Source of the DNA: an uncultured Lentisphaerales bacterium | Lineage (GTDB): Bacteria; Verrucomicrobiota; Lentisphaeria; JABSQK01; UBA12247 | Direction: 5' to 3' | DNA: 64,000 nt | Assembly (NCBI GenBank): GCA_943788985.1 | Contig: CALSSJ010000015.1 | Location: 64,001-128,000, forward strand | Shown here: positions 1 to 64,000 of the stretch, piece after piece | How the letters are laid out: the number at the start of each line of letters is the position of its first letter | Position numbering within the stretch: the stretch's first letter is position 1 | Translations under genes and position numbers: made by a program | Notes under the pieces: model-generated | Databases searched by the model: none | What the model saw: only the letters and a program-made list of their open reading frames with translations | Told to the model about the DNA's origin: nothing

Positions 1-851
1 GAGCCTGAGCCACCGGCGATGTTGACGCCGCCCAGGACCACTGCCGTTATCGCCACAAACTCGAAGCCCATCGCGGCCGAACTCTCTGCTGAGGCATAGC
101 GTGATGCCCAAAGCACCCCACCGGCACCTGCCAGTGCCCCCGCAAGCAGATAGGATAGAAAGGTGACCTTACCGACGCCGATGCCAGCTAGGCGGGCGGC
201 TTGGGCATTGCTCCCAACAGCATAGATCTTGCGCCCAGTAATCGTGTGGCTCAACAGATAGTAAAAGAACAGCGTTGCTAAGATCGCAATCCAGATCAGC
301 GACGGCACCCCCAGAATCTCGATTCGGGTAAATGCCTTAAACTCGGTTGGCAGCCGATCGGCGCTGACTGACTTTCCCTGATTGAAGGCGTAGCAGAGGA
401 TAAAGGTCAGGCCGCGAAAGACACTCATGGTGCCAAGCGTCGCGATCACCGGCGGCACCTTGCCCAGTACCACCAAGCCCCCATTTACCGCCCCCGCCAG
501 GCTCCCGACGGAAATGCCGATCACTAGCGCCAGTGGCACCGGAATAGCCGGAAAGTTCATCACTAACAGGCCGACCGTCATGCCCGACAACGCCATCGTC
601 GAGCCCATCGAAATGTCGATGCCACCGGTGAGAATCACCGCCATCATGCCGATGGCGATCAGCACCAGCACCGAGCTGTCCATTCCGATATCCAACACAT
701 TCCCCGGCGTCAGAAAGGCATCATTGCGAAACGTCATAAAGATCGCCAGCAGCAGCAATAAGCCACCGATGCCGAGTTCTCGGGCCTGCAATAATCGCTG
801 CCAGGGCTGGCTTCCGCCGCTCGCGCCCGGTGTTTCTGCGGCGCTATGCAC
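1..851 (-). CDS. sugar ABC transporter permease (RbsC/RhaP-like), runs off the window edge
   Basis: Translated by hand from GTG at 851: ...LLQARELGIGGLLLLLAIF...LIAIGMMAVILTGGIDISMGS..., the BPD_transp_2 'GGIDLS' motif. Overlaps the stop of the ABC ATPase. Confidence 0.9.
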   Translation of the reverse strand, partial: MHSAAETPGASGGSQPWQRLLQARELGIGGLLLLLAIFMTFRNDAFLTPGNVLDIGMDSSVLVLIAIGMMAVILTGGIDISMGSTMALSGMTVGLLVMNFPAIPVPLALVIGISVGSLAGAVNGGLVVLGKVPPVIATLGTMSVFRGLTFILCYAFNQGKSVSADRLPTEFKAFTRIEILGVPSLIWIAILATLFFYYLLSHTITGRKIYAVGSNAQAARLAGIGVGKVTFLSYLLAGALAGAGGVLWASRYASAESSAAMGFEFVAITAVVLGGVNIAGGSG

Positions 852-2361
852 GGAGGGCCTCCGCCAGCACACGTTCTTCACTCAGTCCTTCCCGTGGAAA
901 CTCACCTTTCACAATGCCTTCATGCATGATCATTACTCGGTCCGACATGCCCATAATTTCTGGCAAATCCGAAGAAATCATCACCACCGCATAGCCACGG
1001 CTGGCTAACTTGCTGACCAACTGATGCACCGCAGCCTTTGCCGCCACGTCGATCCCCTTGGTCGGCTCGTCCAGTATCAGGATTCGGCAATCACAGGCCA
1101 GCCACTTTCCTAGCGAGACCTTTTGTTTATTGCCACCACTCAGTCCCCCGACCTTCTGCCCTAGGCCCGCAGACTTAATCTCCAGCGCCTCTGCGAACTC
1201 CGCAGCGATCGTCCGCTCCTTGCCCTGGTCCAGCCAGCCGAGAAAGCGACTGCACGACGCCAGAATCGGCAAAGTGATGTTTTCGCAGACGTCCATATCC
1301 AAGACAATCCCCTCTTCATCGCGATCCTCGGGCAGGTAGCCAATGCCTGCGGAGATCGCAGCTCTGGGCGCGCCCACCGTGACAGCTTTTCCTGCCAGAT
1401 ACAGCTGGCCAGAATCAGGACGAGTAATACCAAAGATACTCTTGGCCAACTCGGTGCGGCCAGCCCCCACCAGCCCATAAAGCCCCAGAATCTCGCCGCT
1501 TCGGACCGCCAGAGAAACCTCTTGGTACTCGCCGCTGCGGGAGAACTTCTCGACACGCATGGCCTCGTCGCCAATCACCGCCTCAGTCTTTGGGAACAGG
1601 TTCTTCACCTCGCGCCCGACCATCATCTGCACCAGCGTATCGTGATCCACCTCGTCGATCTTTCGGGTATCCACATGCACGCCGTCTCGCAATGCGGTCA
1701 CGCGGTCGGCAATCGTAAAGATGTCGTCGAGTCGATGCGAAATGAACACGATAGCCGTGCCCTCAGCGCGCAATTGCCGGACAATCTCGAACATGTTATC
1801 GGACTCCGCGCCGCTCAAGGTCGACGTCGGCTCATCCATAAACAAGACCTTTGCCTCGCCGGACAACGCCTTGCCGATCTCGACCAATTGCCGCTCCGCC
1901 GCGGTAAGATGCCCGAGTTTCCGCCGTGGATCCAGGCGCACATTCAAGCGCTCTAGCAACGCCTCTGTTTGCTCATGCATCTCACGCCAAAAAATTCGCC
2001 GCGAGACTAGGCCGTGCGGTTGATGGTTCATGAAGATATTCTCGGCGACACTCAGGTCCGGAAAGACCGCTGGGTCCTGATAGACCGCGCCGATACCGTT
2101 GGCAATGGCATCCCGTGGCCCGGACCAAACCACCGGCTCTCCGCGGAAGCGAATGGTCCCGGACGTCGGCTGAATCACGCCGGTAGAGATCTTGATCAAG
2201 GTCGACTTGCCAGCGCCGTTCTCGCCCACCAACGCATGCACTTCTCCCGGACGCAGATCAAAACTGCACTCCCGCAGAGCCAGTACCCCCGGATACTGCT
2301 TGCGCAGATCCTTCAGCTCGAGTATCACAGTATCCATCGGTTCTGGTTCCACCTTCAGCAA
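844..2361 (-). CDS. sugar ABC transporter ATP-binding protein (RbsA/RhaT-like, two NBDs)
   Basis: Walker [30 protein letters not shown]. The true start may be ATG at 2337. Confidence 0.95.
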
Positions 2362-3779
2362 ACCTGATTCACCTCGATGCCAAGCAGCGCTCCCAGCTTA
2401 TTGAGTGTGCCCCCGACATGGCCAACGCCGATGGCGCAGTGATGTGCCGGACCGCCCATCGTCCAAGTATCCATAAACCCCTTCGCACCAATGGAGAACC
2501 GGTAGCGACTGTTGGTGTTGCCAATCTGCAGCACTGGGCCGGGAACCGATTCGCCCTCGGCCACCTGCAGACAAATAGTGCCATCGCCGCGCTGCACTAC
2601 CGACAGCAGAGTTACCGGGCCATGCCTCACCGACATCTGGATCGACAGGCCTTTGCCCGGTTTACCGTGATAGACAGGCAATGGCACCAAGCCCACTTCT
2701 CCCTCAGCAATCCCAACGTGCGCCGGGCCATCATGCCCCAGATAGACCACATCATCCGTAAAATCCGTCAGATAAAACTCGGAGAACGAACCGCCCACCT
2801 CCAGCAAGTCCAGGATCTTCATCGCCTGCGCGTTCTTGACCTCGCACTCGCCAGCCACCGGGACATTGCGCCCGGTCAGCAGTGTATTGCCAGCAATCAC
2901 CGAGGTGACGATGTTCTCATAGGGGCCTGTGCCCTCATAGTAATAGGCCATTGAGCCCAGCTCATGTCGGTCAATTAGACGATCCAGTGCCACTGAGGTC
3001 CTGGCGGCCCGGGCCAACTCTGACGCCTCGCACTCGTCTGCAACCACAAACTTCTCGTAGAATTCTGCGGTCTTCGCAGCCACCTCGTCGTCGCTCACCG
3101 CCTCCCGCAGGTCATATAGCTCGCACATTTCCAACAGCTCGAAGTGGTTGCCGAAGACCGCGGACTGCTGCGTGAGATCGCTATAAACATCCAGCATGCC
3201 GCAGTAGTAATGTCCGAGCACCCCCACGCGGTTCGCTGCCATTGCGCGGCGGACCCCTGCGGCCGCCACCCAATCCCCAATCTCTCCCCAGGCCTCCTCA
3301 TCAGCCAGATAGCCAGTCACCTGCTGATACGTAATGCCCGCCCGATTGAACACGCAGGCAATCTCGGGCGCGCAGCAGGCCTGGCAATTCTCCAGCCAGA
3401 GCCCCGTCATTTTGCCGCGATCGCCCAGGCTGTTAAACTGCTCGTAGTCCATTTGCGCCACAGGCTGCAAGTTCAAAATCACCACCGGCACGCCTGCCCG
3501 TTGGACCACCGGCAAGACCGTAGAAGACAACGCGTACGTCGTAATGAACAGAAACAGGACATCCACATCTTCCGTCCGAAAGCGATCTCCGACCGAGCGC
3601 GAGACCTGCGGATTGTCTACCAAGCCGCCATCCACCACCTCCGCGCCAAACGCAGTCAGGCGCGCCTTCACCTGCGCTTGGTAGCCCAGCAGATTCTCTT
3701 TCAACCCCGCGAACTGCGGCCAGTACGTATCCAGTCCAATACCGAAAAGGCCTACCCGTGTTGTCCGTTTCGCTTGCAT
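2355..3779 (-). CDS. L-fucose/L-arabinose isomerase family protein
   Basis: [19 protein letters not shown] and the C-terminal GPAHHCAIG are typical of the FucI/AraA-fold family. Lies in an operon with a sugar ABC transporter. Confidence 0.85.
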
Positions 3780-3902
3780 CGTCCCGTCATCCTCTACCTT
3801 GATTCAGCCCAGTCCGTCTCGCTGGAATTGTACCTGATAGATTATATTGTAGAGGAATATCTCGTGATGACAATGTTCAATATGACGACAAGTTTACACA
3901 AA

Positions 3903-4814
3903 ATGACTGAATCGCTTGCCGAGTTCTCATGTTATCTTCCAATCGAGCCAGACGCGGCGGCTTGGGGCCTGCACGTGCTCGACGCTGGCCTCGGGGTCTG
4001 TGCCGCTAGCACTGCCTACCCAGCCCGAGGCCAGCACCCGGACAAATACATGTTCACCTGGGAGAACGGGCGAGAGCTTGCCGAATATCAGCTGATATAC
4101 ATCAGCCGTGGTCAGGGTGTCTTCGAAACCCGAGAGAGCGGCCCGCATCAAGTCCGCGCCGGTTCACTGCTGCTCTTGTTTCCGGGCGTCTGGCACCGCT
4201 ATCGCCCCGATCTCGAGTTTGGTTGGGAAGAGCAGTGGGTGGGGTTTCAGGGCACCTATGCCGCCCAACTCATGGCAACATTTTTCTCCGTGACTCCTCC
4301 TGTTCTCCAGCTGGGCTATGACCCAGAATTCCTACGCCTGCTGGGCTCGATCTGCGATCTAGCCTACTCGGACCTTCCCGGGCACCGGCAAATGATGGCC
4401 GCCTATACCACGGCGGCGCTCGCCTGCGCCCGCTCATTGGCAATGCGCGAGCGCGCAGAGATTGATCATCATGAGCGCAAGATGCAGCAGGCACGCACCT
4501 TTTTACTGGAGCGCGCCACGAGCACTGTAGATCTGCCCAGCTTGGCCCAGGAACTCGGGTACAGCTACTCGCGCTTTCGGGCCGTCTTCAAGAAGACCAC
4601 CGGGCTCTCGCCTCGCCAATACCAGCTACAGATTTGTATCAACCGCGCCAAGCATCTGCTCACTCGCAGCGAGCAGAGTATTAGCGCGATTGCCGATATG
4701 CTTGGCTTTGGCTCCGTCTATTATTTCTCCCGCCAGTTCAAAGCAAAAACCGGTGTCAGCCCGACCCACTTTCGCCGCACCTCCTCGGTCGCAGCCCGCC
4801 GAATAAACTATTAG
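3903..4814 (+). CDS. AraC family transcriptional regulator
   Basis: Cupin N-terminus (LLFPGVWHRY) and C-terminal double HTH (GFGSVYYFSRQFKAKTGVSP). Divergent from the isomerase. The 5' part of the 3144..4814 ORF is antisense shadow. Confidence 0.9.
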   Translation: MTESLAEFSCYLPIEPDAAAWGLHVLDAGLGVCAASTAYPARGQHPDKYMFTWENGRELAEYQLIYISRGQGVFETRESGPHQVRAGSLLLLFPGVWHRYRPDLEFGWEEQWVGFQGTYAAQLMATFFSVTPPVLQLGYDPEFLRLLGSICDLAYSDLPGHRQMMAAYTTAALACARSLAMRERAEIDHHERKMQQARTFLLERATSTVDLPSLAQELGYSYSRFRAVFKKTTGLSPRQYQLQICINRAKHLLTRSEQSISAIADMLGFGSVYYFSRQFKAKTGVSPTHFRRTSSVAARRINY

Positions 4815-4924
4815 TGTACGTCGTAACCTTCACCTTCCTCGTTCACAGCAGGGCATGAACCCGCTGAAGATTCATCGCAGGCGAACAAGCCTCTACTTCG
4901 TTACAAAATGATCTTGGAATCGAC

Positions 4925-5017
4925 ATGAAGATCTTCATCAGCAGCGTAAAACAGTAATTTGCCAAAGAGCGAAAGGCTCTGGCCGAATACCTTGCCGGCG
5001 ACCCGCTGCTGCGCAGG
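4925..5017 (+). pseudogene. DUF4062-like N-terminal gene fragment
   Basis: MKIFISSVKQ*FAKERKALAEYLAGDPLLRR resembles DUF4062 N-termini. Has an in-frame TAA and is cut off next to the RAYT 3' end. Confidence 0.55.
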
Positions 5018-5051
5018 GAGCGAGCCGGAGTGGAAAGTTTCTAGCGGAGGC

Positions 5052-6038
5052 TTAGCCCGTTGGTTCACGCAGACAGCGTAAGCTGAACAACTCCCCGCCC
5101 TCGGGGAGTTCGTCCTTTCCGTATCGTCGTCGTTTGGCTCGATCCTCGCCGTACATCTCAGCGGCAACCTTCTGCACGAACAGCTTTGAGCCGATCACTG
5201 CCCCATCGGTCCAGTAGCGAACACGACGCGTAGCGACCAACTGAATCGGCGGCTTTTTCTTCCCTTTGTCGTAGGCAGCCTTCACCGTTTCGCTGGTCGC
5301 ATCCTTCTGCGCTGCCTCGACTGCACGAGCTATGTCAGCGCGAAGCTCATCTGCGATCTCCGCAATTGACCAATGCTTGGCACGCTCGCCCAAGGAGCCT
5401 TTGATATGCTTGAAGAATGCCCGGCCAAATGGGTGCTTCCCAGAGCCGTTCCAGGCTCCCCAACTCGAGAATCGATAGTCGGCTGCATCCGCGACTATTC
5501 CCGCTCGGACTGGGTTTAGTTCCACGTACTTCACGCGCGACCAAAGAGCAGCTTCGCCATCCAGCAGCACGCTCTTGAACCGGTCACCCCAAAGGCGGCC
5601 ACTGCGTGTCTGCCGGCGGCTCTTGTTGTACCAGCCGGTGAACAACTGCTGCAGGTCTTTGAGGAAGCGGCTAAAGTCACTGAGGCGGGGGCGGATGTCT
5701 GCGATATCCGGAGCTTCGGTGTCAATCTTACGCTTCGTCTCGTAGTACTTGTTGTAGCGGCGCACCGTCTCTTCAATCGAGGGAAGTTCACCCGGGTCGT
5801 GCAGGACCACGTGATAGTGGTTGCTCATTACGGCATAGGAGATCACCTCCACCGTGTACAGGTTGCTGAGCTTGTGAAGGAGTTTTACAAAGTACTCTTG
5901 CTCCTTGGGCCCGAATGGCCGGTCCGTGGCAAAGCCACCGGTTCGGTTCATGCAGTGGTAGAACGCACCGCCGCCTTGATATCTGATGCGTGCTGTCCTT
6001 ATAGTTTCCCCCCCCCTACTCGTTTTTCCTCTACTCAT
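5052..6038 (-). CDS. REP-associated tyrosine transposase (RAYT, Y1_Tnp/HUH)
   Basis: YHCMNR, HUH motif MSNHYHVVL, LWGDRFKSVL, YVELNPVRAG, DYRFSSW. Confidence 0.9.
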   Translation of the reverse strand: MSRGKTSRGGETIRTARIRYQGGGAFYHCMNRTGGFATDRPFGPKEQEYFVKLLHKLSNLYTVEVISYAVMSNHYHVVLHDPGELPSIEETVRRYNKYYETKRKIDTEAPDIADIRPRLSDFSRFLKDLQQLFTGWYNKSRRQTRSGRLWGDRFKSVLLDGEAALWSRVKYVELNPVRAGIVADAADYRFSSWGAWNGSGKHPFGRAFFKHIKGSLGERAKHWSIAEIADELRADIARAVEAAQKDATSETVKAAYDKGKKKPPIQLVATRRVRYWTDGAVIGSKLFVQKVAAEMYGEDRAKRRRYGKDELPEGGELFSLRCLREPTG

Positions 6039-6105
6039 TTCCTGAACTATCTGAATCCTTGGCTAAATCCATTCCTGTTTGATAACTACTAGTCTGTCCC
6101 TATTA

Positions 6106-6319
6106 TGCGCCGCGCCTCGGCCTTCTCTGGACTGGGCGCTGGCTCGATTGGCAGCGCAAGATCTAATTCCGGTTGAGCAGCAACAATGTCCACCAGTCGC
6201 TCGCCTTTCCTGCCAAAGATCTGCTTCTTCAATCAGGCTATTTCTTCTTTGAGCAGAGCAATATCTTCCGCTTGTCGGCGGATGATTTCTTGAGGATCAA
6301 TGGCGGCTTCAGTCTGCAT
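6106..6319 (-). pseudogene. tnpC: IS66 transposase TnpC N-terminal fragment
   Basis: MQTEAAIDPQEIIRRQAEDIALLKEEIA*LKKQIFGRKGER carries the IS66 leucine-zipper signature. TGA at 6233-6235; truncated near 6105. Confidence 0.8.
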
Positions 6320-6368
6320 GAAATACAGTACAATCTGCCGAGCAAAAAGCAGCCATATTTCCGTAGAT

Positions 6369-6710
6369 TTACTGCCTGTTTTGGCCGAATCTGCGCTCGT
6401 ATTTCAATGGTGTTACGCCTTCAAGAAGCGCCGTCAACTCTCTGCGCTGCAACGCCATCGTTTGCCCCGTTCCTGGCAAGCGGAAGCGGCCAGATTCCAG
6501 GCGCTTGTACCAAAGCGCAAAGCCATCACCATCCCAGTATAGCACCTTGATCCGATTTCGCAGGCGATTACAAAACACAAACACCGAGACGGTCAAAAGC
6601 TGATCCGGGAAGTGGGCTGCAACTACCCCTGAAAGCCCTTCAAAGCTCTTGCGCATGTCGGTGGGCCCGCGGTACAAGTAGATTCGCTGAATCCCGGCCA
6701 GGCTCAGCAT
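6369..6710 (-). CDS. tnpB: IS66 accessory protein TnpB (Orf2)
   Basis: TDMRKSFEGL, VFVFCNR, IKVLYWDGDGFALWYKRLESGRF. Confidence 0.95.
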   Translation of the reverse strand: MLSLAGIQRIYLYRGPTDMRKSFEGLSGVVAAHFPDQLLTVSVFVFCNRLRNRIKVLYWDGDGFALWYKRLESGRFRLPGTGQTMALQRRELTALLEGVTPLKYERRFGQNRQ

Positions 6711-6994
6711 TCGATCGTCTGAAGCAACTTACGCAACGTTGGCCCATCAAAGTCACATTCGACCATGATCTCAAGGTCTCCTCGCCGGATGCTCAGGCCC
6801 GCACGCCTACCGGTGGGATGGGGCCTCACCAGCTCGACAAATCCATCGTCTGGTACTTCAAGCCGCTTTCGCCAATAGTAGAACTGCCACTGGTGAAGGT
6901 CTTCCTTTCTGCAAAAAGCTGCGATGCTTATGCCGCTGCGTTTCTGAGTCTCCAAGATCTCTTGCCATTGCCCGCGCTTGCTTGTGGTTTCCAT
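6704..6994 (-). CDS. tnpA: IS66 accessory protein TnpA (Orf1, HTH)
   Basis: W...QKRSGISIAAFCRKEDL...FYYWRKRL...FVEL. Overlaps the tnpB start. Confidence 0.9.
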   Translation of the reverse strand: METTSKRGQWQEILETQKRSGISIAAFCRKEDLHQWQFYYWRKRLEVPDDGFVELVRPHPTGRRAGLSIRRGDLEIMVECDFDGPTLRKLLQTIEC

Positions 6995-7079
6995 CTGCGC
7001 TCTCCTGATGCCGGTTGCGAAAACCAACAGGATAAGCCCAGCTCAATCGCGCATCAAGATGTCGGCGTTGGCCGTTCAC

Positions 7080-7302
7080 CCAAGAGCACAGCATTGATCT
7101 GAGCCGACCACAGCGATAGGACACTCCAGTACATTGGCACACACTTGCATGACATAATCTGATTTTTTAGCAATCCCTCCCAAAGCGATGACGCGTTGAA
7201 TGGAGATGCCCTCTTCTACAAATCGATCCAATATGGCTTTGGAACCATATGCGGTGGCCTCAACTAATGCTTTAAAAATATCTGCAGCATCACTACCCAT
7301 CG
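7080..7302 (-). pseudogene. ribulokinase (AraB/FGGY) internal fragment
   Basis: MGSDAADIFKALVEATAYGSKAILDRF...GGIAKKSDYVMQVCANVL...DQCCALG. Cut by IS66 at 7079 and fused to unrelated DNA at about 7302. Lower GC than its surroundings. Confidence 0.8.
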
Positions 7303-7664
7303 AAATGGAAGCAACTCGCTGGCAGCGCCACTCCAGACCAGAACTTTGAAGCGTGACGCGCTGTCCCCAGCGACCTTGGCGACGATGCGCGCATTCTCAA
7401 ATGCCAGGCGAGCGCCATCGCCCACAAGCGCAACAGCGGTGATGCCCTCCGCGCTCGTCAGCGTCGCAATATTCCCCTCCACTTTGCTCTTGGAGCGTTG
7501 GCGATAGGCCAGTTGCACCCGCAAATCCTTGCCGCCGGTTACTTCAAAGCTGCGGGTTACCGCCTTCGTTCCCGGACGCGATTCCAGCCATGGCGACTCG
7601 AGTCTCGGTGCTACCAAGTCATGCCGGGTGGTGGACCAGGTGGCAAGACTGACGGGTCCTGAGC

Positions 7665-7769
7665 CGTTTTGATTGTTCCGGCGTGGTCGCGTTGTATGCC
7701 TTACGAGGTTGGGGTGCATGCGGTGGTTGTCGTTTTGATTGTTCCGGCGTGGTCGCGTTGTATGCCTTA
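7665..7769. CRISPR. putative CRISPR-like mini unit (2 identical repeats, 1 spacer, 66-bp period)
   Basis: CGTTTTGATTGTTCCGGCGTGGTCGCGTTGTATGCCTTA at 7665-7703 and 7731-7769, separated by unique sequence. No cas genes in the window. Confidence 0.4.
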
Positions 7770-7907
7770 GTATGCTTCGATATTGGCCGCAGTTCAAGAC
7801 TATTCGCCGTCCACTCTCAAGGCTTCGCCCACAACTGGAACCCATCGCCTCAGCACGCCATCCCAACTATTAGCTTATTATTATTCGCCAATAGTTGAGG
7901 TATACCT

Positions 7908-9320
7908 ATGCCCGCGCCATGTGGAGATAAAACTCCCGGCTTCTATCGGCGGCGCACACCGCGTGAGTCGCCGCTGTTTCAGTTGCTCGAACAGCATTTT
8001 GACGAGTTCGAGCGGGTGTATCCGGACCGTTACCAAGAGCGCTATGGTTTCTTTCGGCCCGTAATTCGCAAGGCCGTTGATGCTTTTCTGGGTTGCGGCG
8101 ACCTGCGCGAGGGGTTCGCTCGAGTTCGCTGCCCCGACTGCGGACACAACCTGTTTGTCGCATTTTCCTGTAAGCAGCGCGGCATCTGCCCAAGTTGCCA
8201 TCAAAAACGTATGCTGGTCACGGCGATCAACATTGCCGAAAACGTGGCAGTCGCTGTTCGGCATCGCCAGTTCGTCTTTACCATGCCGAAACGGTTCCGC
8301 GCTTACTTTCGCTATGACCGGGATCTACTCAAGCATCTTCCCCGCCTTGCCTGGGAAACAGTGCGCGACGTCTACCGTGCCGTGCTCGATCGCGATGACG
8401 TTGTTCCCGGCATGGTCGGCGCCCCACAGAGCTTTGGCGATCTAATAAATTGGCATCCGCATATGCACACTCTATCCACCGATGGAGCGTTTGCCAAAGA
8501 CGGCACGTATCTGCCTGTGCCCGATGATCTGCCGATTGAGCCGTTCCTCAAGCTCTGGGAGCACAAGATCTTTGCATTGCTACTGGCAGAGGGCCGCATC
8601 ACCGAGAAGGTCGTCGAGCAGATGCGTAGCTGGAGGCACTCCGGGTTCAGCGTTGATAAGAGCGTCTACCTGCCGGCCGGTGACCAGGCTGCTATTCAGC
8701 GTTTGCTTCAGTACATGCTCAGATGCCCGTTCAGCCTGAAGCGCATGATTCAGACCACGGCGGATGGTAATGTTGCCTACCGAGCGACGCGCGAGAAGTG
8801 TATCGCCTTCCCGACCCGCAACGATACTCAGTTCCGTCGTGGTGTGTCGCGCAACTTTGAAATATTCGAGCCGCTCGACTTTATTGCTGAGGTCACGCAG
8901 CATATTCCGGAGCACGGCGCGCAGACAGTTCGCTATTACGGCTGGTATTCAAATAAGGCTCGCGGCATGCGCGCCAAGGCCGCAGAACAGGCAAAGGCAA
9001 AGCAGTCTAATGGCCTTGAGCCCCTCACCACCGATGAGAGCGATACGCCGTATCGTAAATTATGCCGTATGCGCTGGTCGGCGCTGATTAAACGAGTTTA
9101 CGAAGTAGATCCATTGTGCTGTCCCCAATGTGGCGGCGCGATGACTATCGTCGCGTTCGTTGAGCAGAAGGACCAGGCCGATGTCATTGAGCGTATTCTC
9201 AAGCACTGTCAGCTATGGAATGATTACCCGCCCAGGGCGCCACCCAAGCCAGCCGCCGCTAGTGAATTTGAGCTGGAAGTTGAGTATGTAGACTTCGACG
9301 AGTTTCTGATGGGTTTCTAA
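7908..9320 (+). CDS. IS91/ISCR-family rolling-circle transposase (Zn_Tnp_IS91 + Y2_Tnp)
   Basis: Zinc motifs CGD...CPDCG...FSCKQRGICPSC, HUH WHPHMH, SGFSV, single-Tyr RLLQYMLR (ISCR-like), VRYYGWYSN, C-terminal CPQCGG. Confidence 0.95.
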   Translation: MPAPCGDKTPGFYRRRTPRESPLFQLLEQHFDEFERVYPDRYQERYGFFRPVIRKAVDAFLGCGDLREGFARVRCPDCGHNLFVAFSCKQRGICPSCHQKRMLVTAINIAENVAVAVRHRQFVFTMPKRFRAYFRYDRDLLKHLPRLAWETVRDVYRAVLDRDDVVPGMVGAPQSFGDLINWHPHMHTLSTDGAFAKDGTYLPVPDDLPIEPFLKLWEHKIFALLLAEGRITEKVVEQMRSWRHSGFSVDKSVYLPAGDQAAIQRLLQYMLRCPFSLKRMIQTTADGNVAYRATREKCIAFPTRNDTQFRRGVSRNFEIFEPLDFIAEVTQHIPEHGAQTVRYYGWYSNKARGMRAKAAEQAKAKQSNGLEPLTTDESDTPYRKLCRMRWSALIKRVYEVDPLCCPQCGGAMTIVAFVEQKDQADVIERILKHCQLWNDYPPRAPPKPAAASEFELEVEYVDFDEFLMGF

Positions 9321-9412
9321 AAGCGCCCCGTCAGGAAGACGGTATCTCAATGCTCAAATTCGCGTATTCTACCTCCAAAACACCTATCTGCGCGGAATAT
9401 CGGCACGCAGCA

Positions 9413-9458
9413 GGAAGGGAGGACGGCCGGGCCAGCTGGCCCGGCCGTCCTCCCTTCC
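9413..9458. repeat. perfect 46-bp palindrome upstream of oriIS
   Basis: GGAAGGGAGGACGGCCGGGCCAG|CTGGCCCGGCCGTCCTCCCTTCC with no spacer. Repeated at 32586-32631. Confidence 0.95.
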
Positions 9459-9599
9459 GTTTCTTCGCCGTCTCCGCCCCGTTTCCTTGAATACCTCATC
9501 CCGTCAGCGTATCTTGGCTGTATCGGGAAAAAGCAATTTCCTATCAGTTTATCTGGCCGAGAGATTAGTTCCTTACGAGGCCAAACTGATGAATTTGAG

Positions 9600-9730
9600 C
9601 TACGGTCCGGATCGACTTTAAAATTGAAACCTTAATCAAGGTCAAAGCCGCAGCGGGGCGCCCGAAAGACCAGATGGTCTTGCCAATTCTGCGTGAGACC
9701 CTCCGCGAACGAGAGCGCCTCGACGAATAG
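9600..9730 (+). pseudogene. C-terminal fragment of a nucleotidyltransferase-like (TA-type) gene
   Basis: ...KIETLIKVKAAAGRPKDQMVLPILRETLRERERLDE* has an 'LIxxKxAAGRPKD' signature. The 5' part is degraded or cut by the ISCR. Confidence 0.5.
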
Positions 9731-9854
9731 CACATGATTCTTGGACTGCGTGACGCGCTGACTGCTGATATTCTGGACAGCACCCGGCCGGAGTTGACTC
9801 ATGACTAGTGGAGCGAGTTGTGTTCATAATCATTTCGGCGCGGCAACGTGAACT

Positions 9855-11489
9855 CTACTTCGCCGAACTCAAGGGGCGCCACTCGTTCACGTATTCCATC
9901 TTCACGGTGCCGGTATCTGCATCCAGGTATAGCGGCAGGAAGAGAAAGCGAGACTTTTCGATGTCGGACCGGTCGGGGATCCACCATTGGTCGCAGAGGG
10001 CCAGCACGGTGTCGGACTCTTCGAGGTAGATCAGATCGGTCACCTGGGAGTTCCAAGTCCGCTGTTCGCTGATGTCGGCTTGTTTCTTGTAGGGGCCCAG
10101 TGGCGAATCGGCAACCGCGCACTTGGTGTTTGATCCGGCCCAGCCATGGACGCCAGAGGCAACTGCGATGTACTTGCCCTTGTATTTGACCATGGCCGGG
10201 GCTTCACAGCCGCTATCAAAGATCACGACCCCATCTCGATTGCTGGTCAGATAGTCGTCGCTGAGGCTGTCGATACGGATCGCGTAGCGCCAGTTTCCGC
10301 CGGCTTCGGGCTTGTTGTGGTCGCAGTAGATCACATAGCCTTTGCCATCGTCATCCTGGAACACATTCATGTCGGAGCCAAACCCGGTTGAGGTTCCCAT
10401 TTGGCGTGGCCCCAGCGGCGTGAAGGGCCCCTCCGGATGGTCGGCGGTGGCAACCATGAGGAACGAGGCGGGCATGGCCACAAACCAACGATACCACATG
10501 ACATATTTCTTGGTCGTCTCGTTGTATATCACATGCGAACGCCCGGTAGCGCCCAGCTTGCCGAAGCCACGCTCCGGCCGAGGCAGGCAGACGCCCTTGT
10601 ACGTCCAGTTCTTGAGGTCGGTGGAGCGATAGACTTGTACGCCGTTCCATACGGGGCCGGCGGGCATGCGGAACTTGCCCTGTGGGTTATTCGCATAGCT
10701 GCTGCCGTACCAGTAGAAGACGCCATTGAACCGCGCCAACTCGCCTTCGTGCGCCACGATTGGGCGTCCCTCCACGTCTACCCAATCGGTGCCATTGACG
10801 ATGGCTTGGCTGAGGTTCGCAGGCGAGGGCACCTGCTCTCTGGCTTTGTGAAACAGCTCGTCTGGATACATGGCTGCGATCTCCTTCTGGGGTAAGGCTC
10901 GTTTGTATACACGGAAGTCATCCAGCGCCCCGCGGTACGGAGTGCCCCACTTGCCGAGAAACGGCGCGCCGATGCCTGCCTTGACACCTGCAAACTCAAA
11001 TGCGCTCTGCGCGGTGTGGCCCTTCTTGCCATTGAGATACCCGGTCACAGTTCCGTCTGCCGTATAGACCACGGCGACGTGTTGCCAGATGTCCTGCCCA
11101 CTCAGACCGGACACCACGTTGGGCCATGCCTTTGTGTTGAAGACCTGCAGGTGTCCATTGGACAGACGAAGTGCGCCCGACTGGAATGTCAATCCCTCCA
11201 GCTGCGAGAGGATGCGGCCGTCCGCTTGGGCGCCGTTGGGTTTCAACCAGAAGCTCACGGTCGCCGGCGCTTGGAGCCCGAGATCGCCCAAGACCACGCC
11301 CTTGTGACCGACGCTGAAGCAGACCGCGTTGCCAATCATGCCATCACAGGGCCTCAGGTCCGCGCTCTCTGCGAGCTCTTCAAGCGGCCACTGCCGATAG
11401 TCCAGTTCCTCGGCAGCCGCTGCCCCCAGCGACAGGGCTCCTAAAACCATCACGTACGTCAATCCCCTCATTGTACTGCTAGCCAGCAT
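9855..11489 (-). CDS. secreted GH43 glycoside hydrolase (GH43_24-like) with N-terminal LamG/ConA domain
   Basis: Signal-like N-terminus. LamG motifs (WQHVAVVY, GALDDFRVY). GH43 motifs AHEG, FYWYG, YRSTDLKNW, SDMNVFQDDDGKGY, CEAPAM, WNSQ. GGAG precedes ATG 11489. Confidence 0.85.
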   Translation of the reverse strand: MLASSTMRGLTYVMVLGALSLGAAAAEELDYRQWPLEELAESADLRPCDGMIGNAVCFSVGHKGVVLGDLGLQAPATVSFWLKPNGAQADGRILSQLEGLTFQSGALRLSNGHLQVFNTKAWPNVVSGLSGQDIWQHVAVVYTADGTVTGYLNGKKGHTAQSAFEFAGVKAGIGAPFLGKWGTPYRGALDDFRVYKRALPQKEIAAMYPDELFHKAREQVPSPANLSQAIVNGTDWVDVEGRPIVAHEGELARFNGVFYWYGSSYANNPQGKFRMPAGPVWNGVQVYRSTDLKNWTYKGVCLPRPERGFGKLGATGRSHVIYNETTKKYVMWYRWFVAMPASFLMVATADHPEGPFTPLGPRQMGTSTGFGSDMNVFQDDDGKGYVIYCDHNKPEAGGNWRYAIRIDSLSDDYLTSNRDGVVIFDSGCEAPAMVKYKGKYIAVASGVHGWAGSNTKCAVADSPLGPYKKQADISEQRTWNSQVTDLIYLEESDTVLALCDQWWIPDRSDIEKSRFLFLPLYLDADTGTVKMEYVNEWRPLSSAK

Positions 11490-11529
11490 GCTACTATTCT
11501 CCACCAAAGTTCGTGATGCGCTGGGAATG

Positions 11530-11651
11530 GTAGGTTGGGCCTCCGAGCCCGACCATTCGTGCAACCAGCTATGGAGTCGGGCTCGGAGGCCCAACCGACT
11601 TATACCATTCGTGTAACCAGCTATGGAGTCGGGCTCGGAGGCCCAACCTAC
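11530..11651. repeat. GTAG-type REP cluster (REPIN-like)
   Basis: GTAGGTTGGGCCTCCGAGCCCGAC at 11530-11553, its exact inverse at 11628-11651, and a partial inverse at 11576-11596 from a ~52-bp tandem duplication. Confidence 0.8.
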
Positions 11652-11673
11652 CTACCCGACGCTCGGACTCCCA

Positions 11674-12942
11674 TCACAGCTCGTATTGCGGAACGGTCAT
11701 CCACTCGCCGTCCTTCTGCGCTGATTTATGGGCAATGACGCCTGCCAGGGTCATGTTCAGCGCTGAGCTGATATCGACGATCGGTTTTTGATCCAGCAGG
11801 ATGGACTCGATGAAATTGCTGGTCAGGTGGCCGTGAGAGCCGCCATGGTGGCCTGCTGGCACACCAGGGGGTAACGCGGGGCGAGCCGTATTCACGGCTT
11901 TCGTGTTCTGGTCCTTTTGGCCATACACACGCCCTTTCTCACCGTGGGCATTCTTCATATCCCAACTGCCAGCCATCCGAGAAATGCCGCCCTCGCTGGT
12001 TTTTAGCAGCGCGATCTCCGTGCCGAAGGTGTTGTTATGGGCGTTTTCGCCTTTCTGAAACTCGGTGTAAAGCCCAGGCGTGCCGACGCAGGAGACATCT
12101 GTAAGACGCCCACCATCAGCGACTGAGACATAGTACGCGGTGGCATGGGTCGGGTACCACATCGGCGGAAGGCCTCTCCGCCAGCCATGGCCGTCGATCT
12201 TGCCGTTCTTGGGGTTGAAACTGGGGATCCCGCGGGGGCTGAAGTCGTGGTAATACTCGCCCTCTGAATAGAGAATCTTGCCCAAGATCCCGGCCTGGTA
12301 CTGCATTCTCCACGAGTAGCAATCCGCATGAAATGTGGAGGTTTCGTTCATCATGTAGGTCATGCCGCTCTTCTTGACGGCATTGAATAGATCCTCAGCC
12401 TCATCTTCGGCTTCAAAGCCAAACACAGCGGGGACCGCGGAGCAAACATGCTTGCCGTGCTCCAAAGCCATGATGGCCAATCGCGCGTGACTCGGAGCGT
12501 CGGTCGCGATATAGACCGCCTCAATGCTCTTGTCCTTGATCATCTCCTCGCAGGAAGCGTAGGTCTTCTTGGCGCCCACTGCTTTGGCCAAGGCGGCGCA
12601 GCGCTGCGGGTCAAGGTCGGTCGCAGCAACCACCTCTACGTTGGGATGGTCCTGATAACAGAACATCGCCCCAAACTTGCAGAGCCCGTAGCCAGCAATG
12701 CCCACCTTGATCTTGCGATCGGACTTCTGCTCCCACTTGTCGGTATTTCTCGCGGTCACCTGGTTCGGCTGTTCTGGATCATCGCCAAATCCGGGAATCA
12801 CGTTGCCAGCGGCATCGCGCGGCAAGTCATCGGCTGCATGCAGCGAACTCGCGGCTGACAAGGCGCCCAAGGCAGCCGCGCTGGCACCCATTCCTTGAAT
12901 GAAGTGACGGCGACTCAGAGTTGAAGGGGTGTTGTTTTCCAT
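11674..12942 (-). CDS. Tat-exported Gfo/Idh/MocA family oxidoreductase
   Basis: Twin-arginine signal SRRHFIQG, IKVGIAGYG, EAVYIAT, ALEHGKHVCSAVP, EGEYYH, HGGSH. Confidence 0.9.
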   Translation of the reverse strand: MENNTPSTLSRRHFIQGMGASAAALGALSAASSLHAADDLPRDAAGNVIPGFGDDPEQPNQVTARNTDKWEQKSDRKIKVGIAGYGLCKFGAMFCYQDHPNVEVVAATDLDPQRCAALAKAVGAKKTYASCEEMIKDKSIEAVYIATDAPSHARLAIMALEHGKHVCSAVPAVFGFEAEDEAEDLFNAVKKSGMTYMMNETSTFHADCYSWRMQYQAGILGKILYSEGEYYHDFSPRGIPSFNPKNGKIDGHGWRRGLPPMWYPTHATAYYVSVADGGRLTDVSCVGTPGLYTEFQKGENAHNNTFGTEIALLKTSEGGISRMAGSWDMKNAHGEKGRVYGQKDQNTKAVNTARPALPPGVPAGHHGGSHGHLTSNFIESILLDQKPIVDISSALNMTLAGVIAHKSAQKDGEWMTVPQYEL

Positions 12943-13346
12943 GGATCTGATCCTTTGTTGGACTGGTTTTGAGTTAGGGATTGCTGAGCAACCCAGGAGG
13001 ACACATGGCTCTAATTTCCGTGGCGCTGAGCGCCAAGAACGTTCGTCCCACGACGGATGATAGAAACCCGAGCGATCATGTAGCTCCTTGCAATTTCGAT
13101 TTGATTTCAGATACAAATACACACAGCTGTTCGGGAGGACACGCTCAAGTATCCGCTTTATTGCAGCAAAAAAGCGAGATGAGCTTTGCTCGGCGCCGTA
13201 CGAAAACGTTCCACTCTCGCGTGGTCCTGGCGCTGCTCCGGGCCAGCGGAGCTGTACGGAAGTAACATACCCGCGAGTCCATTGCTGAACGCGGGATGGC
13301 GAGTACGGTATAGCTATCGCATTGACACCAGCATCGCAGGCACGCC

Positions 13347-15026
13347 ATGCCCTCATTTAGAACAGGAACAGACGACTTCAAGAAGCTACGGGACCAGGGT
13401 GGGTACTTCGTCGACAAATCCCCTCTGATTCGCTCTGTCCTGGATAGCAGTGAAGTGACGTTAATTCCGCGCCCGCGGCGCTTTGGCAAGACGCTGCATA
13501 TGACCATGCTGCGCTACTTCTTCGAAAAATCGGCAGAAGACCGACGGCCGCTGTTTGACGGCTTGGCGATCACAGACGATACCGATGCGATGGGCCATCA
13601 GGGCCAATACCCGGTGATCTACCTTAGCTTGAAGGATATCAAAGGAGCATCTTGGGAGGTAGCGCAGGACAAACTTCTTGAGCGCCTCTCAGCCTTGCAT
13701 AAGCGCCACGACTTTCTGCTTGATACCCTTGCTACGGATGACAGAGAATCTTATGAGAAGGTAATAGCCCGATGCGGCTCCATAGCAGACAACGAATTGA
13801 GCCTCAAGAAGCTGATTGCCCACCTTCAGGCCTATCATAATCAGCCAGTCGTCGTGTTGATTGATGAATACGACTCACCCGTAATTGAGGCGTGGCGTAA
13901 CGGCTACTATGACGAGATGATTGCGTTCATGCGCAGCTGGCTGGGCGGCGGCCTCAAGCATGAAGAGGGCGGTGCCCTATTCCGTGGCGTTGTGACCGGC
14001 ATCCTGCGCGTGGCACGTGAGTCCATCTTCTCAGGGCTCAACAACCTTGATGTCGCCAGCCTCCTGAGCAGCGGGCCTTTCGCTGACAAGTTCGGCTTTA
14101 CCGAGCCAGAACTGGCGCAGGTCTTAACAGACTTTGATGCAGAGGACTTGGCTGGACCGATGCGCGAGTGGTACAACGGCTATCAATTTGGCCCCCACAC
14201 CATCTATAACCCGTGGTCTGTCATCTGTGCGATCTCCAAGCGTCCGGATCCAATCGGTCCGCACTGGCTCAACACCGCGTCAAACGACCTGATCTACGCG
14301 GAACTGGAATCCGGCGGTCTGCCGCTGAAACGCGAGCTGGAGCAGTTACTTGCTGGTGAGGAACTGCGTCGTGAACTGCACGAACACACCATCTTCAGCG
14401 ATGTTGGCAAGAGCGCCGAGCACATCTGGAGCTTTCTGGTCTTCTCCGGCTACCTGAAGGCAACCGACCCGCAGCCCGATCCCCGGCGCCCCACGCGACA
14501 GCGCTATCACCTCAGCATTCCGAATCTCGAAGTCAGCATTGCCTTCGAGCAGTTTGTCGAGCATTGGCACCGCTCGCTGTCCTTTACCGCGACCGAGCAA
14601 CTGCTTGACGTTCTTTTGGATAGCAACTGGCCGAGACTACAAGATCTGCTCAGTGAACTGGCCGCACGGCTGCTCAGCTGTCACGACGTAGCCAAACTGC
14701 CCGAAGCTGTGTTTCACGCTTTTGTGCTCGGCCTTTTGGCGCACCTGCGCCAGATCTACGAAATCCGGTCCAATGTCGAAAGCGGCTATGGCCGCGCCGA
14801 TATCCTGATGCGTCCCAAGACCGTTGCCTATCCGCTGGCCTTCATCATCGAGTTTAAAGCAATCAAGGGCGATGCGGACTCCGCAATCGCGACCACCGAA
14901 GCTCTGGCCCAGATCGAATCCCGCGACTACGAAGCCAGTCTTCTCGAAGCTGGCGTCTCTCCGGAGCACATCCGCAAGCTTGCCATCGTCGTGGCTGGCA
15001 AGCACGTCACCGTCACACAGGGATGA
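13347..15026 (+). CDS. AAA-ATPase-like protein with C-terminal PD-(D/E)XK nuclease (DUF1703-type)
   Basis: YFVDKS, RPRRFGKT, LIDEYD, TGIL, SGLNN, WYNGY, YNPWS and ESGYGRADI...IIEFK. Confidence 0.9.
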   Translation: MPSFRTGTDDFKKLRDQGGYFVDKSPLIRSVLDSSEVTLIPRPRRFGKTLHMTMLRYFFEKSAEDRRPLFDGLAITDDTDAMGHQGQYPVIYLSLKDIKGASWEVAQDKLLERLSALHKRHDFLLDTLATDDRESYEKVIARCGSIADNELSLKKLIAHLQAYHNQPVVVLIDEYDSPVIEAWRNGYYDEMIAFMRSWLGGGLKHEEGGALFRGVVTGILRVARESIFSGLNNLDVASLLSSGPFADKFGFTEPELAQVLTDFDAEDLAGPMREWYNGYQFGPHTIYNPWSVICAISKRPDPIGPHWLNTASNDLIYAELESGGLPLKRELEQLLAGEELRRELHEHTIFSDVGKSAEHIWSFLVFSGYLKATDPQPDPRRPTRQRYHLSIPNLEVSIAFEQFVEHWHRSLSFTATEQLLDVLLDSNWPRLQDLLSELAARLLSCHDVAKLPEAVFHAFVLGLLAHLRQIYEIRSNVESGYGRADILMRPKTVAYPLAFIIEFKAIKGDADSAIATTEALAQIESRDYEASLLEAGVSPEHIRKLAIVVAGKHVTVTQG

Positions 15027-15357
15027 TCAGCCTCCTTCTCCTCCTCTCGCTCGTCCTCCCCTTCTTGGCCGCTCAATCGTACGACGCAAATCCCTTTGCG
15101 TCGCAAGACTTCTCAGAAATAGACGCATGGGGACAAGCGTCCTACGATCTTGCCAGCGTTGCGGGCTCCGCACCACCCATGACAACGTTCTCCGAAGTGG
15201 ATGCTGGCATGAGTGAGACTGTCACGGCCCCAGTGCATTCGGCCACTCGCACCTACAAAGGTAGGGGCGGTCGAAAACAAGTTCTCAGCGACGCCGATGA
15301 CCTTGATGCGGCACTTCTTCTTGACGAAGCCGATCTCCACAGAGCTAAGGGGGTGTT

Positions 15358-15750
15358 GTGGTGGATTTTTTGGCAGCGATATCCAGTAGACCTATTGTAA
15401 GCAGAGGTATCGAAGTTGAAGCAGACGATGAATTTCAGGAGTACAAGGAACTCGGTTTCGGCCTTTGCTACGAATCGGGCGTCCTGCACCAAGTTGCCCT
15501 TCATTCAGGTCTGGGCGACAGCTCCTACGCAAGGTACGAGCGAGAACTCATTCATGGCGTGGTCTTCGGCTATTCGGAAGACGATGTGAGACAGGAAATG
15601 GGCTCCCCAGTTTTCGAAGGCGGGGGGAATAGCGGGTTCTTTGGCAAGGTTCTCCGCTGGATCAAGTACAAGCGGGGAAGCCATACCATCCACTTCGAAT
15701 TCGGGGAGATGGGCAAGGGCTTGCAGACGGTTACTCTTGGCCTGGTCTGA
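15358..15750 (+). CDS. hypothetical protein, possible polymorphic-toxin immunity protein
   Basis: 130-aa acidic beta-rich ORF (G.S.DDV...MG.P...G...WIKY...HFEF) following a toxin-tip-like fragment. Start uncertain. Confidence 0.5.
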   Translation: MVDFLAAISSRPIVSRGIEVEADDEFQEYKELGFGLCYESGVLHQVALHSGLGDSSYARYERELIHGVVFGYSEDDVRQEMGSPVFEGGGNSGFFGKVLRWIKYKRGSHTIHFEFGEMGKGLQTVTLGLV

Positions 15751-16194
15751 CGGCTAGAACCGCTGCGCTTGCTAAGGGACAAAATTTCGTTCTCGGTCAA
15801 CGGCCGCCGCAGTGCTCTGGTGCGGAGCTGTCCGGCTGGCCCAGCCTGTCGCCGACGCCCCGTTGCCTTCGGCTGTCTCGCAGCCGACGCGGAGCAAGAC
15901 GGCCGAAGGCAACCTCGGCTGCCAGGCATAAGAAGGAGCATGCTCCGGACTTCGCCTGAGATGCTGGTCTTATGCCAACGCCTGCGGGGCCAGCGGCCTC
16001 CTGCTTACCTGACGGATCGGCATGGCCATACGCGCAGTGAGCACACGAAGCACGGTCAGTTAGCCGCCATTATCTTGCGAAAAACCGATCCTCGCGACTT
16101 CGTGACAAGATCCCGCCTCGGTGACTCGGAATAGACTTGAAATCCGCCATGAGTGGCATATATATAGTTCTTAACCGCATAGTAGGATCTTTAT

Positions 16195-16515
16195 ATGACA
16201 CAATTCCCCCAGGAAGTCCATGAGCGGCTTCGCTTGTATGGCGAGCGGATTAAGACGGCACGTGTCCGCCGGCGCTGGAGTCAGGCGAGTCTGGCCGAGC
16301 GCATCGGTGTCGAACGACGGAGTGTGATTCGTCTGGAGAGAGGGGATGCCGGCGTTGCTTCGGGAGTGCTGCTGGCAGCGCTGTGGGTGCTGGGGCTTTG
16401 GGAAACGACAAAAGCGGTCGCGGATCCCGCGGCCGACCAGGCCGGAATTTTTCTTGAGAAACAGCGCGAACCCAAGCGTGTGGGAACGAAGCACCGCCCC
16501 GAATTGGATTTCTGA
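16195..16515 (+). CDS. XRE-family HTH protein, HipB-like antitoxin
   Basis: ARVRRRWSQASLAERIGVERRSVIRLERGD. TGATG coupling to hipA. Confidence 0.85.
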   Translation: MTQFPQEVHERLRLYGERIKTARVRRRWSQASLAERIGVERRSVIRLERGDAGVASGVLLAALWVLGLWETTKAVADPAADQAGIFLEKQREPKRVGTKHRPELDF

Positions 16516-17747
16516 TGGTTGCGACGAAATTGTACGTGTTTTGCTATCTTCCTGGTGCTTTACGGGCAACACCGGCAGGCCTGTTTACACATGAGGATGG
16601 CATCCGGGTCGGGACGTTTGCCTATGGCCGACGGTATCTCGAACGGCAGGAGGCAGTGCCGGTCGATCCGGTTGCTCTGCCGCTGGGGTTGGAACCACTG
16701 CCAGTGACAACCAACGGCGGGCTCTATGGGGCATTTCGGGATGCCTCGCCGGATTACTGGGGACGGCTGGTAATCGCATCCTGTATCGGGCGTCCCGCGG
16801 ACTCTATGTCCGAGGTTGATTTCCTGACACATGCCAATGCCACTCGCGCTGGGAATCTGGATTTCAGGCCAGCGCTTGATTCTCCTGAACCAGTTCTAGA
16901 ACCCCCTGCGTTTCAGGAATTGTCTCAGCTGTTGGCAGCAGCCGCGGCGATCGAAGACGGCGGCCAGGTCGACACTCACACGCGTGCAATGTTCGAGCAG
17001 GGGACCAGTCTGGGCGGCGCTCGCCCCAAGTGCACCGTAACGTTAGACGGTGAGCTATGGCTGGCAAAATTTCCTTCTCGCTATGATCGCTTTGACCTGC
17101 CGAGAGCGGAGTTTGCGACGATGAAACTGGCCGAGAAATGCGGCATGCACGTTCCTGAGACCCGACTTGAGATGATCGGGCGGCATGCCGTGTTTCTGAC
17201 CAAGCGCTTCGACCGAGAGGCAGTAGAGGGCGGTTGGGCACGGCGTGCCTATCTCAGCGCACTGAGCCTGGCGGAGTGGGATGAACGAGATCGCCACCTG
17301 TGGTCCTACAGCAGGCTTGCCGAGAGAATGCGCCAGTATTCAGGCAGTGTGTCTGCCGATTTGGAGGAGCTGTTTCGACGAATCGCTTTCAATATCCTGG
17401 TTCGGAATACCGATGATCACCCACGCAATCACGGATTCCTTGCGCAGAACGATGGGGTGCGACTTGCGCCGCTGTTTGATGTGGAGCCTTCTATGGCTCA
17501 GCCAGGTGTTAGCACCGAGTTTTCTCTCGCCATGAGCGTGGGGCCAACAGGCCGCCTGGGGAGCCTGAGCAACCTGTGCGCAGACGCCCGCGTGTACAAT
17601 CTGACGCGCTCAGCGGCGGAAAAGCTGTGCGACGAACTCCGTGATGCCGTAGCAAACTCCTGGGAAAAGATATTTGCAGACTGTGGTATTGGCAAAACCG
17701 AGCAGGACGCGTTCGCGCCGACGTTCGAAGGCGTCAGGCACCGCTAA
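16515..17747 (+). CDS. hipA: HipA-family toxin kinase
   Basis: DASPDYWGR, GTSLGGARPK, LAKFPS, KRFDR, NTDDHPRNHGF, LAPLFDV. Confidence 0.9.
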   Translation: MVATKLYVFCYLPGALRATPAGLFTHEDGIRVGTFAYGRRYLERQEAVPVDPVALPLGLEPLPVTTNGGLYGAFRDASPDYWGRLVIASCIGRPADSMSEVDFLTHANATRAGNLDFRPALDSPEPVLEPPAFQELSQLLAAAAAIEDGGQVDTHTRAMFEQGTSLGGARPKCTVTLDGELWLAKFPSRYDRFDLPRAEFATMKLAEKCGMHVPETRLEMIGRHAVFLTKRFDREAVEGGWARRAYLSALSLAEWDERDRHLWSYSRLAERMRQYSGSVSADLEELFRRIAFNILVRNTDDHPRNHGFLAQNDGVRLAPLFDVEPSMAQPGVSTEFSLAMSVGPTGRLGSLSNLCADARVYNLTRSAAEKLCDELRDAVANSWEKIFADCGIGKTEQDAFAPTFEGVRHR

Positions 17748-17763
17748 TAGCCCTGGCTTTGGC

Positions 17764-18360
17764 TCATTTGGCGTTGAGTCTCGCGCCGACGGCACCGCCG
17801 GGATGGATTACGGCGAACTGCTCGTTCTGAAAGCCCGTTTGCTCGATGAGGGCGGCTTGCAAGGCATCGAAGATGGCTGAGAGAACGACGAAGCTGGTCG
17901 TGCCCTGACTGTTGTATTTATCGGTCTCACGCTCGACATGCATCTTGAGCACAATGTCCGCCCCTTGGGCCAGCGGTGACTCGGTGTTCTCAGTGATCCC
18001 AATGACGGTTACATCCTTATGCTGGCAGATCTCAAGGATCGGCAACAGCTCGGCGGTTTTGCCGCCACGAGACGCGAGGATCATGACGTCGCCCTGCTTG
18101 AGGAAGCCGCTGGCACCATGCAGGGCTTCGGCCGGGGAGATAAACCGAGCTGGCAGTTCGATGCAGCACATCAGATGGGCAAAGTGTTGGCAGGCAATCC
18201 CCGAATGGCCACAGCCGCTGGCCCCAATTCGCACGGCGTTTGCCAGAACGGTGACAGCCCGCTCAAAGGAAGATCTGTCGAGGAACTCCAGGGCGCGCAT
18301 CAGCGCAGAGGACTCAATCGCAAACGAGTCCTCTGCCTGCTTCCAAATGCCGTCTTTCAC
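17764..18360 (-). CDS. SIS-domain sugar-phosphate isomerase (KpsF/GutQ-like, no CBS)
   Basis: GCGHSG, EALHG, ASRGGKTAEL, HPGGAVG. Confidence 0.85.
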   Translation of the reverse strand: MKDGIWKQAEDSFAIESSALMRALEFLDRSSFERAVTVLANAVRIGASGCGHSGIACQHFAHLMCCIELPARFISPAEALHGASGFLKQGDVMILASRGGKTAELLPILEICQHKDVTVIGITENTESPLAQGADIVLKMHVERETDKYNSQGTTSFVVLSAIFDALQAALIEQTGFQNEQFAVIHPGGAVGARLNAK

Positions 18361-18363
18361 CAG

Positions 18364-18900
18364 TTACTCCCCGATGACCTGTACTTGGCAGGTGCGCTTT
18401 CTTGCCCGCACCTGGTCCCAGTCGATAAAGTAGATGAAGCCGAACTCGCCCAGTTGCAGCTCGCCATCGACAATGAGAATCGTCTCGGAGCGCCCAAAGA
18501 AACAAGAGCGCAGGTGCGCTTCGGTATTGAGGCTGGTCCATTCGCCTTCTTCGGTGCCAAGGCTCATGGCAAAATCGATATGCTCTTTGCCAGGATGCAT
18601 GTATTGGCCTTCTGCCCGGCAGGTGGGGATCAGCTTCTCCATGATGTTGCACAGGTCCTGCTGCAAGAATTCAAGGCCGAAGTAGGTCTTGTCGTGCGAG
18701 CATTCCTGGGTCATCACCGAGCAGGTGGTGTGGTGGGAGTAGACCACGATGTTGCCATGGGTGACGCCGGTGCCAGCCACCATTTCTTTGACGTCCGCCG
18801 TGATATCGTGGAAGGTGGGATTCAGCCCCTTGGACTGCAGTTCAATCTTCTCGGTTACGATCTTCATGTGGTTCTTCCGGTTCTTCGTGTTCTGTGTCAT
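18364..18900 (-). CDS. yjbQ: YjbQ/UPF0047 family protein (paralogue B)
   Basis: HDIT, SHHTTCSV, NTEAHLRS, GELQLG, IYFIDWD. Alternative start at 18867. Confidence 0.85.
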   Translation of the reverse strand: MTQNTKNRKNHMKIVTEKIELQSKGLNPTFHDITADVKEMVAGTGVTHGNIVVYSHHTTCSVMTQECSHDKTYFGLEFLQQDLCNIMEKLIPTCRAEGQYMHPGKEHIDFAMSLGTEEGEWTSLNTEAHLRSCFFGRSETILIVDGELQLGEFGFIYFIDWDQVRARKRTCQVQVIGE

Positions 18901-18920
18901 GGGGAGGGCAGGGGAGGGCG

Positions 18921-19418
18921 TTATTCGCCAATGATATGAATGGTGACCTGCCGTTGGCGAGCGCGCGTGTGATCGAAGTCCACGAAGTAGATGTGGCCAA
19001 ATTCGCCAAGCTCTAATTCGCCGTCGACTATCGGGATGGTCTCGCTTCGTCCCATGATCGAGGATCTGAGGTGGGCATCGGTATTGAGTGTGCCCGGTTT
19101 GTTTTCCCCGTGCTCCGCAGCGAATACGGTCAGCTCAGGGCCGGGATGCATGTACTGGCCCTCCTTGCGGCAGGTCGGAATGATCCGCTCAAAGACGTCG
19201 GCGAGGTCTTGCTGGAGGTAGGTCAAGCCGGTGTAGGCTTTGTCGAAGGAGTCCTCTTCGATCATCACGGCGCACGTGGTGTGACGCGAGAAGACCACGC
19301 AGATTCCTGATGCAATCTGTGCTTCGGCGACGATGGCCTTGACCTCGTTCGTGATGGTGTGAAAGGTCGGCCGTTGTCCGGTCGATTCCAGCTTGATTGT
19401 GTCTCTGATGGTTTTCAT
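18921..19418 (-). CDS. yjbQ: YjbQ/UPF0047 family protein (paralogue A)
   Basis: SRHTTCAV, NTDAHLRSSIMG, GELELG, IYFVDFD. Confidence 0.85.
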   Translation of the reverse strand: MKTIRDTIKLESTGQRPTFHTITNEVKAIVAEAQIASGICVVFSRHTTCAVMIEEDSFDKAYTGLTYLQQDLADVFERIIPTCRKEGQYMHPGPELTVFAAEHGENKPGTLNTDAHLRSSIMGRSETIPIVDGELELGEFGHIYFVDFDHTRARQRQVTIHIIGE

Positions 19419-19448
19419 GCTTGCTTCCTGGTTTGTTGTCGAAGATTC

Positions 19449-19553
19449 AATGTCCAACAGCCAACACGGAATTTCCAAATCCAAGGAAATGCGTTGTGGC
19501 TGCTTTTTCGATTCCTTGGTCGGTTGGCTATTCCGTGTTGGTTATTGGATATT
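19449..19553. repeat. ~105-bp hairpin-forming repeat flanking the four-helix-bundle gene (copy 1)
   Basis: Direct repeat of 19972-20077, with 42 bp identical (19512-19553 = 20036-20077). Internal inverted arms CCAACACGGAAT / ATTCCGTGTTGG. Confidence 0.85.
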
Positions 19554-19563
19554 CAACCTGATG

Positions 19564-19935
19564 CTATTGATCTTTGCGCTTCTTCGCTGTTCCCACGCTA
19601 GCGAACAGGATAGCTATCAACTCGTCCGTTTCCGTTAGAAGGGGAGCAAGCTTCGATTCTGGGGTAACCATTTTTGCCCTGCTGACTACTTTCAGCCAGA
19701 CCTCTGTTTCCCGTAGTTCTTTGAGTGAGATCTTTAGTTTGTGCACAAAATCTGCCTTAGATTCGGCGCTTTGGGCCTCCCCTTAGTTGGGGGCAGGAGA
19801 GGTGCCACTGCGTAGGATCTGTGAAGCAACGTGTTTGCCGGCCTTTGTGTCTGGCAATGCCTCAGAAAGCGCGATAATTCGGACGGCATAGTCGATGAAA
19901 CGATCTTGAAGGTCAAACTCTCTCTTCTTCTGTAT
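19564..19935 (-). pseudogene. four-helix-bundle protein (23S rRNA IVP / bAvd-like family), inactivated
   Basis: FDLQDRFIDYAVRII...QILRSGTSPAPN*GEAQSAESKADFVHKLKISLKELRETEVWL. TAA at 19783-19785 replaces the usual Tyr. ATA sits at the expected start after GGAG. Confidence 0.85.
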
Positions 19936-19971
19936 TTTTCTCTCCGCTGTTTGGTTGCGATTTTGTGCTCT

Positions 19972-20077
19972 AATATCCACTGACCAAAACGGAATTTCCA
20001 ATATCCAAGGAAATGCGTTGTGACTGCTTTTGGGGTTCCTTGGTCGGTTGGCTATTCCGTGTTGGTTATTGGATATT
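19972..20077. repeat. ~105-bp hairpin-forming repeat flanking the four-helix-bundle gene (copy 2)
   Basis: See 19449-19553. Overlaps and supplies the last codons and stop of the TIM gene. Confidence 0.85.
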
Positions 20078-20792
20078 GATCATTCGTCTTCGCTAGATCA
20101 TCTTTTGCTTTGCGCACATTACGCATCATGTCGTCCAAAAGGGCGAGTGGATCGGGGGACTTGAGGATTCCGGATGCGGAGCCCGCGGCATCGTTGCCAG
20201 CCATGATGAAATCGTAGATCTGTGCACCGGTGGTGATGCCCGCGGCTTGCTCGACCAGGATGTCGGGATACAACGCCTTAACGACCCGCAGGGTTTCCAC
20301 CACGTAGCTCATGTCGCTGGCCTGATCGGTGCCGATCAGCTCACTGGGCTCCGGGTTGATGATGTCCGGGCGGAATTGGGCAATGGCTTTGGTTTCGACG
20401 ATGGAATCGGCGCAGGCGAACGTGAGCAGGCCAAGCTCATTGGCCCGGTCGATTGTTTCCTTGATCTGCGGCAGCGACATCGGGCGCTCGCAGTGGTTGA
20501 GCAGCACGCCCTTGGCGCCAGCATCACGGATTGCCTCGGGCAGGACATCGGCCATGCCGCGTCCGGGCCGCAAGGTGTCCATGTAGGGGGCAAACACGAA
20601 GAGCCTGCTGGTGTTCTCGGCAATCCGGCGAATCTCGGTGTATGGGGCGATGAAGATGGCATCGATGTCATACTTCTGTGCGCCTTCGTCTACCGCCTTG
20701 GCATACTCCAGGACTGCGTCACCGTAGATGTAGTTCTTGACACTGGTCTCGAAAAACGGCGATCGAGGCAGGATTTTTTTGGGGGGATTCAT
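20052..20792 (-). CDS. triosephosphate isomerase family protein (short archaeal-type; substrate uncertain)
   Basis: SVKNY, AGAKGVLLNHCERP, PEPSELIGT, AAGIT, GSASGILKS. Confidence 0.85.
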   Translation of the reverse strand: MNPPKKILPRSPFFETSVKNYIYGDAVLEYAKAVDEGAQKYDIDAIFIAPYTEIRRIAENTSRLFVFAPYMDTLRPGRGMADVLPEAIRDAGAKGVLLNHCERPMSLPQIKETIDRANELGLLTFACADSIVETKAIAQFRPDIINPEPSELIGTDQASDMSYVVETLRVVKALYPDILVEQAAGITTGAQIYDFIMAGNDAAGSASGILKSPDPLALLDDMMRNVRKAKDDLAKTNDQYPITNTE

Positions 20793-20807
20793 GATGGGCT
20801 TCCTTGG

Positions 20808-22304
20808 TTACGATTCAATGGGGACGCCAGGGCCTGGCGCAAACCTGGCCGTGTAGTCTCGGTAAAGTTCCTGGTACTGGCTGCTACGCACAGGGTCCGG
20901 CGTCACGGCTCGTTCGGATCCGACGACTCGGTCGGGGCTCAGGAGTGCCGCGTAGCCATCCTGTTCGTTGCGGTAGCGTCCGATGCCGATGCCAGCGAGA
21001 ATCGCCGCGCCCATGGCCCCCGCATGCTCGCCAGTCTCTGGCAGCACCACCGGCCGATTCAGGACGTCGGCCAGAATTGAGGGCCACACCGGGCTGCGGG
21101 TGGGGCCACCGGTCAGTACGATCCTGCCGGGACGAGTCCCGGTGAGCTGCGAGAGTTCATCTACCCGAGCACGGGTTCGGAAGACGATTCCCTCCATCAG
21201 TGCGCGCGCAATATTCTGCGGGGTGGCAGGCGCCATGCGCTCCTCGCAGGACTGATGAAACAGGTTAATGACAAGCCCATCTGCACCGGGTGGTGCCTCT
21301 GAGGCCAGGCGGTTGAACCGCGCAAACGCCGATTCTCTTGGTGGTGCCGGGATGCAACGATCGAGAAATGCATGCAGCTTCTCCGCCACAGCGGTCAGTG
21401 AGAACATCGCCCCCCAGCAGCCCGTGGGCGAGAGAAACGGATCCAGGAGCATCCCCCCCTTCAAGCCTAGCTCACGATTGCGGATCGGCGAGAAAACGAC
21501 CCACGATGTGCCCGCAGAGATGAGCAGATCGCCTTCTTCGAAGATCCCTGTGCTTCGCGCCGCGGACGGGTGGTCAAAGCTGCCGGTGACGACTTGGGTG
21601 CCCGGAGCCAGCCCGGTTGCCTGCAGCGCATCGGTGGTCAGCTCACCGCAGGGCATACCAGGTGGCAGCAACTCCGATAGCTGACTCGCCTCGATCTCGA
21701 GAAAGCTAAGCAGTTCACGATTCCAGCTCCGCGTTTCCTGATCTTGGAGGTAGAAGCTGCTGGCCTTTGAGTGATCGACAACCAGGCGTCCACAGAGCTG
21801 GTGATAGACGTAATCATGCAGCATTGCAAACGATCGAGTCTGCCGCCAGAGGTCCGGTGACTTGGCCTTATGCCAAGCGAGATGAGCCAGAGGAAAGGAG
21901 CCGGCGAACGGCCAGCCCGCGCTGCGGTACACGCGAGCCGAATCCAAGCCTGGCCATAGGTCATCCGCCATCCCGGCACAGCGATTATCCAGCCAGCTGA
22001 TCGCGTTGCCCAACGGTCGGCAGTCGTCGTCCAGCAGCACGGTATTGCCGCTGGCCCCACTCACGCTGATCGCCTTGATCGCAGCGGGATCTTCAGCGTG
22101 GGAGACCAACTCTCGCAGCAGCGCGCACACGTCCTGGACGTATTGCTCAGGGTCCAGTTCCGCCCGTTGATCCGCCAGGCGCAGAAGCTCGACCGGGCGG
22201 CTCGCCTGGCAGAGGATCGGGCCGTGGCTCTCGACGAGCACGCCCTTCATAGCGCTGGTCCCCAAATCCAGGCCGATCAGATAGGTGTCTTGGGAGTTAC
22301 TCAT
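20808..22304 (-). CDS. FGGY-family carbohydrate kinase (xylulokinase-like)
   Basis: IGLDLGTSAMKG, ISWLDNR, GSFDH, ISAGTS, ALMEG, LTGG, GAMGAAILAG. Confidence 0.9.
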   Translation of the reverse strand: MSNSQDTYLIGLDLGTSAMKGVLVESHGPILCQASRPVELLRLADQRAELDPEQYVQDVCALLRELVSHAEDPAAIKAISVSGASGNTVLLDDDCRPLGNAISWLDNRCAGMADDLWPGLDSARVYRSAGWPFAGSFPLAHLAWHKAKSPDLWRQTRSFAMLHDYVYHQLCGRLVVDHSKASSFYLQDQETRSWNRELLSFLEIEASQLSELLPPGMPCGELTTDALQATGLAPGTQVVTGSFDHPSAARSTGIFEEGDLLISAGTSWVVFSPIRNRELGLKGGMLLDPFLSPTGCWGAMFSLTAVAEKLHAFLDRCIPAPPRESAFARFNRLASEAPPGADGLVINLFHQSCEERMAPATPQNIARALMEGIVFRTRARVDELSQLTGTRPGRIVLTGGPTRSPVWPSILADVLNRPVVLPETGEHAGAMGAAILAGIGIGRYRNEQDGYAALLSPDRVVGSERAVTPDPVRSSQYQELYRDYTARFAPGPGVPIES

Positions 22305-22481
22305 GCCACCTGTGGGGGATGTGCGATGTGCAAGCGCTCGTGAAGCGCCCCCCGTTGAAGTTCACGCGTTCCCTTCGGATGTGCCTGCGGCGCTCAGCTG
22401 TGCACCATGCAGTATGGACATCGCGGTGTAACACATCTCGCCTGAAACAAACAGTGCCCCTGTTGCCTGAAATGAGGGCCG

Positions 22482-22896
22482 GTCGGAGTCCCGCCTTTAG
22501 GCGGAAGTTACTGACGGGCTTTAGCCCGCGAGCCGAGCCTGTGAGACGGCCGAAGGCAACCCTCTGCGCTGGCTTGACGTGCTGCCGTACGGACGCTCCG
22601 GCAGCTAAAGCTGCTAATCCACTTCCGCCTAAAGGGCCTGTCGCTTTATTCGGGCTGAAAGCCCATGAGCACCTTAGCCTGGGGCAACGCCCCAGGTCAG
22701 CCGCGTTCCGAAATCGAACGCTGAAAGCGTTCCTCACAGTCCGTAACGTACTGCGGCGCAAAGAGGTGAGGAACACTTTCAGCGTTCGAAACCACTGCGG
22801 CACCAACCTGGGGCGTTGCCCCAGGCTAAGGTGGATTTGGGCTTTCAGCCCGGCTGATTGGAAAAAAGCGACAGGCCCTAAAGGCGGGACTCCGAC
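22482..22896. repeat. nested REP/REPIN palindrome complex
   Basis: Outer 26-bp arm GTCGGAGTCCCGCCTTTAGGCGGAAG (22482-22507). Its inverse is split by the 22634-22878 insertion. Confidence 0.85.
22634..22878. mobile_element. 245-bp MITE-like element
   Basis: 14-bp terminal IRs GGGCCTGTCGCTTT / AAAGCGACAGGCCC and TAAA duplicated on both sides (22630-22633, 22879-22882). The interior is a long CTGAAAG/CTTTCAG-type inverted repeat. Confidence 0.8.
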
Positions 22897-22985
22897 GGGC
22901 TTGGGCGCTGCCTTTGAGCCCCCTGCTAGTTGTTTCGCCTCGCGGCTGCCTGCAGATCCAACAGGTTGCGTACTTCGCATGCTCA

Positions 22986-24464
22986 TCATCGCGCAAGCCC
23001 CCCGTCGATTTGCACGACGGTCATGCCGAGCATGCGGCCGAAGGCAGTGATGCCTTCGGCTTGATCGCCGAGCACCAAAGCATTGTGATGCGTGCCGCCG
23101 GCGCGCGAGTAGGCTTCGAGAAAGTGGGAAATGTCCCCGTCCATAGGACGGATCCACATGCGGACATTGTCGGGCATTCGTGGGTCGAGGCTATCGTCTT
23201 CGGCGAGGACCTCAACCCGTGCCAGAATGAGCGAGAACGTTTCATCAGGGCCCGGAGCGATGTTCACCAGCACCGCGGGGCCTGGCTTGGTCGCGCAGGT
23301 CAGGACCGCTGGGCTGTGCCCGCCCATAAATGGCAGCGGCTTCTCAAACACGCGGGCCGTCCCGGCGGCCACCGCCGGACTGATCTCCCCCATATGAGAC
23401 AGAAACAGGCTGTTGCCAGCCCAGTCGGGACAGAAGATTTCTGTGAATGTGGTCGCGCCAAAGCCGCGCGCCAGAGCACCGACCAGTGCCGCGCTCAGCA
23501 CATCGCCCTCGCCAGCATAGCCGACCCCTCGGGCCATGGCTTTTGAGGCCTCGAGAAACGGCATGGTGTTGGCGGGGCGGTCTTCGCTGTCGAATGCCTG
23601 GAAGTTGACGCTGAAGCCGTCGTAGTCGCCCGATTCGAGCAGGGCGCGCAGCCCGAGGCCAACCCGCACGGATCGAGCATGCGCCTGGTCCGTCAACTCG
23701 CAGTCGTACCGTTCTCGGTCAGCAGCCACCTCGCGGTCAACGGCCTCGTCAGTCACCTCACGAACGGCCGCGTCCAACGCATCGAGATTGAATTCGTCGA
23801 CGACGATTCGGAATCGACGAGCCAGCAGGTCTGCATCGACCACGAAGTCCCCCATCCCGTCAAAGACAGGGCCGATTCGCAGCATGCGACTGTTGCGAAA
23901 TGCGTGGGCGGCAGCCGCGGCACGCTTCGATGGGAGTTCCGGCACGGAGGCAGGCTCAGCCGAAGGCCCCAGGTCTGCGGGGCGGTTGTGCGCTCTACCG
24001 GCAACCCGCGCCAGTACGTCCGAATCCCGATAGTGTCCGGCTGCTATCTCAAAGGTCCGTCCGCGACGACGCAGCATACTGGCAAGGTCCATAACCCCAT
24101 GAATGCCATGATTGTACAGAATTCGGTCCGGATCGACATCGATGCCAAAAGCGCTGTCCATCGTCGTGTCCAGCATCACGATCGGCAGCTCTGTCCCGCA
24201 CAGGGCCTCGATTGCCTCCAGCGACGGCGAGTAGGCGAGATGCAGGGTGATGATGCAGTCTACGTCAGCGGCTTCGAAATCAGCGACTGCAGTTGCGAAC
24301 TCCGCAGCAACGCAACAGATGGGCGCTGTCCGCACCCCAATGCCGTGCGCCTGCAGTCCGGTTGCGATGTCCGCAAGGAAGGCTGTATAGCGATCTCGCC
24401 AGGTGGTATCGATCTCGTCGTAGAACGCCAAGTAGAACGGCAACAAGCCGGCAGTTGCCTTCAT
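22986..24464 (-). CDS. L-arabinose/L-fucose isomerase-fold protein
   Basis: LHLAYSPS, NHGIHG, GYAGEGD, FTEIFCPDW, SHMGE, GGTHH. Start set at MKATAGLLPFYL. Confidence 0.8.
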   Translation of the reverse strand: MKATAGLLPFYLAFYDEIDTTWRDRYTAFLADIATGLQAHGIGVRTAPICCVAAEFATAVADFEAADVDCIITLHLAYSPSLEAIEALCGTELPIVMLDTTMDSAFGIDVDPDRILYNHGIHGVMDLASMLRRRGRTFEIAAGHYRDSDVLARVAGRAHNRPADLGPSAEPASVPELPSKRAAAAAHAFRNSRMLRIGPVFDGMGDFVVDADLLARRFRIVVDEFNLDALDAAVREVTDEAVDREVAADRERYDCELTDQAHARSVRVGLGLRALLESGDYDGFSVNFQAFDSEDRPANTMPFLEASKAMARGVGYAGEGDVLSAALVGALARGFGATTFTEIFCPDWAGNSLFLSHMGEISPAVAAGTARVFEKPLPFMGGHSPAVLTCATKPGPAVLVNIAPGPDETFSLILARVEVLAEDDSLDPRMPDNVRMWIRPMDGDISHFLEAYSRAGGTHHNALVLGDQAEGITAFGRMLGMTVVQIDGGLAR

Positions 24465-24576
24465 CTGATACTGTGCCCCGGAATTACGTTGCGTGGAGAC
24501 GGCAGCACGATCGGCTGATTGCGAGCAACTCGCCAATGGCATTGATTTAAGCCCAAAGGACTTGCGGGCGGTGCCT

Positions 24577-24733
24577 TTCGTACGGCGCAGGTTCCCTTCG
24601 GGTATGCCTGCGGCGTTCGCCTGCGCCCGAGAATGACTCGGAGATGTAAGTTGTTGGGAGCCAAGGCGTTGTCACAATTTAGGGCGCAGGCGAACGCCGC
24701 AGGCATACCCGGAGGGCACCTGCGCCGTACGAA
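24577..24733. repeat. REPIN-like inverted repeat (52-bp arms)
   Basis: TTCGTACGGCGCAGG...GCCTGCGCCC (24577-24628) and its inverse at 24682-24733 with few mismatches. Intergenic. Confidence 0.85.
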
Positions 24734-24903
24734 TCTCCCTGGTTCATCGTTTCTCCCACAACGACGGCTTAAATCAGTGGCATTGCGCACTGCTCGCACG
24801 GTCTTCGGCCTCTTTGCGCATCGCGCCCAAACCGGCATGAAGCCAGAAAGTGTCCTTTCGGTTAAGACAGTTTCGCCCTGAAGTTTCCCGTTCATCCGGA
24901 CAC

Positions 24904-25941
24904 TCATGCGCTCCCTCCGTAATTGCGCTGCGCCACGGCGGAGAACAGACGCTCGGCATTGCCGAAGAAGAAGTCTGCGATCTCCGCACGGGAGAGGCCG
25001 GCGCGCTGGGCCGCGAGGCGGATGCCGCGCAGTTGCTCGTAGGTAAAGCTGGTGAAAGCCACGGCATTCTCGGGCGCGTACATGGCGTTGCCGATGGCGT
25101 AGTCTTCGCCCATCAAATAGACGTACTGATCATTGACCTCGACCGACTTGCCGCGCAGGCAGGCGATGGGAGCATCGGAGCCGAACAGCATCCGGTCGCG
25201 CGGGAAGGTACGAAATGTGTATTCCAGGACACCTTCGTGATTGACCATGGCGGTGTCGATATAAGCATTGGGACAGGCTGCAATGCCATCGAGAAACCCG
25301 GTCACGCTGCTCAGGTAGTAGGCCCGGCCAATGTGGGCAAAGATGATCCGCGTGTTGGGATAGCGCTGACAGAGCTCGACCATCTGCATCTGGTTGACCG
25401 GGTCGGCCAGGCGGCCGGGCCGGGGAATGTGCAGCATGATCGCCAGCCCCAATTCATCGGCCAGTTCCATCTGTTCGGCCGGGAGCATGTCGTGAATCGT
25501 GATCTCGGCCTTCGGCCTTCCTTCCACAAACTCAAGATAGGGCTTGTAGCCGATCAGGCGGTTTGAGACCACGCGCTGACGCACGCTCTCGACGCTGTCC
25601 CGCGGCGCCACCAGGGCCATGCCAAAGAAGCGTCGGTTATCGGCTACGTCGCCTGCATACACACCGGATGCGTCCCGGTCAGAATCAAAGAATGGATAGC
25701 CGAACTGATTCACGCTCAGCTCGCGTCCAGGTAGCCAGGCCGCGGTCCACTCCAGCAGCTGTTGCTTGGTGAATGTGCCGCCAAACCTCTGCCATACCGA
25801 GGTTGCCGGGAACCTGGTTCCCGGGAGCAGGCAAGACCGGTTGTAGAGGTGAATGTGCGCATCAAAGACGCGCTCTGGCACAAAGTCCTCAAACTCTTCC
25901 TGCCATACCTGGCGGTCGCGGTCCGTCGGGTTGATGGTCAT
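24904..25941 (-). CDS. amidohydrolase superfamily protein (Amidohydro_2; possible lactonase)
   Basis: DAHIH, GYKPY, IMLHIP, IFAHIGR, LFGSDAP, GNAERL. Confidence 0.85.
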   Translation of the reverse strand: MTINPTDRDRQVWQEEFEDFVPERVFDAHIHLYNRSCLLPGTRFPATSVWQRFGGTFTKQQLLEWTAAWLPGRELSVNQFGYPFFDSDRDASGVYAGDVADNRRFFGMALVAPRDSVESVRQRVVSNRLIGYKPYLEFVEGRPKAEITIHDMLPAEQMELADELGLAIMLHIPRPGRLADPVNQMQMVELCQRYPNTRIIFAHIGRAYYLSSVTGFLDGIAACPNAYIDTAMVNHEGVLEYTFRTFPRDRMLFGSDAPIACLRGKSVEVNDQYVYLMGEDYAIGNAMYAPENAVAFTSFTYEQLRGIRLAAQRAGLSRAEIADFFFGNAERLFSAVAQRNYGGSA

Positions 25942-25953
25942 CTGCGTCTCCTC

Positions 25954-27687
25954 CTACCAGGTGATGATGCCGGAAAATGCCAGAATGACCAGAGCCATCA
26001 TGCCGGCAAACAGCAGCCACCAGAACAACACGCTCGCGTACCACGGCCGACTCGTCTCGCGCATGGCAGCGATCTGCCCCATATCGAACACAAACTCGGA
26101 TGTGACCTGCTCCGGGCGTGGCGGCTTGGTTGCCAGGCTGGCCACAGCGCAGACCACCAGGCAGAATGCCCAGTTGAGTGCGGCCTGGTTGAGGAACGGC
26201 TCAAGCCAGGCCGGATGGGACGGTACGAACTGAACGAATGCCTTGATGCTGATACCAAGCAGAAAGCCGAGGACCACAGCCAGAGTCGCGCCAAAGGCAT
26301 TGACCCGGCGCCACAGCACACCCAGCAGAAAGACGGCGGCGAACGGGGGCGCAAAGAAGGCATAGAGGGCCTGGATGTACTCAAACAATCCGCCGCCCAG
26401 CTTGCCGATCATCCCGCCCAGACCAGTGGCAATGACCAGAATTCCGATTGATGTATAGACCCCGACGCGCACCACTTGCTTGTCCGAGGCATCGCGGTTG
26501 ATCCACTGCTTGTAGATGTCCAATGTGACGATTGTCGATGTGGAGTTGAGCACCGAATTAACCGTGGATTGGACGGCCCCGAACAACGCGGCCAGTACCA
26601 GCCCGCGCAAGCCCATGGGCACCAGCGCCTGAATCATGTCCACGTAGGCCTTGTCTGCCTCGGGCTTGACGTTGTCCCAGGGCAGCATCAGAATCTCGGG
26701 CTGTGCAGCGAAGAGGATCATGCCGGGCACCACGATGATCAGCGGCAGGATCATCTGCATGAATCCGGCCAGCACCACGCCCATTCGCGCATGGTACTCA
26801 TCCTTCGCACCGAGCACGCGCTGAATCATGAATTGGTTCAACACGCAGTACCAGATACTCACCGAGAAGATGATGAAAATCCAGCTGGGCCAGGGCACCA
26901 CTGGATGGGCGACGGGCTGAAACACTGACATGCGATTATAGGCACCGACCTGGCCGATTTGCTCAGCCACTCGGGCGGTCGTCTCCGCCCAGACCCCGTC
27001 CTTTGCTTGATTGCGTTCGAGCATGATCCGAAAGCCTTCGATCACCGAGCCATCCTCGCCTCCCAGCATATCGAGCCCGTACAACGTTACCGCGAACCCA
27101 CCGAGCAGCATCACGATGACCGTAAAGAAGTCGGTCCAGGCCACCGAGGACAAACCACCGTAGATCGCCCAGGCCCCGGCTACGATCGCCAGCCCGATCA
27201 ACGCTGGCCAGAACGGCCAGCCGAACAGGCTCTGCAACGCCAACGCGCCGCCGTACAACACAGCTGCAAGAAACGCCACCACGTTGCTGATCACGGTTAC
27301 GATCGCGAAGAATTGGCGCATGCCGGGGTTGAACCGCTTCTCCAGGAACTCTGGGATCGTAAAGACGCGAGATGCCAGTAGAAACGGAATGAACAACCAG
27401 ATCAGAAAGCTGTATGCCCCGATGTTGGCCCAGCTGAACATACTGATGCAGGTGCCGTAGATAAACGAGGCCCCGATCATCCCGATAAAATGCTCGCTGC
27501 TGATGTTCGAGGCAATGAACGAACAGCCCACGACATACCACGGTAGCTTCCGGCCTGCCAGGAAATACTCTTGGGAACTTGCCTGCTCCTTGCGCCCTTT
27601 GACATAGCCAATCAAGGACAACACCACAAAGAATGATGCGAATCCCGCATAATCCAGCAGGCCTAAGGGAAGTGTATCGGGAGTCAT
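25954..27687 (-). CDS. sodium:solute symporter (SLC5/SSS)
   Basis: YFLAGR, ASNISSEHFIG, TIPEFLEKRF, YGGLSSVAWTD, NQFMIQRVLGAK and many TM helices. Confidence 0.95.
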   Translation of the reverse strand: MTPDTLPLGLLDYAGFASFFVVLSLIGYVKGRKEQASSQEYFLAGRKLPWYVVGCSFIASNISSEHFIGMIGASFIYGTCISMFSWANIGAYSFLIWLFIPFLLASRVFTIPEFLEKRFNPGMRQFFAIVTVISNVVAFLAAVLYGGALALQSLFGWPFWPALIGLAIVAGAWAIYGGLSSVAWTDFFTVIVMLLGGFAVTLYGLDMLGGEDGSVIEGFRIMLERNQAKDGVWAETTARVAEQIGQVGAYNRMSVFQPVAHPVVPWPSWIFIIFSVSIWYCVLNQFMIQRVLGAKDEYHARMGVVLAGFMQMILPLIIVVPGMILFAAQPEILMLPWDNVKPEADKAYVDMIQALVPMGLRGLVLAALFGAVQSTVNSVLNSTSTIVTLDIYKQWINRDASDKQVVRVGVYTSIGILVIATGLGGMIGKLGGGLFEYIQALYAFFAPPFAAVFLLGVLWRRVNAFGATLAVVLGFLLGISIKAFVQFVPSHPAWLEPFLNQAALNWAFCLVVCAVASLATKPPRPEQVTSEFVFDMGQIAAMRETSRPWYASVLFWWLLFAGMMALVILAFSGIITW

Positions 27688-27851
27688 CGTATTCCTCAGA
27701 TTTGAGATCGTTCACTGGGGCCTGAAGGCAGGGATCGTTGGTTATTCCGCACCCAGGCAAAGTGGGATAGCCCCAAGAAATGCGAGTTGGATGGATGAGC
27801 TCCGAAATGGAGCCTCGAACTCGTTCTCATCCCCTTGAGCGGTGGCCGCGC

Positions 27852-29153
27852 CTACCTGATGAGAATTACGACGCCTTTCTTCTTCTCGGCGATCTGCATA
27901 CCGGAGAGTACGGAGAATACGCTGGACCCGTTTGTCGCCGTCCCATTGACAGCAGCCCCTCCCTTGATGCCTTCAAACAGTGCATAGTGTGTACCCTGTA
28001 CCCAGCTGGGCACCACGCCTGCATCTGCACTGGTCGCTGTCCTTGTCACTGCGTTGATCGTATAGTCCGTCTCGAAACCGGCGGTATACAGGTAGATGTC
28101 GTAGGACTTGCCTGCCTCGAGGCCATTGATCGTGAAGGTCCCAACGCCGTCTCCGCCGCCAATAGCCTGGTCATAGATGCGATCGCTCTGCAGGGTATTA
28201 CCTTCGCTGCCAGCATCGAATGTGGAGAACCAGTTTGGCAGACTGACGTCGATTGTTGTGGCGGTGGTACCGTCGGAAGCGGTCAGGTTTGAAGCGTTGT
28301 ACCCGTTGGCCGTGTTGAGCAGGTTCCAATGCACGTTGCCGGATAGATCGGGCGCGCCGCCCGACCAGGCATACGCTGCCTGGTTCCCGCCCTGGACGTC
28401 GACGTTGACGACCTGCTGATATTGATCCGCCGCAGTGGCCCCGGGCACTCCGAAATCATCCACGGATGCGTTGATCACGCCTTCGCCGGCCAGCACGATC
28501 TGGTAGGACAGCATCGTATCCTTTACAGCCGTGGAGTAGAAGTCGCCCCCAGCGGTGCCGGTGGTGTAGATAGCCGCCCCGTCGACCTTGAACACGTACT
28601 CATTACCGACACGCTCAACGGTCAGCGCATAAGGGCCGGAAAATGTGATGTCTGCGGGACTCTCGTACAGGACGTAGTCGCCTGTTCCATCTCGCCAGGT
28701 TCGCGTCACTTTAAACCGAAAGTCCGTTGTGTTCACCCCTGACAGCCGCAACGTATAGGTATCCGCAAAACCGGCAGGCGTATTGGCTACATATGCTGGC
28801 TGAAGGATGGTGGAGAGCATCAACCCCATAAAACCCCAAGCGCCGGAGGCCATGCTGAAGGAGTTCACGGTCATGGTCACGGACTCAGTCGGGGTTCGTG
28901 CCATCCCAGTTCGGTACAGACCCAGGCCATTGAGGCCGGTCGGCTTGTTCAGATCCAGTTCTCCATTGCCGCTGTCCCAACTGGGCGTTGTCGCGTCCGT
29001 GTTATTGTAATACCCGTACTCCGTCCATTCGGTCGTGATGTTGGGGTCGATACTGAAATCATCGAACATGCCAGCACTTGCCGACGTCCCTGTCAGGGCC
29101 AGCAGGGACCCGATGAGGGGCGTGAAGAGGATGGTGAGAATGCGAGGGTTCAT
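27852..29153 (-). CDS. secreted beta-rich two-domain protein with C-terminal KKKGVVILIR tail
   Basis: Signal peptide MNPRILTILF...ASA. Thr/Gly/Asn-rich body. Short basic-hydrophobic C-terminal motif. Confidence 0.75.
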   Translation of the reverse strand: MNPRILTILFTPLIGSLLALTGTSASAGMFDDFSIDPNITTEWTEYGYYNNTDATTPSWDSGNGELDLNKPTGLNGLGLYRTGMARTPTESVTMTVNSFSMASGAWGFMGLMLSTILQPAYVANTPAGFADTYTLRLSGVNTTDFRFKVTRTWRDGTGDYVLYESPADITFSGPYALTVERVGNEYVFKVDGAAIYTTGTAGGDFYSTAVKDTMLSYQIVLAGEGVINASVDDFGVPGATAADQYQQVVNVDVQGGNQAAYAWSGGAPDLSGNVHWNLLNTANGYNASNLTASDGTTATTIDVSLPNWFSTFDAGSEGNTLQSDRIYDQAIGGGDGVGTFTINGLEAGKSYDIYLYTAGFETDYTINAVTRTATSADAGVVPSWVQGTHYALFEGIKGGAAVNGTATNGSSVFSVLSGMQIAEKKKGVVILIR

Positions 29154-29466
29154 AGGGTTCCTATCTTTATCGATATGTCGTTGTCCGCCTGGTGGCGGCC
29201 TGCAGCTTGCACAAGGCAAAGTTGTGTACCTGTAGAGTAATCATTGAGCTCTTGTATGGCAATGTAAGGAAAACGATATGTGATAACAAAAAGACGACAT
29301 GGTCTCATGCGCCTGCTCGCTTTCGCCCACGATGTGGCAAGAGCGCATTTTGCCACGTTTAAATGAGGCTTGCAGTGAGTTCATCAGGGCATATAGTCAT
29401 TTCGCATTGCCCCGCACTTGCAAAAAAGCGGCTTCTTTGCCACCGCTGTCTGCCCGAGGTTCGCCG

Positions 29467-30342
29467 ATGAACACCAGTCGCCGAGAGACGCCTGCCGCCT
29501 TCGACTCCGGAAACGTCCGGGAAGGCCCACCCGCCGCGCCCTGCCTTCGCAATGTCGAATGCTACGGCCATCCCGAGGCAGCCTCGCAAATGAGCGGCTG
29601 GGACTGGCTTCTGGTGAGCTTCAGCGGTTTGGAACACATGAACCTGTGCCTGCCTGGCGGACGTAAGCTCTTCTCCGTGACTGACGACCGCCCGTTCGCC
29701 GCCTTGATTCCGGCGTGTAGCCACTGCGAGTTTTCCTACGGCGACACGCGCGAGAACTGGGTCGTAAAGCTGGAGTCTGGCACCATTGCGGAGTCCGCAA
29801 ACGGCCCTATCCAGGTCAACTGGGCGGGCCTCACGGCTGATCTTTCCGGCTTCACTTGGCTCGACACTGCACAGGCGGCGCGCTGCCACGAGTTGCTCAC
29901 GCGCCTGTCTGAGGAGTACCATGGCCCCGAGTGGCGAGACTCGCTGCCTCTGTGCCTGTCTCTTGGCGCCGTCTTGGACTGTGTGCTCGACACCATGCTG
30001 CACCCGCCCGACAGCAAAGACCCGGCCAAAGCGCTTCGTGACGCCATCATTGCCGATCGCGGCTTTGTCCGCACCCTCGCAGACCTAAGCGCAAAATGTG
30101 GCTATTCTACCGATCATCTACGGCGCCTGTTCGAGGCCCGCTATGGGATGCCACCGAAGGTTTTTCGCACTTCCTACAGGATGCGTCTGGCGCGCGACTT
30201 GCTTGCCTTGGGGACGCTGTCCGCCAAGGAGGTCTCTGAGCAACTCAGCTACAGCCACCCCTCCCACTTCTCGGCTGCGTTCCGCAAGCACTTCGGCTGC
30301 CCTCCTGGTGCGATGGCGGGCACTCACCCAGTAATAGAGTAG
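29467..30342 (+). CDS. AraC family transcriptional regulator
   Basis: C-terminal HTH: CGYSTDHLRRLF...SYSHPSHFSAAFRKHFGCPP. Divergent from the SSS operon. Start uncertain. Confidence 0.85.
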   Translation: MNTSRRETPAAFDSGNVREGPPAAPCLRNVECYGHPEAASQMSGWDWLLVSFSGLEHMNLCLPGGRKLFSVTDDRPFAALIPACSHCEFSYGDTRENWVVKLESGTIAESANGPIQVNWAGLTADLSGFTWLDTAQAARCHELLTRLSEEYHGPEWRDSLPLCLSLGAVLDCVLDTMLHPPDSKDPAKALRDAIIADRGFVRTLADLSAKCGYSTDHLRRLFEARYGMPPKVFRTSYRMRLARDLLALGTLSAKEVSEQLSYSHPSHFSAAFRKHFGCPPGAMAGTHPVIE

Positions 30343-30837
30343 CGCGGAGACGTGACCACGCCCCCCCCATGAATTCACTGCAGCCCGTCCTCACGCGGTA
30401 CGCAGGGCGTTGCTTCGATTGGCTTGGAGCATTCGTAAGACAGCCGTAAAATATCTGCAGCATCACTACCCATCGAAATGGAAGCAACTCGCTGGCAGCG
30501 CCACTCCAGACCAGAACTTTGAAGCGTGACGCGCTGTCCCCAGCGACCTTGGCGACGATGCGCGCATTCTCAAATGCCAGGCGAGCGCCATCGCCCACAA
30601 GCGCAACAGCGGTGATGCCCTCCGCGCTCGTCAGCGTCGCAATATTCCCCTCCACTTTGCTCTTGGAGCGTTGGCGATAGGCCAGTTGCACCCGCAAATC
30701 CTTGCCGCCGGTTACTTCAAAGCTGCGGGTTACCGCCTTCGTTCCCGGACGCGATTCCAGCCATGGCGACTCGAGTCTCGGTGCTACCAAGTCATGCCGG
30801 GTGGTGGACCAGGTGGCAAGACTGACGGGTCCTGAGC

Positions 30838-30942
30838 CGTTTTGATTGTTCCGGCGTGGTCGCGTTGTATGCCTTACGAGGTTGGGGTGCATGCGGTGGT
30901 TGTCGTTTTGATTGTTCCGGCGTGGTCGCGTTGTATGCCTTA
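30838..30942. CRISPR. putative CRISPR-like mini unit, copy 2
   Basis: Identical to 7665-7769 (same repeats and spacer). Confidence 0.4.
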
Positions 30943-31080
30943 GTATGCTTCGATATTGGCCGCAGTTCAAGACTATTCGCCGTCCACTCTCAAGGCTTCG
31001 CCCACAACTGGAACCCATCGCCTCAGCACGCCATCCCAACTATTAGCTTATTATTATTCGCCAATAGTTGAGGTATACCT

Positions 31081-32493
31081 ATGCCCGCGCCATGTGGAGA
31101 TAAAACTCCCGGCTTCTATCGGCGGCGCACACCGCGTGAGTCGCCGCTGTTTCAGTTGCTCGAACAGCATTTTGACGAGTTCGAGCGGGTGTATCCGGAC
31201 CGTTACCAAGAGCGCTATGGTTTCTTTCGGCCCGTAATTCGCAAGGCCGTTGATGCTTTTCTGGGTTGCGGCGACCTGCGCGAGGGGTTCGCTCGAGTTC
31301 GCTGCCCCGACTGCGGACACAACCTGTTTGTCGCATTTTCCTGTAAGCAGCGCGGCATCTGCCCAAGTTGCCATCAAAAACGTATGCTGGTCACGGCGAT
31401 CAACATTGCCGAAAACGTGGCAGTCGCTGTTCCGCATCGCCAGTTCGTCTTTACCATGCCGAAACGGTTCCGCGCTTACTTTCGCTATGACCGGGATCTA
31501 CTCAAGCATCTTCCCCGCCTTGCCTGGGAAACAGTGCGCGACGTCTACCGTGCCGTGCTCGATCGCGATGACGTTGTTCCCGGCATGGTCGGCGCCCCAC
31601 AGAGCTTTGGCGATCTAATAAATTGGCATCCGCATATGCACACTCTATCCACCGATGGAGCGTTTGCCAAAGACGGCACGTATCTGCCTGTGCCCGATGA
31701 TCTGCCGATTGAGCCGTTCCTCAAGCTCTGGGAGCACAAGATCTTTGCATTGCTACTGGCAGAGGGCCGCATCACCGAGAAGGTCGTCGAGCAGATGCGT
31801 AGCTGGAGGCACTCCGGGTTCAGCGTTGATAAGAGCGTCTACCTGCCGGCCGGTGACCAGGCTGCTATTCAGCGTTTGCTTCAGTACATGCTCAGATGCC
31901 CGTTCAGCCTGAAGCGCATGATTCAGACCACGGCGGATGGTAATGTTGCCTACCGAGCGACGCGCGAGAAGTGTATCGCCTTCCCGACCCGCAACGATAC
32001 TCAGTTCCGTCGTGGTGTGTCGCGCAACTTTGAAATATTCGAGCCGCTCGACTTTATTGCTGAGGTCACGCAGCATATTCCGGAGCACGGCGCGCAGACA
32101 GTTCGCTATTACGGCTGGTATTCAAATAAGGCTCGCGGCATGCGCGCCAAGGCCGCAGAACAGGCAAAGGCAAAGCAGTCTAATGGCCTTGAGCCCCTCA
32201 CCACCGATGAGAGCGATACGCCGTATCGTAAATTATGCCGTATGCGCTGGTCGGCGCTGATTAAACGAGTTTACGAAGTAGATCCATTGTGCTGTCCCCA
32301 ATGTGGCGGCGCGATGACTATCGTCGCGTTCGTTGAGCAGAAGGACCAGGCCGATGTCATTGAGCGTATTCTCAAGCACTGTCAGCTATGGAATGATTAC
32401 CCGCCCAGGGCGCCACCCAAGCCAGCCGCCGCTAGTGAATTTGAGCTGGAAGTTGAGTATGTAGACTTCGACGAGTTTCTGATGGGTTTCTAA
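31081..32493 (+). CDS. IS91/ISCR-family rolling-circle transposase, copy 2
   Basis: Same as 7908..9320 except residue 118 is Pro (VPHRQ) instead of Arg. Confidence 0.95.
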   Translation: MPAPCGDKTPGFYRRRTPRESPLFQLLEQHFDEFERVYPDRYQERYGFFRPVIRKAVDAFLGCGDLREGFARVRCPDCGHNLFVAFSCKQRGICPSCHQKRMLVTAINIAENVAVAVPHRQFVFTMPKRFRAYFRYDRDLLKHLPRLAWETVRDVYRAVLDRDDVVPGMVGAPQSFGDLINWHPHMHTLSTDGAFAKDGTYLPVPDDLPIEPFLKLWEHKIFALLLAEGRITEKVVEQMRSWRHSGFSVDKSVYLPAGDQAAIQRLLQYMLRCPFSLKRMIQTTADGNVAYRATREKCIAFPTRNDTQFRRGVSRNFEIFEPLDFIAEVTQHIPEHGAQTVRYYGWYSNKARGMRAKAAEQAKAKQSNGLEPLTTDESDTPYRKLCRMRWSALIKRVYEVDPLCCPQCGGAMTIVAFVEQKDQADVIERILKHCQLWNDYPPRAPPKPAAASEFELEVEYVDFDEFLMGF

Positions 32494-32585
32494 AAGCGCC
32501 CCGTCAGGAAGACGGTATCTCAATGCTCAAATTCGCGTATTCTACCTCCAAAACACCTATCTGCGCGGAATATCGGCACGCAGCA

Positions 32586-32631
32586 GGAAGGGAGGACGGC
32601 CGGGCCAGCTGGCCCGGCCGTCCTCCCTTCC
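32586..32631. repeat. perfect 46-bp palindrome, copy 2
   Basis: Identical to 9413-9458. Confidence 0.95.
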
Positions 32632-32721
32632 GTTTCTTCGCCGTCTCCGCCCCGTTTCCTTGAATACCTCATCCCGTCAGCGTATCTTGGCTGTATCGGG
32701 AAAAAGCAATTTCCTATCAGT

Positions 32722-33003
32722 TCAGTCAGTCTCTCTGCGCTGCAACGCCATCGTTTGCCCCGTTCCTGGCAAGCGGAAGCGGCCAGATTCCAGGCGCTTG
32801 TACCAAAGCGCAAAGCCATCACCATCCCAGTATAGCACCTTGATCCGATTTCGCAGGCGATTACAAAACACAAACACCGAGACGGTCAAAAGCTGATCCG
32901 GGAAGTGGGCTGCAACTACCCCTGAAAGCCCTTCAAAGCTCTTGCGCATGTCGGTGGGCCCGCGGTACAAGTAGATTCGCTGAATCCCGGCCAGGCTCAG
33001 CAT
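32722..33003 (-). pseudogene. tnpB: IS66 TnpB truncated by the ISCR
   Basis: First 91 aa are identical to 6369..6710; the C-terminus is lost. Confidence 0.85.
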
Positions 33004-33372
33004 TCGATCGTCTGAAGCAACTTACGCAACGTTGGCCCATCAAAGTCACATTCGACCATGATCTCAAGGTCTCCTCGCCGGATGCTCAGGCCCGCACGCC
33101 TACCGGTGGGATGGGGCCTCACCAGCTCGACAAATCCATCGTCTGGTACTTCAAGCCGCTTTCGCCAATAGTAGAACTGCCGCTGGTGAAGGTCTTCCTT
33201 TCTGCAAAAAGCTGCGATGCTTATGCCGCTGCGTTTCTGAGTCTCCAAGATCTCTTGCCATTGCCCGCGCTTGCTTGTGGTTTCCATCTGCGCTCTCCTG
33301 ATGCCGGTTGCGAAAACCAACAGGATAAGCCCAGCTCAATCGCGCATCAAGATGTCGGCGTTGGCCGTTCAC
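32731..33372 (-). mobile_element. IS66 remnant, copy 2 (tnpA + 3'-truncated tnpB)
   Basis: Matches 6438-7079 at offset 26293, with one difference noticed (6889 A vs 33182 G). TnpB ends at ...LQRRE(TD*) at the ISCR junction. Confidence 0.9.
32997..33287 (-). CDS. tnpA: IS66 accessory protein TnpA, copy 2
   Basis: Same as 6704..6994 with one W>R change. Confidence 0.85.
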   Translation of the reverse strand: METTSKRGQWQEILETQKRSGISIAAFCRKEDLHQRQFYYWRKRLEVPDDGFVELVRPHPTGRRAGLSIRRGDLEIMVECDFDGPTLRKLLQTIEC

Positions 33373-33399
33373 TTTGCTGCATTCTCTGGTGAGTAAGTA

Positions 33400-33782
33400 T
33401 AGCAAGCGTGACGATCTGATTCGTCAGTGGCACGAGTGCCTGGCATGGCGTCCACATCGAGCATGCGACTTCCTGAAGCAACTCGGGGAGACGTCAGCGC
33501 CGCGGCACGAAGGTTTGACGCGATTGCCGATATCGCGCTTCTTCCCATCGATGAGGAGGTCCAATTGCTGGCAGAACGCCTTGTCGCCGATGGCGGAATG
33601 CCATCGGCTGAAGGGCGGATGCACTGCACGTGGCAGTTGCGGCGATACATGCTATGAATTACCTGCTCCTCCGGAACTGTCGTCACATTGACAGTGCTGC
33701 GACGAAGCCTGTAATTTGCTCGATCGCTGGATTCGCTTGCCCCAAGATTTGCACACCAATGAAATTGTTTTCAGGAGGCTAG
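33400..33782 (+). pseudogene. PIN-domain (VapC-like) toxin pseudogene
   Basis: EATRGDVSAAARRFDAI..LLPIDEEVQLLAERL / frameshift / DALHVAVAAIHAMNYLLLRNCRHID...PKICTP. The 5' end is lost near the IS66 end. Confidence 0.75.
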
Positions 33783-33785
33783 AGG

Positions 33786-33958
33786 GTGTATACGGATGAG
33801 GTTTTAGAAGACGTGTGGCGTCACCGCGATGCGTAAATGGAAGACCACAATCACTACTTCGGAGCAGTGGTGCGCGACCTAATGCGCCGCCAGAAGTGCT
33901 CGAAACGCAAGTTCTTCGACCGGCGATCGCCAACCACTGCTTGCAGCGGACCTCGTAA
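33786..33958 (+). pseudogene. small PIN-partner (antitoxin-like) gene with internal stop
   Basis: MYTDEVLEDVWRHRDA*MEDHNH...DLMRRQK follows GGAGG. Resembles the short genes that follow this PIN subfamily. Confidence 0.5.
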
Positions 33959-33986
33959 ACTCGGCCGTTGATGCGGGCGGTCTTCC
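33928..33986 (+). other. degenerate attC-like site
   Basis: CGCCAACCACTGCTTGCAGCGGAC...GGCCGTTGATGCGGGCGGT overlaps the end of the TA pair. R' is degenerate. Confidence 0.4.
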
Positions 33987-34172
33987 ACGAATTCAGCGGA
34001 GTCGGATATTGCGCCAGAACTCTTGAATCCTAAAGTGCGAAGTTATCGACCCTAAGCAGACGTTGTCTGGTGTGCAAAAATATCAAATATTTAAGGCTTT
34101 AACTGATCTTTTTTCTTTTGTTTTTATTCAAAAAATATAGCTCAAAAAATAATAAAATAATCACCTTTAATT

Positions 34173-34943
34173 ATGATCAAAATAGAAATATCAGAAATTA
34201 CAAAAAAACAAAAATCACTTGAAAATCACCATGTCTTTAGCGTGGTACAGAATATTGACGACTTGAGAGTGTTTATGTCCTGGCACGTTTTCGCTGTATG
34301 GGATTTTATGTGTCTCGTGAAACGACTGCAACGTGACCTCACATCCGTCGAGTCGTTATGGGTTCCACCTGACTCTCCCCTGGCCGCTCGGCTCATGAAT
34401 GAAATAGTGCTTGGGGAGGAGAGTGATGAAGCGCCCGATGGGAGCTATATCAGCCACTTCGAGCTGTACTTGCTGGCAATGAAGGAAATTGGAGCTGACA
34501 CTAGGCTGATTGAAAATTTCATTGATTTAATTCGAAAGAATATGCCTGTCGAGGAGGCAATGAAGACGCTCTCTGTTGACACCCATATTCAGAATTTCGT
34601 TAACAACACAATTAACACTGTTGTTAATGGCAACTTATATCAAGTACTCGGTAGTTTTGTTTTTGGACGTGAGCATGTTATTCCGAACATGTTTAAAGGA
34701 TTGCTTGATGCTTGGCATATTGATGAAAACGATGCCCCGATGTTTGTATATTATCTCAAACGTCATATTGAGCTTGACGGCGATGAGCATGGACCTGCCG
34801 CATTGAAAATTATCCAAATTCTCACAAAAGGAAACCAAACTTCAATAAAACAATTGACCTCTTCTGCAATTGATGCGATTAATGACCGTACTGCTCTATG
34901 GGATGGAATGGAAAAAGCCATATCTCGCGGTAAAACTATGTAG
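34173..34943 (+). CDS. DUF3050 family protein (heme-oxygenase-like fold)
   Basis: FMSWHVFAVWDFM, NEIVLGEESD, SHFELYL, FGRE, YYLKRHIELDGDEHGP. Located in an AT-rich island. Confidence 0.9.
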   Translation: MIKIEISEITKKQKSLENHHVFSVVQNIDDLRVFMSWHVFAVWDFMCLVKRLQRDLTSVESLWVPPDSPLAARLMNEIVLGEESDEAPDGSYISHFELYLLAMKEIGADTRLIENFIDLIRKNMPVEEAMKTLSVDTHIQNFVNNTINTVVNGNLYQVLGSFVFGREHVIPNMFKGLLDAWHIDENDAPMFVYYLKRHIELDGDEHGPAALKIIQILTKGNQTSIKQLTSSAIDAINDRTALWDGMEKAISRGKTM

Positions 34944-35980
34944 TTAATGCCAGTCTGAACTGTAAAAAAATTTTCACCGAAATTCGATATTAAATTTATA
35001 TTCAGACAACATGATTAAGTAAGCACATTAAAAGTCATTGAAAGCATTACCAAAGAGCGACGCGGTTAAACCAAAACGTTGGCAATTTGAAAACTTAACC
35101 GACGCTGAGGCGGGAACTTGAAGCGACACGAGTGCGCACCGAGCCGTGCGCTTCATTCAGGCTTAAATGACCTGTGATTGTTTTTTGCAACACAGCGCTG
35201 ATCAAATAAATTAGAAATTATAAAAACCAAAAAGGTCGATAAATTTCAACCAAGGCGCCAGAGCATATTTGTTCATCGTGTATGAAATTTGTGGGGAAAA
35301 GTTACGTGCAAGACCAACAAACCTCTCAGTGTGAACGTTGAACTAATATCGACTGCAGAAAGCATTTTCCGATCATGAGCGCAGTCCTCCCATCTGCCTG
35401 CATGCACACCGGTGTGGGGGAAGACATGCGACCTGACTCAGAAAACGCGCAGCGCCTGCTGATGCGGCGCAACGCCGTCTGCCGATTGCGCCTATTTGTA
35501 GATGCGAGCGGCCTGCAGCGCGGCCTGCGACGTTTTAGCGCTCGCTTTGGGCAGAGAAGTTGCATCACACACCGTCTTTACTGCAATTTCAGCGGCGAGA
35601 GCCAGCTCAAGTTCATGGTATTTTGGCTTGCTTCTTGCATCTGCAGGGCTACGGAATCCCCCGTATTGCGGTGGCACTAGGAAGTGCCAACTGCATAGTT
35701 CAACCACGAAATACAACGACTGACTCCTTTCACCATTCGATCGCCTCCTGTCTGCGGAGTCATCTTTGATCTCCGCCGCGGAGGTATCGGTACAAGCATG
35801 ACGTTGCACGAGTTATTTCCTGGAAAAATGAGCTTTAGTAGCTCTTCCAAGCTTGGGGTGGCTGGCGATCTGATCGGTGTCGCGACAGATGGGGGAGTGC
35901 CGCCGCGTACCACCCATGAGCTCCTTAAACAACCCGGCAATAAGCTCTGCTTACGATTCGTCACTCAAGAGACAAGCGAA

Positions 35981-36108
35981 GCCGAATAAGGCGGTGTTGG
36001 ACAACCCGCTAATCGCGCCGAATTGAAATGATTCTCGCGACTAGAACCTTTTAGCTGCAGCCCAAGGACCACCGCAGGTAGTCGGTGCCAGAACTTCGAC
36101 GTCTGTTA
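35981..36108 (+). other. degenerate attC-like site
   Basis: GCCGAATAAGGCGGTGTTGGACAACCCG...CGGTGCCAGAACTTCGACGT. The upstream ORF ends (...EAE*) inside its left end, as cassette genes do. Confidence 0.45.
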
Positions 36109-36130
36109 AATAGATAGCAAGGCTGATACA

Positions 36131-36375
36131 ATGTCTCCATACGCCAATATTCAGATGCCCAGGGTGCTTCTACTCAGCATCGCCGTAGCTTTTGCTCTCA
36201 CAGCCTTCGCAGATCAGCCACCCAATGTCGTCCTCATTCTTAGCGATGACCAGGCTTGGACGGATTATGGGTTCATGGGCCATCCCGACACCAAAACGCC
36301 GCACCTCGACAGGCTGCCCGAACGGAGCCTCGTATTTAAGCGGGGTTACGTCGCCTCTCCGCTGTGCCGGCCAAC
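36131..36375 (+). pseudogene. sulfatase N-terminal fragment
   Basis: Signal peptide + PNVVLILSDDQ...GFMGHP..KTPHLDRL...SPLCRP. Similarity stops within the CxPxR motif. Confidence 0.8.
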
Positions 36376-36774
36376 GGCCCCAATTCTGCGATCCGCACTC
36401 GGATCCGCCCCCACGGCTTGCCGGATTTTGTTCGAACTGTTTCATAGATCCAGTGCTACGCGTACGACAACGGCCATATTACCCAGTAATACGGTGAGGA
36501 TTTGGTTGCCAAATGAATGGTTCGTGCCATATTTATTATTCGTCATCTGGCATATCTATTTTTTGCTATTTAGGCATAAGAAATGTAGATGGACGCGACG
36601 CTTTTTAAGTTCAAGGCACGTTCTTTGCGGAAGTGATCTAACTAGAATTGACCTTTCCAGACGAGCACTCGTGGTGTGCGGCTGTAGCTTACCGAGATGG
36701 AGAGGGAGCGTTCGCTCTCAGGCCACGGCTCAATCGTAGTAAGAGGCCGGCGGGACGCCAGCGCCGCGCTCAGG

Positions 36775-38064
36775 TTAGCGTTGGCTGAGGGCTCCTCGGA
36801 GGGCGTTGACGGTGCGGTCTACGGCACCGCGCTGAGAGCGGACGACGTCGAGGGCAGCCTGGCCCAGCCGGGCGCGTTCTGCGGAATCCGCAAGTAGGTG
36901 AGCTAGCTGCTTTTGCAGGTCCGCAGTGTCCTGGACCTGGACCGCTGCTTTGGCGTCCAGCAGGAGGTGGACGGTGGCTCGAAAATTCCCCATGTGAGGC
37001 CCGAAGAGAATTGGCTTGGCCAGCGCGGCTGGCTCGATCACGTTCTGGCCGCCCATCGCGGGGCCAAGACTCTTGCCGACGAAGACCAAATCCGCTGCCG
37101 AGAGATAGGACAGCAGCTCGCCGGTGGTGTCGCCGAGAAGTACGTCGACTGGCCCCTTGGGCAGGCCCTCGCTGAGCCGGGCGAGTTTTTCGAGCCCAAG
37201 CTCTTCGATCAATTCTGGGGTGCGCTCGGCATGGCGCGGGACGATCAGTAGGCGCAGGTCTGGATGTGAATTTCGCAACTCTTGCCAGCAATGGACCAGC
37301 GCTGCCTCCTCACCTGCATGGGTGCTGGCACCGACCAGCAGAGTAAAGGAGTCGCCGAAGGCTGACTTCAATTGCTGGCGCAGGCCAGCCTGGGCCTCAC
37401 TCGGGATGAGATCGTATTTCATCGTGCCGATGACGGTCGTTTTGGCCGCAAACTCGTCGAAGCGTCGCGCGTCTTCGACTGTTTGGGCGAGGACAACGGT
37501 GACGTGAGAAAGCAGGTAGCGCACCACGCCGCCGAGGCGGAGAAAGCCCCGCAGGGAGTTGTCAGACATCCTCGCATTTGCGATGACCACTGGGACGCGT
37601 TGCGAACTCCGCAGAATCAGCTGGGGCCAGAGCTCGACCTCCATGATGACGAGCATGCGGGGCTCGATCTGGTCTAGGGTGCGATCGATTGCACTGGGCA
37701 GGTCGAGCGGCGCGTAGATGACCTCGCAGCCGTCTGGGGCGCGCTCGCGCGCGAGTCGCTGGGCGGTATTGGTGGTGGTCGAGATGACAAAGGGCCGGCG
37801 GCGATCCACCGCTCGCCAGGCGTCGATCAAGAGCAGCGCTGCGTTCAATTCGCCGACGCTCACTGCATGGATCCAGATGGGGCGTGTCAGGTCGCGCAGC
37901 TGTGATCGCTTGTGATGCGAGAAGTAGCCGCGGCGCTCGCCGATGGTCTCAAGCTCGCCACCACGACGCTGGAGCTTCCGCCGGTAGAAGGGCCAGTAAA
38001 GGGCGTATGCGACGGGGTAGAAGCAGGAGTAGAACAGAAGGAATAGCCGTGTGCCCAGACTCAT
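36775..38064 (-). CDS. waaA: 3-deoxy-D-manno-octulosonic acid transferase
   Basis: IWIHAVSVGE, YAPLD, EVELWP, NARMS, MKYD, ASTHAGEE, VPRHAER, GGQNVIEPA. Confidence 0.95.
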   Translation of the reverse strand: MSLGTRLFLLFYSCFYPVAYALYWPFYRRKLQRRGGELETIGERRGYFSHHKRSQLRDLTRPIWIHAVSVGELNAALLLIDAWRAVDRRRPFVISTTTNTAQRLARERAPDGCEVIYAPLDLPSAIDRTLDQIEPRMLVIMEVELWPQLILRSSQRVPVVIANARMSDNSLRGFLRLGGVVRYLLSHVTVVLAQTVEDARRFDEFAAKTTVIGTMKYDLIPSEAQAGLRQQLKSAFGDSFTLLVGASTHAGEEAALVHCWQELRNSHPDLRLLIVPRHAERTPELIEELGLEKLARLSEGLPKGPVDVLLGDTTGELLSYLSAADLVFVGKSLGPAMGGQNVIEPAALAKPILFGPHMGNFRATVHLLLDAKAAVQVQDTADLQKQLAHLLADSAERARLGQAALDVVRSQRGAVDRTVNALRGALSQR

Positions 38065-38181
38065 CTTAGGAGAACTCTCAGTGCGAGCGTAAAAGCGATT
38101 CGTACTGGTAGCGCCTGCCGGGCCTTGTGCTTAGAACGCGCTCGTAAATTACACGGGGCCTGGATGCACTATTGTATCACA

Positions 38182-39210
38182 CTAGCAGATGCGGGGGAGT
38201 TGCTCGCCGCGCAGGAGGTCGAGGACGCGAGTGGCGCCTAGCTCACTGGTGAGGGTAACGATCCCGCGGGGAGACTCGTTGACGGTGCCGATCAGGCAGG
38301 CCTCACAGCCGGCGTTGCGGAGTTCGCAAATTGCGGAGTCCGCAGATTCTGGGGCGACAATGGCGAGGAAGCGGCCTTCGTTGGCGAGATAGAGCGGATC
38401 GAGGCCGAGGAGTTCGCTGGCGCCACGGACGGCGTCGGTGACGGGGATGGCCTGGGCGTTGAGCGAGAGTGAGCAGTTTGCGGAGTTCGCAATCTCGTTT
38501 GCAGCGCTGGCGAGGCCGCCGCGGGTGAGGTCGCGCAGGCAGTGCACCTCGACGTCGGAGGCGAGCACGGCTGCGATCGGGGCTGCGAGTGAGCAGAGAT
38601 CGCTTTCGATGTTGGTCTCGAAGGCGATGCCTTCACGGGAGGCCATGACGGCGGTGGCGTGGCGGCCGAGGTCGCCACTGAGGATGAGGGCGTCGCCGGG
38701 ACGGACGGAGCGGGGATGAATGTCGCTGCCGTGGTTGAGGGGGCCGATGCCGCTGGTGTTGATGTAGATGCCGTCGCACTTGCCGCGTTCGACGACTTTG
38801 GTGTCGCCAGTGACGATCTGTACGTCTGCTTCGCGGGCGGCGGTGGCGATGGATTCGATGATCCTGCGCAGCTTGGCCATGGGCAGGCCTTCTTCGAGGA
38901 TGAGGCCGAGGCTGATGGCTTGGGGTGTGGCACCGCGCATGGCGAGATCGTTGACGGTGCCGAATACGGCCAGTCGGCCGATGTCACCGCCGGGAAAGAA
39001 TATCGGCTTGACCACGAAGCTGTCGGTGGTGAAGGCGACGGGCCCGGCGATGTCCAGTGCTGCGGAGTCCGCATCGGCCTGCAGGCCGAGCCCGACGAAG
39101 GCTTCGGCAAAGACGGACTGGATGAGTTCGGCCATGAGCCGACCGCCACCGCCGTGGGCTTGGAGGATGGTGTCGCCGTGGTGGTGCTCGATGGGGCAGC
39201 TTAGGTTCAT
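38182..39210 (-). CDS. hypE: hydrogenase maturation protein HypE
   Basis: [48 protein letters not shown]-terminal LPRIC. Confidence 0.97.
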
Positions 39211-40298
39211 AGCGCGACTCTCCGAAAGCGATAGTAGGCAGCGCAGGCGCCTTCATCGGAGACCATCGGCGCGCCCAGCGGGGAGTCGGGTGTGCAGCGG
39301 GTGCCGAAGGCGGTACAGGCGGTGGGTTTGCAGCGGCCCTGGAGGACCTCGCCGGCGATGCACTCGGCGGGTTCGGGGACGGTGCCGCCGTTGAGGCCAA
39401 AGCGTTGTTCGGCGTCAAACTGCGCGTATTCGGCGCGCAGCACGAGGCCACTCTGCGGGATCTCGCCAATGCCGCGCCAGGTCTGTGCAGCAGGCTCGAA
39501 GACGGTCTCGAGAATGGAGCGGGCGGTGGGGTTGCCGTCGTCTCGTGCGGATCTGGCGTAGCAATTGCGCACGGTGGCTTCGCCTGCTTCGAGCTGGCGC
39601 ACGCACTCGAGGATGCCATCAAGAATGTCGAGCGGTTCGAAGCCGGTGACGGCAATGGGGACGTGGTAGCGAGCGGCGATGGGTAGGTACTCGGCGGAGC
39701 CGGTGATGGTGCAGACGTGCCCGGCGGCCAGGAATGCCTGGACCCGTGCTTCGTCATGACTGAGGATGGCTTCGATCGCTGGCGGGACGAGGACCTGAGA
39801 GACGAGGGCGCTATAGTTGGTCAGGTTCTGGCGGGCGGCTTGAAAGATGGCCATGGCGTTGGGCGGCGCGGTGGTTTCGAAGCCAATGGCAAAGAACACG
39901 ATCTGGCGGTCGGGATTCTCGGCGGCGACGGTGAGCGCATCGAGCGGTGAGTAGACGATGCGCACATCAGCGCCCTGGGCGCGGACGGTGAGCAGGTCGG
40001 TCGCGGAGCCAGGGACCCGCAGCATGTCGCCGAAGGAACAGAGGATGACGTCTGGCCGCCGGGCGAGGGCGATAGCGGCGTCGATCTTGCCGAGCGGGGT
40101 GACGCAGACGGGACAGCCGGGGCCGTGTAGCAGCTCGATGCCGTCGGGCAAGAGGTCCTGAATGCCATAGCGCATGATGGCGTGGGTCTGCCCGCCGCAA
40201 ATCTCCATGATGGTCCATGGCTGGGTTGCGGACGCCGCAATTTTTGCGGCGATTTTCTTGGCGGTCTCGCAATCTCGATACTCGTCCAGATACTTCAC
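39207..40298 (-). CDS. hypD: hydrogenase maturation protein HypD
   Basis: [44 protein letters not shown]. Confidence 0.97.
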
Positions 40299-40540
40299 GG
40301 AAGCGGCTCCTGGAACTCCCCGAGCTCCTCAAAGGTGTCGAAGATGCGGGCGGCCTCGTCTTCGTCGATGGTGCTGATGGCGAAGCCGACGTGAACGAGC
40401 ACGTGGTCGTCTACTTGCGCCTCGGGGGTAAATGCGAGATTGACGGTCTTGACGATCCCGCCGAAGCTGACGCGCCCGGCACGTAGCAGCGGGTCGGTCT
40501 CGGTGAGCTCAATAATTCTACCTGGGATGGCTAAACACAT
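40295..40540 (-). CDS. hypC: hydrogenase chaperone HypC
   Basis: MCLAIPG...VLVHVGFA. Confidence 0.95.
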
Positions 40541-42711
40541 GGCAGGCCTCGGGTTCGGGAAGCGATGAGTTGGCCCACGGCGATACCGCCATCGTTCGGG
40601 GGGACAAGCTGAGGCCAATGTGGCGTAAATCGGGCGTGACGCAAGCTGGCTATTGCCTCGGTAAGTAGCGAGCGGTTTTGGAAGCAGCCGCCGGAGAGGA
40701 GCACGTCTGGTAGCGCTTGGGCCTGAGCGATTTGGACGATGAGGGCGACGAGCGCCCGATGAAACCGCGCGGCGATGGTCCCAGTGGCGGTGCCGGCATC
40801 GAGGTCGGCGCAGATCGCCCGGATGAGCGGCCGCCAGTCGGCTTGCATGCCGTCGAGCGTGATTGGGTAGGTGTCCTGACCAGGACTAATGGCGTGCTCC
40901 AAGGCCATAGCCGCATGGCCCTCGTATTCTACTTTTTTGATGAGGCCGATGAGGGCGCTGACGGCGTCGAACAGGCGGCCCATGGCACTGCATTGTGGCG
41001 AGTTTAGCCCGGTCGCTAGCTGGGTGTCGAGGATGTGAGTTGCGGACTTCGCAAATCCCAGACGGTGGCAGGGGAGGCCACAGCTTCGCAGCAGGGCATA
41101 GGCAATACGGTCAGGGGATTGAATGGCTGCCTCGCCGCCGAGCAACGGGAATGGCCGCAAGGTGCTCACGCGCTCACAAAAGCGGTCGCGAATGACAAAG
41201 CTTTCGCCGCCCCAGATGGTCCCGTCATGGCCGTAGCCGGTGCCATCCCAGATGATGGCGAGGCAGGGCTGGGTGAGGCTGTGCTCGGCTACGCCGGCCC
41301 AGGCGTGTGCCTCATGATGCTGGACGCGGACGGTGGGCCTGTCGAGGCGCTCCGCCTCGAGGGTGGTGGCGTAGTCTGGGTGAAGGTCGCAGACAACGGT
41401 GGGGTGGGCGGGAGCGATGCGATCTCGAAGCTGCTCGTGGGTCTGTCGGGTTGCCAGGGTAGTGAGGTCGCCGATGTGTTGGCTGAGGACGATGCGGTCA
41501 CCGCGAGAAGCCGCGAGGGTGTTCTTGAGCTGGCCACCAAGCGCGAGCACGGGCCCGCCAGGTGGCGCGTGGAAGGGGATTGCCTGGGGATAGCCCCGGG
41601 CTCGGCGGATGAGGGTGGCCTTTTCGTCGATGACGATGACGATGGAGTCGTCGAGCGGCTCGACGATGTCGCGGTTGTGCATCAGCCAGGCGTCTGCGAT
41701 CTGCGCAAGGCGCGCGATGGCTTCGTCGTTGCTGATGCAGATGGTCTCACCAGAGACGTTGCCGCTGGTGGCGATGAGCGGGCGTTGGAGTTGGTCGAGC
41801 AGCAGGTGGTGAAGGGGGGTGCAGGGAAGCATGGCGCCGATGTGGCTGGATGCGCAACGATGCCGCGGGCGTAGGAGGACGATGGGGGCGGCGGGTGAGC
41901 TGAGAATGGCGCGCTCGCTGGGGGTGACCTGGCAGTGGCGCTCGATGGCTGCTAAATCTGGATAGAGGATCGCCAGCGGTTTGGAGCTGCGACGTTTGCG
42001 CAGGCGTAGGCGCTCGACTGCCTGCGGGTTCTGGGCGTCGACCATGAGTTGGAAGCCGCCTATGCCTTTGAAGGCGAGGATCTGGCCAGCTTCGAGGGTG
42101 GCGCAGGCCGCCTCGAGTGGATTGCCGCCGTGGGGGCCCCGGTAGTGGAGGCTTGGCCCGCAAGTGGGACAGGCGTTGGTCTGGGAGTGAAACCTGCGGT
42201 CGGTGGGGCTGCGTGTTTCGCTCTGGCAAGCAAGACATTGGGCGAAGGCGGACATGGAGGAGGAGGCGCGATCCCACGGCAGTTCCAAGCAGATACTCTG
42301 GCGTGGCCCGCACTGGGTGCAGCTAATGAAGGAATAGCCGTGGCGCCGATCGGCAGGATTGCGGAGTTCGCAAAGGCAGGCGGGGCAGGTGGCGAGGTCG
42401 GGGGGGAGGTCGGTGGTGATGGCACCATCGGTGCTCTGGAGGATCCGAAAGTCGCTGGCATGGCGTGGGGGGGCGGGGGTGATGGTTACGCTGGTGATGT
42501 GCGCGTGCTGCGGTGGTCGCTGCTGGAGGTTATCGGCAAACGCCCGCAGGGCAGCGGGCGCGCCCTCGACGGTAATCGAGAGGCCGTCTGCGGTGTTGCG
42601 CACTTGGCCACAGAGCTGGAGCTGGGTGGCTTGGGTGTGAATCCATGGCCGAAAGCCGACGCCCTGGACCACGCCAGTGACGCGGACATCGCAGCTCTGG
42701 ATTTCACTCAT
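40531..42711 (-). CDS. hypF: carbamoyltransferase HypF
   Basis: GVVQGVGFRP, CxxC zinc fingers, RRFHSQ, KGIGGFQL, ATSGN, DLHPDY, VQHHEAH, DGTGYG, PPNDGGI. Confidence 0.97.
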   Translation of the reverse strand: MSEIQSCDVRVTGVVQGVGFRPWIHTQATQLQLCGQVRNTADGLSITVEGAPAALRAFADNLQQRPPQHAHITSVTITPAPPRHASDFRILQSTDGAITTDLPPDLATCPACLCELRNPADRRHGYSFISCTQCGPRQSICLELPWDRASSSMSAFAQCLACQSETRSPTDRRFHSQTNACPTCGPSLHYRGPHGGNPLEAACATLEAGQILAFKGIGGFQLMVDAQNPQAVERLRLRKRRSSKPLAILYPDLAAIERHCQVTPSERAILSSPAAPIVLLRPRHRCASSHIGAMLPCTPLHHLLLDQLQRPLIATSGNVSGETICISNDEAIARLAQIADAWLMHNRDIVEPLDDSIVIVIDEKATLIRRARGYPQAIPFHAPPGGPVLALGGQLKNTLAASRGDRIVLSQHIGDLTTLATRQTHEQLRDRIAPAHPTVVCDLHPDYATTLEAERLDRPTVRVQHHEAHAWAGVAEHSLTQPCLAIIWDGTGYGHDGTIWGGESFVIRDRFCERVSTLRPFPLLGGEAAIQSPDRIAYALLRSCGLPCHRLGFAKSATHILDTQLATGLNSPQCSAMGRLFDAVSALIGLIKKVEYEGHAAMALEHAISPGQDTYPITLDGMQADWRPLIRAICADLDAGTATGTIAARFHRALVALIVQIAQAQALPDVLLSGGCFQNRSLLTEAIASLRHARFTPHWPQLVPPNDGGIAVGQLIASRTRGLPCV

Positions 42712-42735
42712 GCTTGGCGGAGTCCGAGGATGGGG

Positions 42736-43143
42736 TCATGCATCTTTTGCGATCTCCGCAATGACGGCCTGGGCGGCTTGGAGAACTGCTGGCGAGAGGT
42801 CTTGACCAAGGTCGAATGTCTGGCCTTCGATGCCGTAGAGGCGCAGGTCGGTAGGGAGTTGGCCGAGGGCGCGTAGACGCTCAATGGCCTCGGCAATGTT
42901 GAAGTCGCCGGGGATGGTGGTTCGGTGGGCGTCGATGCGGTGAATAGTGCCCGGTTCGTGCTGAAGGGGCACGGCGTGTACCAGGCAGGCTTTTGGGTGG
43001 GCCTGTAGTAGCTCAAGGAGTTCTGTGCCCTCTGCAGAGACTTCGGTGACGATGAGGCCGGGCCGCAAGTGCGCGACGGCCCTAGCTAGGTAATGGCCGA
43101 CACCATCGTCGCTGCGCAGTCTGTTGCCAACGCTGATGATCAT
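42736..43143 (-). CDS. hydrogenase maturation protease family (HyaD/HybD/HoxW-like), degenerate
   Basis: VGNRLRSDDGVG, PGTIHR, YGIEG..F.LG..LSPAV. Confidence 0.8.
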   Translation of the reverse strand: MIISVGNRLRSDDGVGHYLARAVAHLRPGLIVTEVSAEGTELLELLQAHPKACLVHAVPLQHEPGTIHRIDAHRTTIPGDFNIAEAIERLRALGQLPTDLRLYGIEGQTFDLGQDLSPAVLQAAQAVIAEIAKDA

Positions 43144-43245
43144 GTGCGCGCTGCACAGGCGACCGAGGCTTGTTGCCAGTAGCCTGTTTTTTGCAGGGCC
43201 AAGACCTATACCTACTGTGATCGAGATGGTCGGTCATGGCTGCGA

Positions 43246-44253
43246 TTACTGATCTGCATCGGGGGTGGAGAGTTCCTCGAGGACTTCGAGGTAGTTCGCG
43301 CGCTCGAAGTCGCCGGGGGTGGCCGAGGCGGATCTGCTCAGCAAGCCCTGGAGGCTTCGTACTGACTCGTGCCCATAGTCGAGAATCAGCTCCTCCAAGC
43401 TCTCGCGCAGGACGCGCACCTGATCTACGCCATGACGAAGCAGAGAGCCCGCCACCATGACAGCATCTGCACCTACGAGGAGATACTTCATGACCTGCTC
43501 GGCGGTTTCGACGCCGCGTCCGCCTGCGAGAGAGCAGATGATCATGTCGCGAAGCATCCCGATCCAGAGTAGCGGCAGGCGAATCTCATCGGGAGTGCTG
43601 GGGGCGAGATTGCGGTCGACCGATAGCCGGCTGAGGTCAATGTCTGGCTGGTAGAAGCGATTAAACAGCACGAGTGAATCTGCCCCTGCTGCATCGAAGC
43701 GGATTGCGATGTTCGCAAAGGATGTAAAGAACGGACTCAGCTTGAGGGCTATTGGGATATTTACGGCGCGCTTGACAGTCTTGAGGGTATCGAGATACTG
43801 GCTCTCGATATTCACGGCGGGCTGGTCGGGGTCGGCTGCGACCCGGTAGAGGTTGAGTTCCACAGCATCGGCGCCGGCTTGTTCGATTTGTCTGGCGTAG
43901 TTTGCCCAGCCTTGGAAGGTGCAGCCATTCAGGCTGGCGATGATTGGGATGTCCACGGCCTGTTTGGCCGCGACAATGTGGGAGAGATACTGGTCTGGAC
44001 CCACGGGCCTGGCGATGGGAGGCAGATACCTTGCTGCCTCGGCGGGTGCATTACCTGCGAGATCCAGGGCGCGGGCGACTGCGGCACGATCGCGCGAGAC
44101 TTGCTCCTCGAACAGGGAGTAGAGCACGACTGCTCCGGCCCCTGCGTCCTCCATTTTTTTGATGCTGTCGAGCGAGCGTGAGAGCGGGCACGCCGATACG
44201 ATGATCGGGCAGCTCAATTCGAGATTCATATAACGTGTTGAAAGATCGGTCAT
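43246..44253 (-). CDS. dihydroorotate dehydrogenase-like flavoprotein
   Basis: DLSTRYM.L.L..PII.SA.PL, GAVVLYSLFEEQ, IIASLNG, ELNLY, KLSPFF, VLFNRFYQPD. Confidence 0.9.
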   Translation of the reverse strand: MTDLSTRYMNLELSCPIIVSACPLSRSLDSIKKMEDAGAGAVVLYSLFEEQVSRDRAAVARALDLAGNAPAEAARYLPPIARPVGPDQYLSHIVAAKQAVDIPIIASLNGCTFQGWANYARQIEQAGADAVELNLYRVAADPDQPAVNIESQYLDTLKTVKRAVNIPIALKLSPFFTSFANIAIRFDAAGADSLVLFNRFYQPDIDLSRLSVDRNLAPSTPDEIRLPLLWIGMLRDMIICSLAGGRGVETAEQVMKYLLVGADAVMVAGSLLRHGVDQVRVLRESLEELILDYGHESVRSLQGLLSRSASATPGDFERANYLEVLEELSTPDADQ

Positions 44254-44459
44254 GCCAAGTCTCCTGCCATCCAATTGCTGATTTGGTATAAGCAGATTCC
44301 GTGCCCACTGCGTTCAGGTAGAAGCCTTGTGCGAAATCGGACGGTTGCCGAAAGGGGGTCTCCGTTCTGCGGATCGCGGCAGAGTGCGGAATAAAATTGC
44401 TGGCAGTAAGGACCTGTCGCGATATGTTCCCCCAAGTTCGCAAAATAATGAGTCGCGCG

Positions 44460-45647
44460 ATGAAAGATGAACAGGGCGAGTACCAGGCAGGGGCGTTTCA
44501 CGAGATGTTTGCTCGTGGCCGTGCTTCGGGGCGCCTGCGCCTGACGCGCGAGGGCGTGGCTTTCAGCAACGACCAAGGCTCGGTTCTACTGCCGATGTCA
44601 GGGCTCAAAGTGGAATTGGGCGGGGCGAGCGATCGGCTCGTGTTTTTTAAGTCTGCAGCAGAGCCGGCTTGGTCCGTGTACACGTCTGATCGGGATATTT
44701 TGAAGGATCCAAGCCTGGAGATTTCACTGGCAGATCGGCAGGCGATTAGCAAGACGCGGAGCCTTGCCAAGCTCGCCTGGGTGGCAGCGGTGGGGTTAGT
44801 CCTGGCGGCGGGACTCGTGACGCTGCTACTCTGGTCGCAGCGGGCTTTGCTGAGCGGCTGGCTGGCGAGCAAGATTCCGGCCGAGCAGGAGGCCAAGCTT
44901 GGTGAACTTATCGCCGAGCAGTTCGCGGGCTCGAAACGAGTGCTGAGCGAGGATGAGGATCTGGCAGGCGACTGGGGGGCGATGTTGGCACCACTGCTAG
45001 AGGGCGTGGATGGGAATCGCTATGATTATGATATTGTGCTGATCGAGGACTCGGTGCCGAACGCGTTCGCGCTACCGGGCGGCAAGATTTTCGTCCATAG
45101 TGGGCTGCTGCTGCAGGCAGAACGCCCCGAGGAAGTGCTGGGGGTGGTGGCGCATGAGATCGCGCACGTGAACCTGCAGCATGGCACGCGGGCTGTACTC
45201 GAGACGGTGACGCTGGTGGTGGTTGTGCAGGCGCTAATCGGCGACTTTTCTGGGGTGATCGCGCTGGCAGCGGAGGGCGGCGTGGCGCTGTTGACAAAGG
45301 CGCACTCGCGCGATGCCGAACGTGAGGCCGATGAGGTGGGCTGGGGCTATATGATGAAGGCGGGCCTGGATCCGGCCGCCATGATTTCGTTGTTTGAGAA
45401 GCTGGGGGAACTGCAGGAAGTCCATGAAGGATTGGAAGATGCTATCGCCTGGATCTCGACGCACCCAACCACCGACGAGCGGGTCGCGACGCTGGAAGGA
45501 AAACGCGATGCGCTCACTGAGGAATACGCGCCGCTGGTATTCGATTTCGAGTCGTTTCTGACGCGCGTTCGCGGCGTGCTGTTGAACCCTGAGGATGATG
45601 AGTCCCCCACCGAGAATAGAGAGGAGTCTGATGAACACACACATTGA
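44460..45647 (+). CDS. M48 family zinc metallopeptidase with N-terminal extension and TM helix
   Basis: PNAFALPGG, AHEIAHV (HEXXH), SRDAEREAD, STHP. Confidence 0.9.
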   Translation: MKDEQGEYQAGAFHEMFARGRASGRLRLTREGVAFSNDQGSVLLPMSGLKVELGGASDRLVFFKSAAEPAWSVYTSDRDILKDPSLEISLADRQAISKTRSLAKLAWVAAVGLVLAAGLVTLLLWSQRALLSGWLASKIPAEQEAKLGELIAEQFAGSKRVLSEDEDLAGDWGAMLAPLLEGVDGNRYDYDIVLIEDSVPNAFALPGGKIFVHSGLLLQAERPEEVLGVVAHEIAHVNLQHGTRAVLETVTLVVVVQALIGDFSGVIALAAEGGVALLTKAHSRDAEREADEVGWGYMMKAGLDPAAMISLFEKLGELQEVHEGLEDAIAWISTHPTTDERVATLEGKRDALTEEYAPLVFDFESFLTRVRGVLLNPEDDESPTENREESDEHTH

Positions 45648-46290
45648 AGGATCGCCATCCTTTGCCTACATCCAGGTAGACCTTGAGCCTGGGGAGTCCG
45701 TGATCGCCGAGTCCAACGCGATGGCCAGCATGGCTGGTGATATCGATCTGGACACGAAGTTTAATGGTGGATTTATGCGGGGCCTGCTGCGCAAATTTTT
45801 GGGCGGAGAGTCGCTGTTTGTGAATCATTTCACCAACAACCAGGCCGAGGCCCGCCGGATCACATTGGTGCAGCCGAATCCCGGTGATATTCACGAACTA
45901 GAGCTGAACGGCGATTCGTTCTGCTTGCAACCGGGCGCATACATCTGCTCTAGCCCGGATGTGGAGCTGGGGCTGCAATGGGCGGGCCTTCGTTCTGGAA
46001 TCTCGCGCGAGGGCTTTTTCCGGCTGAAGCTGTCGGGGCACGGGACTGTGTGGTACGGCGCCTACGGTGGGATGATCACACGGCAGATCGATGGCGAGTA
46101 CATCGTGGATACGAGTCATCTTGTGGGCTACGAACCGCAGATCAACCTGAAGCTCCAGCTGGCGGGCGGCCTTTTCTCCAGCTTTTTCGGGGGCGAGGGC
46201 TTGGTGACACGCGTAGAAGGTAAGGGCAAGATTGTGATTCAAACCCGCAGCCTCAGTGGACTGCGCGACTATATGAACCCGAGGATCTGA
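45631..46290 (+). CDS. TIGR00266/AIM24 family protein
   Basis: L.PGE.V.AE..AM, GGESLFVN.F, EGFF, VDTSHLV, GGEGLV. Confidence 0.9.
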   Translation: MNTHIEGSPSFAYIQVDLEPGESVIAESNAMASMAGDIDLDTKFNGGFMRGLLRKFLGGESLFVNHFTNNQAEARRITLVQPNPGDIHELELNGDSFCLQPGAYICSSPDVELGLQWAGLRSGISREGFFRLKLSGHGTVWYGAYGGMITRQIDGEYIVDTSHLVGYEPQINLKLQLAGGLFSSFFGGEGLVTRVEGKGKIVIQTRSLSGLRDYMNPRI

Positions 46291-46292
46291 TC

Positions 46293-46970
46293 ATGGAAGT
46301 TGAATTGATGCACCAACCTGGGAATTCTGCAGCCCGGATGATCATTCCTGCAGGGGAAACGGTAACGGCGGAGGCCGGGGCAATGATCTCGATGAGCAGT
46401 GATGTGCAGATCGAGACCACCACGCACAAGCGCGGCAAGGGCGGCGTGATGAAAGCATTGCGGCGGATACTGTCTGGCGAATCGATGTTTCTGAACCACT
46501 TCACACCCGGCGCGAATGGCGGAGAAGTGATCGTGGCGGCAACGCTGGCCGGCGATATGATGGTCTACGACTTGGACGACGAGGAATTGGTCGTGCAGTC
46601 TGGATCGTTCGTTGCTTGCGAAGAGCAGCTAGACGTGGACATGAACTGGCAGGGCTTCAAGTCGCTTCTGAGCGGCGAGTCCGTGTTTTGGCTGCGTATT
46701 CGTGGCACAGGAAAAGTGGTTCTCAGTTCATTCGGGGCGATCTATCAGCTATCGGTGGACAGCGAGCAAATCGTGGACACGGGCCACATTGTGGCCTTCA
46801 ATGAGACGTTGGACTTCACGATCTCGAAGGCTGGCAAGAGCTGGCTGCAATCGATCCTCGGAGGAGAGGGCTTTGTCTGCCGGTTCAACGGCCGCGGTAC
46901 GGTCTGGTGCCAATCCCACAATGCCAGCTCGTTTGGCCGCAACCTCGGGCCAATGCTGAAACCACGCTAG
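46293..46970 (+). CDS. TIGR00266/AIM24 family protein
   Basis: AEAGAM, SGESMFLN.F, SFGAI, VDTGHIVAF, GGEGFV. Confidence 0.9.
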   Translation: MEVELMHQPGNSAARMIIPAGETVTAEAGAMISMSSDVQIETTTHKRGKGGVMKALRRILSGESMFLNHFTPGANGGEVIVAATLAGDMMVYDLDDEELVVQSGSFVACEEQLDVDMNWQGFKSLLSGESVFWLRIRGTGKVVLSSFGAIYQLSVDSEQIVDTGHIVAFNETLDFTISKAGKSWLQSILGGEGFVCRFNGRGTVWCQSHNASSFGRNLGPMLKPR

Positions 46971-46980
46971 GAGAGCGATC

Positions 46981-47669
46981 ATGAGAGACGATACAAGTGA
47001 GTTTGAGTTCGAGGTTTCCTGTAAGCCTGACTTTGCGTATTTGAACGTACAGGTCCCGGAGGGCGTGACGCTGAAGGTGGAGTCCTCCGCCATGGCCTGC
47101 ATGGATACGAACATGAAGATGAAGACCAAGATGCGTGGCGGCCTCGGGCGCATGTTCACGGGGGAGTCTTTGTTCATTAATGAGTTTACGGCCGAGGGTG
47201 CGCCTGCCGAGATTGGCATCGCGCCAGGAGCGCCGGGGATCTGGCGCATGTCTACCTGGAAGGCGGTGACGATGAGATCTATCTGCAGAATTCCGGCTAC
47301 GTGGCATCCAGTGTCGGCGTGGATCTGGCGACCAAGTGGCAAGGGCTGGTGAAGGGATTTTTCGGGGGCGAAGGGCTGTTTCTGGTGAAGGCGACCGGAA
47401 CGGGGGATCTGTGGTTTTCGACCTTTGGGGCCATGATCGAAGTGGACGTGGAAGACGAGTACGTGGTGGACACGGCCTACATCGTGGCCTTTACCGCGGG
47501 CTTGGACTACAAGGTCTCCCGCGTTGGTGGCTACAAGTCCTTGTTCCTCTCTGGAGAAGGCTTTGTCGCCCGCTTCAGCGGCCAGGGCAAGCTCTGGATT
47601 CAGACGCGGCAGTTGCCTGCGTTCGGCGCTTGGGTTTTGCCATTCCGGCCGGTGAAGGACCCGGGGTAG
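46981..47669 (+). pseudogene. TIGR00266/AIM24 family protein, frameshifted
   Basis: The N-half (TGESLFINEF) and C-half (GGEGLF, VDTAYIVAF, SGEGFV) are in different frames. One G is missing in the run at 47235-47238. Confidence 0.85.
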
Positions 47670-47752
47670 GTGCGTTTCACGTTGCTCCTGGCCGTTACAT
47701 TGGCGTCGCACCGGAAGACGGGGACGGAGACTTCGTGCCCCCGCCACCACAC

Positions 47753-49141
47753 TCACCCCTCTAACACAGCTGTCCCTGCCCCAGAATAATTCAGCAGTGC
47801 CGCGGGGTTGCTGTGCGGCACAAGGTCTGGCGAATCAGAATCGCAGCGGAGGTAGACTGCCCCAAACGAAATGTCGCGTGCTTCCGGACAGGCCTGTGGG
47901 TTGAAGATCTCCTGCGTACCGGAGGCGGCAAAGGGAATAGGACGAATACAGGACTTCGGGCCGACGGACAGCAGGTACTCTGGGTGGGCGCCGCCCGGCA
48001 CATAGTCGAGATAGATATTCTCGAAGTGCAGGCCCGTAGCGTGCTCGCAGAGCTCGAAAACCGCGGTCTTGGACTTGTCCATGTGGTGGGTCAGGTCGAG
48101 GGGGACCACATGGATGTCGTCGAAGTACAGCTCTGCTACCTGCCCGAGGTCGGCAGAGTAGTCATCTTGGATGCAGCGGATGTTCGGTTGGTCGTAGATC
48201 TTGAAGGTGTGGCAGTTGCGAATGTTCGAGAAGATGCAGCGTGCGATATCACACGCCTCGGTGGCGCCATCCGGGTATGTTTTTACGCCGGGGAGAATGC
48301 GGATGGCGCAGGAACCAGCTGTGACGTTGGCGTCTTGTACGAGGATGTCGGTGATGCTGCCGAAGGTCAGGCTGGAGGTACGCCAGTCCCAGGCATTGAG
48401 CGCGACTACGTCGTCGCCGGCGAGCGGGCCGTTGACTTCGCGAATGACGCCAAATTCCGCTGGCCCTTCGACGTGCACCCCGTCCTTGGTCCCGTCCACG
48501 CAGAAATTGTCGACCAGGAAACGCCTCGCGTTGCCGATCTGCACGCCAAACGAGGAGTTGTCTTTGACGGTCACGCCGCGAATGGTCACGTCTTCGACGT
48601 TGCTGAGTACGATTGCCCCTTGCGAGCCGAGCATGAGGCCCTTTTTCCCCTTGCGGAAGCCCTGCGGTCCGGCGCCGTTGTTCTTCTGGTCTGACCAGAT
48701 GCCGCCTTCGATGAGAATATTCCGGTCGGCGCCCTGGCACAGCTCGACGGGGCCCTGCTGGCCGGAGACCAGGTTGCGGTTGCGAATTAGGCAGTACTCG
48801 ACGTCGCCGCTGATCATCCGGATCTCTGTGCGAGGATGCGCGACGATGCGAGCGCCGCTGCCGATGACAATGGACCGGTCCAGATAGAGCGGTTCGGCCA
48901 TTTCTGGGATGTAGACGGCGTTGTTCTCGGCCAATGAGGCGTCGATAGCATCCGACCAGACGCGGCCGGAGATCTCGAAGGACTCGACCTCGAGCTCTCG
49001 TTTTGTAGGATTCCAGCGCTGCTGCCAGGTGCGGTCTTGGACCAAGTGGGCATATTCGGGTAACGGCCGGATCGGCGAGGCATCTCGAGGAATTTCCGCG
49101 ACTGCTTTCTCGATCTGCGCCTGCAAGATTTCTTTGTTCAT
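47753..49141 (-). CDS. pectin-lyase-fold (GH28-like) beta-helix protein
   Basis: NILIEGGIW, DGVHVEG, GDDVVALNA and repeated beta-helix rungs. Confidence 0.7.
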   Translation of the reverse strand: MNKEILQAQIEKAVAEIPRDASPIRPLPEYAHLVQDRTWQQRWNPTKRELEVESFEISGRVWSDAIDASLAENNAVYIPEMAEPLYLDRSIVIGSGARIVAHPRTEIRMISGDVEYCLIRNRNLVSGQQGPVELCQGADRNILIEGGIWSDQKNNGAGPQGFRKGKKGLMLGSQGAIVLSNVEDVTIRGVTVKDNSSFGVQIGNARRFLVDNFCVDGTKDGVHVEGPAEFGVIREVNGPLAGDDVVALNAWDWRTSSLTFGSITDILVQDANVTAGSCAIRILPGVKTYPDGATEACDIARCIFSNIRNCHTFKIYDQPNIRCIQDDYSADLGQVAELYFDDIHVVPLDLTHHMDKSKTAVFELCEHATGLHFENIYLDYVPGGAHPEYLLSVGPKSCIRPIPFAASGTQEIFNPQACPEARDISFGAVYLRCDSDSPDLVPHSNPAALLNYSGAGTAVLEG

Positions 49142-49452
49142 TTTTCTTCCTATCGTTCTCTCATCATCTGCCAGGGACGACGTGCAAGATTCTATCCCGG
49201 ACGAAAAACTGGCATTCCAGCCAGAGATGGTGTGTCCAAGTCCTCTACGGCCACCAAGAAGGCTACAACCAAAAGAAGCCAGACTAGACGTCTCGGCCTT
49301 ATCAATGTACTCTCCAGCAACCATCGTCAAGTGGACAATATCAACTTATGGCTCCCGCCGAAATGTAACGTCACTTCGGCGCGGGCCCTTAATGAAACGG
49401 ACCATAGTCGCGGCCTCTCTGGCGATCGACTGCTTGTTTGATACTTGAGCCA

Positions 49453-50598
49453 TTAGGGACGGGGAGCTAACCTCGCATACGCGGCGGCGGCGGCCTCCCA
49501 GCAGAAGTGCTTCTGCACGTGCTTGCGGGCTGCGGGCCCGTAGCCTTTGCGGCTCTCAAGCAGCTCTCTGATTCCGGCTGCCAGCGCTGCCGCGTCTTCT
49601 GCCGGGACGAGGCAGCCGTTCTCGCCATCCACGACGATGTCTTCGCTCCCGGAGACCTGCGTCGCGACCACTGGCAGTCCGCAGGCCATTGCCTCCAGCA
49701 GGGCATTCGGCAGGCCCTCGGCGCGAGAGGGAAAGACGAAGCCGTCGGCCCCCTGATAGGCTGCTGGCAGTGCGGCGCGTTCACACCAGCCGGAAAACTC
49801 TACTCGGCCTGCCAGCCCGAGCTGTTGGGCCTGCGCCGTCAGCGCCGCTAGCTCCGGGCCATCGCCCACAATTTTCAGCGTCCAGTCGAGCTCCTTGAGC
49901 GTAGACAGCGCCTCCAACAACACATCCAGGCCCTTCTCGAACGAGAGCCGTCCGACATACAGCAACCGACCGTTGGGCGCTTCCGATCTAGCGGGCGGGC
50001 AGTACACTGCGGTGTCGACGCCGCTTGGGATGATCGAGATTTGCGTCTGGAGATCCGCTTTGCGGGCCATGTCAGCCAGGCCTGCGGAGTTCGCAACTAC
50101 GGCTGTAGCGCGGCGCCAGAGGAAGCGGATAAACGGCGCTGTGAGCTGGTGCTGGCGGCGTAGTTGCTGCGGCTGCATCCCCGGGACATCGCCACCACGC
50201 AACGAGACCACGTATGGCACGCCGCGAATCAGCCGTAGCCACCACGCCGCGGGTCCGCCAGGAATACCAAAATAGGCGATTGTGAGATCGGGTCGCCAGC
50301 CGCGAGTTACCGACAACACGCCGGTTCCGGAGCTGAGCATGAAGGTCAGCATCTCGAACACTGAACAGCGCTCGACCGCGCCGCGCATCACCGGAATCCG
50401 CCGGATGTGGTAGCCGTCTACCGTCTCATTGCGCGGCTGTCCCCGAAAGCGCGAGCTGAGCACACGCACGTCGTGCCCCTGGCGGGCCAACTCGCGAGCC
50501 GTGTGCATGGTGGCGTTTCCAGCACCGCCGCCGAGCGGGGGAAACTCGTAGTTGATCAGCAGAAATCGCTTCGCCACTGCACCCTCAGATTTAGACAT
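49453..50598 (-). CDS. glycosyltransferase family 4
   Basis: EFPPLGGG, YVGRL..EKG, EGLPNALLEAMACG. Confidence 0.92.
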   Translation of the reverse strand: MSKSEGAVAKRFLLINYEFPPLGGGAGNATMHTARELARQGHDVRVLSSRFRGQPRNETVDGYHIRRIPVMRGAVERCSVFEMLTFMLSSGTGVLSVTRGWRPDLTIAYFGIPGGPAAWWLRLIRGVPYVVSLRGGDVPGMQPQQLRRQHQLTAPFIRFLWRRATAVVANSAGLADMARKADLQTQISIIPSGVDTAVYCPPARSEAPNGRLLYVGRLSFEKGLDVLLEALSTLKELDWTLKIVGDGPELAALTAQAQQLGLAGRVEFSGWCERAALPAAYQGADGFVFPSRAEGLPNALLEAMACGLPVVATQVSGSEDIVVDGENGCLVPAEDAAALAAGIRELLESRKGYGPAARKHVQKHFCWEAAAAAYARLAPRP

Positions 50599-50600
50599 GA

Positions 50601-52448
50601 TTAGCGTCGCCGGTTCTGCAACACCCACATGTTCCAGAGAAACGCGCGGTTGTCTGCGTTGTGCGCAAGATGCTCGCTCACCTGGCGCTGCACGAAATCC
50701 TGGCGCATGCCGAAGCTGTTTGCCGGATCCACGATCAGCGCGCCGTCACGCAGCCAGCGGGCGATCGGCATACCAAAGCCATGCTTTGCCCGATACAAAA
50801 TGTCATGCGGAAGGACCGGCTCCAAGGCTCGCTTGAGCAAGTACTTGGTCTCGCCATTGCGGTATTTCCAGGCGTGCGGAATGCGGCGAATAAAGTTCAC
50901 CAGGTCGATATCGAGAAACGGCGCGCGCACCTCTAACGAGTGCATCATGCTGGCGCGATCCACCTTCACCAGGATGTCGTCCTGGAGGTAGAGCTTGGTG
51001 TAAAACTGCAAGGTTTTGTCGACCATGTGCTCCTGTGGGCAAGCGTCCCAGTGGGCGATTGCCTCGGCGTAGAGCTCAGTGAGCGGCAGCGGCTTGTCGA
51101 ACAACTCGCCAATCTCGACGGGCCCGAGCGGCCCCAGCCAAACGGCATTCCACAAATTCCTCGGGTATGACAGGCCCCGGAGTGTGCGCTTGATCTTGAA
51201 GTCCAGGCTCATGTTTGTGTGCGAGACTGGCAATGCCGCCATCACGGTGCGCAGCAGTTCGTGGCCTTTGCCGGGCATCATACGGTCATAGAGGCGGGCT
51301 GGCCGCAGTGCCTTGAACGGATCATAGCCGGCAAACAACTCGTCCGCGCCATCTCCGCCCAGTGCCACCGTTACCGCCTCCCGGGCATTGCCACAGAGCA
51401 GGTACGTTGGCACGATCGAAGAGTCGCCCATCGGCTCATCGAGCCGGCTAGCAATCTTTGGCGCCAAGCCGCTGGCATTTCCCATGTGCAAGATATCGCT
51501 GCGATGCGTACAGCCGACGTGCTCAGCTACTTGCCGCGCGTACTCCGACTCATCGAAGCTAGCCTCTTCGAAGCCAATTGAGAAGCTGTGCACCGCGGTG
51601 CTGGACGCGGCCTGTGCGTAGTGCGCAATGGCCGAGGAATCCACCCCACCGCTCAAGAACACCCCCAGCGGCACATCGGACATCATCCGCCGCTCTACTG
51701 CCTGGCCCAGCAAGTGTCGTAGCTCCTCGCACCAGGCTGGTTCAGGTTTATGCGAGATCTCGGTAAATGGGTCCAGGATGTACTCCCAGTATTGCGAAGT
51801 CCGCACTGTCCGGCTCTCCAGATCCACCGTTAGATTGTATCCACCGGGAAGTTTGCGAACTTCGCGATACAGGGTGTGCGGTGCCGGAATATAGCCGTAG
51901 GCAAAATACTTCTGCAAGCCAGCGACCGACTGGGTAAAGGTCAGGCTGCTGTGTTGCTCAAGCGCGTTAAGCTCCGAAGCGAAAGCAAAGCAGCCTGCGG
52001 ACTCCGCATAGAAAAGTGGCTTCTGGCCGAACCGGTCACGACTTAAGAACAGCTGATTGGCCTTGCGGTCATAAATGGCGAAGGCCCACATCCCGTTCAG
52101 CTTCTCCGGCAGCGCCTCCCCCCACTCGCGGTAACCATGCAGCAGCACTTCCGTATCCGAATGATCTGTGATAAAGCGGTGGCCGCGGGACTGCAGATCG
52201 GCGCGGAGCTCACGGTGGTTGTAGATCTCGCCGTTGAAGGTTACACCCAGCTGTGCGTCCGACGTCCACATGGGCTGGCTGCCGTCCGCCAGGTCGACAA
52301 TCGAAAGGCGCCGGTGTCCGAGGCCCACCGCGCGCTCTGGATCAAACCAATTATTGGCCCCATCCGGGCCACGATGCGTCAGTACTTGGGCCATCGCCTC
52401 AAGGTCCTGGAGCGTTCCTGCCCCGCAAAATCCTGCTATGCCGCACAT
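50601..52448 (-). CDS. asnB: asparagine synthase (glutamine-hydrolysing) family amidotransferase
   Basis: MCGIAG, HRGPD, GHRRLSIVD, FNGEIYN, LSGGVDSS, GDGADELFAGY, KVDRASM, EVRAPFLD. Confidence 0.95.
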   Translation of the reverse strand: MCGIAGFCGAGTLQDLEAMAQVLTHRGPDGANNWFDPERAVGLGHRRLSIVDLADGSQPMWTSDAQLGVTFNGEIYNHRELRADLQSRGHRFITDHSDTEVLLHGYREWGEALPEKLNGMWAFAIYDRKANQLFLSRDRFGQKPLFYAESAGCFAFASELNALEQHSSLTFTQSVAGLQKYFAYGYIPAPHTLYREVRKLPGGYNLTVDLESRTVRTSQYWEYILDPFTEISHKPEPAWCEELRHLLGQAVERRMMSDVPLGVFLSGGVDSSAIAHYAQAASSTAVHSFSIGFEEASFDESEYARQVAEHVGCTHRSDILHMGNASGLAPKIASRLDEPMGDSSIVPTYLLCGNAREAVTVALGGDGADELFAGYDPFKALRPARLYDRMMPGKGHELLRTVMAALPVSHTNMSLDFKIKRTLRGLSYPRNLWNAVWLGPLGPVEIGELFDKPLPLTELYAEAIAHWDACPQEHMVDKTLQFYTKLYLQDDILVKVDRASMMHSLEVRAPFLDIDLVNFIRRIPHAWKYRNGETKYLLKRALEPVLPHDILYRAKHGFGMPIARWLRDGALIVDPANSFGMRQDFVQRQVSEHLAHNADNRAFLWNMWVLQNRRR

Positions 52449-52649
52449 GCCGTATTGCTCCGTTGCTCTGCTGAAGCCTGGGCAAAGGTCTCGCGTTCCG
52501 CTCGCCTTTCAACGCGCTGCCGGCGTCTAAGGGGCTCTTCGTGCTTGTGGACGATTTCCTGCACTCCCAGTCTTGCTCGCCGCCTGGTGCGAGCAGAGGG
52601 ATTGCCCAGTTCAACAGGCCCTGCGGTGCGCGGGCGCTATTGTTCCACC

Positions 52650-53804
52650 ATGAGAACGATGAGACACTTATTGCTGTTTCTACTGGCTGCCGGTTGGCTG
52701 CCAGCACAGGTCCCCGTACCGTTCCTGCCGGAGCGCGCGAAGGTGATCGCAGCGCTAGAAGAGCCTATGGCTAAGGGCATGGATGTCTCCGTGGCCCTCA
52801 CAGCCTGGTCTGCTGCGGAGTCCGCAACCACGCCGGAGCAGAAGCGGAACCACTACCTGCGGGCACTTGCTGCGCTTGAGAACGTGGAGCCGTTGCCTCA
52901 GAGCGACTGGGGGGAGAATCCCAGCGATGTTCGCATCGAATTTCTCGAGGAACTTCGAGCGGCAGAGCCAGGTGTGAAAATGCAGGTGATCCGCTTTCAG
53001 GTGGACGGCCTGACCCAGTACGGGCTGGTCACTAGGCCGATCGCCGCGGGCGATACGCCTTTGCCACTGCTGATCTATGTGCACGGTGCAGCCTATGGCG
53101 TGCCCGTGAGCACCATCGCCTGGCAGGCTGACGTGGCCCGCATGGGCTACGTGGTCGCAGCGCCGGCTTTTCGCGGTGAACCCGCCTTTCTGCCGCCGAT
53201 CACTGGCCTTGACTACACCAGCGAGGGTGAGGTCGAGAACTACGCCGGCGAACCGCGCGACGTTCTCGGCCTGGCGGACGGCATGCGCGATCTACCGTAC
53301 GTAAGGCACGGGAAGTTCGGGATCTTCGGGCATAGCTTTGGGGCAGGAGCCGGGTTGCTGGCTGCCGCCAGATCCGACGACGTTGCCTGTGTGATCAGCT
53401 ACGATGCCTGGCTGGTCAATCCGTTTACCTTCTACTGGCTACGGCTGAGCGGCGGCTCGATTTACTACTGGGGATCTTGGGAGGCGTACTGCGAGGCCCC
53501 CGTGCCGGAGCAGCTGTCAGGGCTCATGGCCCGCAGTATCGCCCATCATGTCGACCGCCTGAAGTGCCCCGTGCAGATCTTCATCGGGCAACTCGACGGC
53601 GCGGGCTATCACACCTGCCACGACTATCTCGCCGCGCAGTTGAAGGCGCACAGCGTACCACACGAGTACCACGTGATCCCTAATGGCTCCCATAACTTCG
53701 CCCTCTACCGGGACGAGGCACCAGCGAAATCTGCTTGGAAGCTGCAACTGCCGTTTATGCTGCAGTACTTTCCACCCGGGAAACTTTCTGGAGGTCCCAA
53801 GTGA
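52650..53804 (+). CDS. secreted alpha/beta hydrolase (S9 peptidase/esterase-like)
   Basis: Signal peptide, YVHG, nucleophile elbow GHSFG, D and H (GSHNF) of the catalytic triad. Confidence 0.85.
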   Translation: MRTMRHLLLFLLAAGWLPAQVPVPFLPERAKVIAALEEPMAKGMDVSVALTAWSAAESATTPEQKRNHYLRALAALENVEPLPQSDWGENPSDVRIEFLEELRAAEPGVKMQVIRFQVDGLTQYGLVTRPIAAGDTPLPLLIYVHGAAYGVPVSTIAWQADVARMGYVVAAPAFRGEPAFLPPITGLDYTSEGEVENYAGEPRDVLGLADGMRDLPYVRHGKFGIFGHSFGAGAGLLAAARSDDVACVISYDAWLVNPFTFYWLRLSGGSIYYWGSWEAYCEAPVPEQLSGLMARSIAHHVDRLKCPVQIFIGQLDGAGYHTCHDYLAAQLKAHSVPHEYHVIPNGSHNFALYRDEAPAKSAWKLQLPFMLQYFPPGKLSGGPK

Positions 53805-53952
53805 GTCAGACCATTCAGGAGCAGCAAGATACCACCTGGCATCGACGCCGTACTAGTGTCGCTATGGCAATTTTTGGCACCGTGGAAGTTCGATGAACAC
53901 AGACAAGCAAATTGCGCAGGTCATTTCGTGCCGTGCGCTACGAATTGCCTAG

Positions 53953-54885
53953 ATGCGAGTCGTCACCGTATTGAATCCGCTCTCCTGTAGCGGCGCCGCG
54001 CAGAAGATGTGGGACCGGCTGGCCGCCCATCTGGATAGCCTGGGTATCGTCTGCCAGACAGTCTCCCTCCTCGATGAGCAGCTCTGCCCAAAATTGTGTG
54101 AGGCGCTGTCAAAGTCGAGCGATGCGATCATTGGCGTGGGCGGTGACGGCACGCACATGTCTGTGATCAATGTCCTGCTGAAACTTCCTGCCGAGATCTC
54201 GCTGCCGCCGTATCTGCCAGCCCCCTGCGGGACCGGGAACGATCTGGCGAAATCCCTCGGGATTCAACCGCAGGACTTGAAGCGCACCGCGGAATTACTC
54301 ACCGAAGGAACCCCGATCATCATCGATCTCGGCTTGGTGCGCGGCCGCTGGTTTGCCGACGCCGTCTCGCTGGGCATCGAAGCCTCCATCCTCGCGCGGC
54401 GCGACGTCCTAGTAAAAGAGCGCCCGAATGGTCACGGCTACTGGCCCTATTTCCTGGCGACGCTCGATACGCTGGGGCAGCGCGTAAGCTGGCATATCGA
54501 CCTGACCCTAGACGGCAGCCCCTGGTACAGCGGCCCGGTGAAAGGCGTGGTCATCAACAACGCGCCCATTCACGCGAGCGAGTTCGTCGTCACACCCGGT
54601 GCCAGCATGTCGGATGGTTGGCTCGATATCGCGGTATTTCCAGTAATGCAAAACCTTGTGGAAGGGTACATGAGGCGCTGCCGCCGTGTGCCACGCATGT
54701 TGCGTTCCAGGCGTCCCAAACAAGTGGCAAGGGCTAAGAGAATCGAACTGAATGCGATGCAGTCTGTCCCATGGCAGATGGACGGAGAAACCCAAGACCC
54801 GGAATGTCACTTGAATATCGGAATCGATCCGAGTAGAATTTCCGTCTTGTCCGATAGCCGCAGGATGCCGAAGGAGAAAGTGTGA
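53953..54885 (+). CDS. diacylglycerol/lipid kinase family protein
   Basis: LNP.S, GGDGT, GTGNDLA, IDLG, DGWLD, QMDGE. Confidence 0.92.
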   Translation: MRVVTVLNPLSCSGAAQKMWDRLAAHLDSLGIVCQTVSLLDEQLCPKLCEALSKSSDAIIGVGGDGTHMSVINVLLKLPAEISLPPYLPAPCGTGNDLAKSLGIQPQDLKRTAELLTEGTPIIIDLGLVRGRWFADAVSLGIEASILARRDVLVKERPNGHGYWPYFLATLDTLGQRVSWHIDLTLDGSPWYSGPVKGVVINNAPIHASEFVVTPGASMSDGWLDIAVFPVMQNLVEGYMRRCRRVPRMLRSRRPKQVARAKRIELNAMQSVPWQMDGETQDPECHLNIGIDPSRISVLSDSRRMPKEKV

Positions 54886-56222
54886 ATCTAATATTTTTGA
54901 GTTCCGCAGATAATGGGCAGGTCGTAGAACTGAAGGAAGAGGGAACGCGCCTTGGGAGAATCCAAGACGAGGCGGACATCTTCCTAGACGATGTCGAGGT
55001 GTCTGGACACCATGCGGTCGTGGAGAAAGTTGGCCGCCTTTGGCGCGTCTATGACCTAAATAGCACCAACGGCACTTTTGTAAACAACAGGCGAATCGCT
55101 GGCAGCGCCAAACTAAAAATTGGCGATACCCTCCGATTAGGAGACACGATCTTAGTTTTTACGGACGAGACTGAGCCCCAAGCCGCTCCGCCTCGCGAAG
55201 GGAATGATACCCTGGCCGAGGCCTCCCCGCGAGAAGTAGCCGCGTTCGGTGAGGCCGGGAGCGATACCCGCGAGACCTACCAGACTCAGGCAGAGCGCCT
55301 GCTGCCCGCTGAGGTGGGCGATGCGATCACCGAAATCTCCCAGGCCCGCGAGCAAATCGAGGCGGAGGTTGCCAAGCAGGTCGTAGGGCAGCAGCAATTT
55401 ATCCATCAGGTCATGTTGACGATCCTGGCCGGTGGCCACGCCATCGTCAGTGGAGGCCCCGGCTTAGGAAAAACCCTAGTCGTGGCGACGCTTGCCCGCA
55501 CCATGGGATTGGTCTGGCGGCGAACCCGGCTAACGCAGGACACCCAGCCCGACAATCTGGAGAAAGTGCAGGCCGCAAATCTGTTACTCGCCGTAGGGAT
55601 CGACGAAGCACCGAAACGCACGCAGGCAGTGCTGCTAGAGTGGCTGCGAGATCCATCGCTGAATCCCGATGGGCACCGAGTCGGACGACGGCCCTTTCAC
55701 CTGCTTGCCGCGCTAGATCCACGAGCGTGGGGCCCTAATTCGCTGCGGCACGGGGACATGGACGCCTTTCTGAGCATGATTCACTTGGATCCTCCATCCA
55801 TAACAGACGAGCAGAACATTATTGCGCTCGCAGCACACGCCCGAGTGCCCGCCATCGACCGCATCTGTGACCGCGCTGCCGTCCTCGAGATGCAACAGTT
55901 GCTGGCAAACCTTCCCGTCGACAGTGCCGTCGCATCCTACGCCGTCATGCTCGCCCGTGCCACCCGGCCCGAGTGTGAGGAATCGCCTGCCATTGTCCGC
56001 GAGTCCACCGCCTTTGGCTGCAGCGTCCGCGGCGGCCAAGCACTGCTCGAATGCGCCAAGGCCAATGCCGTCCTTGCGGGTCGCGAGAAGGTCACCAAGG
56101 ATGACGTGCGCGCAGTCGCGTATCCCACACTTCGGCATCGCCTTGGTATGACCCAGAAAGCTGTAGACGAAGGCCTGCTCTGTGACGATATGATTACCGC
56201 GATTTTGGAGCAGTATGCCTGA
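54882..56222 (+). CDS. FHA domain fused to a degenerate MoxR AAA+ domain
   Basis: FHA motifs LGR, VSGHHA, DLNSTNGTFVN. MoxR motifs VVGQ, GGPGLGKT, SVRGGQAL, LRHRL. Confidence 0.85.
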   Translation: MNLIFLSSADNGQVVELKEEGTRLGRIQDEADIFLDDVEVSGHHAVVEKVGRLWRVYDLNSTNGTFVNNRRIAGSAKLKIGDTLRLGDTILVFTDETEPQAAPPREGNDTLAEASPREVAAFGEAGSDTRETYQTQAERLLPAEVGDAITEISQAREQIEAEVAKQVVGQQQFIHQVMLTILAGGHAIVSGGPGLGKTLVVATLARTMGLVWRRTRLTQDTQPDNLEKVQAANLLLAVGIDEAPKRTQAVLLEWLRDPSLNPDGHRVGRRPFHLLAALDPRAWGPNSLRHGDMDAFLSMIHLDPPSITDEQNIIALAAHARVPAIDRICDRAAVLEMQQLLANLPVDSAVASYAVMLARATRPECEESPAIVRESTAFGCSVRGGQALLECAKANAVLAGREKVTKDDVRAVAYPTLRHRLGMTQKAVDEGLLCDDMITAILEQYA

Positions 56223-57042
56223 GCTACCCGAGGTCGAGACCGTCGGCCGTGCCCTACGTCCACAACTTCTCGGCCGCAGCATTCGCACCATCTCCGCCCA
56301 CATCGAAAGCCTGCGTCATCCTCTGACTTTACAGCAGGATGCCAGCCTTTGTGGTGCCCCTGTGGCTGCCGTCACCAGACGCGCGAAGTATCTCACCGTT
56401 GCCTTGGCCAACGGCCGCGGGATTTTGTTACATCTCGGCATGACCGGACACTTCCGGATCGAACCTGCGGACTCCGCACATCGCAAGCACGATCGGCTCG
56501 AGTTTTTCCTCGACAACGATCAAGTCTGGCGCTTCAATGACATCCGCCGCTTTGGCATTGCCAAGGCCGTAAACGTAGATGCCGCAGGCAACCCGCTCGA
56601 AGGACTGCCAGCGCTCGGTCCGGAGCCCTGGGATCCAGCCTGGGGCGGCGCCGCGCTTCACACCTGGCTGAGCCGGCGAATCGCCGCGATCAAGCCGCTC
56701 ATTATGGACCCGCGCTGCGTTGTCGGCGTGGGCAACATCTACGCCAGCGAAGCCCTGCATCGCGCCCGCATCTCACCCACCCGGCCCGGGAAATCCCTCT
56801 CCCGAAAGGCCTGTGACCGCCTGGTTTGCGAAGTTCGCAAAACCTTGGAAGAGGCGATCGAAGCTGGCGGGACCACCATCTCAGATTTTCGCGGGGTCGA
56901 TGGCAGCGAAGGCAGTTTCGAGCAAGAGTTGCTCGTCTATGGCCGTGCCGATGCCCCCTGTCTCTCTTGCGAGGAGGGCACCATTCTGCGATCCGTTCAG
57001 GGCGGGCGCGCCACCTATTCCTGCGCCAAGTGCCAGCGATGA
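56215..57042 (+). CDS. mutM: formamidopyrimidine-DNA glycosylase
   Basis: MPELPEVE, RRAKY, HLGMTG, GVGNIYASE, C-terminal zinc finger. Confidence 0.97.
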   Translation: MPELPEVETVGRALRPQLLGRSIRTISAHIESLRHPLTLQQDASLCGAPVAAVTRRAKYLTVALANGRGILLHLGMTGHFRIEPADSAHRKHDRLEFFLDNDQVWRFNDIRRFGIAKAVNVDAAGNPLEGLPALGPEPWDPAWGGAALHTWLSRRIAAIKPLIMDPRCVVGVGNIYASEALHRARISPTRPGKSLSRKACDRLVCEVRKTLEEAIEAGGTTISDFRGVDGSEGSFEQELLVYGRADAPCLSCEEGTILRSVQGGRATYSCAKCQR

Positions 57043-58094
57043 GCGAAGACTTCATGCGCGAACTCCGCACGATCGCCCAAGAAACGCGGGCGCTGATTTT
57101 GGATGCGTTGCCTGCACCACAGGAGCCTGAGATCTTGTTTCAGTTGGTGCGCGCCTATCCAGAGCGTGGTGGGAAATGCTTGCGCCCAGCGCTGTGTCGC
57201 TGGTGCTGCGGCATGCTCGGCGGGGCCCCACAGGAGGTCCGCCGCGTTGCCGCCGCCGCTGAACTCTTTCACACTTGGACGCTGGTGCACGATGACATCA
57301 TCGACGAAGACGACGAGCGCCGTGGCCAGCCCTCCGCCCACGCCTTGGCTCGCGACAGCATCAGCCACCCGCGGGCGGTGAAATTTGGCGCAGACATGGC
57401 TCTGTTGGCCGGAGACATCCAACACGCGATCAGCGCCGACCTCGTCCTCGCTGCGACCGAAGACGGGCTCCCCGCCGACGTCGCGATCGCTATTGCCCGC
57501 CAAATGCACCACGTGCTCGCGCCGGGCCTGATTCGTGGCGAAGCTGCCGATACCGAGTTCGAGTACCGGGCGATTGACTCCGTGAGCCACAGTGAAATCG
57601 AAGCGATGATGCGCGACAAGACCGGGCTACTCCTCGCCTTCGCCGCGCGAGCTGGTGCCATGGCAGCGTTGCGAACTCCGCACCCCGATGATCCGCAAGT
57701 TGCTGCGCTGGCCGATATGGCCACTTCTGCCGGCCTGGCCTTCCAGCTGCAAGATGATATTCTTGGGATGTTTGGCGATCCCAAGGCCGTTGGCAAGCCG
57801 ATCGGCTCCGACCTGCGTCAGGGGAAGCGTACGCTGCTTACGGCCTATGCCTTCGAGCTGCTCGATCCAGCTGGCTCAGCCCGCCTGCGGGAGCTTTCTG
57901 TTGCGGAGTCCGCAACAGACGCCCTGGCCGAGGCGCAGAACCTACTGATCGGCTGCGGCGCATTGCAGCGTGTGCAAGACGCTGCCGCCGCGCATGTGCA
58001 GCGGGCCATGGACATTCTGGCGGCCCAACCCGTCGGGCCCTTCCGGGATCTGCTGGAACAATGGCTTCACTTTCTCACCGCCAGAATCACCTGA
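57039..58094 (+). CDS. polyprenyl diphosphate synthase
   Basis: GGKCLRP, LVHDDIIDEDDERRG, KTG, AFQLQDDIL, DLRQGKRT. Confidence 0.95.
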   Translation: MSEDFMRELRTIAQETRALILDALPAPQEPEILFQLVRAYPERGGKCLRPALCRWCCGMLGGAPQEVRRVAAAAELFHTWTLVHDDIIDEDDERRGQPSAHALARDSISHPRAVKFGADMALLAGDIQHAISADLVLAATEDGLPADVAIAIARQMHHVLAPGLIRGEAADTEFEYRAIDSVSHSEIEAMMRDKTGLLLAFAARAGAMAALRTPHPDDPQVAALADMATSAGLAFQLQDDILGMFGDPKAVGKPIGSDLRQGKRTLLTAYAFELLDPAGSARLRELSVAESATDALAEAQNLLIGCGALQRVQDAAAAHVQRAMDILAAQPVGPFRDLLEQWLHFLTARIT

Positions 58095-58363
58095 TGGCGG
58101 GCGTGGTACGTGCGAATGTACCAAGGGCCTCCGTGCCCGTCGAGCGTTTTTCCTGCCTCGCCACTGCCTCCGCGGTGTGTAATGGGGCGAACTCGTTATC
58201 GGACATCTCGGACAGATCGGGCGACTGTCCCGGCGCCAGCCTACCAGGACAAAGGCAAGCTCATCGTGCTCTCGTTAGTGGTAGCCCGATCAGCCCGATC
58301 AGTCCGATAAATCGTTCCGTTGCGCCTCAAAGTGCACGCCATCGCGTTGTACTCTCAAGAGCT

Positions 58364-58612
58364 CTAAGCTTGCTTGCGGATTATCCAAGCGCGGACGCTG
58401 GTCAGCGTCGCAAACACGTCCGTGTTGAAATCGCTTGGCTCAAAACGCACGCCAAACTGCTCTTCGATGCCCACGATCATCTCCTGCAACAGAAATGAAT
58501 CTACGCCGTAGTCTTCAAGCGGCGCAGTTACGTCCACTTCTTCTGGCGTGTAGTCGAGAAAAAGTCGATCGATTAGAATATTCTTCAGGGCATCGTCAAT
58601 CTGCTGGCTCAT
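58364..58612 (-). CDS. acyl carrier protein
   Basis: Small acidic protein with GVDSF attachment motif and IEEQFGV. Divergent from acpS. Confidence 0.8.
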   Translation of the reverse strand: MSQQIDDALKNILIDRLFLDYTPEEVDVTAPLEDYGVDSFLLQEMIVGIEEQFGVRFEPSDFNTDVFATLTSVRAWIIRKQA

Positions 58613-58692
58613 AGTAGAATCCGTAATAGGTCGGTTGCTTGCGCGGCGATAGTGGGGATACTGTGTGCCCATAACGGAAAGAGAGCCAGCAG

Positions 58693-59076
58693 ATGATTAT
58701 TGGAATTGGGACAGATCTGGTGCAGATCTCACGTCTAGCAGGCGTGATGGAGCGGCACCCGGAACCGTTCTTACGGCGAACATACACGGCTGTCGAGCAG
58801 GCGGCGGCGCGAGAGCGTAAGAATAGTCTGTCGTTTTTGGCGGGGCGCTGGGCCGCGAAGGAGGCCGTTTCAAAAGCCTTACGAACCGGGATCGGGGTCC
58901 ACTGCAGCTTTACCGATGTCGAGATTACCCGCAACGCCGATGGGGCACCGCGCATTTCCCTCTCCGGCGACGCGTTGCGAACTTCGCAAGCCCTGGGCAT
59001 CGACAGCTGGCACGTGTCTATCACCCATGAGCAAGACTACGCCTGCGCGTTCGTGATTGCGGAGCGGACCGGATGA
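58693..59076 (+). CDS. acpS: holo-ACP synthase
   Basis: GIGTDLV, LAGRWAAKEAVSKA, VSITHE. Confidence 0.95.
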   Translation: MIIGIGTDLVQISRLAGVMERHPEPFLRRTYTAVEQAAARERKNSLSFLAGRWAAKEAVSKALRTGIGVHCSFTDVEITRNADGAPRISLSGDALRTSQALGIDSWHVSITHEQDYACAFVIAERTG

Positions 59077-60566
59077 AGGTCGTCAGCGGGACCACGATGC
59101 GCCAGGTAGACGCGGCGACCATTGCAGCTGGCCTCTCGGATCAGGTGCTGATGGAGCGGGCGGGCCAAGGAGCTACGGCTGCCATCGTCGCGTTTCTGGC
59201 AAACTCCGCAGCGTCGCATCGACGTCGCATCGTCGTGTACGCGGGCAAGGGCAATAATGGTGGAGATGGCTACGTCATCGCCCGCTGTCTGAGCGAGAAA
59301 GGGTACGATGTCGCCCTGGTCGCGAGTCATGAATCTAGCGCGCTCACCGGCGCAGCGGCTCACCACGCGCGCTTGCTTCCCACCACCGTACCAATCTTGA
59401 CTGCGTATTCCTTGTCCCCTGATTGCGTGGTGATCGATTGCCTGCTCGGGACAGGAATTGCCGGCCCAGCTCGAGTTCCGGTCAGCCATCTGATCCGTGA
59501 GATCAATGAGGCTGGCTGTCTCGTGATTGCGATCGACATAGCCTCTGGCGTCAATGCCGACGATGGTTCCGCAGCAGGGGAGGCCATTCGGGCCGACCTG
59601 ACTGTGACGATTGGCTGCCTCAAGACCGGCTTGCTCACCGGGGAGGGAGCAAAACTACGAGGCGTGCTCCGACTTGTGGATATCGGAATCGATCCACAAG
59701 CGCTGGGAGTTGCGGAGTCCGCAGGCGAGGCATTTACCGCGGCAGAGGCGCAGGCATTGCTCGGGCGGCTGCCACATGGCTGCCACAAGGTCACCACGGG
59801 ATGTGTCACCGTCTTCGGAGGCTCGGCGCTTTACCCAAGCGCACCGTTCCTTAGCGGGGAGGCTGCACTGCGGTGCGGCGCCGGCCTCGTGACGGTCGCT
59901 GTGCCCACAGCGATTCCGGTTCTGCCCGTGCCGCGTGCCCTGATCGTGCAGCAACGCAGCGGCCCGCAGACACACAGGGCCTTGGCCGAGGCCGAGCGCG
60001 CGGCTCTCACCAGCCAGGATGTCATCGCCGTTGGGCCCGGTCTGACACGTGAGCCCGAGGCCGTGGGGATGGTGCAACAGCTCTTGAGCACGGAGATAAA
60101 GCTGGTGGTAGATGCCGATGCCTTGGTTGCGATCTCCGCAGATCTGCTCCCGAAGCAGGCACCCTGGGTGCTGACTCCGCACGCAGGAGAGTGTGCTAGG
60201 CTGATCGAGCGCCTGGGCGGCAGTTGGCCGGAGGACCGCCGAGAGCTGGCCCGGGAACTATCCGCACAAACCGGGGCAGTCGTGGTCCTGAAGGGGCCGA
60301 ACACGATTGTGGCAGCGCCCGATGGCTCGGTCACTTGGAACACAACTGGGACTCAGGCTCTGGCCACAGGCGGGACAGGTGACATCCTGACCGGCATGAT
60401 CGCGGGCTTTTGGGCCGGTGGGCTTGCAGCTGCCGATGCCGCCAGGCTTGCTACTTTTGTCCACGGCAGCGTTGCGGAGTCCGCAATCTGCCAGCGGGCC
60501 TTCATCGCCGACGACTTGCTGGCTGGCTTGGCGCCCGCGCTCGCGGCCATCTCTCCGTTCGCCTGA
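59073..60566 (+). CDS. nnr: bifunctional NAD(P)H-hydrate epimerase/dehydratase
   Basis: LMERAG, GKGNNGGDG, DCLLGTG, DIASG, VGPGL, DADAL, LTPHAGE, LATGGTGDIL. Confidence 0.95.
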   Translation: MKVVSGTTMRQVDAATIAAGLSDQVLMERAGQGATAAIVAFLANSAASHRRRIVVYAGKGNNGGDGYVIARCLSEKGYDVALVASHESSALTGAAAHHARLLPTTVPILTAYSLSPDCVVIDCLLGTGIAGPARVPVSHLIREINEAGCLVIAIDIASGVNADDGSAAGEAIRADLTVTIGCLKTGLLTGEGAKLRGVLRLVDIGIDPQALGVAESAGEAFTAAEAQALLGRLPHGCHKVTTGCVTVFGGSALYPSAPFLSGEAALRCGAGLVTVAVPTAIPVLPVPRALIVQQRSGPQTHRALAEAERAALTSQDVIAVGPGLTREPEAVGMVQQLLSTEIKLVVDADALVAISADLLPKQAPWVLTPHAGECARLIERLGGSWPEDRRELARELSAQTGAVVVLKGPNTIVAAPDGSVTWNTTGTQALATGGTGDILTGMIAGFWAGGLAAADAARLATFVHGSVAESAICQRAFIADDLLAGLAPALAAISPFA

Positions 60567-61201
60567 TGGGAATGTTCGTCTCCATGGCGGTCGAAGATCC
60601 GCACCGTTACATGATGTGGGTGCTCTGCGTCATCTTCTCGATTTGCTTGCACGAGTTTGCCCATGCCATCGTGGCTAAATGGCAGGGGGATACGACGGCC
60701 GAGGATATGGGCCATCTTACCCTGAACCCGATGATTCAAATGGGGCCGATGGCGTTGATCATTCTCTGCCTAGCTGGGATTGCCTGGGGGGCAGTGCCCG
60801 TGGATCCTCGACAGATGCGCCATCGCTACAGCCATGCACTGGTGGCCTTTGCCGGTCCGGCGATGAATCTGTTGCTGTGGGTGCTGGGGGTGCTTGGCTT
60901 CGTACTGGCGATGAAGATGGCACCGGAGAACCAGACCTTGCACATGGCATTTTTTCAGCTAGCTAGTCTGAATTTGCTGCTGGCGCTATTCAATCTGATT
61001 CCCGCGAGTCCGTTGGATGGCTGGACTGTAGCCGCCTTCTTTTTCCCTAAGCTTGAGCAGGCATCGGATGAAGTGAAGGGAGGGATTACAATCGGACTTT
61101 TCGCACTGGCGTTTATCTCTCCCATGATTGGTTTCTTGTACAACCTGTCAGGAGACGTATCCTGGGCCGTGGGAAGCTTTCTGCTTACGCAGTTGAGTTG
61201 A
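60566..61201 (+). CDS. site-2 protease family (M50)
   Basis: LHEFAHA, GD.TA...HLTLNP, AGPAMN, FNLIPASPLDG. Confidence 0.92.
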   Translation: MGMFVSMAVEDPHRYMMWVLCVIFSICLHEFAHAIVAKWQGDTTAEDMGHLTLNPMIQMGPMALIILCLAGIAWGAVPVDPRQMRHRYSHALVAFAGPAMNLLLWVLGVLGFVLAMKMAPENQTLHMAFFQLASLNLLLALFNLIPASPLDGWTVAAFFFPKLEQASDEVKGGITIGLFALAFISPMIGFLYNLSGDVSWAVGSFLLTQLS

Positions 61202-61230
61202 CTGTAACTAGAAATCTTTTTCTTGAGGTT

Positions 61231-62290
61231 ATGCGACTGAATCATCCAAACACTCTGTTGATTATCACGGATCAGCAGTTCGCGGATGCGATGAGCTGCG
61301 ACATTGGCGATCGCTACTTACATACGCCTCATATGGATTCATTGGCCCGCAGCGGCATGCGCTTCACGCGCGCCTCCTCGCCGAATCCGCTCTGTGTGCC
61401 CCTGCGCAGCTCCGTGATCGCCGGGCTTTATCCGCAGTGGACAGGCGTTCAGTCCAGCGGCGGCCTGTGCCTTCCTGCGTGCGGAACACGAGAATCCCTA
61501 TTTCGCCGTTGCCTCGTTCCTGAGCCCACACGAGATCTGCGAGTGTTCCCGCCGCCAGGAGCTTCCGTGCAGCCAGATCGGGGAGCCTCCGGCCATGCCG
61601 GATCGGCCGCCTCTCCCGCACAACGCTGCACCGCCGGAGAACTAAACCGACATCATGGCTCAGATGCGCACGGCCTACCAGACCCACCGTTTGTTCCCCG
61701 TCGGAGACTGCACCGAGAACGATTGGCGTCGACAGCTCTGGGGCTATTACCGTCTTATTGAGCGTGCGGATCGCTTCGTCGGGGAGCTGCTCGCTGCCCT
61801 CTAGGCGTCCGGTCAGCAAGACGATCACATAGTGGTCGTCTTCATCTGCCACCAAGGAGTCATCGCACATGGCAAATCAGGCCCGCTGGCAAACCTGGGC
61901 GTGGACCTCATGCCGAGCTTATGCGAGTTTGCCGGGATTCCGGCTCCCGTAGCTTTGCCGGGCTTGAGCATTTAGGCAGCCGCTCATGGCGAAGAATCCG
62001 CTGGAAACCGCGAGTACGTCGTTTCCCAGAATCAAATGGTTCAGTGCGAGCCCGTAGACGGCAAACGGTTCATGCCCCACAGGCGCATGGTCCGTAGCGA
62101 CTGCGACAAATACAGCCTCTACAGCGAAGGCATCCGGCCCGAGTCATTGGTCGATATGGAACAGGACCCCGGTGAGATGTACAACCAAGCAGGCAATTCA
62201 AAGCTAGCGCCCGTGCTCACCTAGCACAGAGAATACCTCAGCGAGTTCGCGCAACAGCATGGCGACGATCAGGCGCTAAGCATGCTGAAC
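61231..62290 (+). pseudogene. sulfatase pseudogene
   Basis: PNTLLIITDQQ, TPHMDSLA, PLCVPLR (CxPxR), later DLMPSL and LVDMEQDPGEMYN. Several frameshifts, stops and internal deletions. Confidence 0.85.
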
Positions 62291-62756
62291 TACCAAGCTG
62301 GCGTTTTTCCGCGCACGCGGAAAAACGCGCCCCCAGCGCTTGGCGCGCTTGCCGATAGAGCCTTTGACATGGTTGCCGCTCGGTTCTCACTTAAGCTGCA
62401 AACAGCTTGCTGGCTCGTTGCGCTCGGCCAAGAAACGCTAGGCAAAATGGGTGCTTACCAGAGCCGTTCCAGGCTTTCCAGCGAGCGACTGACGGAGGGC
62501 CCGTTGTGTTGCTTGGGACGTGCTGAGGGGAACTCTTTGACTTCGAGCAAGTTCGTGAAATTACTGCCCGCTGCGAACGTGGTTGAATGATCCGTCAGCG
62601 AACTGAGGCCTGCCTGCTCGCAGGCGTGCGTTCTTCCAGTACTATATGGGACGGACAGCAGCAATCGTACCCCGGTCTCCGTAGAATAAGGCGCAGAATC
62701 GGGCGAGGGCGATTGCGCTGCTCCCTCGATGGTTTCTTCGAATACCGGTAATATTT

Positions 62757-64000
62757 ATGCACATTCCGACCATAAATATCAGCATACGCTGGAAGTTGAT
62801 CGGCGCGTTTTTTATCTCCGCGTTATGCCCATCTGTGCTGCTTCTGTGTGGAGTGCCGATCGCTCAGACGATCTTTGGCTCTCTACTCTGTGCGGCGGCT
62901 CTGGCGTGGTACTCCAGCGTGCGGATCCTGCGCACATTTAGTCGTGTGCAAGAGCGCCTTCCGTACCTCCGGCCGGAGGAAGCGCAGTTTCATCGGGACG
63001 AGTTGCTGGCGTTCGAGCAGCGGTTCTCCCATCTGGTAACCGCGGTAGAGCAGCTTGAGGGTAAGAATATCACGGATCAGATCGAGCCGGAGACGATCGT
63101 CCGTCGCACTGAGTGGCGGAGTGAGCTTGCGACCGGTAGCCCGGTGTGCGGGGAGGCGGTCCCCTTCCCGCGTGGCGACGGCAGCCATGAGTTGGCCCAA
63201 GTTACCGGCGAGGAGGCCGCACACCAGTTCGCGAGTTCGATCGCTTCCGTCAAACGTGAGCTCGATACAATCATGGCGCAAGCTGGTAATCATCCCGCTG
63301 TGGGTATTGGCATCCTCGAGTTTCAGCAGCTTCTGCTTCAGGATGAGTCGTTGATCGCTGAGGTGGAATCACACATCAAGCTTGGAGCGGCACTGGGAGA
63401 GGCGGTGGATCTCGCCTTTACGGCATTGCGGAATCGCTTTGAGGAGATGCCTAATGCCTACTTTCGGGCGCGGAGCGTGGATTGCGAAGACTTGCGGCAT
63501 CGGATGCAGTCGACCTTGCGCGGTCAGTTAGATGAAGCGTTGGTGGCGGAGCGGGTGGCTGGCAAAATCGTAATCTGCGAGCAACTGATGCCGTCCGAAG
63601 TCCTGTTGCTTGTAAAGTGCGGGGCAGTTGGCGTGGTCGCGGAGATCGGCACGCGCTGTTCGCACACGGAAATTCTGTTGAGCGCTCTGGATTTTCCGTC
63701 GCTGAGCCGTTTTCGTGAATTGGACGTGCGCCAGATCGATGGCGTCCAGGTGCTGCTAGATTGCCAGAATGCGCGGCTGGTGGGGCTACCGGATGCGGCC
63801 GAGGCGGTAGCGGCAAAAAACCGCGAGGAAACGGTGAATATCCCGGTGATTCGCGAGCCGGTGACGCTGAAGAGTGGGACGGATGTGGTGGTGGCAGTCA
63901 CGATCAATAACATCCACACCGAAGTGGATCAGGCCGTGAAAATGGGTGCCGATGCGGTCGGGCTGTTTCGGTCTGAGGTGGAGTTTATCGCTCGCAAGGA
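62757..64000 (+). CDS. PTS Enzyme I (PEP-protein phosphotransferase) with N-terminal TM and HAMP-like extension; runs off the window edge
   Basis: Translated by hand and open from ATG 62757 to 64000. YFRARSVDCEDL, LMPSE, GTRCSHTEIL (phospho-His motif), GADAVGLFRSE. Confidence 0.85.
   Translation, partial: MHIPTINISIRWKLIGAFFISALCPSVLLLCGVPIAQTIFGSLLCAAALAWYSSVRILRTFSRVQERLPYLRPEEAQFHRDELLAFEQRFSHLVTAVEQLEGKNITDQIEPETIVRRTEWRSELATGSPVCGEAVPFPRGDGSHELAQVTGEEAAHQFASSIASVKRELDTIMAQAGNHPAVGIGILEFQQLLLQDESLIAEVESHIKLGAALGEAVDLAFTALRNRFEEMPNAYFRARSVDCEDLRHRMQSTLRGQLDEALVAERVAGKIVICEQLMPSEVLLLVKCGAVGVVAEIGTRCSHTEILLSALDFPSLSRFRELDVRQIDGVQVLLDCQNARLVGLPDAAEAVAAKNREETVNIPVIREPVTLKSGTDVVVAVTINNIHTEVDQAVKMGADAVGLFRSEVEFIARK

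Follow-up and report, generated by a model that had tools for sequence, protein, structure and literature searches.

Uptake sequences of the classical kind, namely the DUS of Neisseriaceae and the USS of Pasteurellaceae, are asymmetric words that are thought to accumulate through preferential uptake and/or recombination, and DUS are often intergenic. The matS sites of enterobacteria are 13-bp palindromes with an undefined centre that are read by a dimer, and the few dozen of them all lie in the terminus region; REPs are intergenic and 20-40 nt long. The tripeptides that uptake sequences encode are doubled in frequency, and genes lacking homologues in related genomes are devoid of these sequences (PMC2817400). 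HIP1 (GCGATCGC) and the alternate HIPs of cyanobacteria each have a cognate methyltransferase (PMC4390886), and for the function of HIP1 the candidates under debate are methylation-linked repair, nucleoid structure and transformation (PMC4390886, PMC5861425, PMC13756078, bioRxiv 10.1101/2024.09.10.611283). Xu et al. argued for selection on HIP1 and for a nucleoid role (PMC5861425); type IV secretion system proteins show a correlation with HIP1 abundance, and the authors of that study proposed that HIP1 serves as an uptake signal (PMC13756078); and with methylated HIP1, transformation is 9- to over 100-fold higher (bioRxiv 10.1101/2024.09.10.611283).

In the window analysed here (the whole stretch of DNA, 64 kb), the palindrome TGCGRASTYCGCA is hyper-abundant, and its enrichment is confirmed. 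There are 22 exact matches, all of them where an earlier note on this DNA had placed them, and they are listed here without strand, with the peptide that each encodes:

1192..1204, spelled TGCGAACTCCGCA: ABC-ATPase ORF (844-2361, minus strand), A-E-F-A
14873..14885: AAA-ATPase/PD-(D/E)XK ORF, A-D-S-A
24294..24306: arabinose-isomerase-like ORF (22986-24542, minus strand), A-E-F-A
29787..29799: AraC-type regulator ORF, A-E-S-A
37601..37613: Kdo-transferase (WaaA) ORF, L-R-S-S-Q, second frame
38316..38328: hypE, C-E-L-R, third frame
38332..38344: hypE, A-D-S-A, 3 bp from the preceding copy
38479..38491: hypE, A-N-S-A, variable columns
39061..39073: hypE, A-D-S-A
41041..41053: hypF, A-K-S-A, variable region
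42360..42372: hypF, C-E-L-R-N
50083..50095: GT4 glycosyltransferase ORF, A-N-S-A
51793..51805: asparagine synthase ORF, V-R-T-S-Q
51996..52008: asparagine synthase ORF, A-E-S-A
52814..52826: S9 peptidase/DLH-like ORF, A-E-S-A
56466..56478: mutM, A-D-S-A
56827..56839: mutM, C-E-V-R; also within the 5' end, probably over-extended, of the polyprenyl synthase ORF call
57670..57682: polyprenyl synthase ORF, L-R-T-P-H, variable loop
57902..57914: polyprenyl synthase ORF, A-E-S-A, variable region
58976..58988: acpS, L-R-T-S-Q
59711..59723: nnr, A-E-S-A, variable inter-domain linker
60473..60485: nnr, A-E-S-A

Dinucleotide-preserving shuffles (n = 100) gave a mean of 0.01 copies and a maximum of 1, against the 22 observed. 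The ORF set holds 24, two of the 22 copies being tallied twice via overlapping ORF calls, compared with 0.57 +/- 0.68 (maximum 3) when synonymous codons were shuffled within genes (n = 500) and 0.48 +/- 0.67 (maximum 3) under a codon-pair Markov null that kept the proteins (n = 500); the proposal of the earlier note, which was to fall if a codon- or dipeptide-preserving null showed no enrichment, is not refuted by these figures. An order-3 Markov scan placed sub-words of the motif at the head of the 9- to 11-mers over-represented in the window.

The consensus is T-TGCG-RASTY-CGCA-A, a bipartite palindrome of 13-15 bp with two inverted tetramers. The palindrome defined in the earlier note is real, but its 13-bp definition was too narrow, the word being TGCG-N5-CGCA with an inner RASTY preference and T/A flanks (T at -1 in 15/22 exact copies, A at +13 in 12/22; no flank conservation past one base per side among them). 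The invariant part, TGCG-N5-CGCA, has 40 copies where shuffles give 3.69 +/- 1.86, and the same tetramers at other spacings (N0-N4, N6-N11) occur 0-5 times each. Two invariant tetramers, inverted and always 5 bp apart, are suggestive of a site for a single two-fold symmetric factor, which would be sequence-specific and, for example, a dimer. All 13 one-mismatch copies of the earlier note are present, and two more (22967 and 60169) bring the total to 15:

1348..1360, spelled TGCGGAGATCGCA: ATCTC/GAGAT class
3066..3078: inner position altered, outer TGCG/CGCA intact
5352..5364, spelled TGCGATCTCCGCA: ATCTC class, within a RAYT-like ORF
15160..15172: inner position altered
22967..22979: inner position altered, newly found
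24363..24375: inner position altered
24976..24988: ATCTC class
36880..36892, spelled TGCGGAATCCGCA: central A; waaA, gene strand A-D-S-A = GCG GAT TCC GCA
40227..40239: inner position altered
42748..42760: ATCTC class
43705..43717: inner position altered
51854..51866: outermost base A13 to G
57057..57069: outermost base T1 to C
60128..60140: ATCTC class
60169..60181: outer G4 to T, newly found

Deviations gather in the inner pentamer, the outer bases being almost invariant. The ATCTC/GAGAT inner class accounts for five one-off copies, and among the 13 one-offs scored against the strict palindrome, 10 show the commonest variant, one transition from G5 to A (equivalently C9 to T). This is the change expected from cytosine deamination, and would fit methylation-linked biased repair (Elhai's HIP model), in which a methyltransferase marks all or part of the motif and methyl-dependent mismatch or very-short-patch-like repair converts near-misses so that copies ratchet up. 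High GC content, palindromic form and a density of about one copy per 1-3 kb, as for HIP1 and alternate HIPs, agree with this model, as does the symmetric adenine pair T1/A13 that our own reading of the sequence finds in the outer tetramers. We nevertheless consider such repair unlikely. In HIP1 it is the first and last bases that preferentially deviate (PMC4390886), and the present motif, with near-invariant ends, shows the reverse. The half-site R/Y states of the 22 copies (10 GG, 10 mixed, 2 AA) are independent (expected 10.2, 9.5 and 2.2), the accompanying amino-acid differences are radical (S/F, E/K) and the states recur in a relative's locus (L002), all of which is easier to square with tolerated degeneracy than with damage left unrepaired. 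A ratchet limited to one-off sequences would moreover have few precursors for a word with 12 specified bases, and both methyltransferase and Vsr genes are absent from the 64-kb window.

All 22 exact copies lie inside ORFs and in all three frames, as the earlier note had described, down to the peptides it named and the 3-bp separation of the two hypE copies (38316-38328 and 38332-38344); both strands are used; the 18% of the window outside ORFs holds 0/22 (P = 0.0135). Fifteen copies are read as xxT GCG RAS TYC GCA, giving A-[EDKN]-[SF]-A, three as TGC GAA/GGA ... (C-E-L/V-R) and four as nTG CGR ... (L/V-R-T/S-..); the three frames give peptides unrelated to one another. Read on the sense strand, the copies divide equally between central G and central C (11 each), and mixed R/Y variants fall 4 vs 6 relative to that strand. 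Within their codon families, GCA, GCG and TCC have shares of 19%, 27% and 23%; 10/12 A[ED]SA peptides are spelled by the motif, as are 24/30 peptide sites able to carry it via synonymous change (22/28 after removal of the two double-counted copies). The use of three frames and both strands, the balanced centre and the filling of these sites support the claim of the earlier note that the constraint acts at the DNA level, not on protein or RNA. A hairpin acting in RNA, or a side effect of bias in codons, dipeptides or protein motifs, might be suspected from the favoured frame (15/22) and from the capacity of the word to fold as a 5-bp stem with a 3-nt loop; these hairpins are weak (-3.4 to -4.8 kcal/mol), Rfam has no match in the window, and the codon nulls (about 0.5 copies vs 24), together with strand symmetry, refute such a reading, which we regard as scarcely credible.

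The motif has also bent the encoded proteins. Motif-compatible peptide sites number 30 against 3.0 +/- 1.7 in residue-shuffled proteins (maximum 8 of 200), or about 10-fold, compared with about 2-fold for USS tripeptides (PMC2817400), the units and nulls of the two figures being different. Per 1000 aa, the window has 1.65 such sites and the homologue sets 0.38, 0.38, 0.08 and 0.34. At 40 motif-coded residues the window residue is common to 35% of homologues, vs 48% elsewhere (permutation P = 0.017). No gaps occur at eight aligned motif sites (Nnr, HypE, HypF, polyprenyl synthase), and the motif is therefore made by base substitution, not insertion. That a transposase spread the motif as a small REP/RAYT- or MITE-like element, mobile or templated, is for this reason highly unlikely, even though REPs too are short, highly iterated palindromes and the ORF at 5052-6038, which contains the ATCTC-class copy at 5352, shows a weak match to REP-associated tyrosine transposases (55 bits in NCBIfam, below the cut-off of 80; Pfam Y1_Tnp E = 3e-4). 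REPs are intergenic, longer and inserted as units, whereas the present copies are 22/22 intragenic, with flanks conserved for one base per side only.

The searchable literature yielded no paper with the motif, and the earlier note was right to see in it none of the known words: GCGATCGC occurs only five times in the window, by which identity with HIP1 was rejected, and identity with DUS or USS was rejected as the motif matches neither word. Like HIP1 and the alternate HIPs, it is a GC-rich, hyper-abundant, intragenic palindrome acting as DNA rather than through RNA or protein; unlike HIP1, it is 13-15 bp rather than 8 bp long, unrelated in sequence, bipartite and variable at the centre (HIP1 varies at its ends), was seen in ORFs only, is not known to have a cognate methyltransferase, and belongs to a non-cyanobacterial lineage, tentatively placed as PVC/Lentisphaerota-like, in which competence is not known. 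With DUS and USS it shares the length and specificity of the word, a density of about one copy per 1-3 kb with many intragenic copies, one preferred frame, inflation of the specified peptides and scarcity in recently acquired DNA (PMC2817400), as well as a variant, or "dialect", in a related lineage (PMC2817400, PMC3630211); it differs from them in being a bipartite palindrome rather than asymmetric, and in having neither intergenic copies nor terminator-like pairs. Given a DNA-level constraint on a word that is neither HIP1 nor DUS/USS and is absent from the searchable literature, the motif is a well-founded candidate for a new system of the HIP1/DUS type, with a new sequence and in a different lineage.

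Exact copies are unevenly distributed, with 4/22 up to 36.77 kb (P = 2e-4 by a binomial test, the boundary having been picked post hoc) and 18/22 clustered within 37.6-60.5 kb. The motif is scarce in mobile or foreign DNA: two 2275-bp IS91-type copies and the low-GC island at 29800-36879 (IS remnants, a 41% GC gene) carry none, the broad form included. Clustering, together with a 6-1-6 / 4-5-4 palindrome typical of dimeric DNA-binding proteins, would suit selection for the binding of an abundant protein that is nucleoid-associated or organises the chromosome, as has been proposed to account for HIP1 periodicity; in form such a site would be matS/MatP-, SlmA- or Noc-like. The likeness to matS put forward in the earlier note holds for the 13-bp palindromic architecture but fails on density, 22-40 copies in 64 kb far exceeding matS, and the sequences are unrelated. 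Sites of the matS, SlmA and Noc type are one to two orders of magnitude sparser; the broad TGCG-N5-CGCA family has a more even distribution, with 13 copies up to 36.77 kb and 27 beyond; and filling about 80% of synonymous opportunities while bending proteins about 10-fold would be hard to achieve through a small per-site benefit. We judge this explanation improbable.

The abundance comes too near saturation, and at too high a cost to proteins, to be the work of selection on single sites, and we therefore infer a DNA-level drive that favours motif-bearing DNA. The drive would most likely be natural transformation, in which same-species DNA bearing the motif is preferentially taken up and/or recombined; recent studies point to a comparable role for HIP1, itself a palindrome. 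Our preferred reading, held tentatively and at somewhat less than even odds, is accordingly a lineage-specific, substitution-made bipartite palindrome that would be the site of a two-fold symmetric factor and would be enriched by a drive of the uptake/transformation type. The palindromic form, the 0/22 copies outside ORFs and the finding of no competence, pilus or methyltransferase gene among the 62 ORFs scanned (64 kb being a small sample) count against uptake. The 64 kb likewise hold no candidate gene for the reader of the motif.

Evidence from relatives consists of one 11.8-kb locus and a few peptides. In that locus, L002 (Lentisphaerae MAG, Nnr 43% identical), the motif takes a looser form of 11 bp: the inner 11-mer occurs five times there, against eight copies in 1.28 Mb over the other 79 loci, and its TGCG-N5-CGCA spike is the strongest among the 80. 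The motif is not enriched in the PVC loci L003, L009 and L025, and P0002 (Nnr, 52%) and P0242 (HypF, 59%) have no motif-compatible peptides, which again counts against the uptake reading; at HypF 42360, P0242 reads R-E-L-R-N. At HypE 38316, CELR is found also in P0122 (71%) and P0123 (67%), the family majority being E-I-L-R; at 38332, P0122 has A-E-S-A and the family majority A-E-R-A; and at Nnr 59711, P0007 (46%) has A-K-S-A at the aligned place. Such same-position peptides in HypE (67-71%) and Nnr (46%) relatives could reflect selection keeping sites rather than renewal by drive, and speak for the chromosome-organising alternative. At HypE 39061, the first A of A-D-S-A stands where 114/119 homologues have H, and at Nnr 60473 the window reads HGSVAESA vs the family consensus HGLAAELA.

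The enrichment of the motif TGCGRASTYCGCA in the window is real. An earlier note had listed 22 exact copies in these 64 kb, and our search returned exactly the same coordinates. All 13 of the one-mismatch copies that it gave are also present, but that list was incomplete, as two more occur at 22967 and 60169. Matches with at most one mismatch number 37 (22 exact and 15 one-off), compared with 0.57 in dinucleotide-preserving shuffles of the window, in which the mean for exact copies is 0.01. In an unbiased order-3 Markov scan, sub-words of the motif rank at the top of the over-represented 9- to 11-mers, with observed/expected ratios of up to about 200. The earlier note had proposed a codon-aware null, and under it the enrichment stays: synonymous-codon shuffling within each of 47 ORFs gave 0.57 ± 0.68 copies (at most 3 in 500 shuffles) against 24 in the ORF set, a count in which two of the 22 copies appear twice through overlapping ORF calls. 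A first-order codon Markov null, which keeps all proteins and whose codon-pair tables include the motif copies themselves, gave 0.48 ± 0.67 copies (at most 3 of 500). As an outside control, 80 loci of other bacteria among the matches listed (1.29 Mb) hold 2 exact copies in total, and the single exact copy in the 4.9-kb locus of a Rhodothermales MAG (L037) is treated as chance. On average, an exact copy is found every 2.9 kb across the window and every 1.3 kb within 37.6-60.5 kb.

Exact copies had been described as lying entirely within genes and using all three frames, and this is what we found: 22/22 are in ORFs (named from Pfam), with a frame split of 15/3/4, and the 18% of the window outside ORFs contains 0/22 (P = 0.0135). 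Fifteen copies read xxT GCG RAS TYC GCA and encode A-[EDKN]-[SF]-A, three encode C-E-L/V-R, and four encode L/V-R-T/S-x. The centre of the motif, taken on the sense strand, is G or C in 11 copies each, and asymmetric variants divide 4 vs 6, so there is no transcript-strand bias. The codons involved are non-preferred (GCA and GCG make up 19% and 27% of Ala codons, and TCC 23% of Ser codons), and 10 of the 12 A[ED]SA tetrapeptides have the motif spelling, preceding T included. Frames, strand symmetry and codon nulls thus agree that the constraint acts on DNA, not protein, as had been suggested. An RNA signal or codon artefact is the explanation to which we give the least credence, close to none. 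Single copies fold weakly as RNA (-3.4 to -4.8 kcal/mol) and Rfam has no match anywhere in the window, and the RNA hairpin or Rfam reading was rejected on these grounds.

The DNA-level force fills about 80% of its synonymous opportunities, bends protein sequences and acts by substitution. Thirty peptide positions could encode the motif by synonymous choice, and it is present in 24 of them (22/28 once the two doubly counted copies are removed). Residue-shuffled proteins offer 3.0 ± 1.7 compatible positions (maximum 8 of 200) vs these 30; motif-compatible peptides thus exceed the level set by amino-acid composition about ten-fold. Per 1000 aa, the window has 1.65 compatible sites, and homologues of its proteins have 0.38 (Nnr, n = 119), 0.38 (HypE, n = 119), 0.08 (HypF, n = 118) and 0.34 (polyprenyl synthase, n = 150). 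In the Nnr, HypE and HypF alignments, column conservation of the 40 motif-coded residues is 0.62 vs 0.66 for the rest (P = 0.17), and homologues share the residue found in the window in 35% of cases at these 40 positions vs 48% elsewhere (permutation P = 0.017). For example, Nnr in the window has HGSVAESA where the family consensus is HGLAAELA; in HypE, A-D-S-A replaces A-E-R-A, C-E-L-R replaces E-I-L-R, and an A stands where 114/119 homologues have H. The aligned motif sites in Nnr, HypE, HypF and polyprenyl synthase show no gaps (0 at 8 sites), which indicates that the motif was written by substitution and not inserted.

The word itself is longer than its 13-bp core. The preceding base is T in 15/22 copies (P = 3e-6) and the following base is A in 12/22 (P = 4e-4), so the full word is about 15 bp. 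The broad form, TGCG-N5-CGCA, occurs 40 times vs 3.69 ± 1.86 in shuffles, with outer tetramers and exact spacing invariant; each of the remaining spacings between 0 and 11 has 0-5 copies of TGCG-Nn-CGCA. Its inner pentamers are GASTC (10), AASTC/GASTT (10), AASTT (2) and ATCTC/GAGAT (5), and the remaining 13 of the 40 copies have 13 different pentamers, one each. Half-sites pick G or A independently: 10 copies are GG, 10 mixed (one half-site G, the other A) and 2 AA, against 10.2, 9.5 and 2.2 expected. One-offs from the degenerate pattern are altered at inner positions in 12/15 cases and in the outer tetramer in 3/15. Invariant inverted tetramers at a fixed spacing around a softer centre are the footprint that would be expected of a two-fold symmetric DNA-binding protein.

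The direction of the changes bears on methylation-linked biased repair, as set out in the available text of Elhai (PMC4390886). Relative to the strict palindrome TGCGGANTCCGCA, 10/13 one-offs carry the single change G5 to A, equivalent to C9 to T, a bias that fits such repair; the pattern of variable inner and fixed outer positions does not, nor do the independent, coding-changing R/Y states, and no methyltransferase was found among the 62 ORFs of the 64-kb window. We consider this explanation unlikely.

Exact copies are unevenly spread: 18/22 fall in 37.6-60.5 kb, and the initial 36.77 kb has 4/22 (binomial P = 2e-4 for a boundary set post hoc), whereas the broad family is more even (13 copies before 36.77 kb and 27 after), so the left part holds mostly degenerate copies.

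Repeats, mobile DNA and other features of the window
5052-6038 (minus strand), weakly RAYT-like ORF, 328 aa (NCBIfam score 55 bits against a cut-off of 80; Y1_Tnp of Pfam at E = 3e-4)
6438-7079 and 32731-33372, 642-bp repeat, 99.8% identical, with an IS66-type TnpA accessory ORF (6704-7027; 32997-33320)
7275-9549 and 30448-32722, IS91-family (Y2 HUH, ISCR-like) element in two direct copies, 2275 bp, 99.96% identical
7908-9320 and 31081-32493, IS91-type transposase, 470 aa, one per copy
11552-11654, tandem 51-52-nt duplication at the 5' end of the GH43 ORF
16515-17747, HipA-family kinase, among small ORFs without family match
19449-19553 and 19972-20077, direct repeat of about 105 nt, 91% identical, between the UPF0047 and TIM-like genes
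32.7-36.7 kb, low-GC island: DUF3050 gene (34173-34943) at 41% GC, surrounding 4-kb window at 50%
36131-36739 and 61198-61761, partial sulfatase ORFs, about 190-200 aa, matching only the first 56-70 of 301 profile positions
38182-43143 (minus strand), hydrogenase maturation cluster: hypE, hypD, hypF and a hydrogenase maturation protease (42736-43143)

Neither IS91-type copy (7275-9549, 30448-32722) contains a motif copy, broad form included, and the same is true, for copies of any kind, of 29800-36879, which spans IS remnants and the 41% GC gene. By these small numbers, the force appears to be reduced or missing in mobile and foreign DNA. Genes that bear the motif tend towards higher GC (GC3 and codon usage per gene), and these measures do not cleanly separate native from foreign genes. 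GC in the window peaks in the hydrogenase maturation cluster, which carries 6 exact copies, 0 of them in hypD.

About 21 kb lie between the IS91 copies (GH43, an oxidoreductase, an AAA/PD-(D/E)XK gene, HipA and a sugar catabolism cluster), and the bracketed segment may be a composite or rolling-circle mobilised one. The 642-bp repeat precedes the left IS91 copy and follows the right one. HipA is known as the toxin of a type II toxin-antitoxin pair. The DUF3050 island, which adjoins IS remnants and the truncated sulfatase ORF at 36131-36739, is probably foreign DNA, and both partial sulfatase ORFs may be truncated or frameshifted genes.

The weak RAYT-like ORF raises the question of a REP/RAYT-type element. 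REPs are intergenic and are inserted whole, whereas the motif is intragenic and substituted; with all 22 copies in ORFs and every aligned site free of gaps, we regard such an element as very improbable. The RAYT-like ORF contains one copy of the ATCTC class (5352; inner pentamer ATCTC/GAGAT), and a 47-nt stretch of it (5416-5462) repeats at 62434-62480 with 85% identity.

Proteins 99-100% identical to those of the window exist (P0001, P0121, P0241), and Nnr has a 99% identical metagenome match. The next-best identities in protein searches are 52% (Nnr), 71% (HypE), 59% (HypF) and 47% (polyprenyl synthase). The named Nnr matches come from Lentisphaerae, Victivallales and Kiritimatiellae MAGs. 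The window also encodes sulfatases, GH43 and sugar isomerases, gene content from which the organism is tentatively taken to be a PVC polysaccharide degrader.

A generic peptide pattern on genome contigs provided the comparison set, that is, 80 loci from many phyla among the matches listed, used as controls only. The best of them is 48% identical over a 1.9-kb contig, and none of those listed shows synteny with the window beyond acpS-nnr. Neither the genome of the window nor a near relative is among those listed. One locus stands out: L002, 11.8 kb of an uncultured Lentisphaerae MAG (65% GC), whose Nnr is 43% identical to that of the window. It contains the inner 11-mer GCGRASTYCGC five times (two of the five have common flanks and may not be independent), against 8 copies in 1.28 Mb of the other 79 listed loci. 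It also has the strongest TGCG-N5-CGCA spike among the 80, with 3 copies vs 1 in total over 11 other spacings. The outer T/A is frequently missing from its copies, suggestive of a looser variant, and those in its nnr differ in position from those in the nnr of the window. Three Verrucomicrobiota and Victivallales loci (L003, L009, L025) show no motif enrichment. The force is limited to a lineage, and the evidence from relatives consists of this 11.8-kb locus and of peptides.

In the protein relatives, site conservation was judged from peptides, not DNA. HypE homologues P0122 (71%) and P0123 (67%) have CELR(N) at the site in the window, and P0122 also has A-E-S-A at such a site; Nnr homologue P0007 (46%) has A-K-S-A at the first site plus two further compatible peptides. 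HypF homologue P0242 (59%) has R-E-L-R-N vs C-E-L-R-N in the window, and neither it nor the Nnr homologue P0002 (52%) has any compatible peptide in the whole protein. This positional conservation of motif-coded peptides would fit a nucleoid-protein site under selection, of the kind that the available text of Xu et al. (PMC5861425) describes, but density and saturation do not fit, and we find this explanation as improbable as methylation-linked repair.

Among known systems, the motif behaves like a HIP or an uptake sequence, yet it is a member of neither family. HIPs are likewise short, GC-rich, over-represented palindromes (15- to 300-fold, about one copy/kb). A genome with HIPs encodes a methyltransferase specific for the palindrome or its core, and the 62 ORFs of the 64-kb window include none. 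The motif is not HIP1, in line with the earlier note, which did not recognise it as such: GCGATCGC occurs just 5 times in the 64-kb window, the two sequences are unrelated, and the host lineage is not cyanobacterial. Furthermore, HIP1 one-offs favour the first and last bases, whereas deviations of the motif are mainly inner, and HIPs occur within and between ORFs, unlike the motif. DUS/USS are words of 9-12 bp or longer that occur hundreds to thousands of times, often within ORFs, and competent cells take up DNA bearing them preferentially by way of a dedicated receptor; the density of the motif in 64 kb is compatible with that level, and the inflated peptides and frame bias are shared. However, DUS/USS are asymmetric, with an orientation, whereas the motif is palindromic except for the central S. 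The few dozen matS sites are confined to the terminus macrodomain, and the motif is far denser, with 22 copies in its exact form and 40 in its broad form over 64 kb. Searches of the literature for the literal 11- and 13-mers and spaced forms, with subscription journals and supplements outside their scope, gave unrelated primer matches only, and we found no paper in the literature searched on an over-represented palindrome in Lentisphaerae.

Mechanistically, a symmetric reader protein would recognise the motif, and drive, rather than site-by-site selection, would enrich it. To our knowledge, DNA uptake sequences (Findlay and Redfield, PMC2817400) are the only known class that combines all of the following traits: a long specific word at about 1/kb in genes, with inflated peptides and frame bias, which is scarce in acquired genes and has variants between lineages. 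For palindromic HIP1, the accessible portion of one preprint reports that methylation raises transformation 9- to over 100-fold (bioRxiv 10.1101/2024.09.10.611283), and in the corresponding part of another study HIP1 abundance tracks type IV secretion system proteins, from which its authors infer a link to DNA uptake (PMC13756078). From this combination of traits and these reports on HIP1, an uptake- or transformation-type drive would rank first among the explanations, a preference that we hold tentatively. The 64-kb window contains no competence genes. It is possible, if somewhat doubtful, that the bipartite 13-15 bp palindrome serves this lineage as a self-recognition signal of its own in DNA uptake or in transformation, with a dimeric receptor and lineage-specific variants.

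Whether drive or selection gave rise to such words is still debated. We know of hyper-abundant intragenic words from very few lineages, namely Neisseriaceae DUS, Pasteurellaceae USS and cyanobacterial HIP1. The motif adds an independent case from a distant, uncultured lineage; its palindromic word is longer and bipartite, and its protein footprint is unusually strong. It allows a new test of whether such words are accompanied by genes for competence, for methyltransferases or for nucleoid proteins. For PVC bacteria, it further hints at natural transformation or at a DNA signal that separates self from non-self, neither of which we know in this group. If true, no such self-recognition system would have come before it outside Proteobacteria and cyanobacteria, and its strength would suffice for an about ten-fold rewriting of protein sequences. 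For practical purposes, the motif would mark native vs foreign DNA in MAGs of the lineage and could help to make relatives genetically tractable, as with methylated HIP1 in cyanobacteria.

Several smaller patterns accompany the motif. The five mixed R/Y copies within 38316-50083 all have the T form on the + strand (TGCGGA S TTCGCA), and the five outside this interval all have the opposite form; GC skew is strongly positive across 36-48 kb. This 5 vs 5 pattern could reflect replication-strand mutation bias at a tolerated position. The two hypE copies 3 bp apart (38311-38349) can jointly form a hairpin with a 12-bp stem as single-stranded DNA (-11.9 kcal/mol, z = -4.2). Finally, GATC occurs 413 times in the window vs about 235 expected from base composition only, and the ATCTC-class variant of the motif includes GATC.
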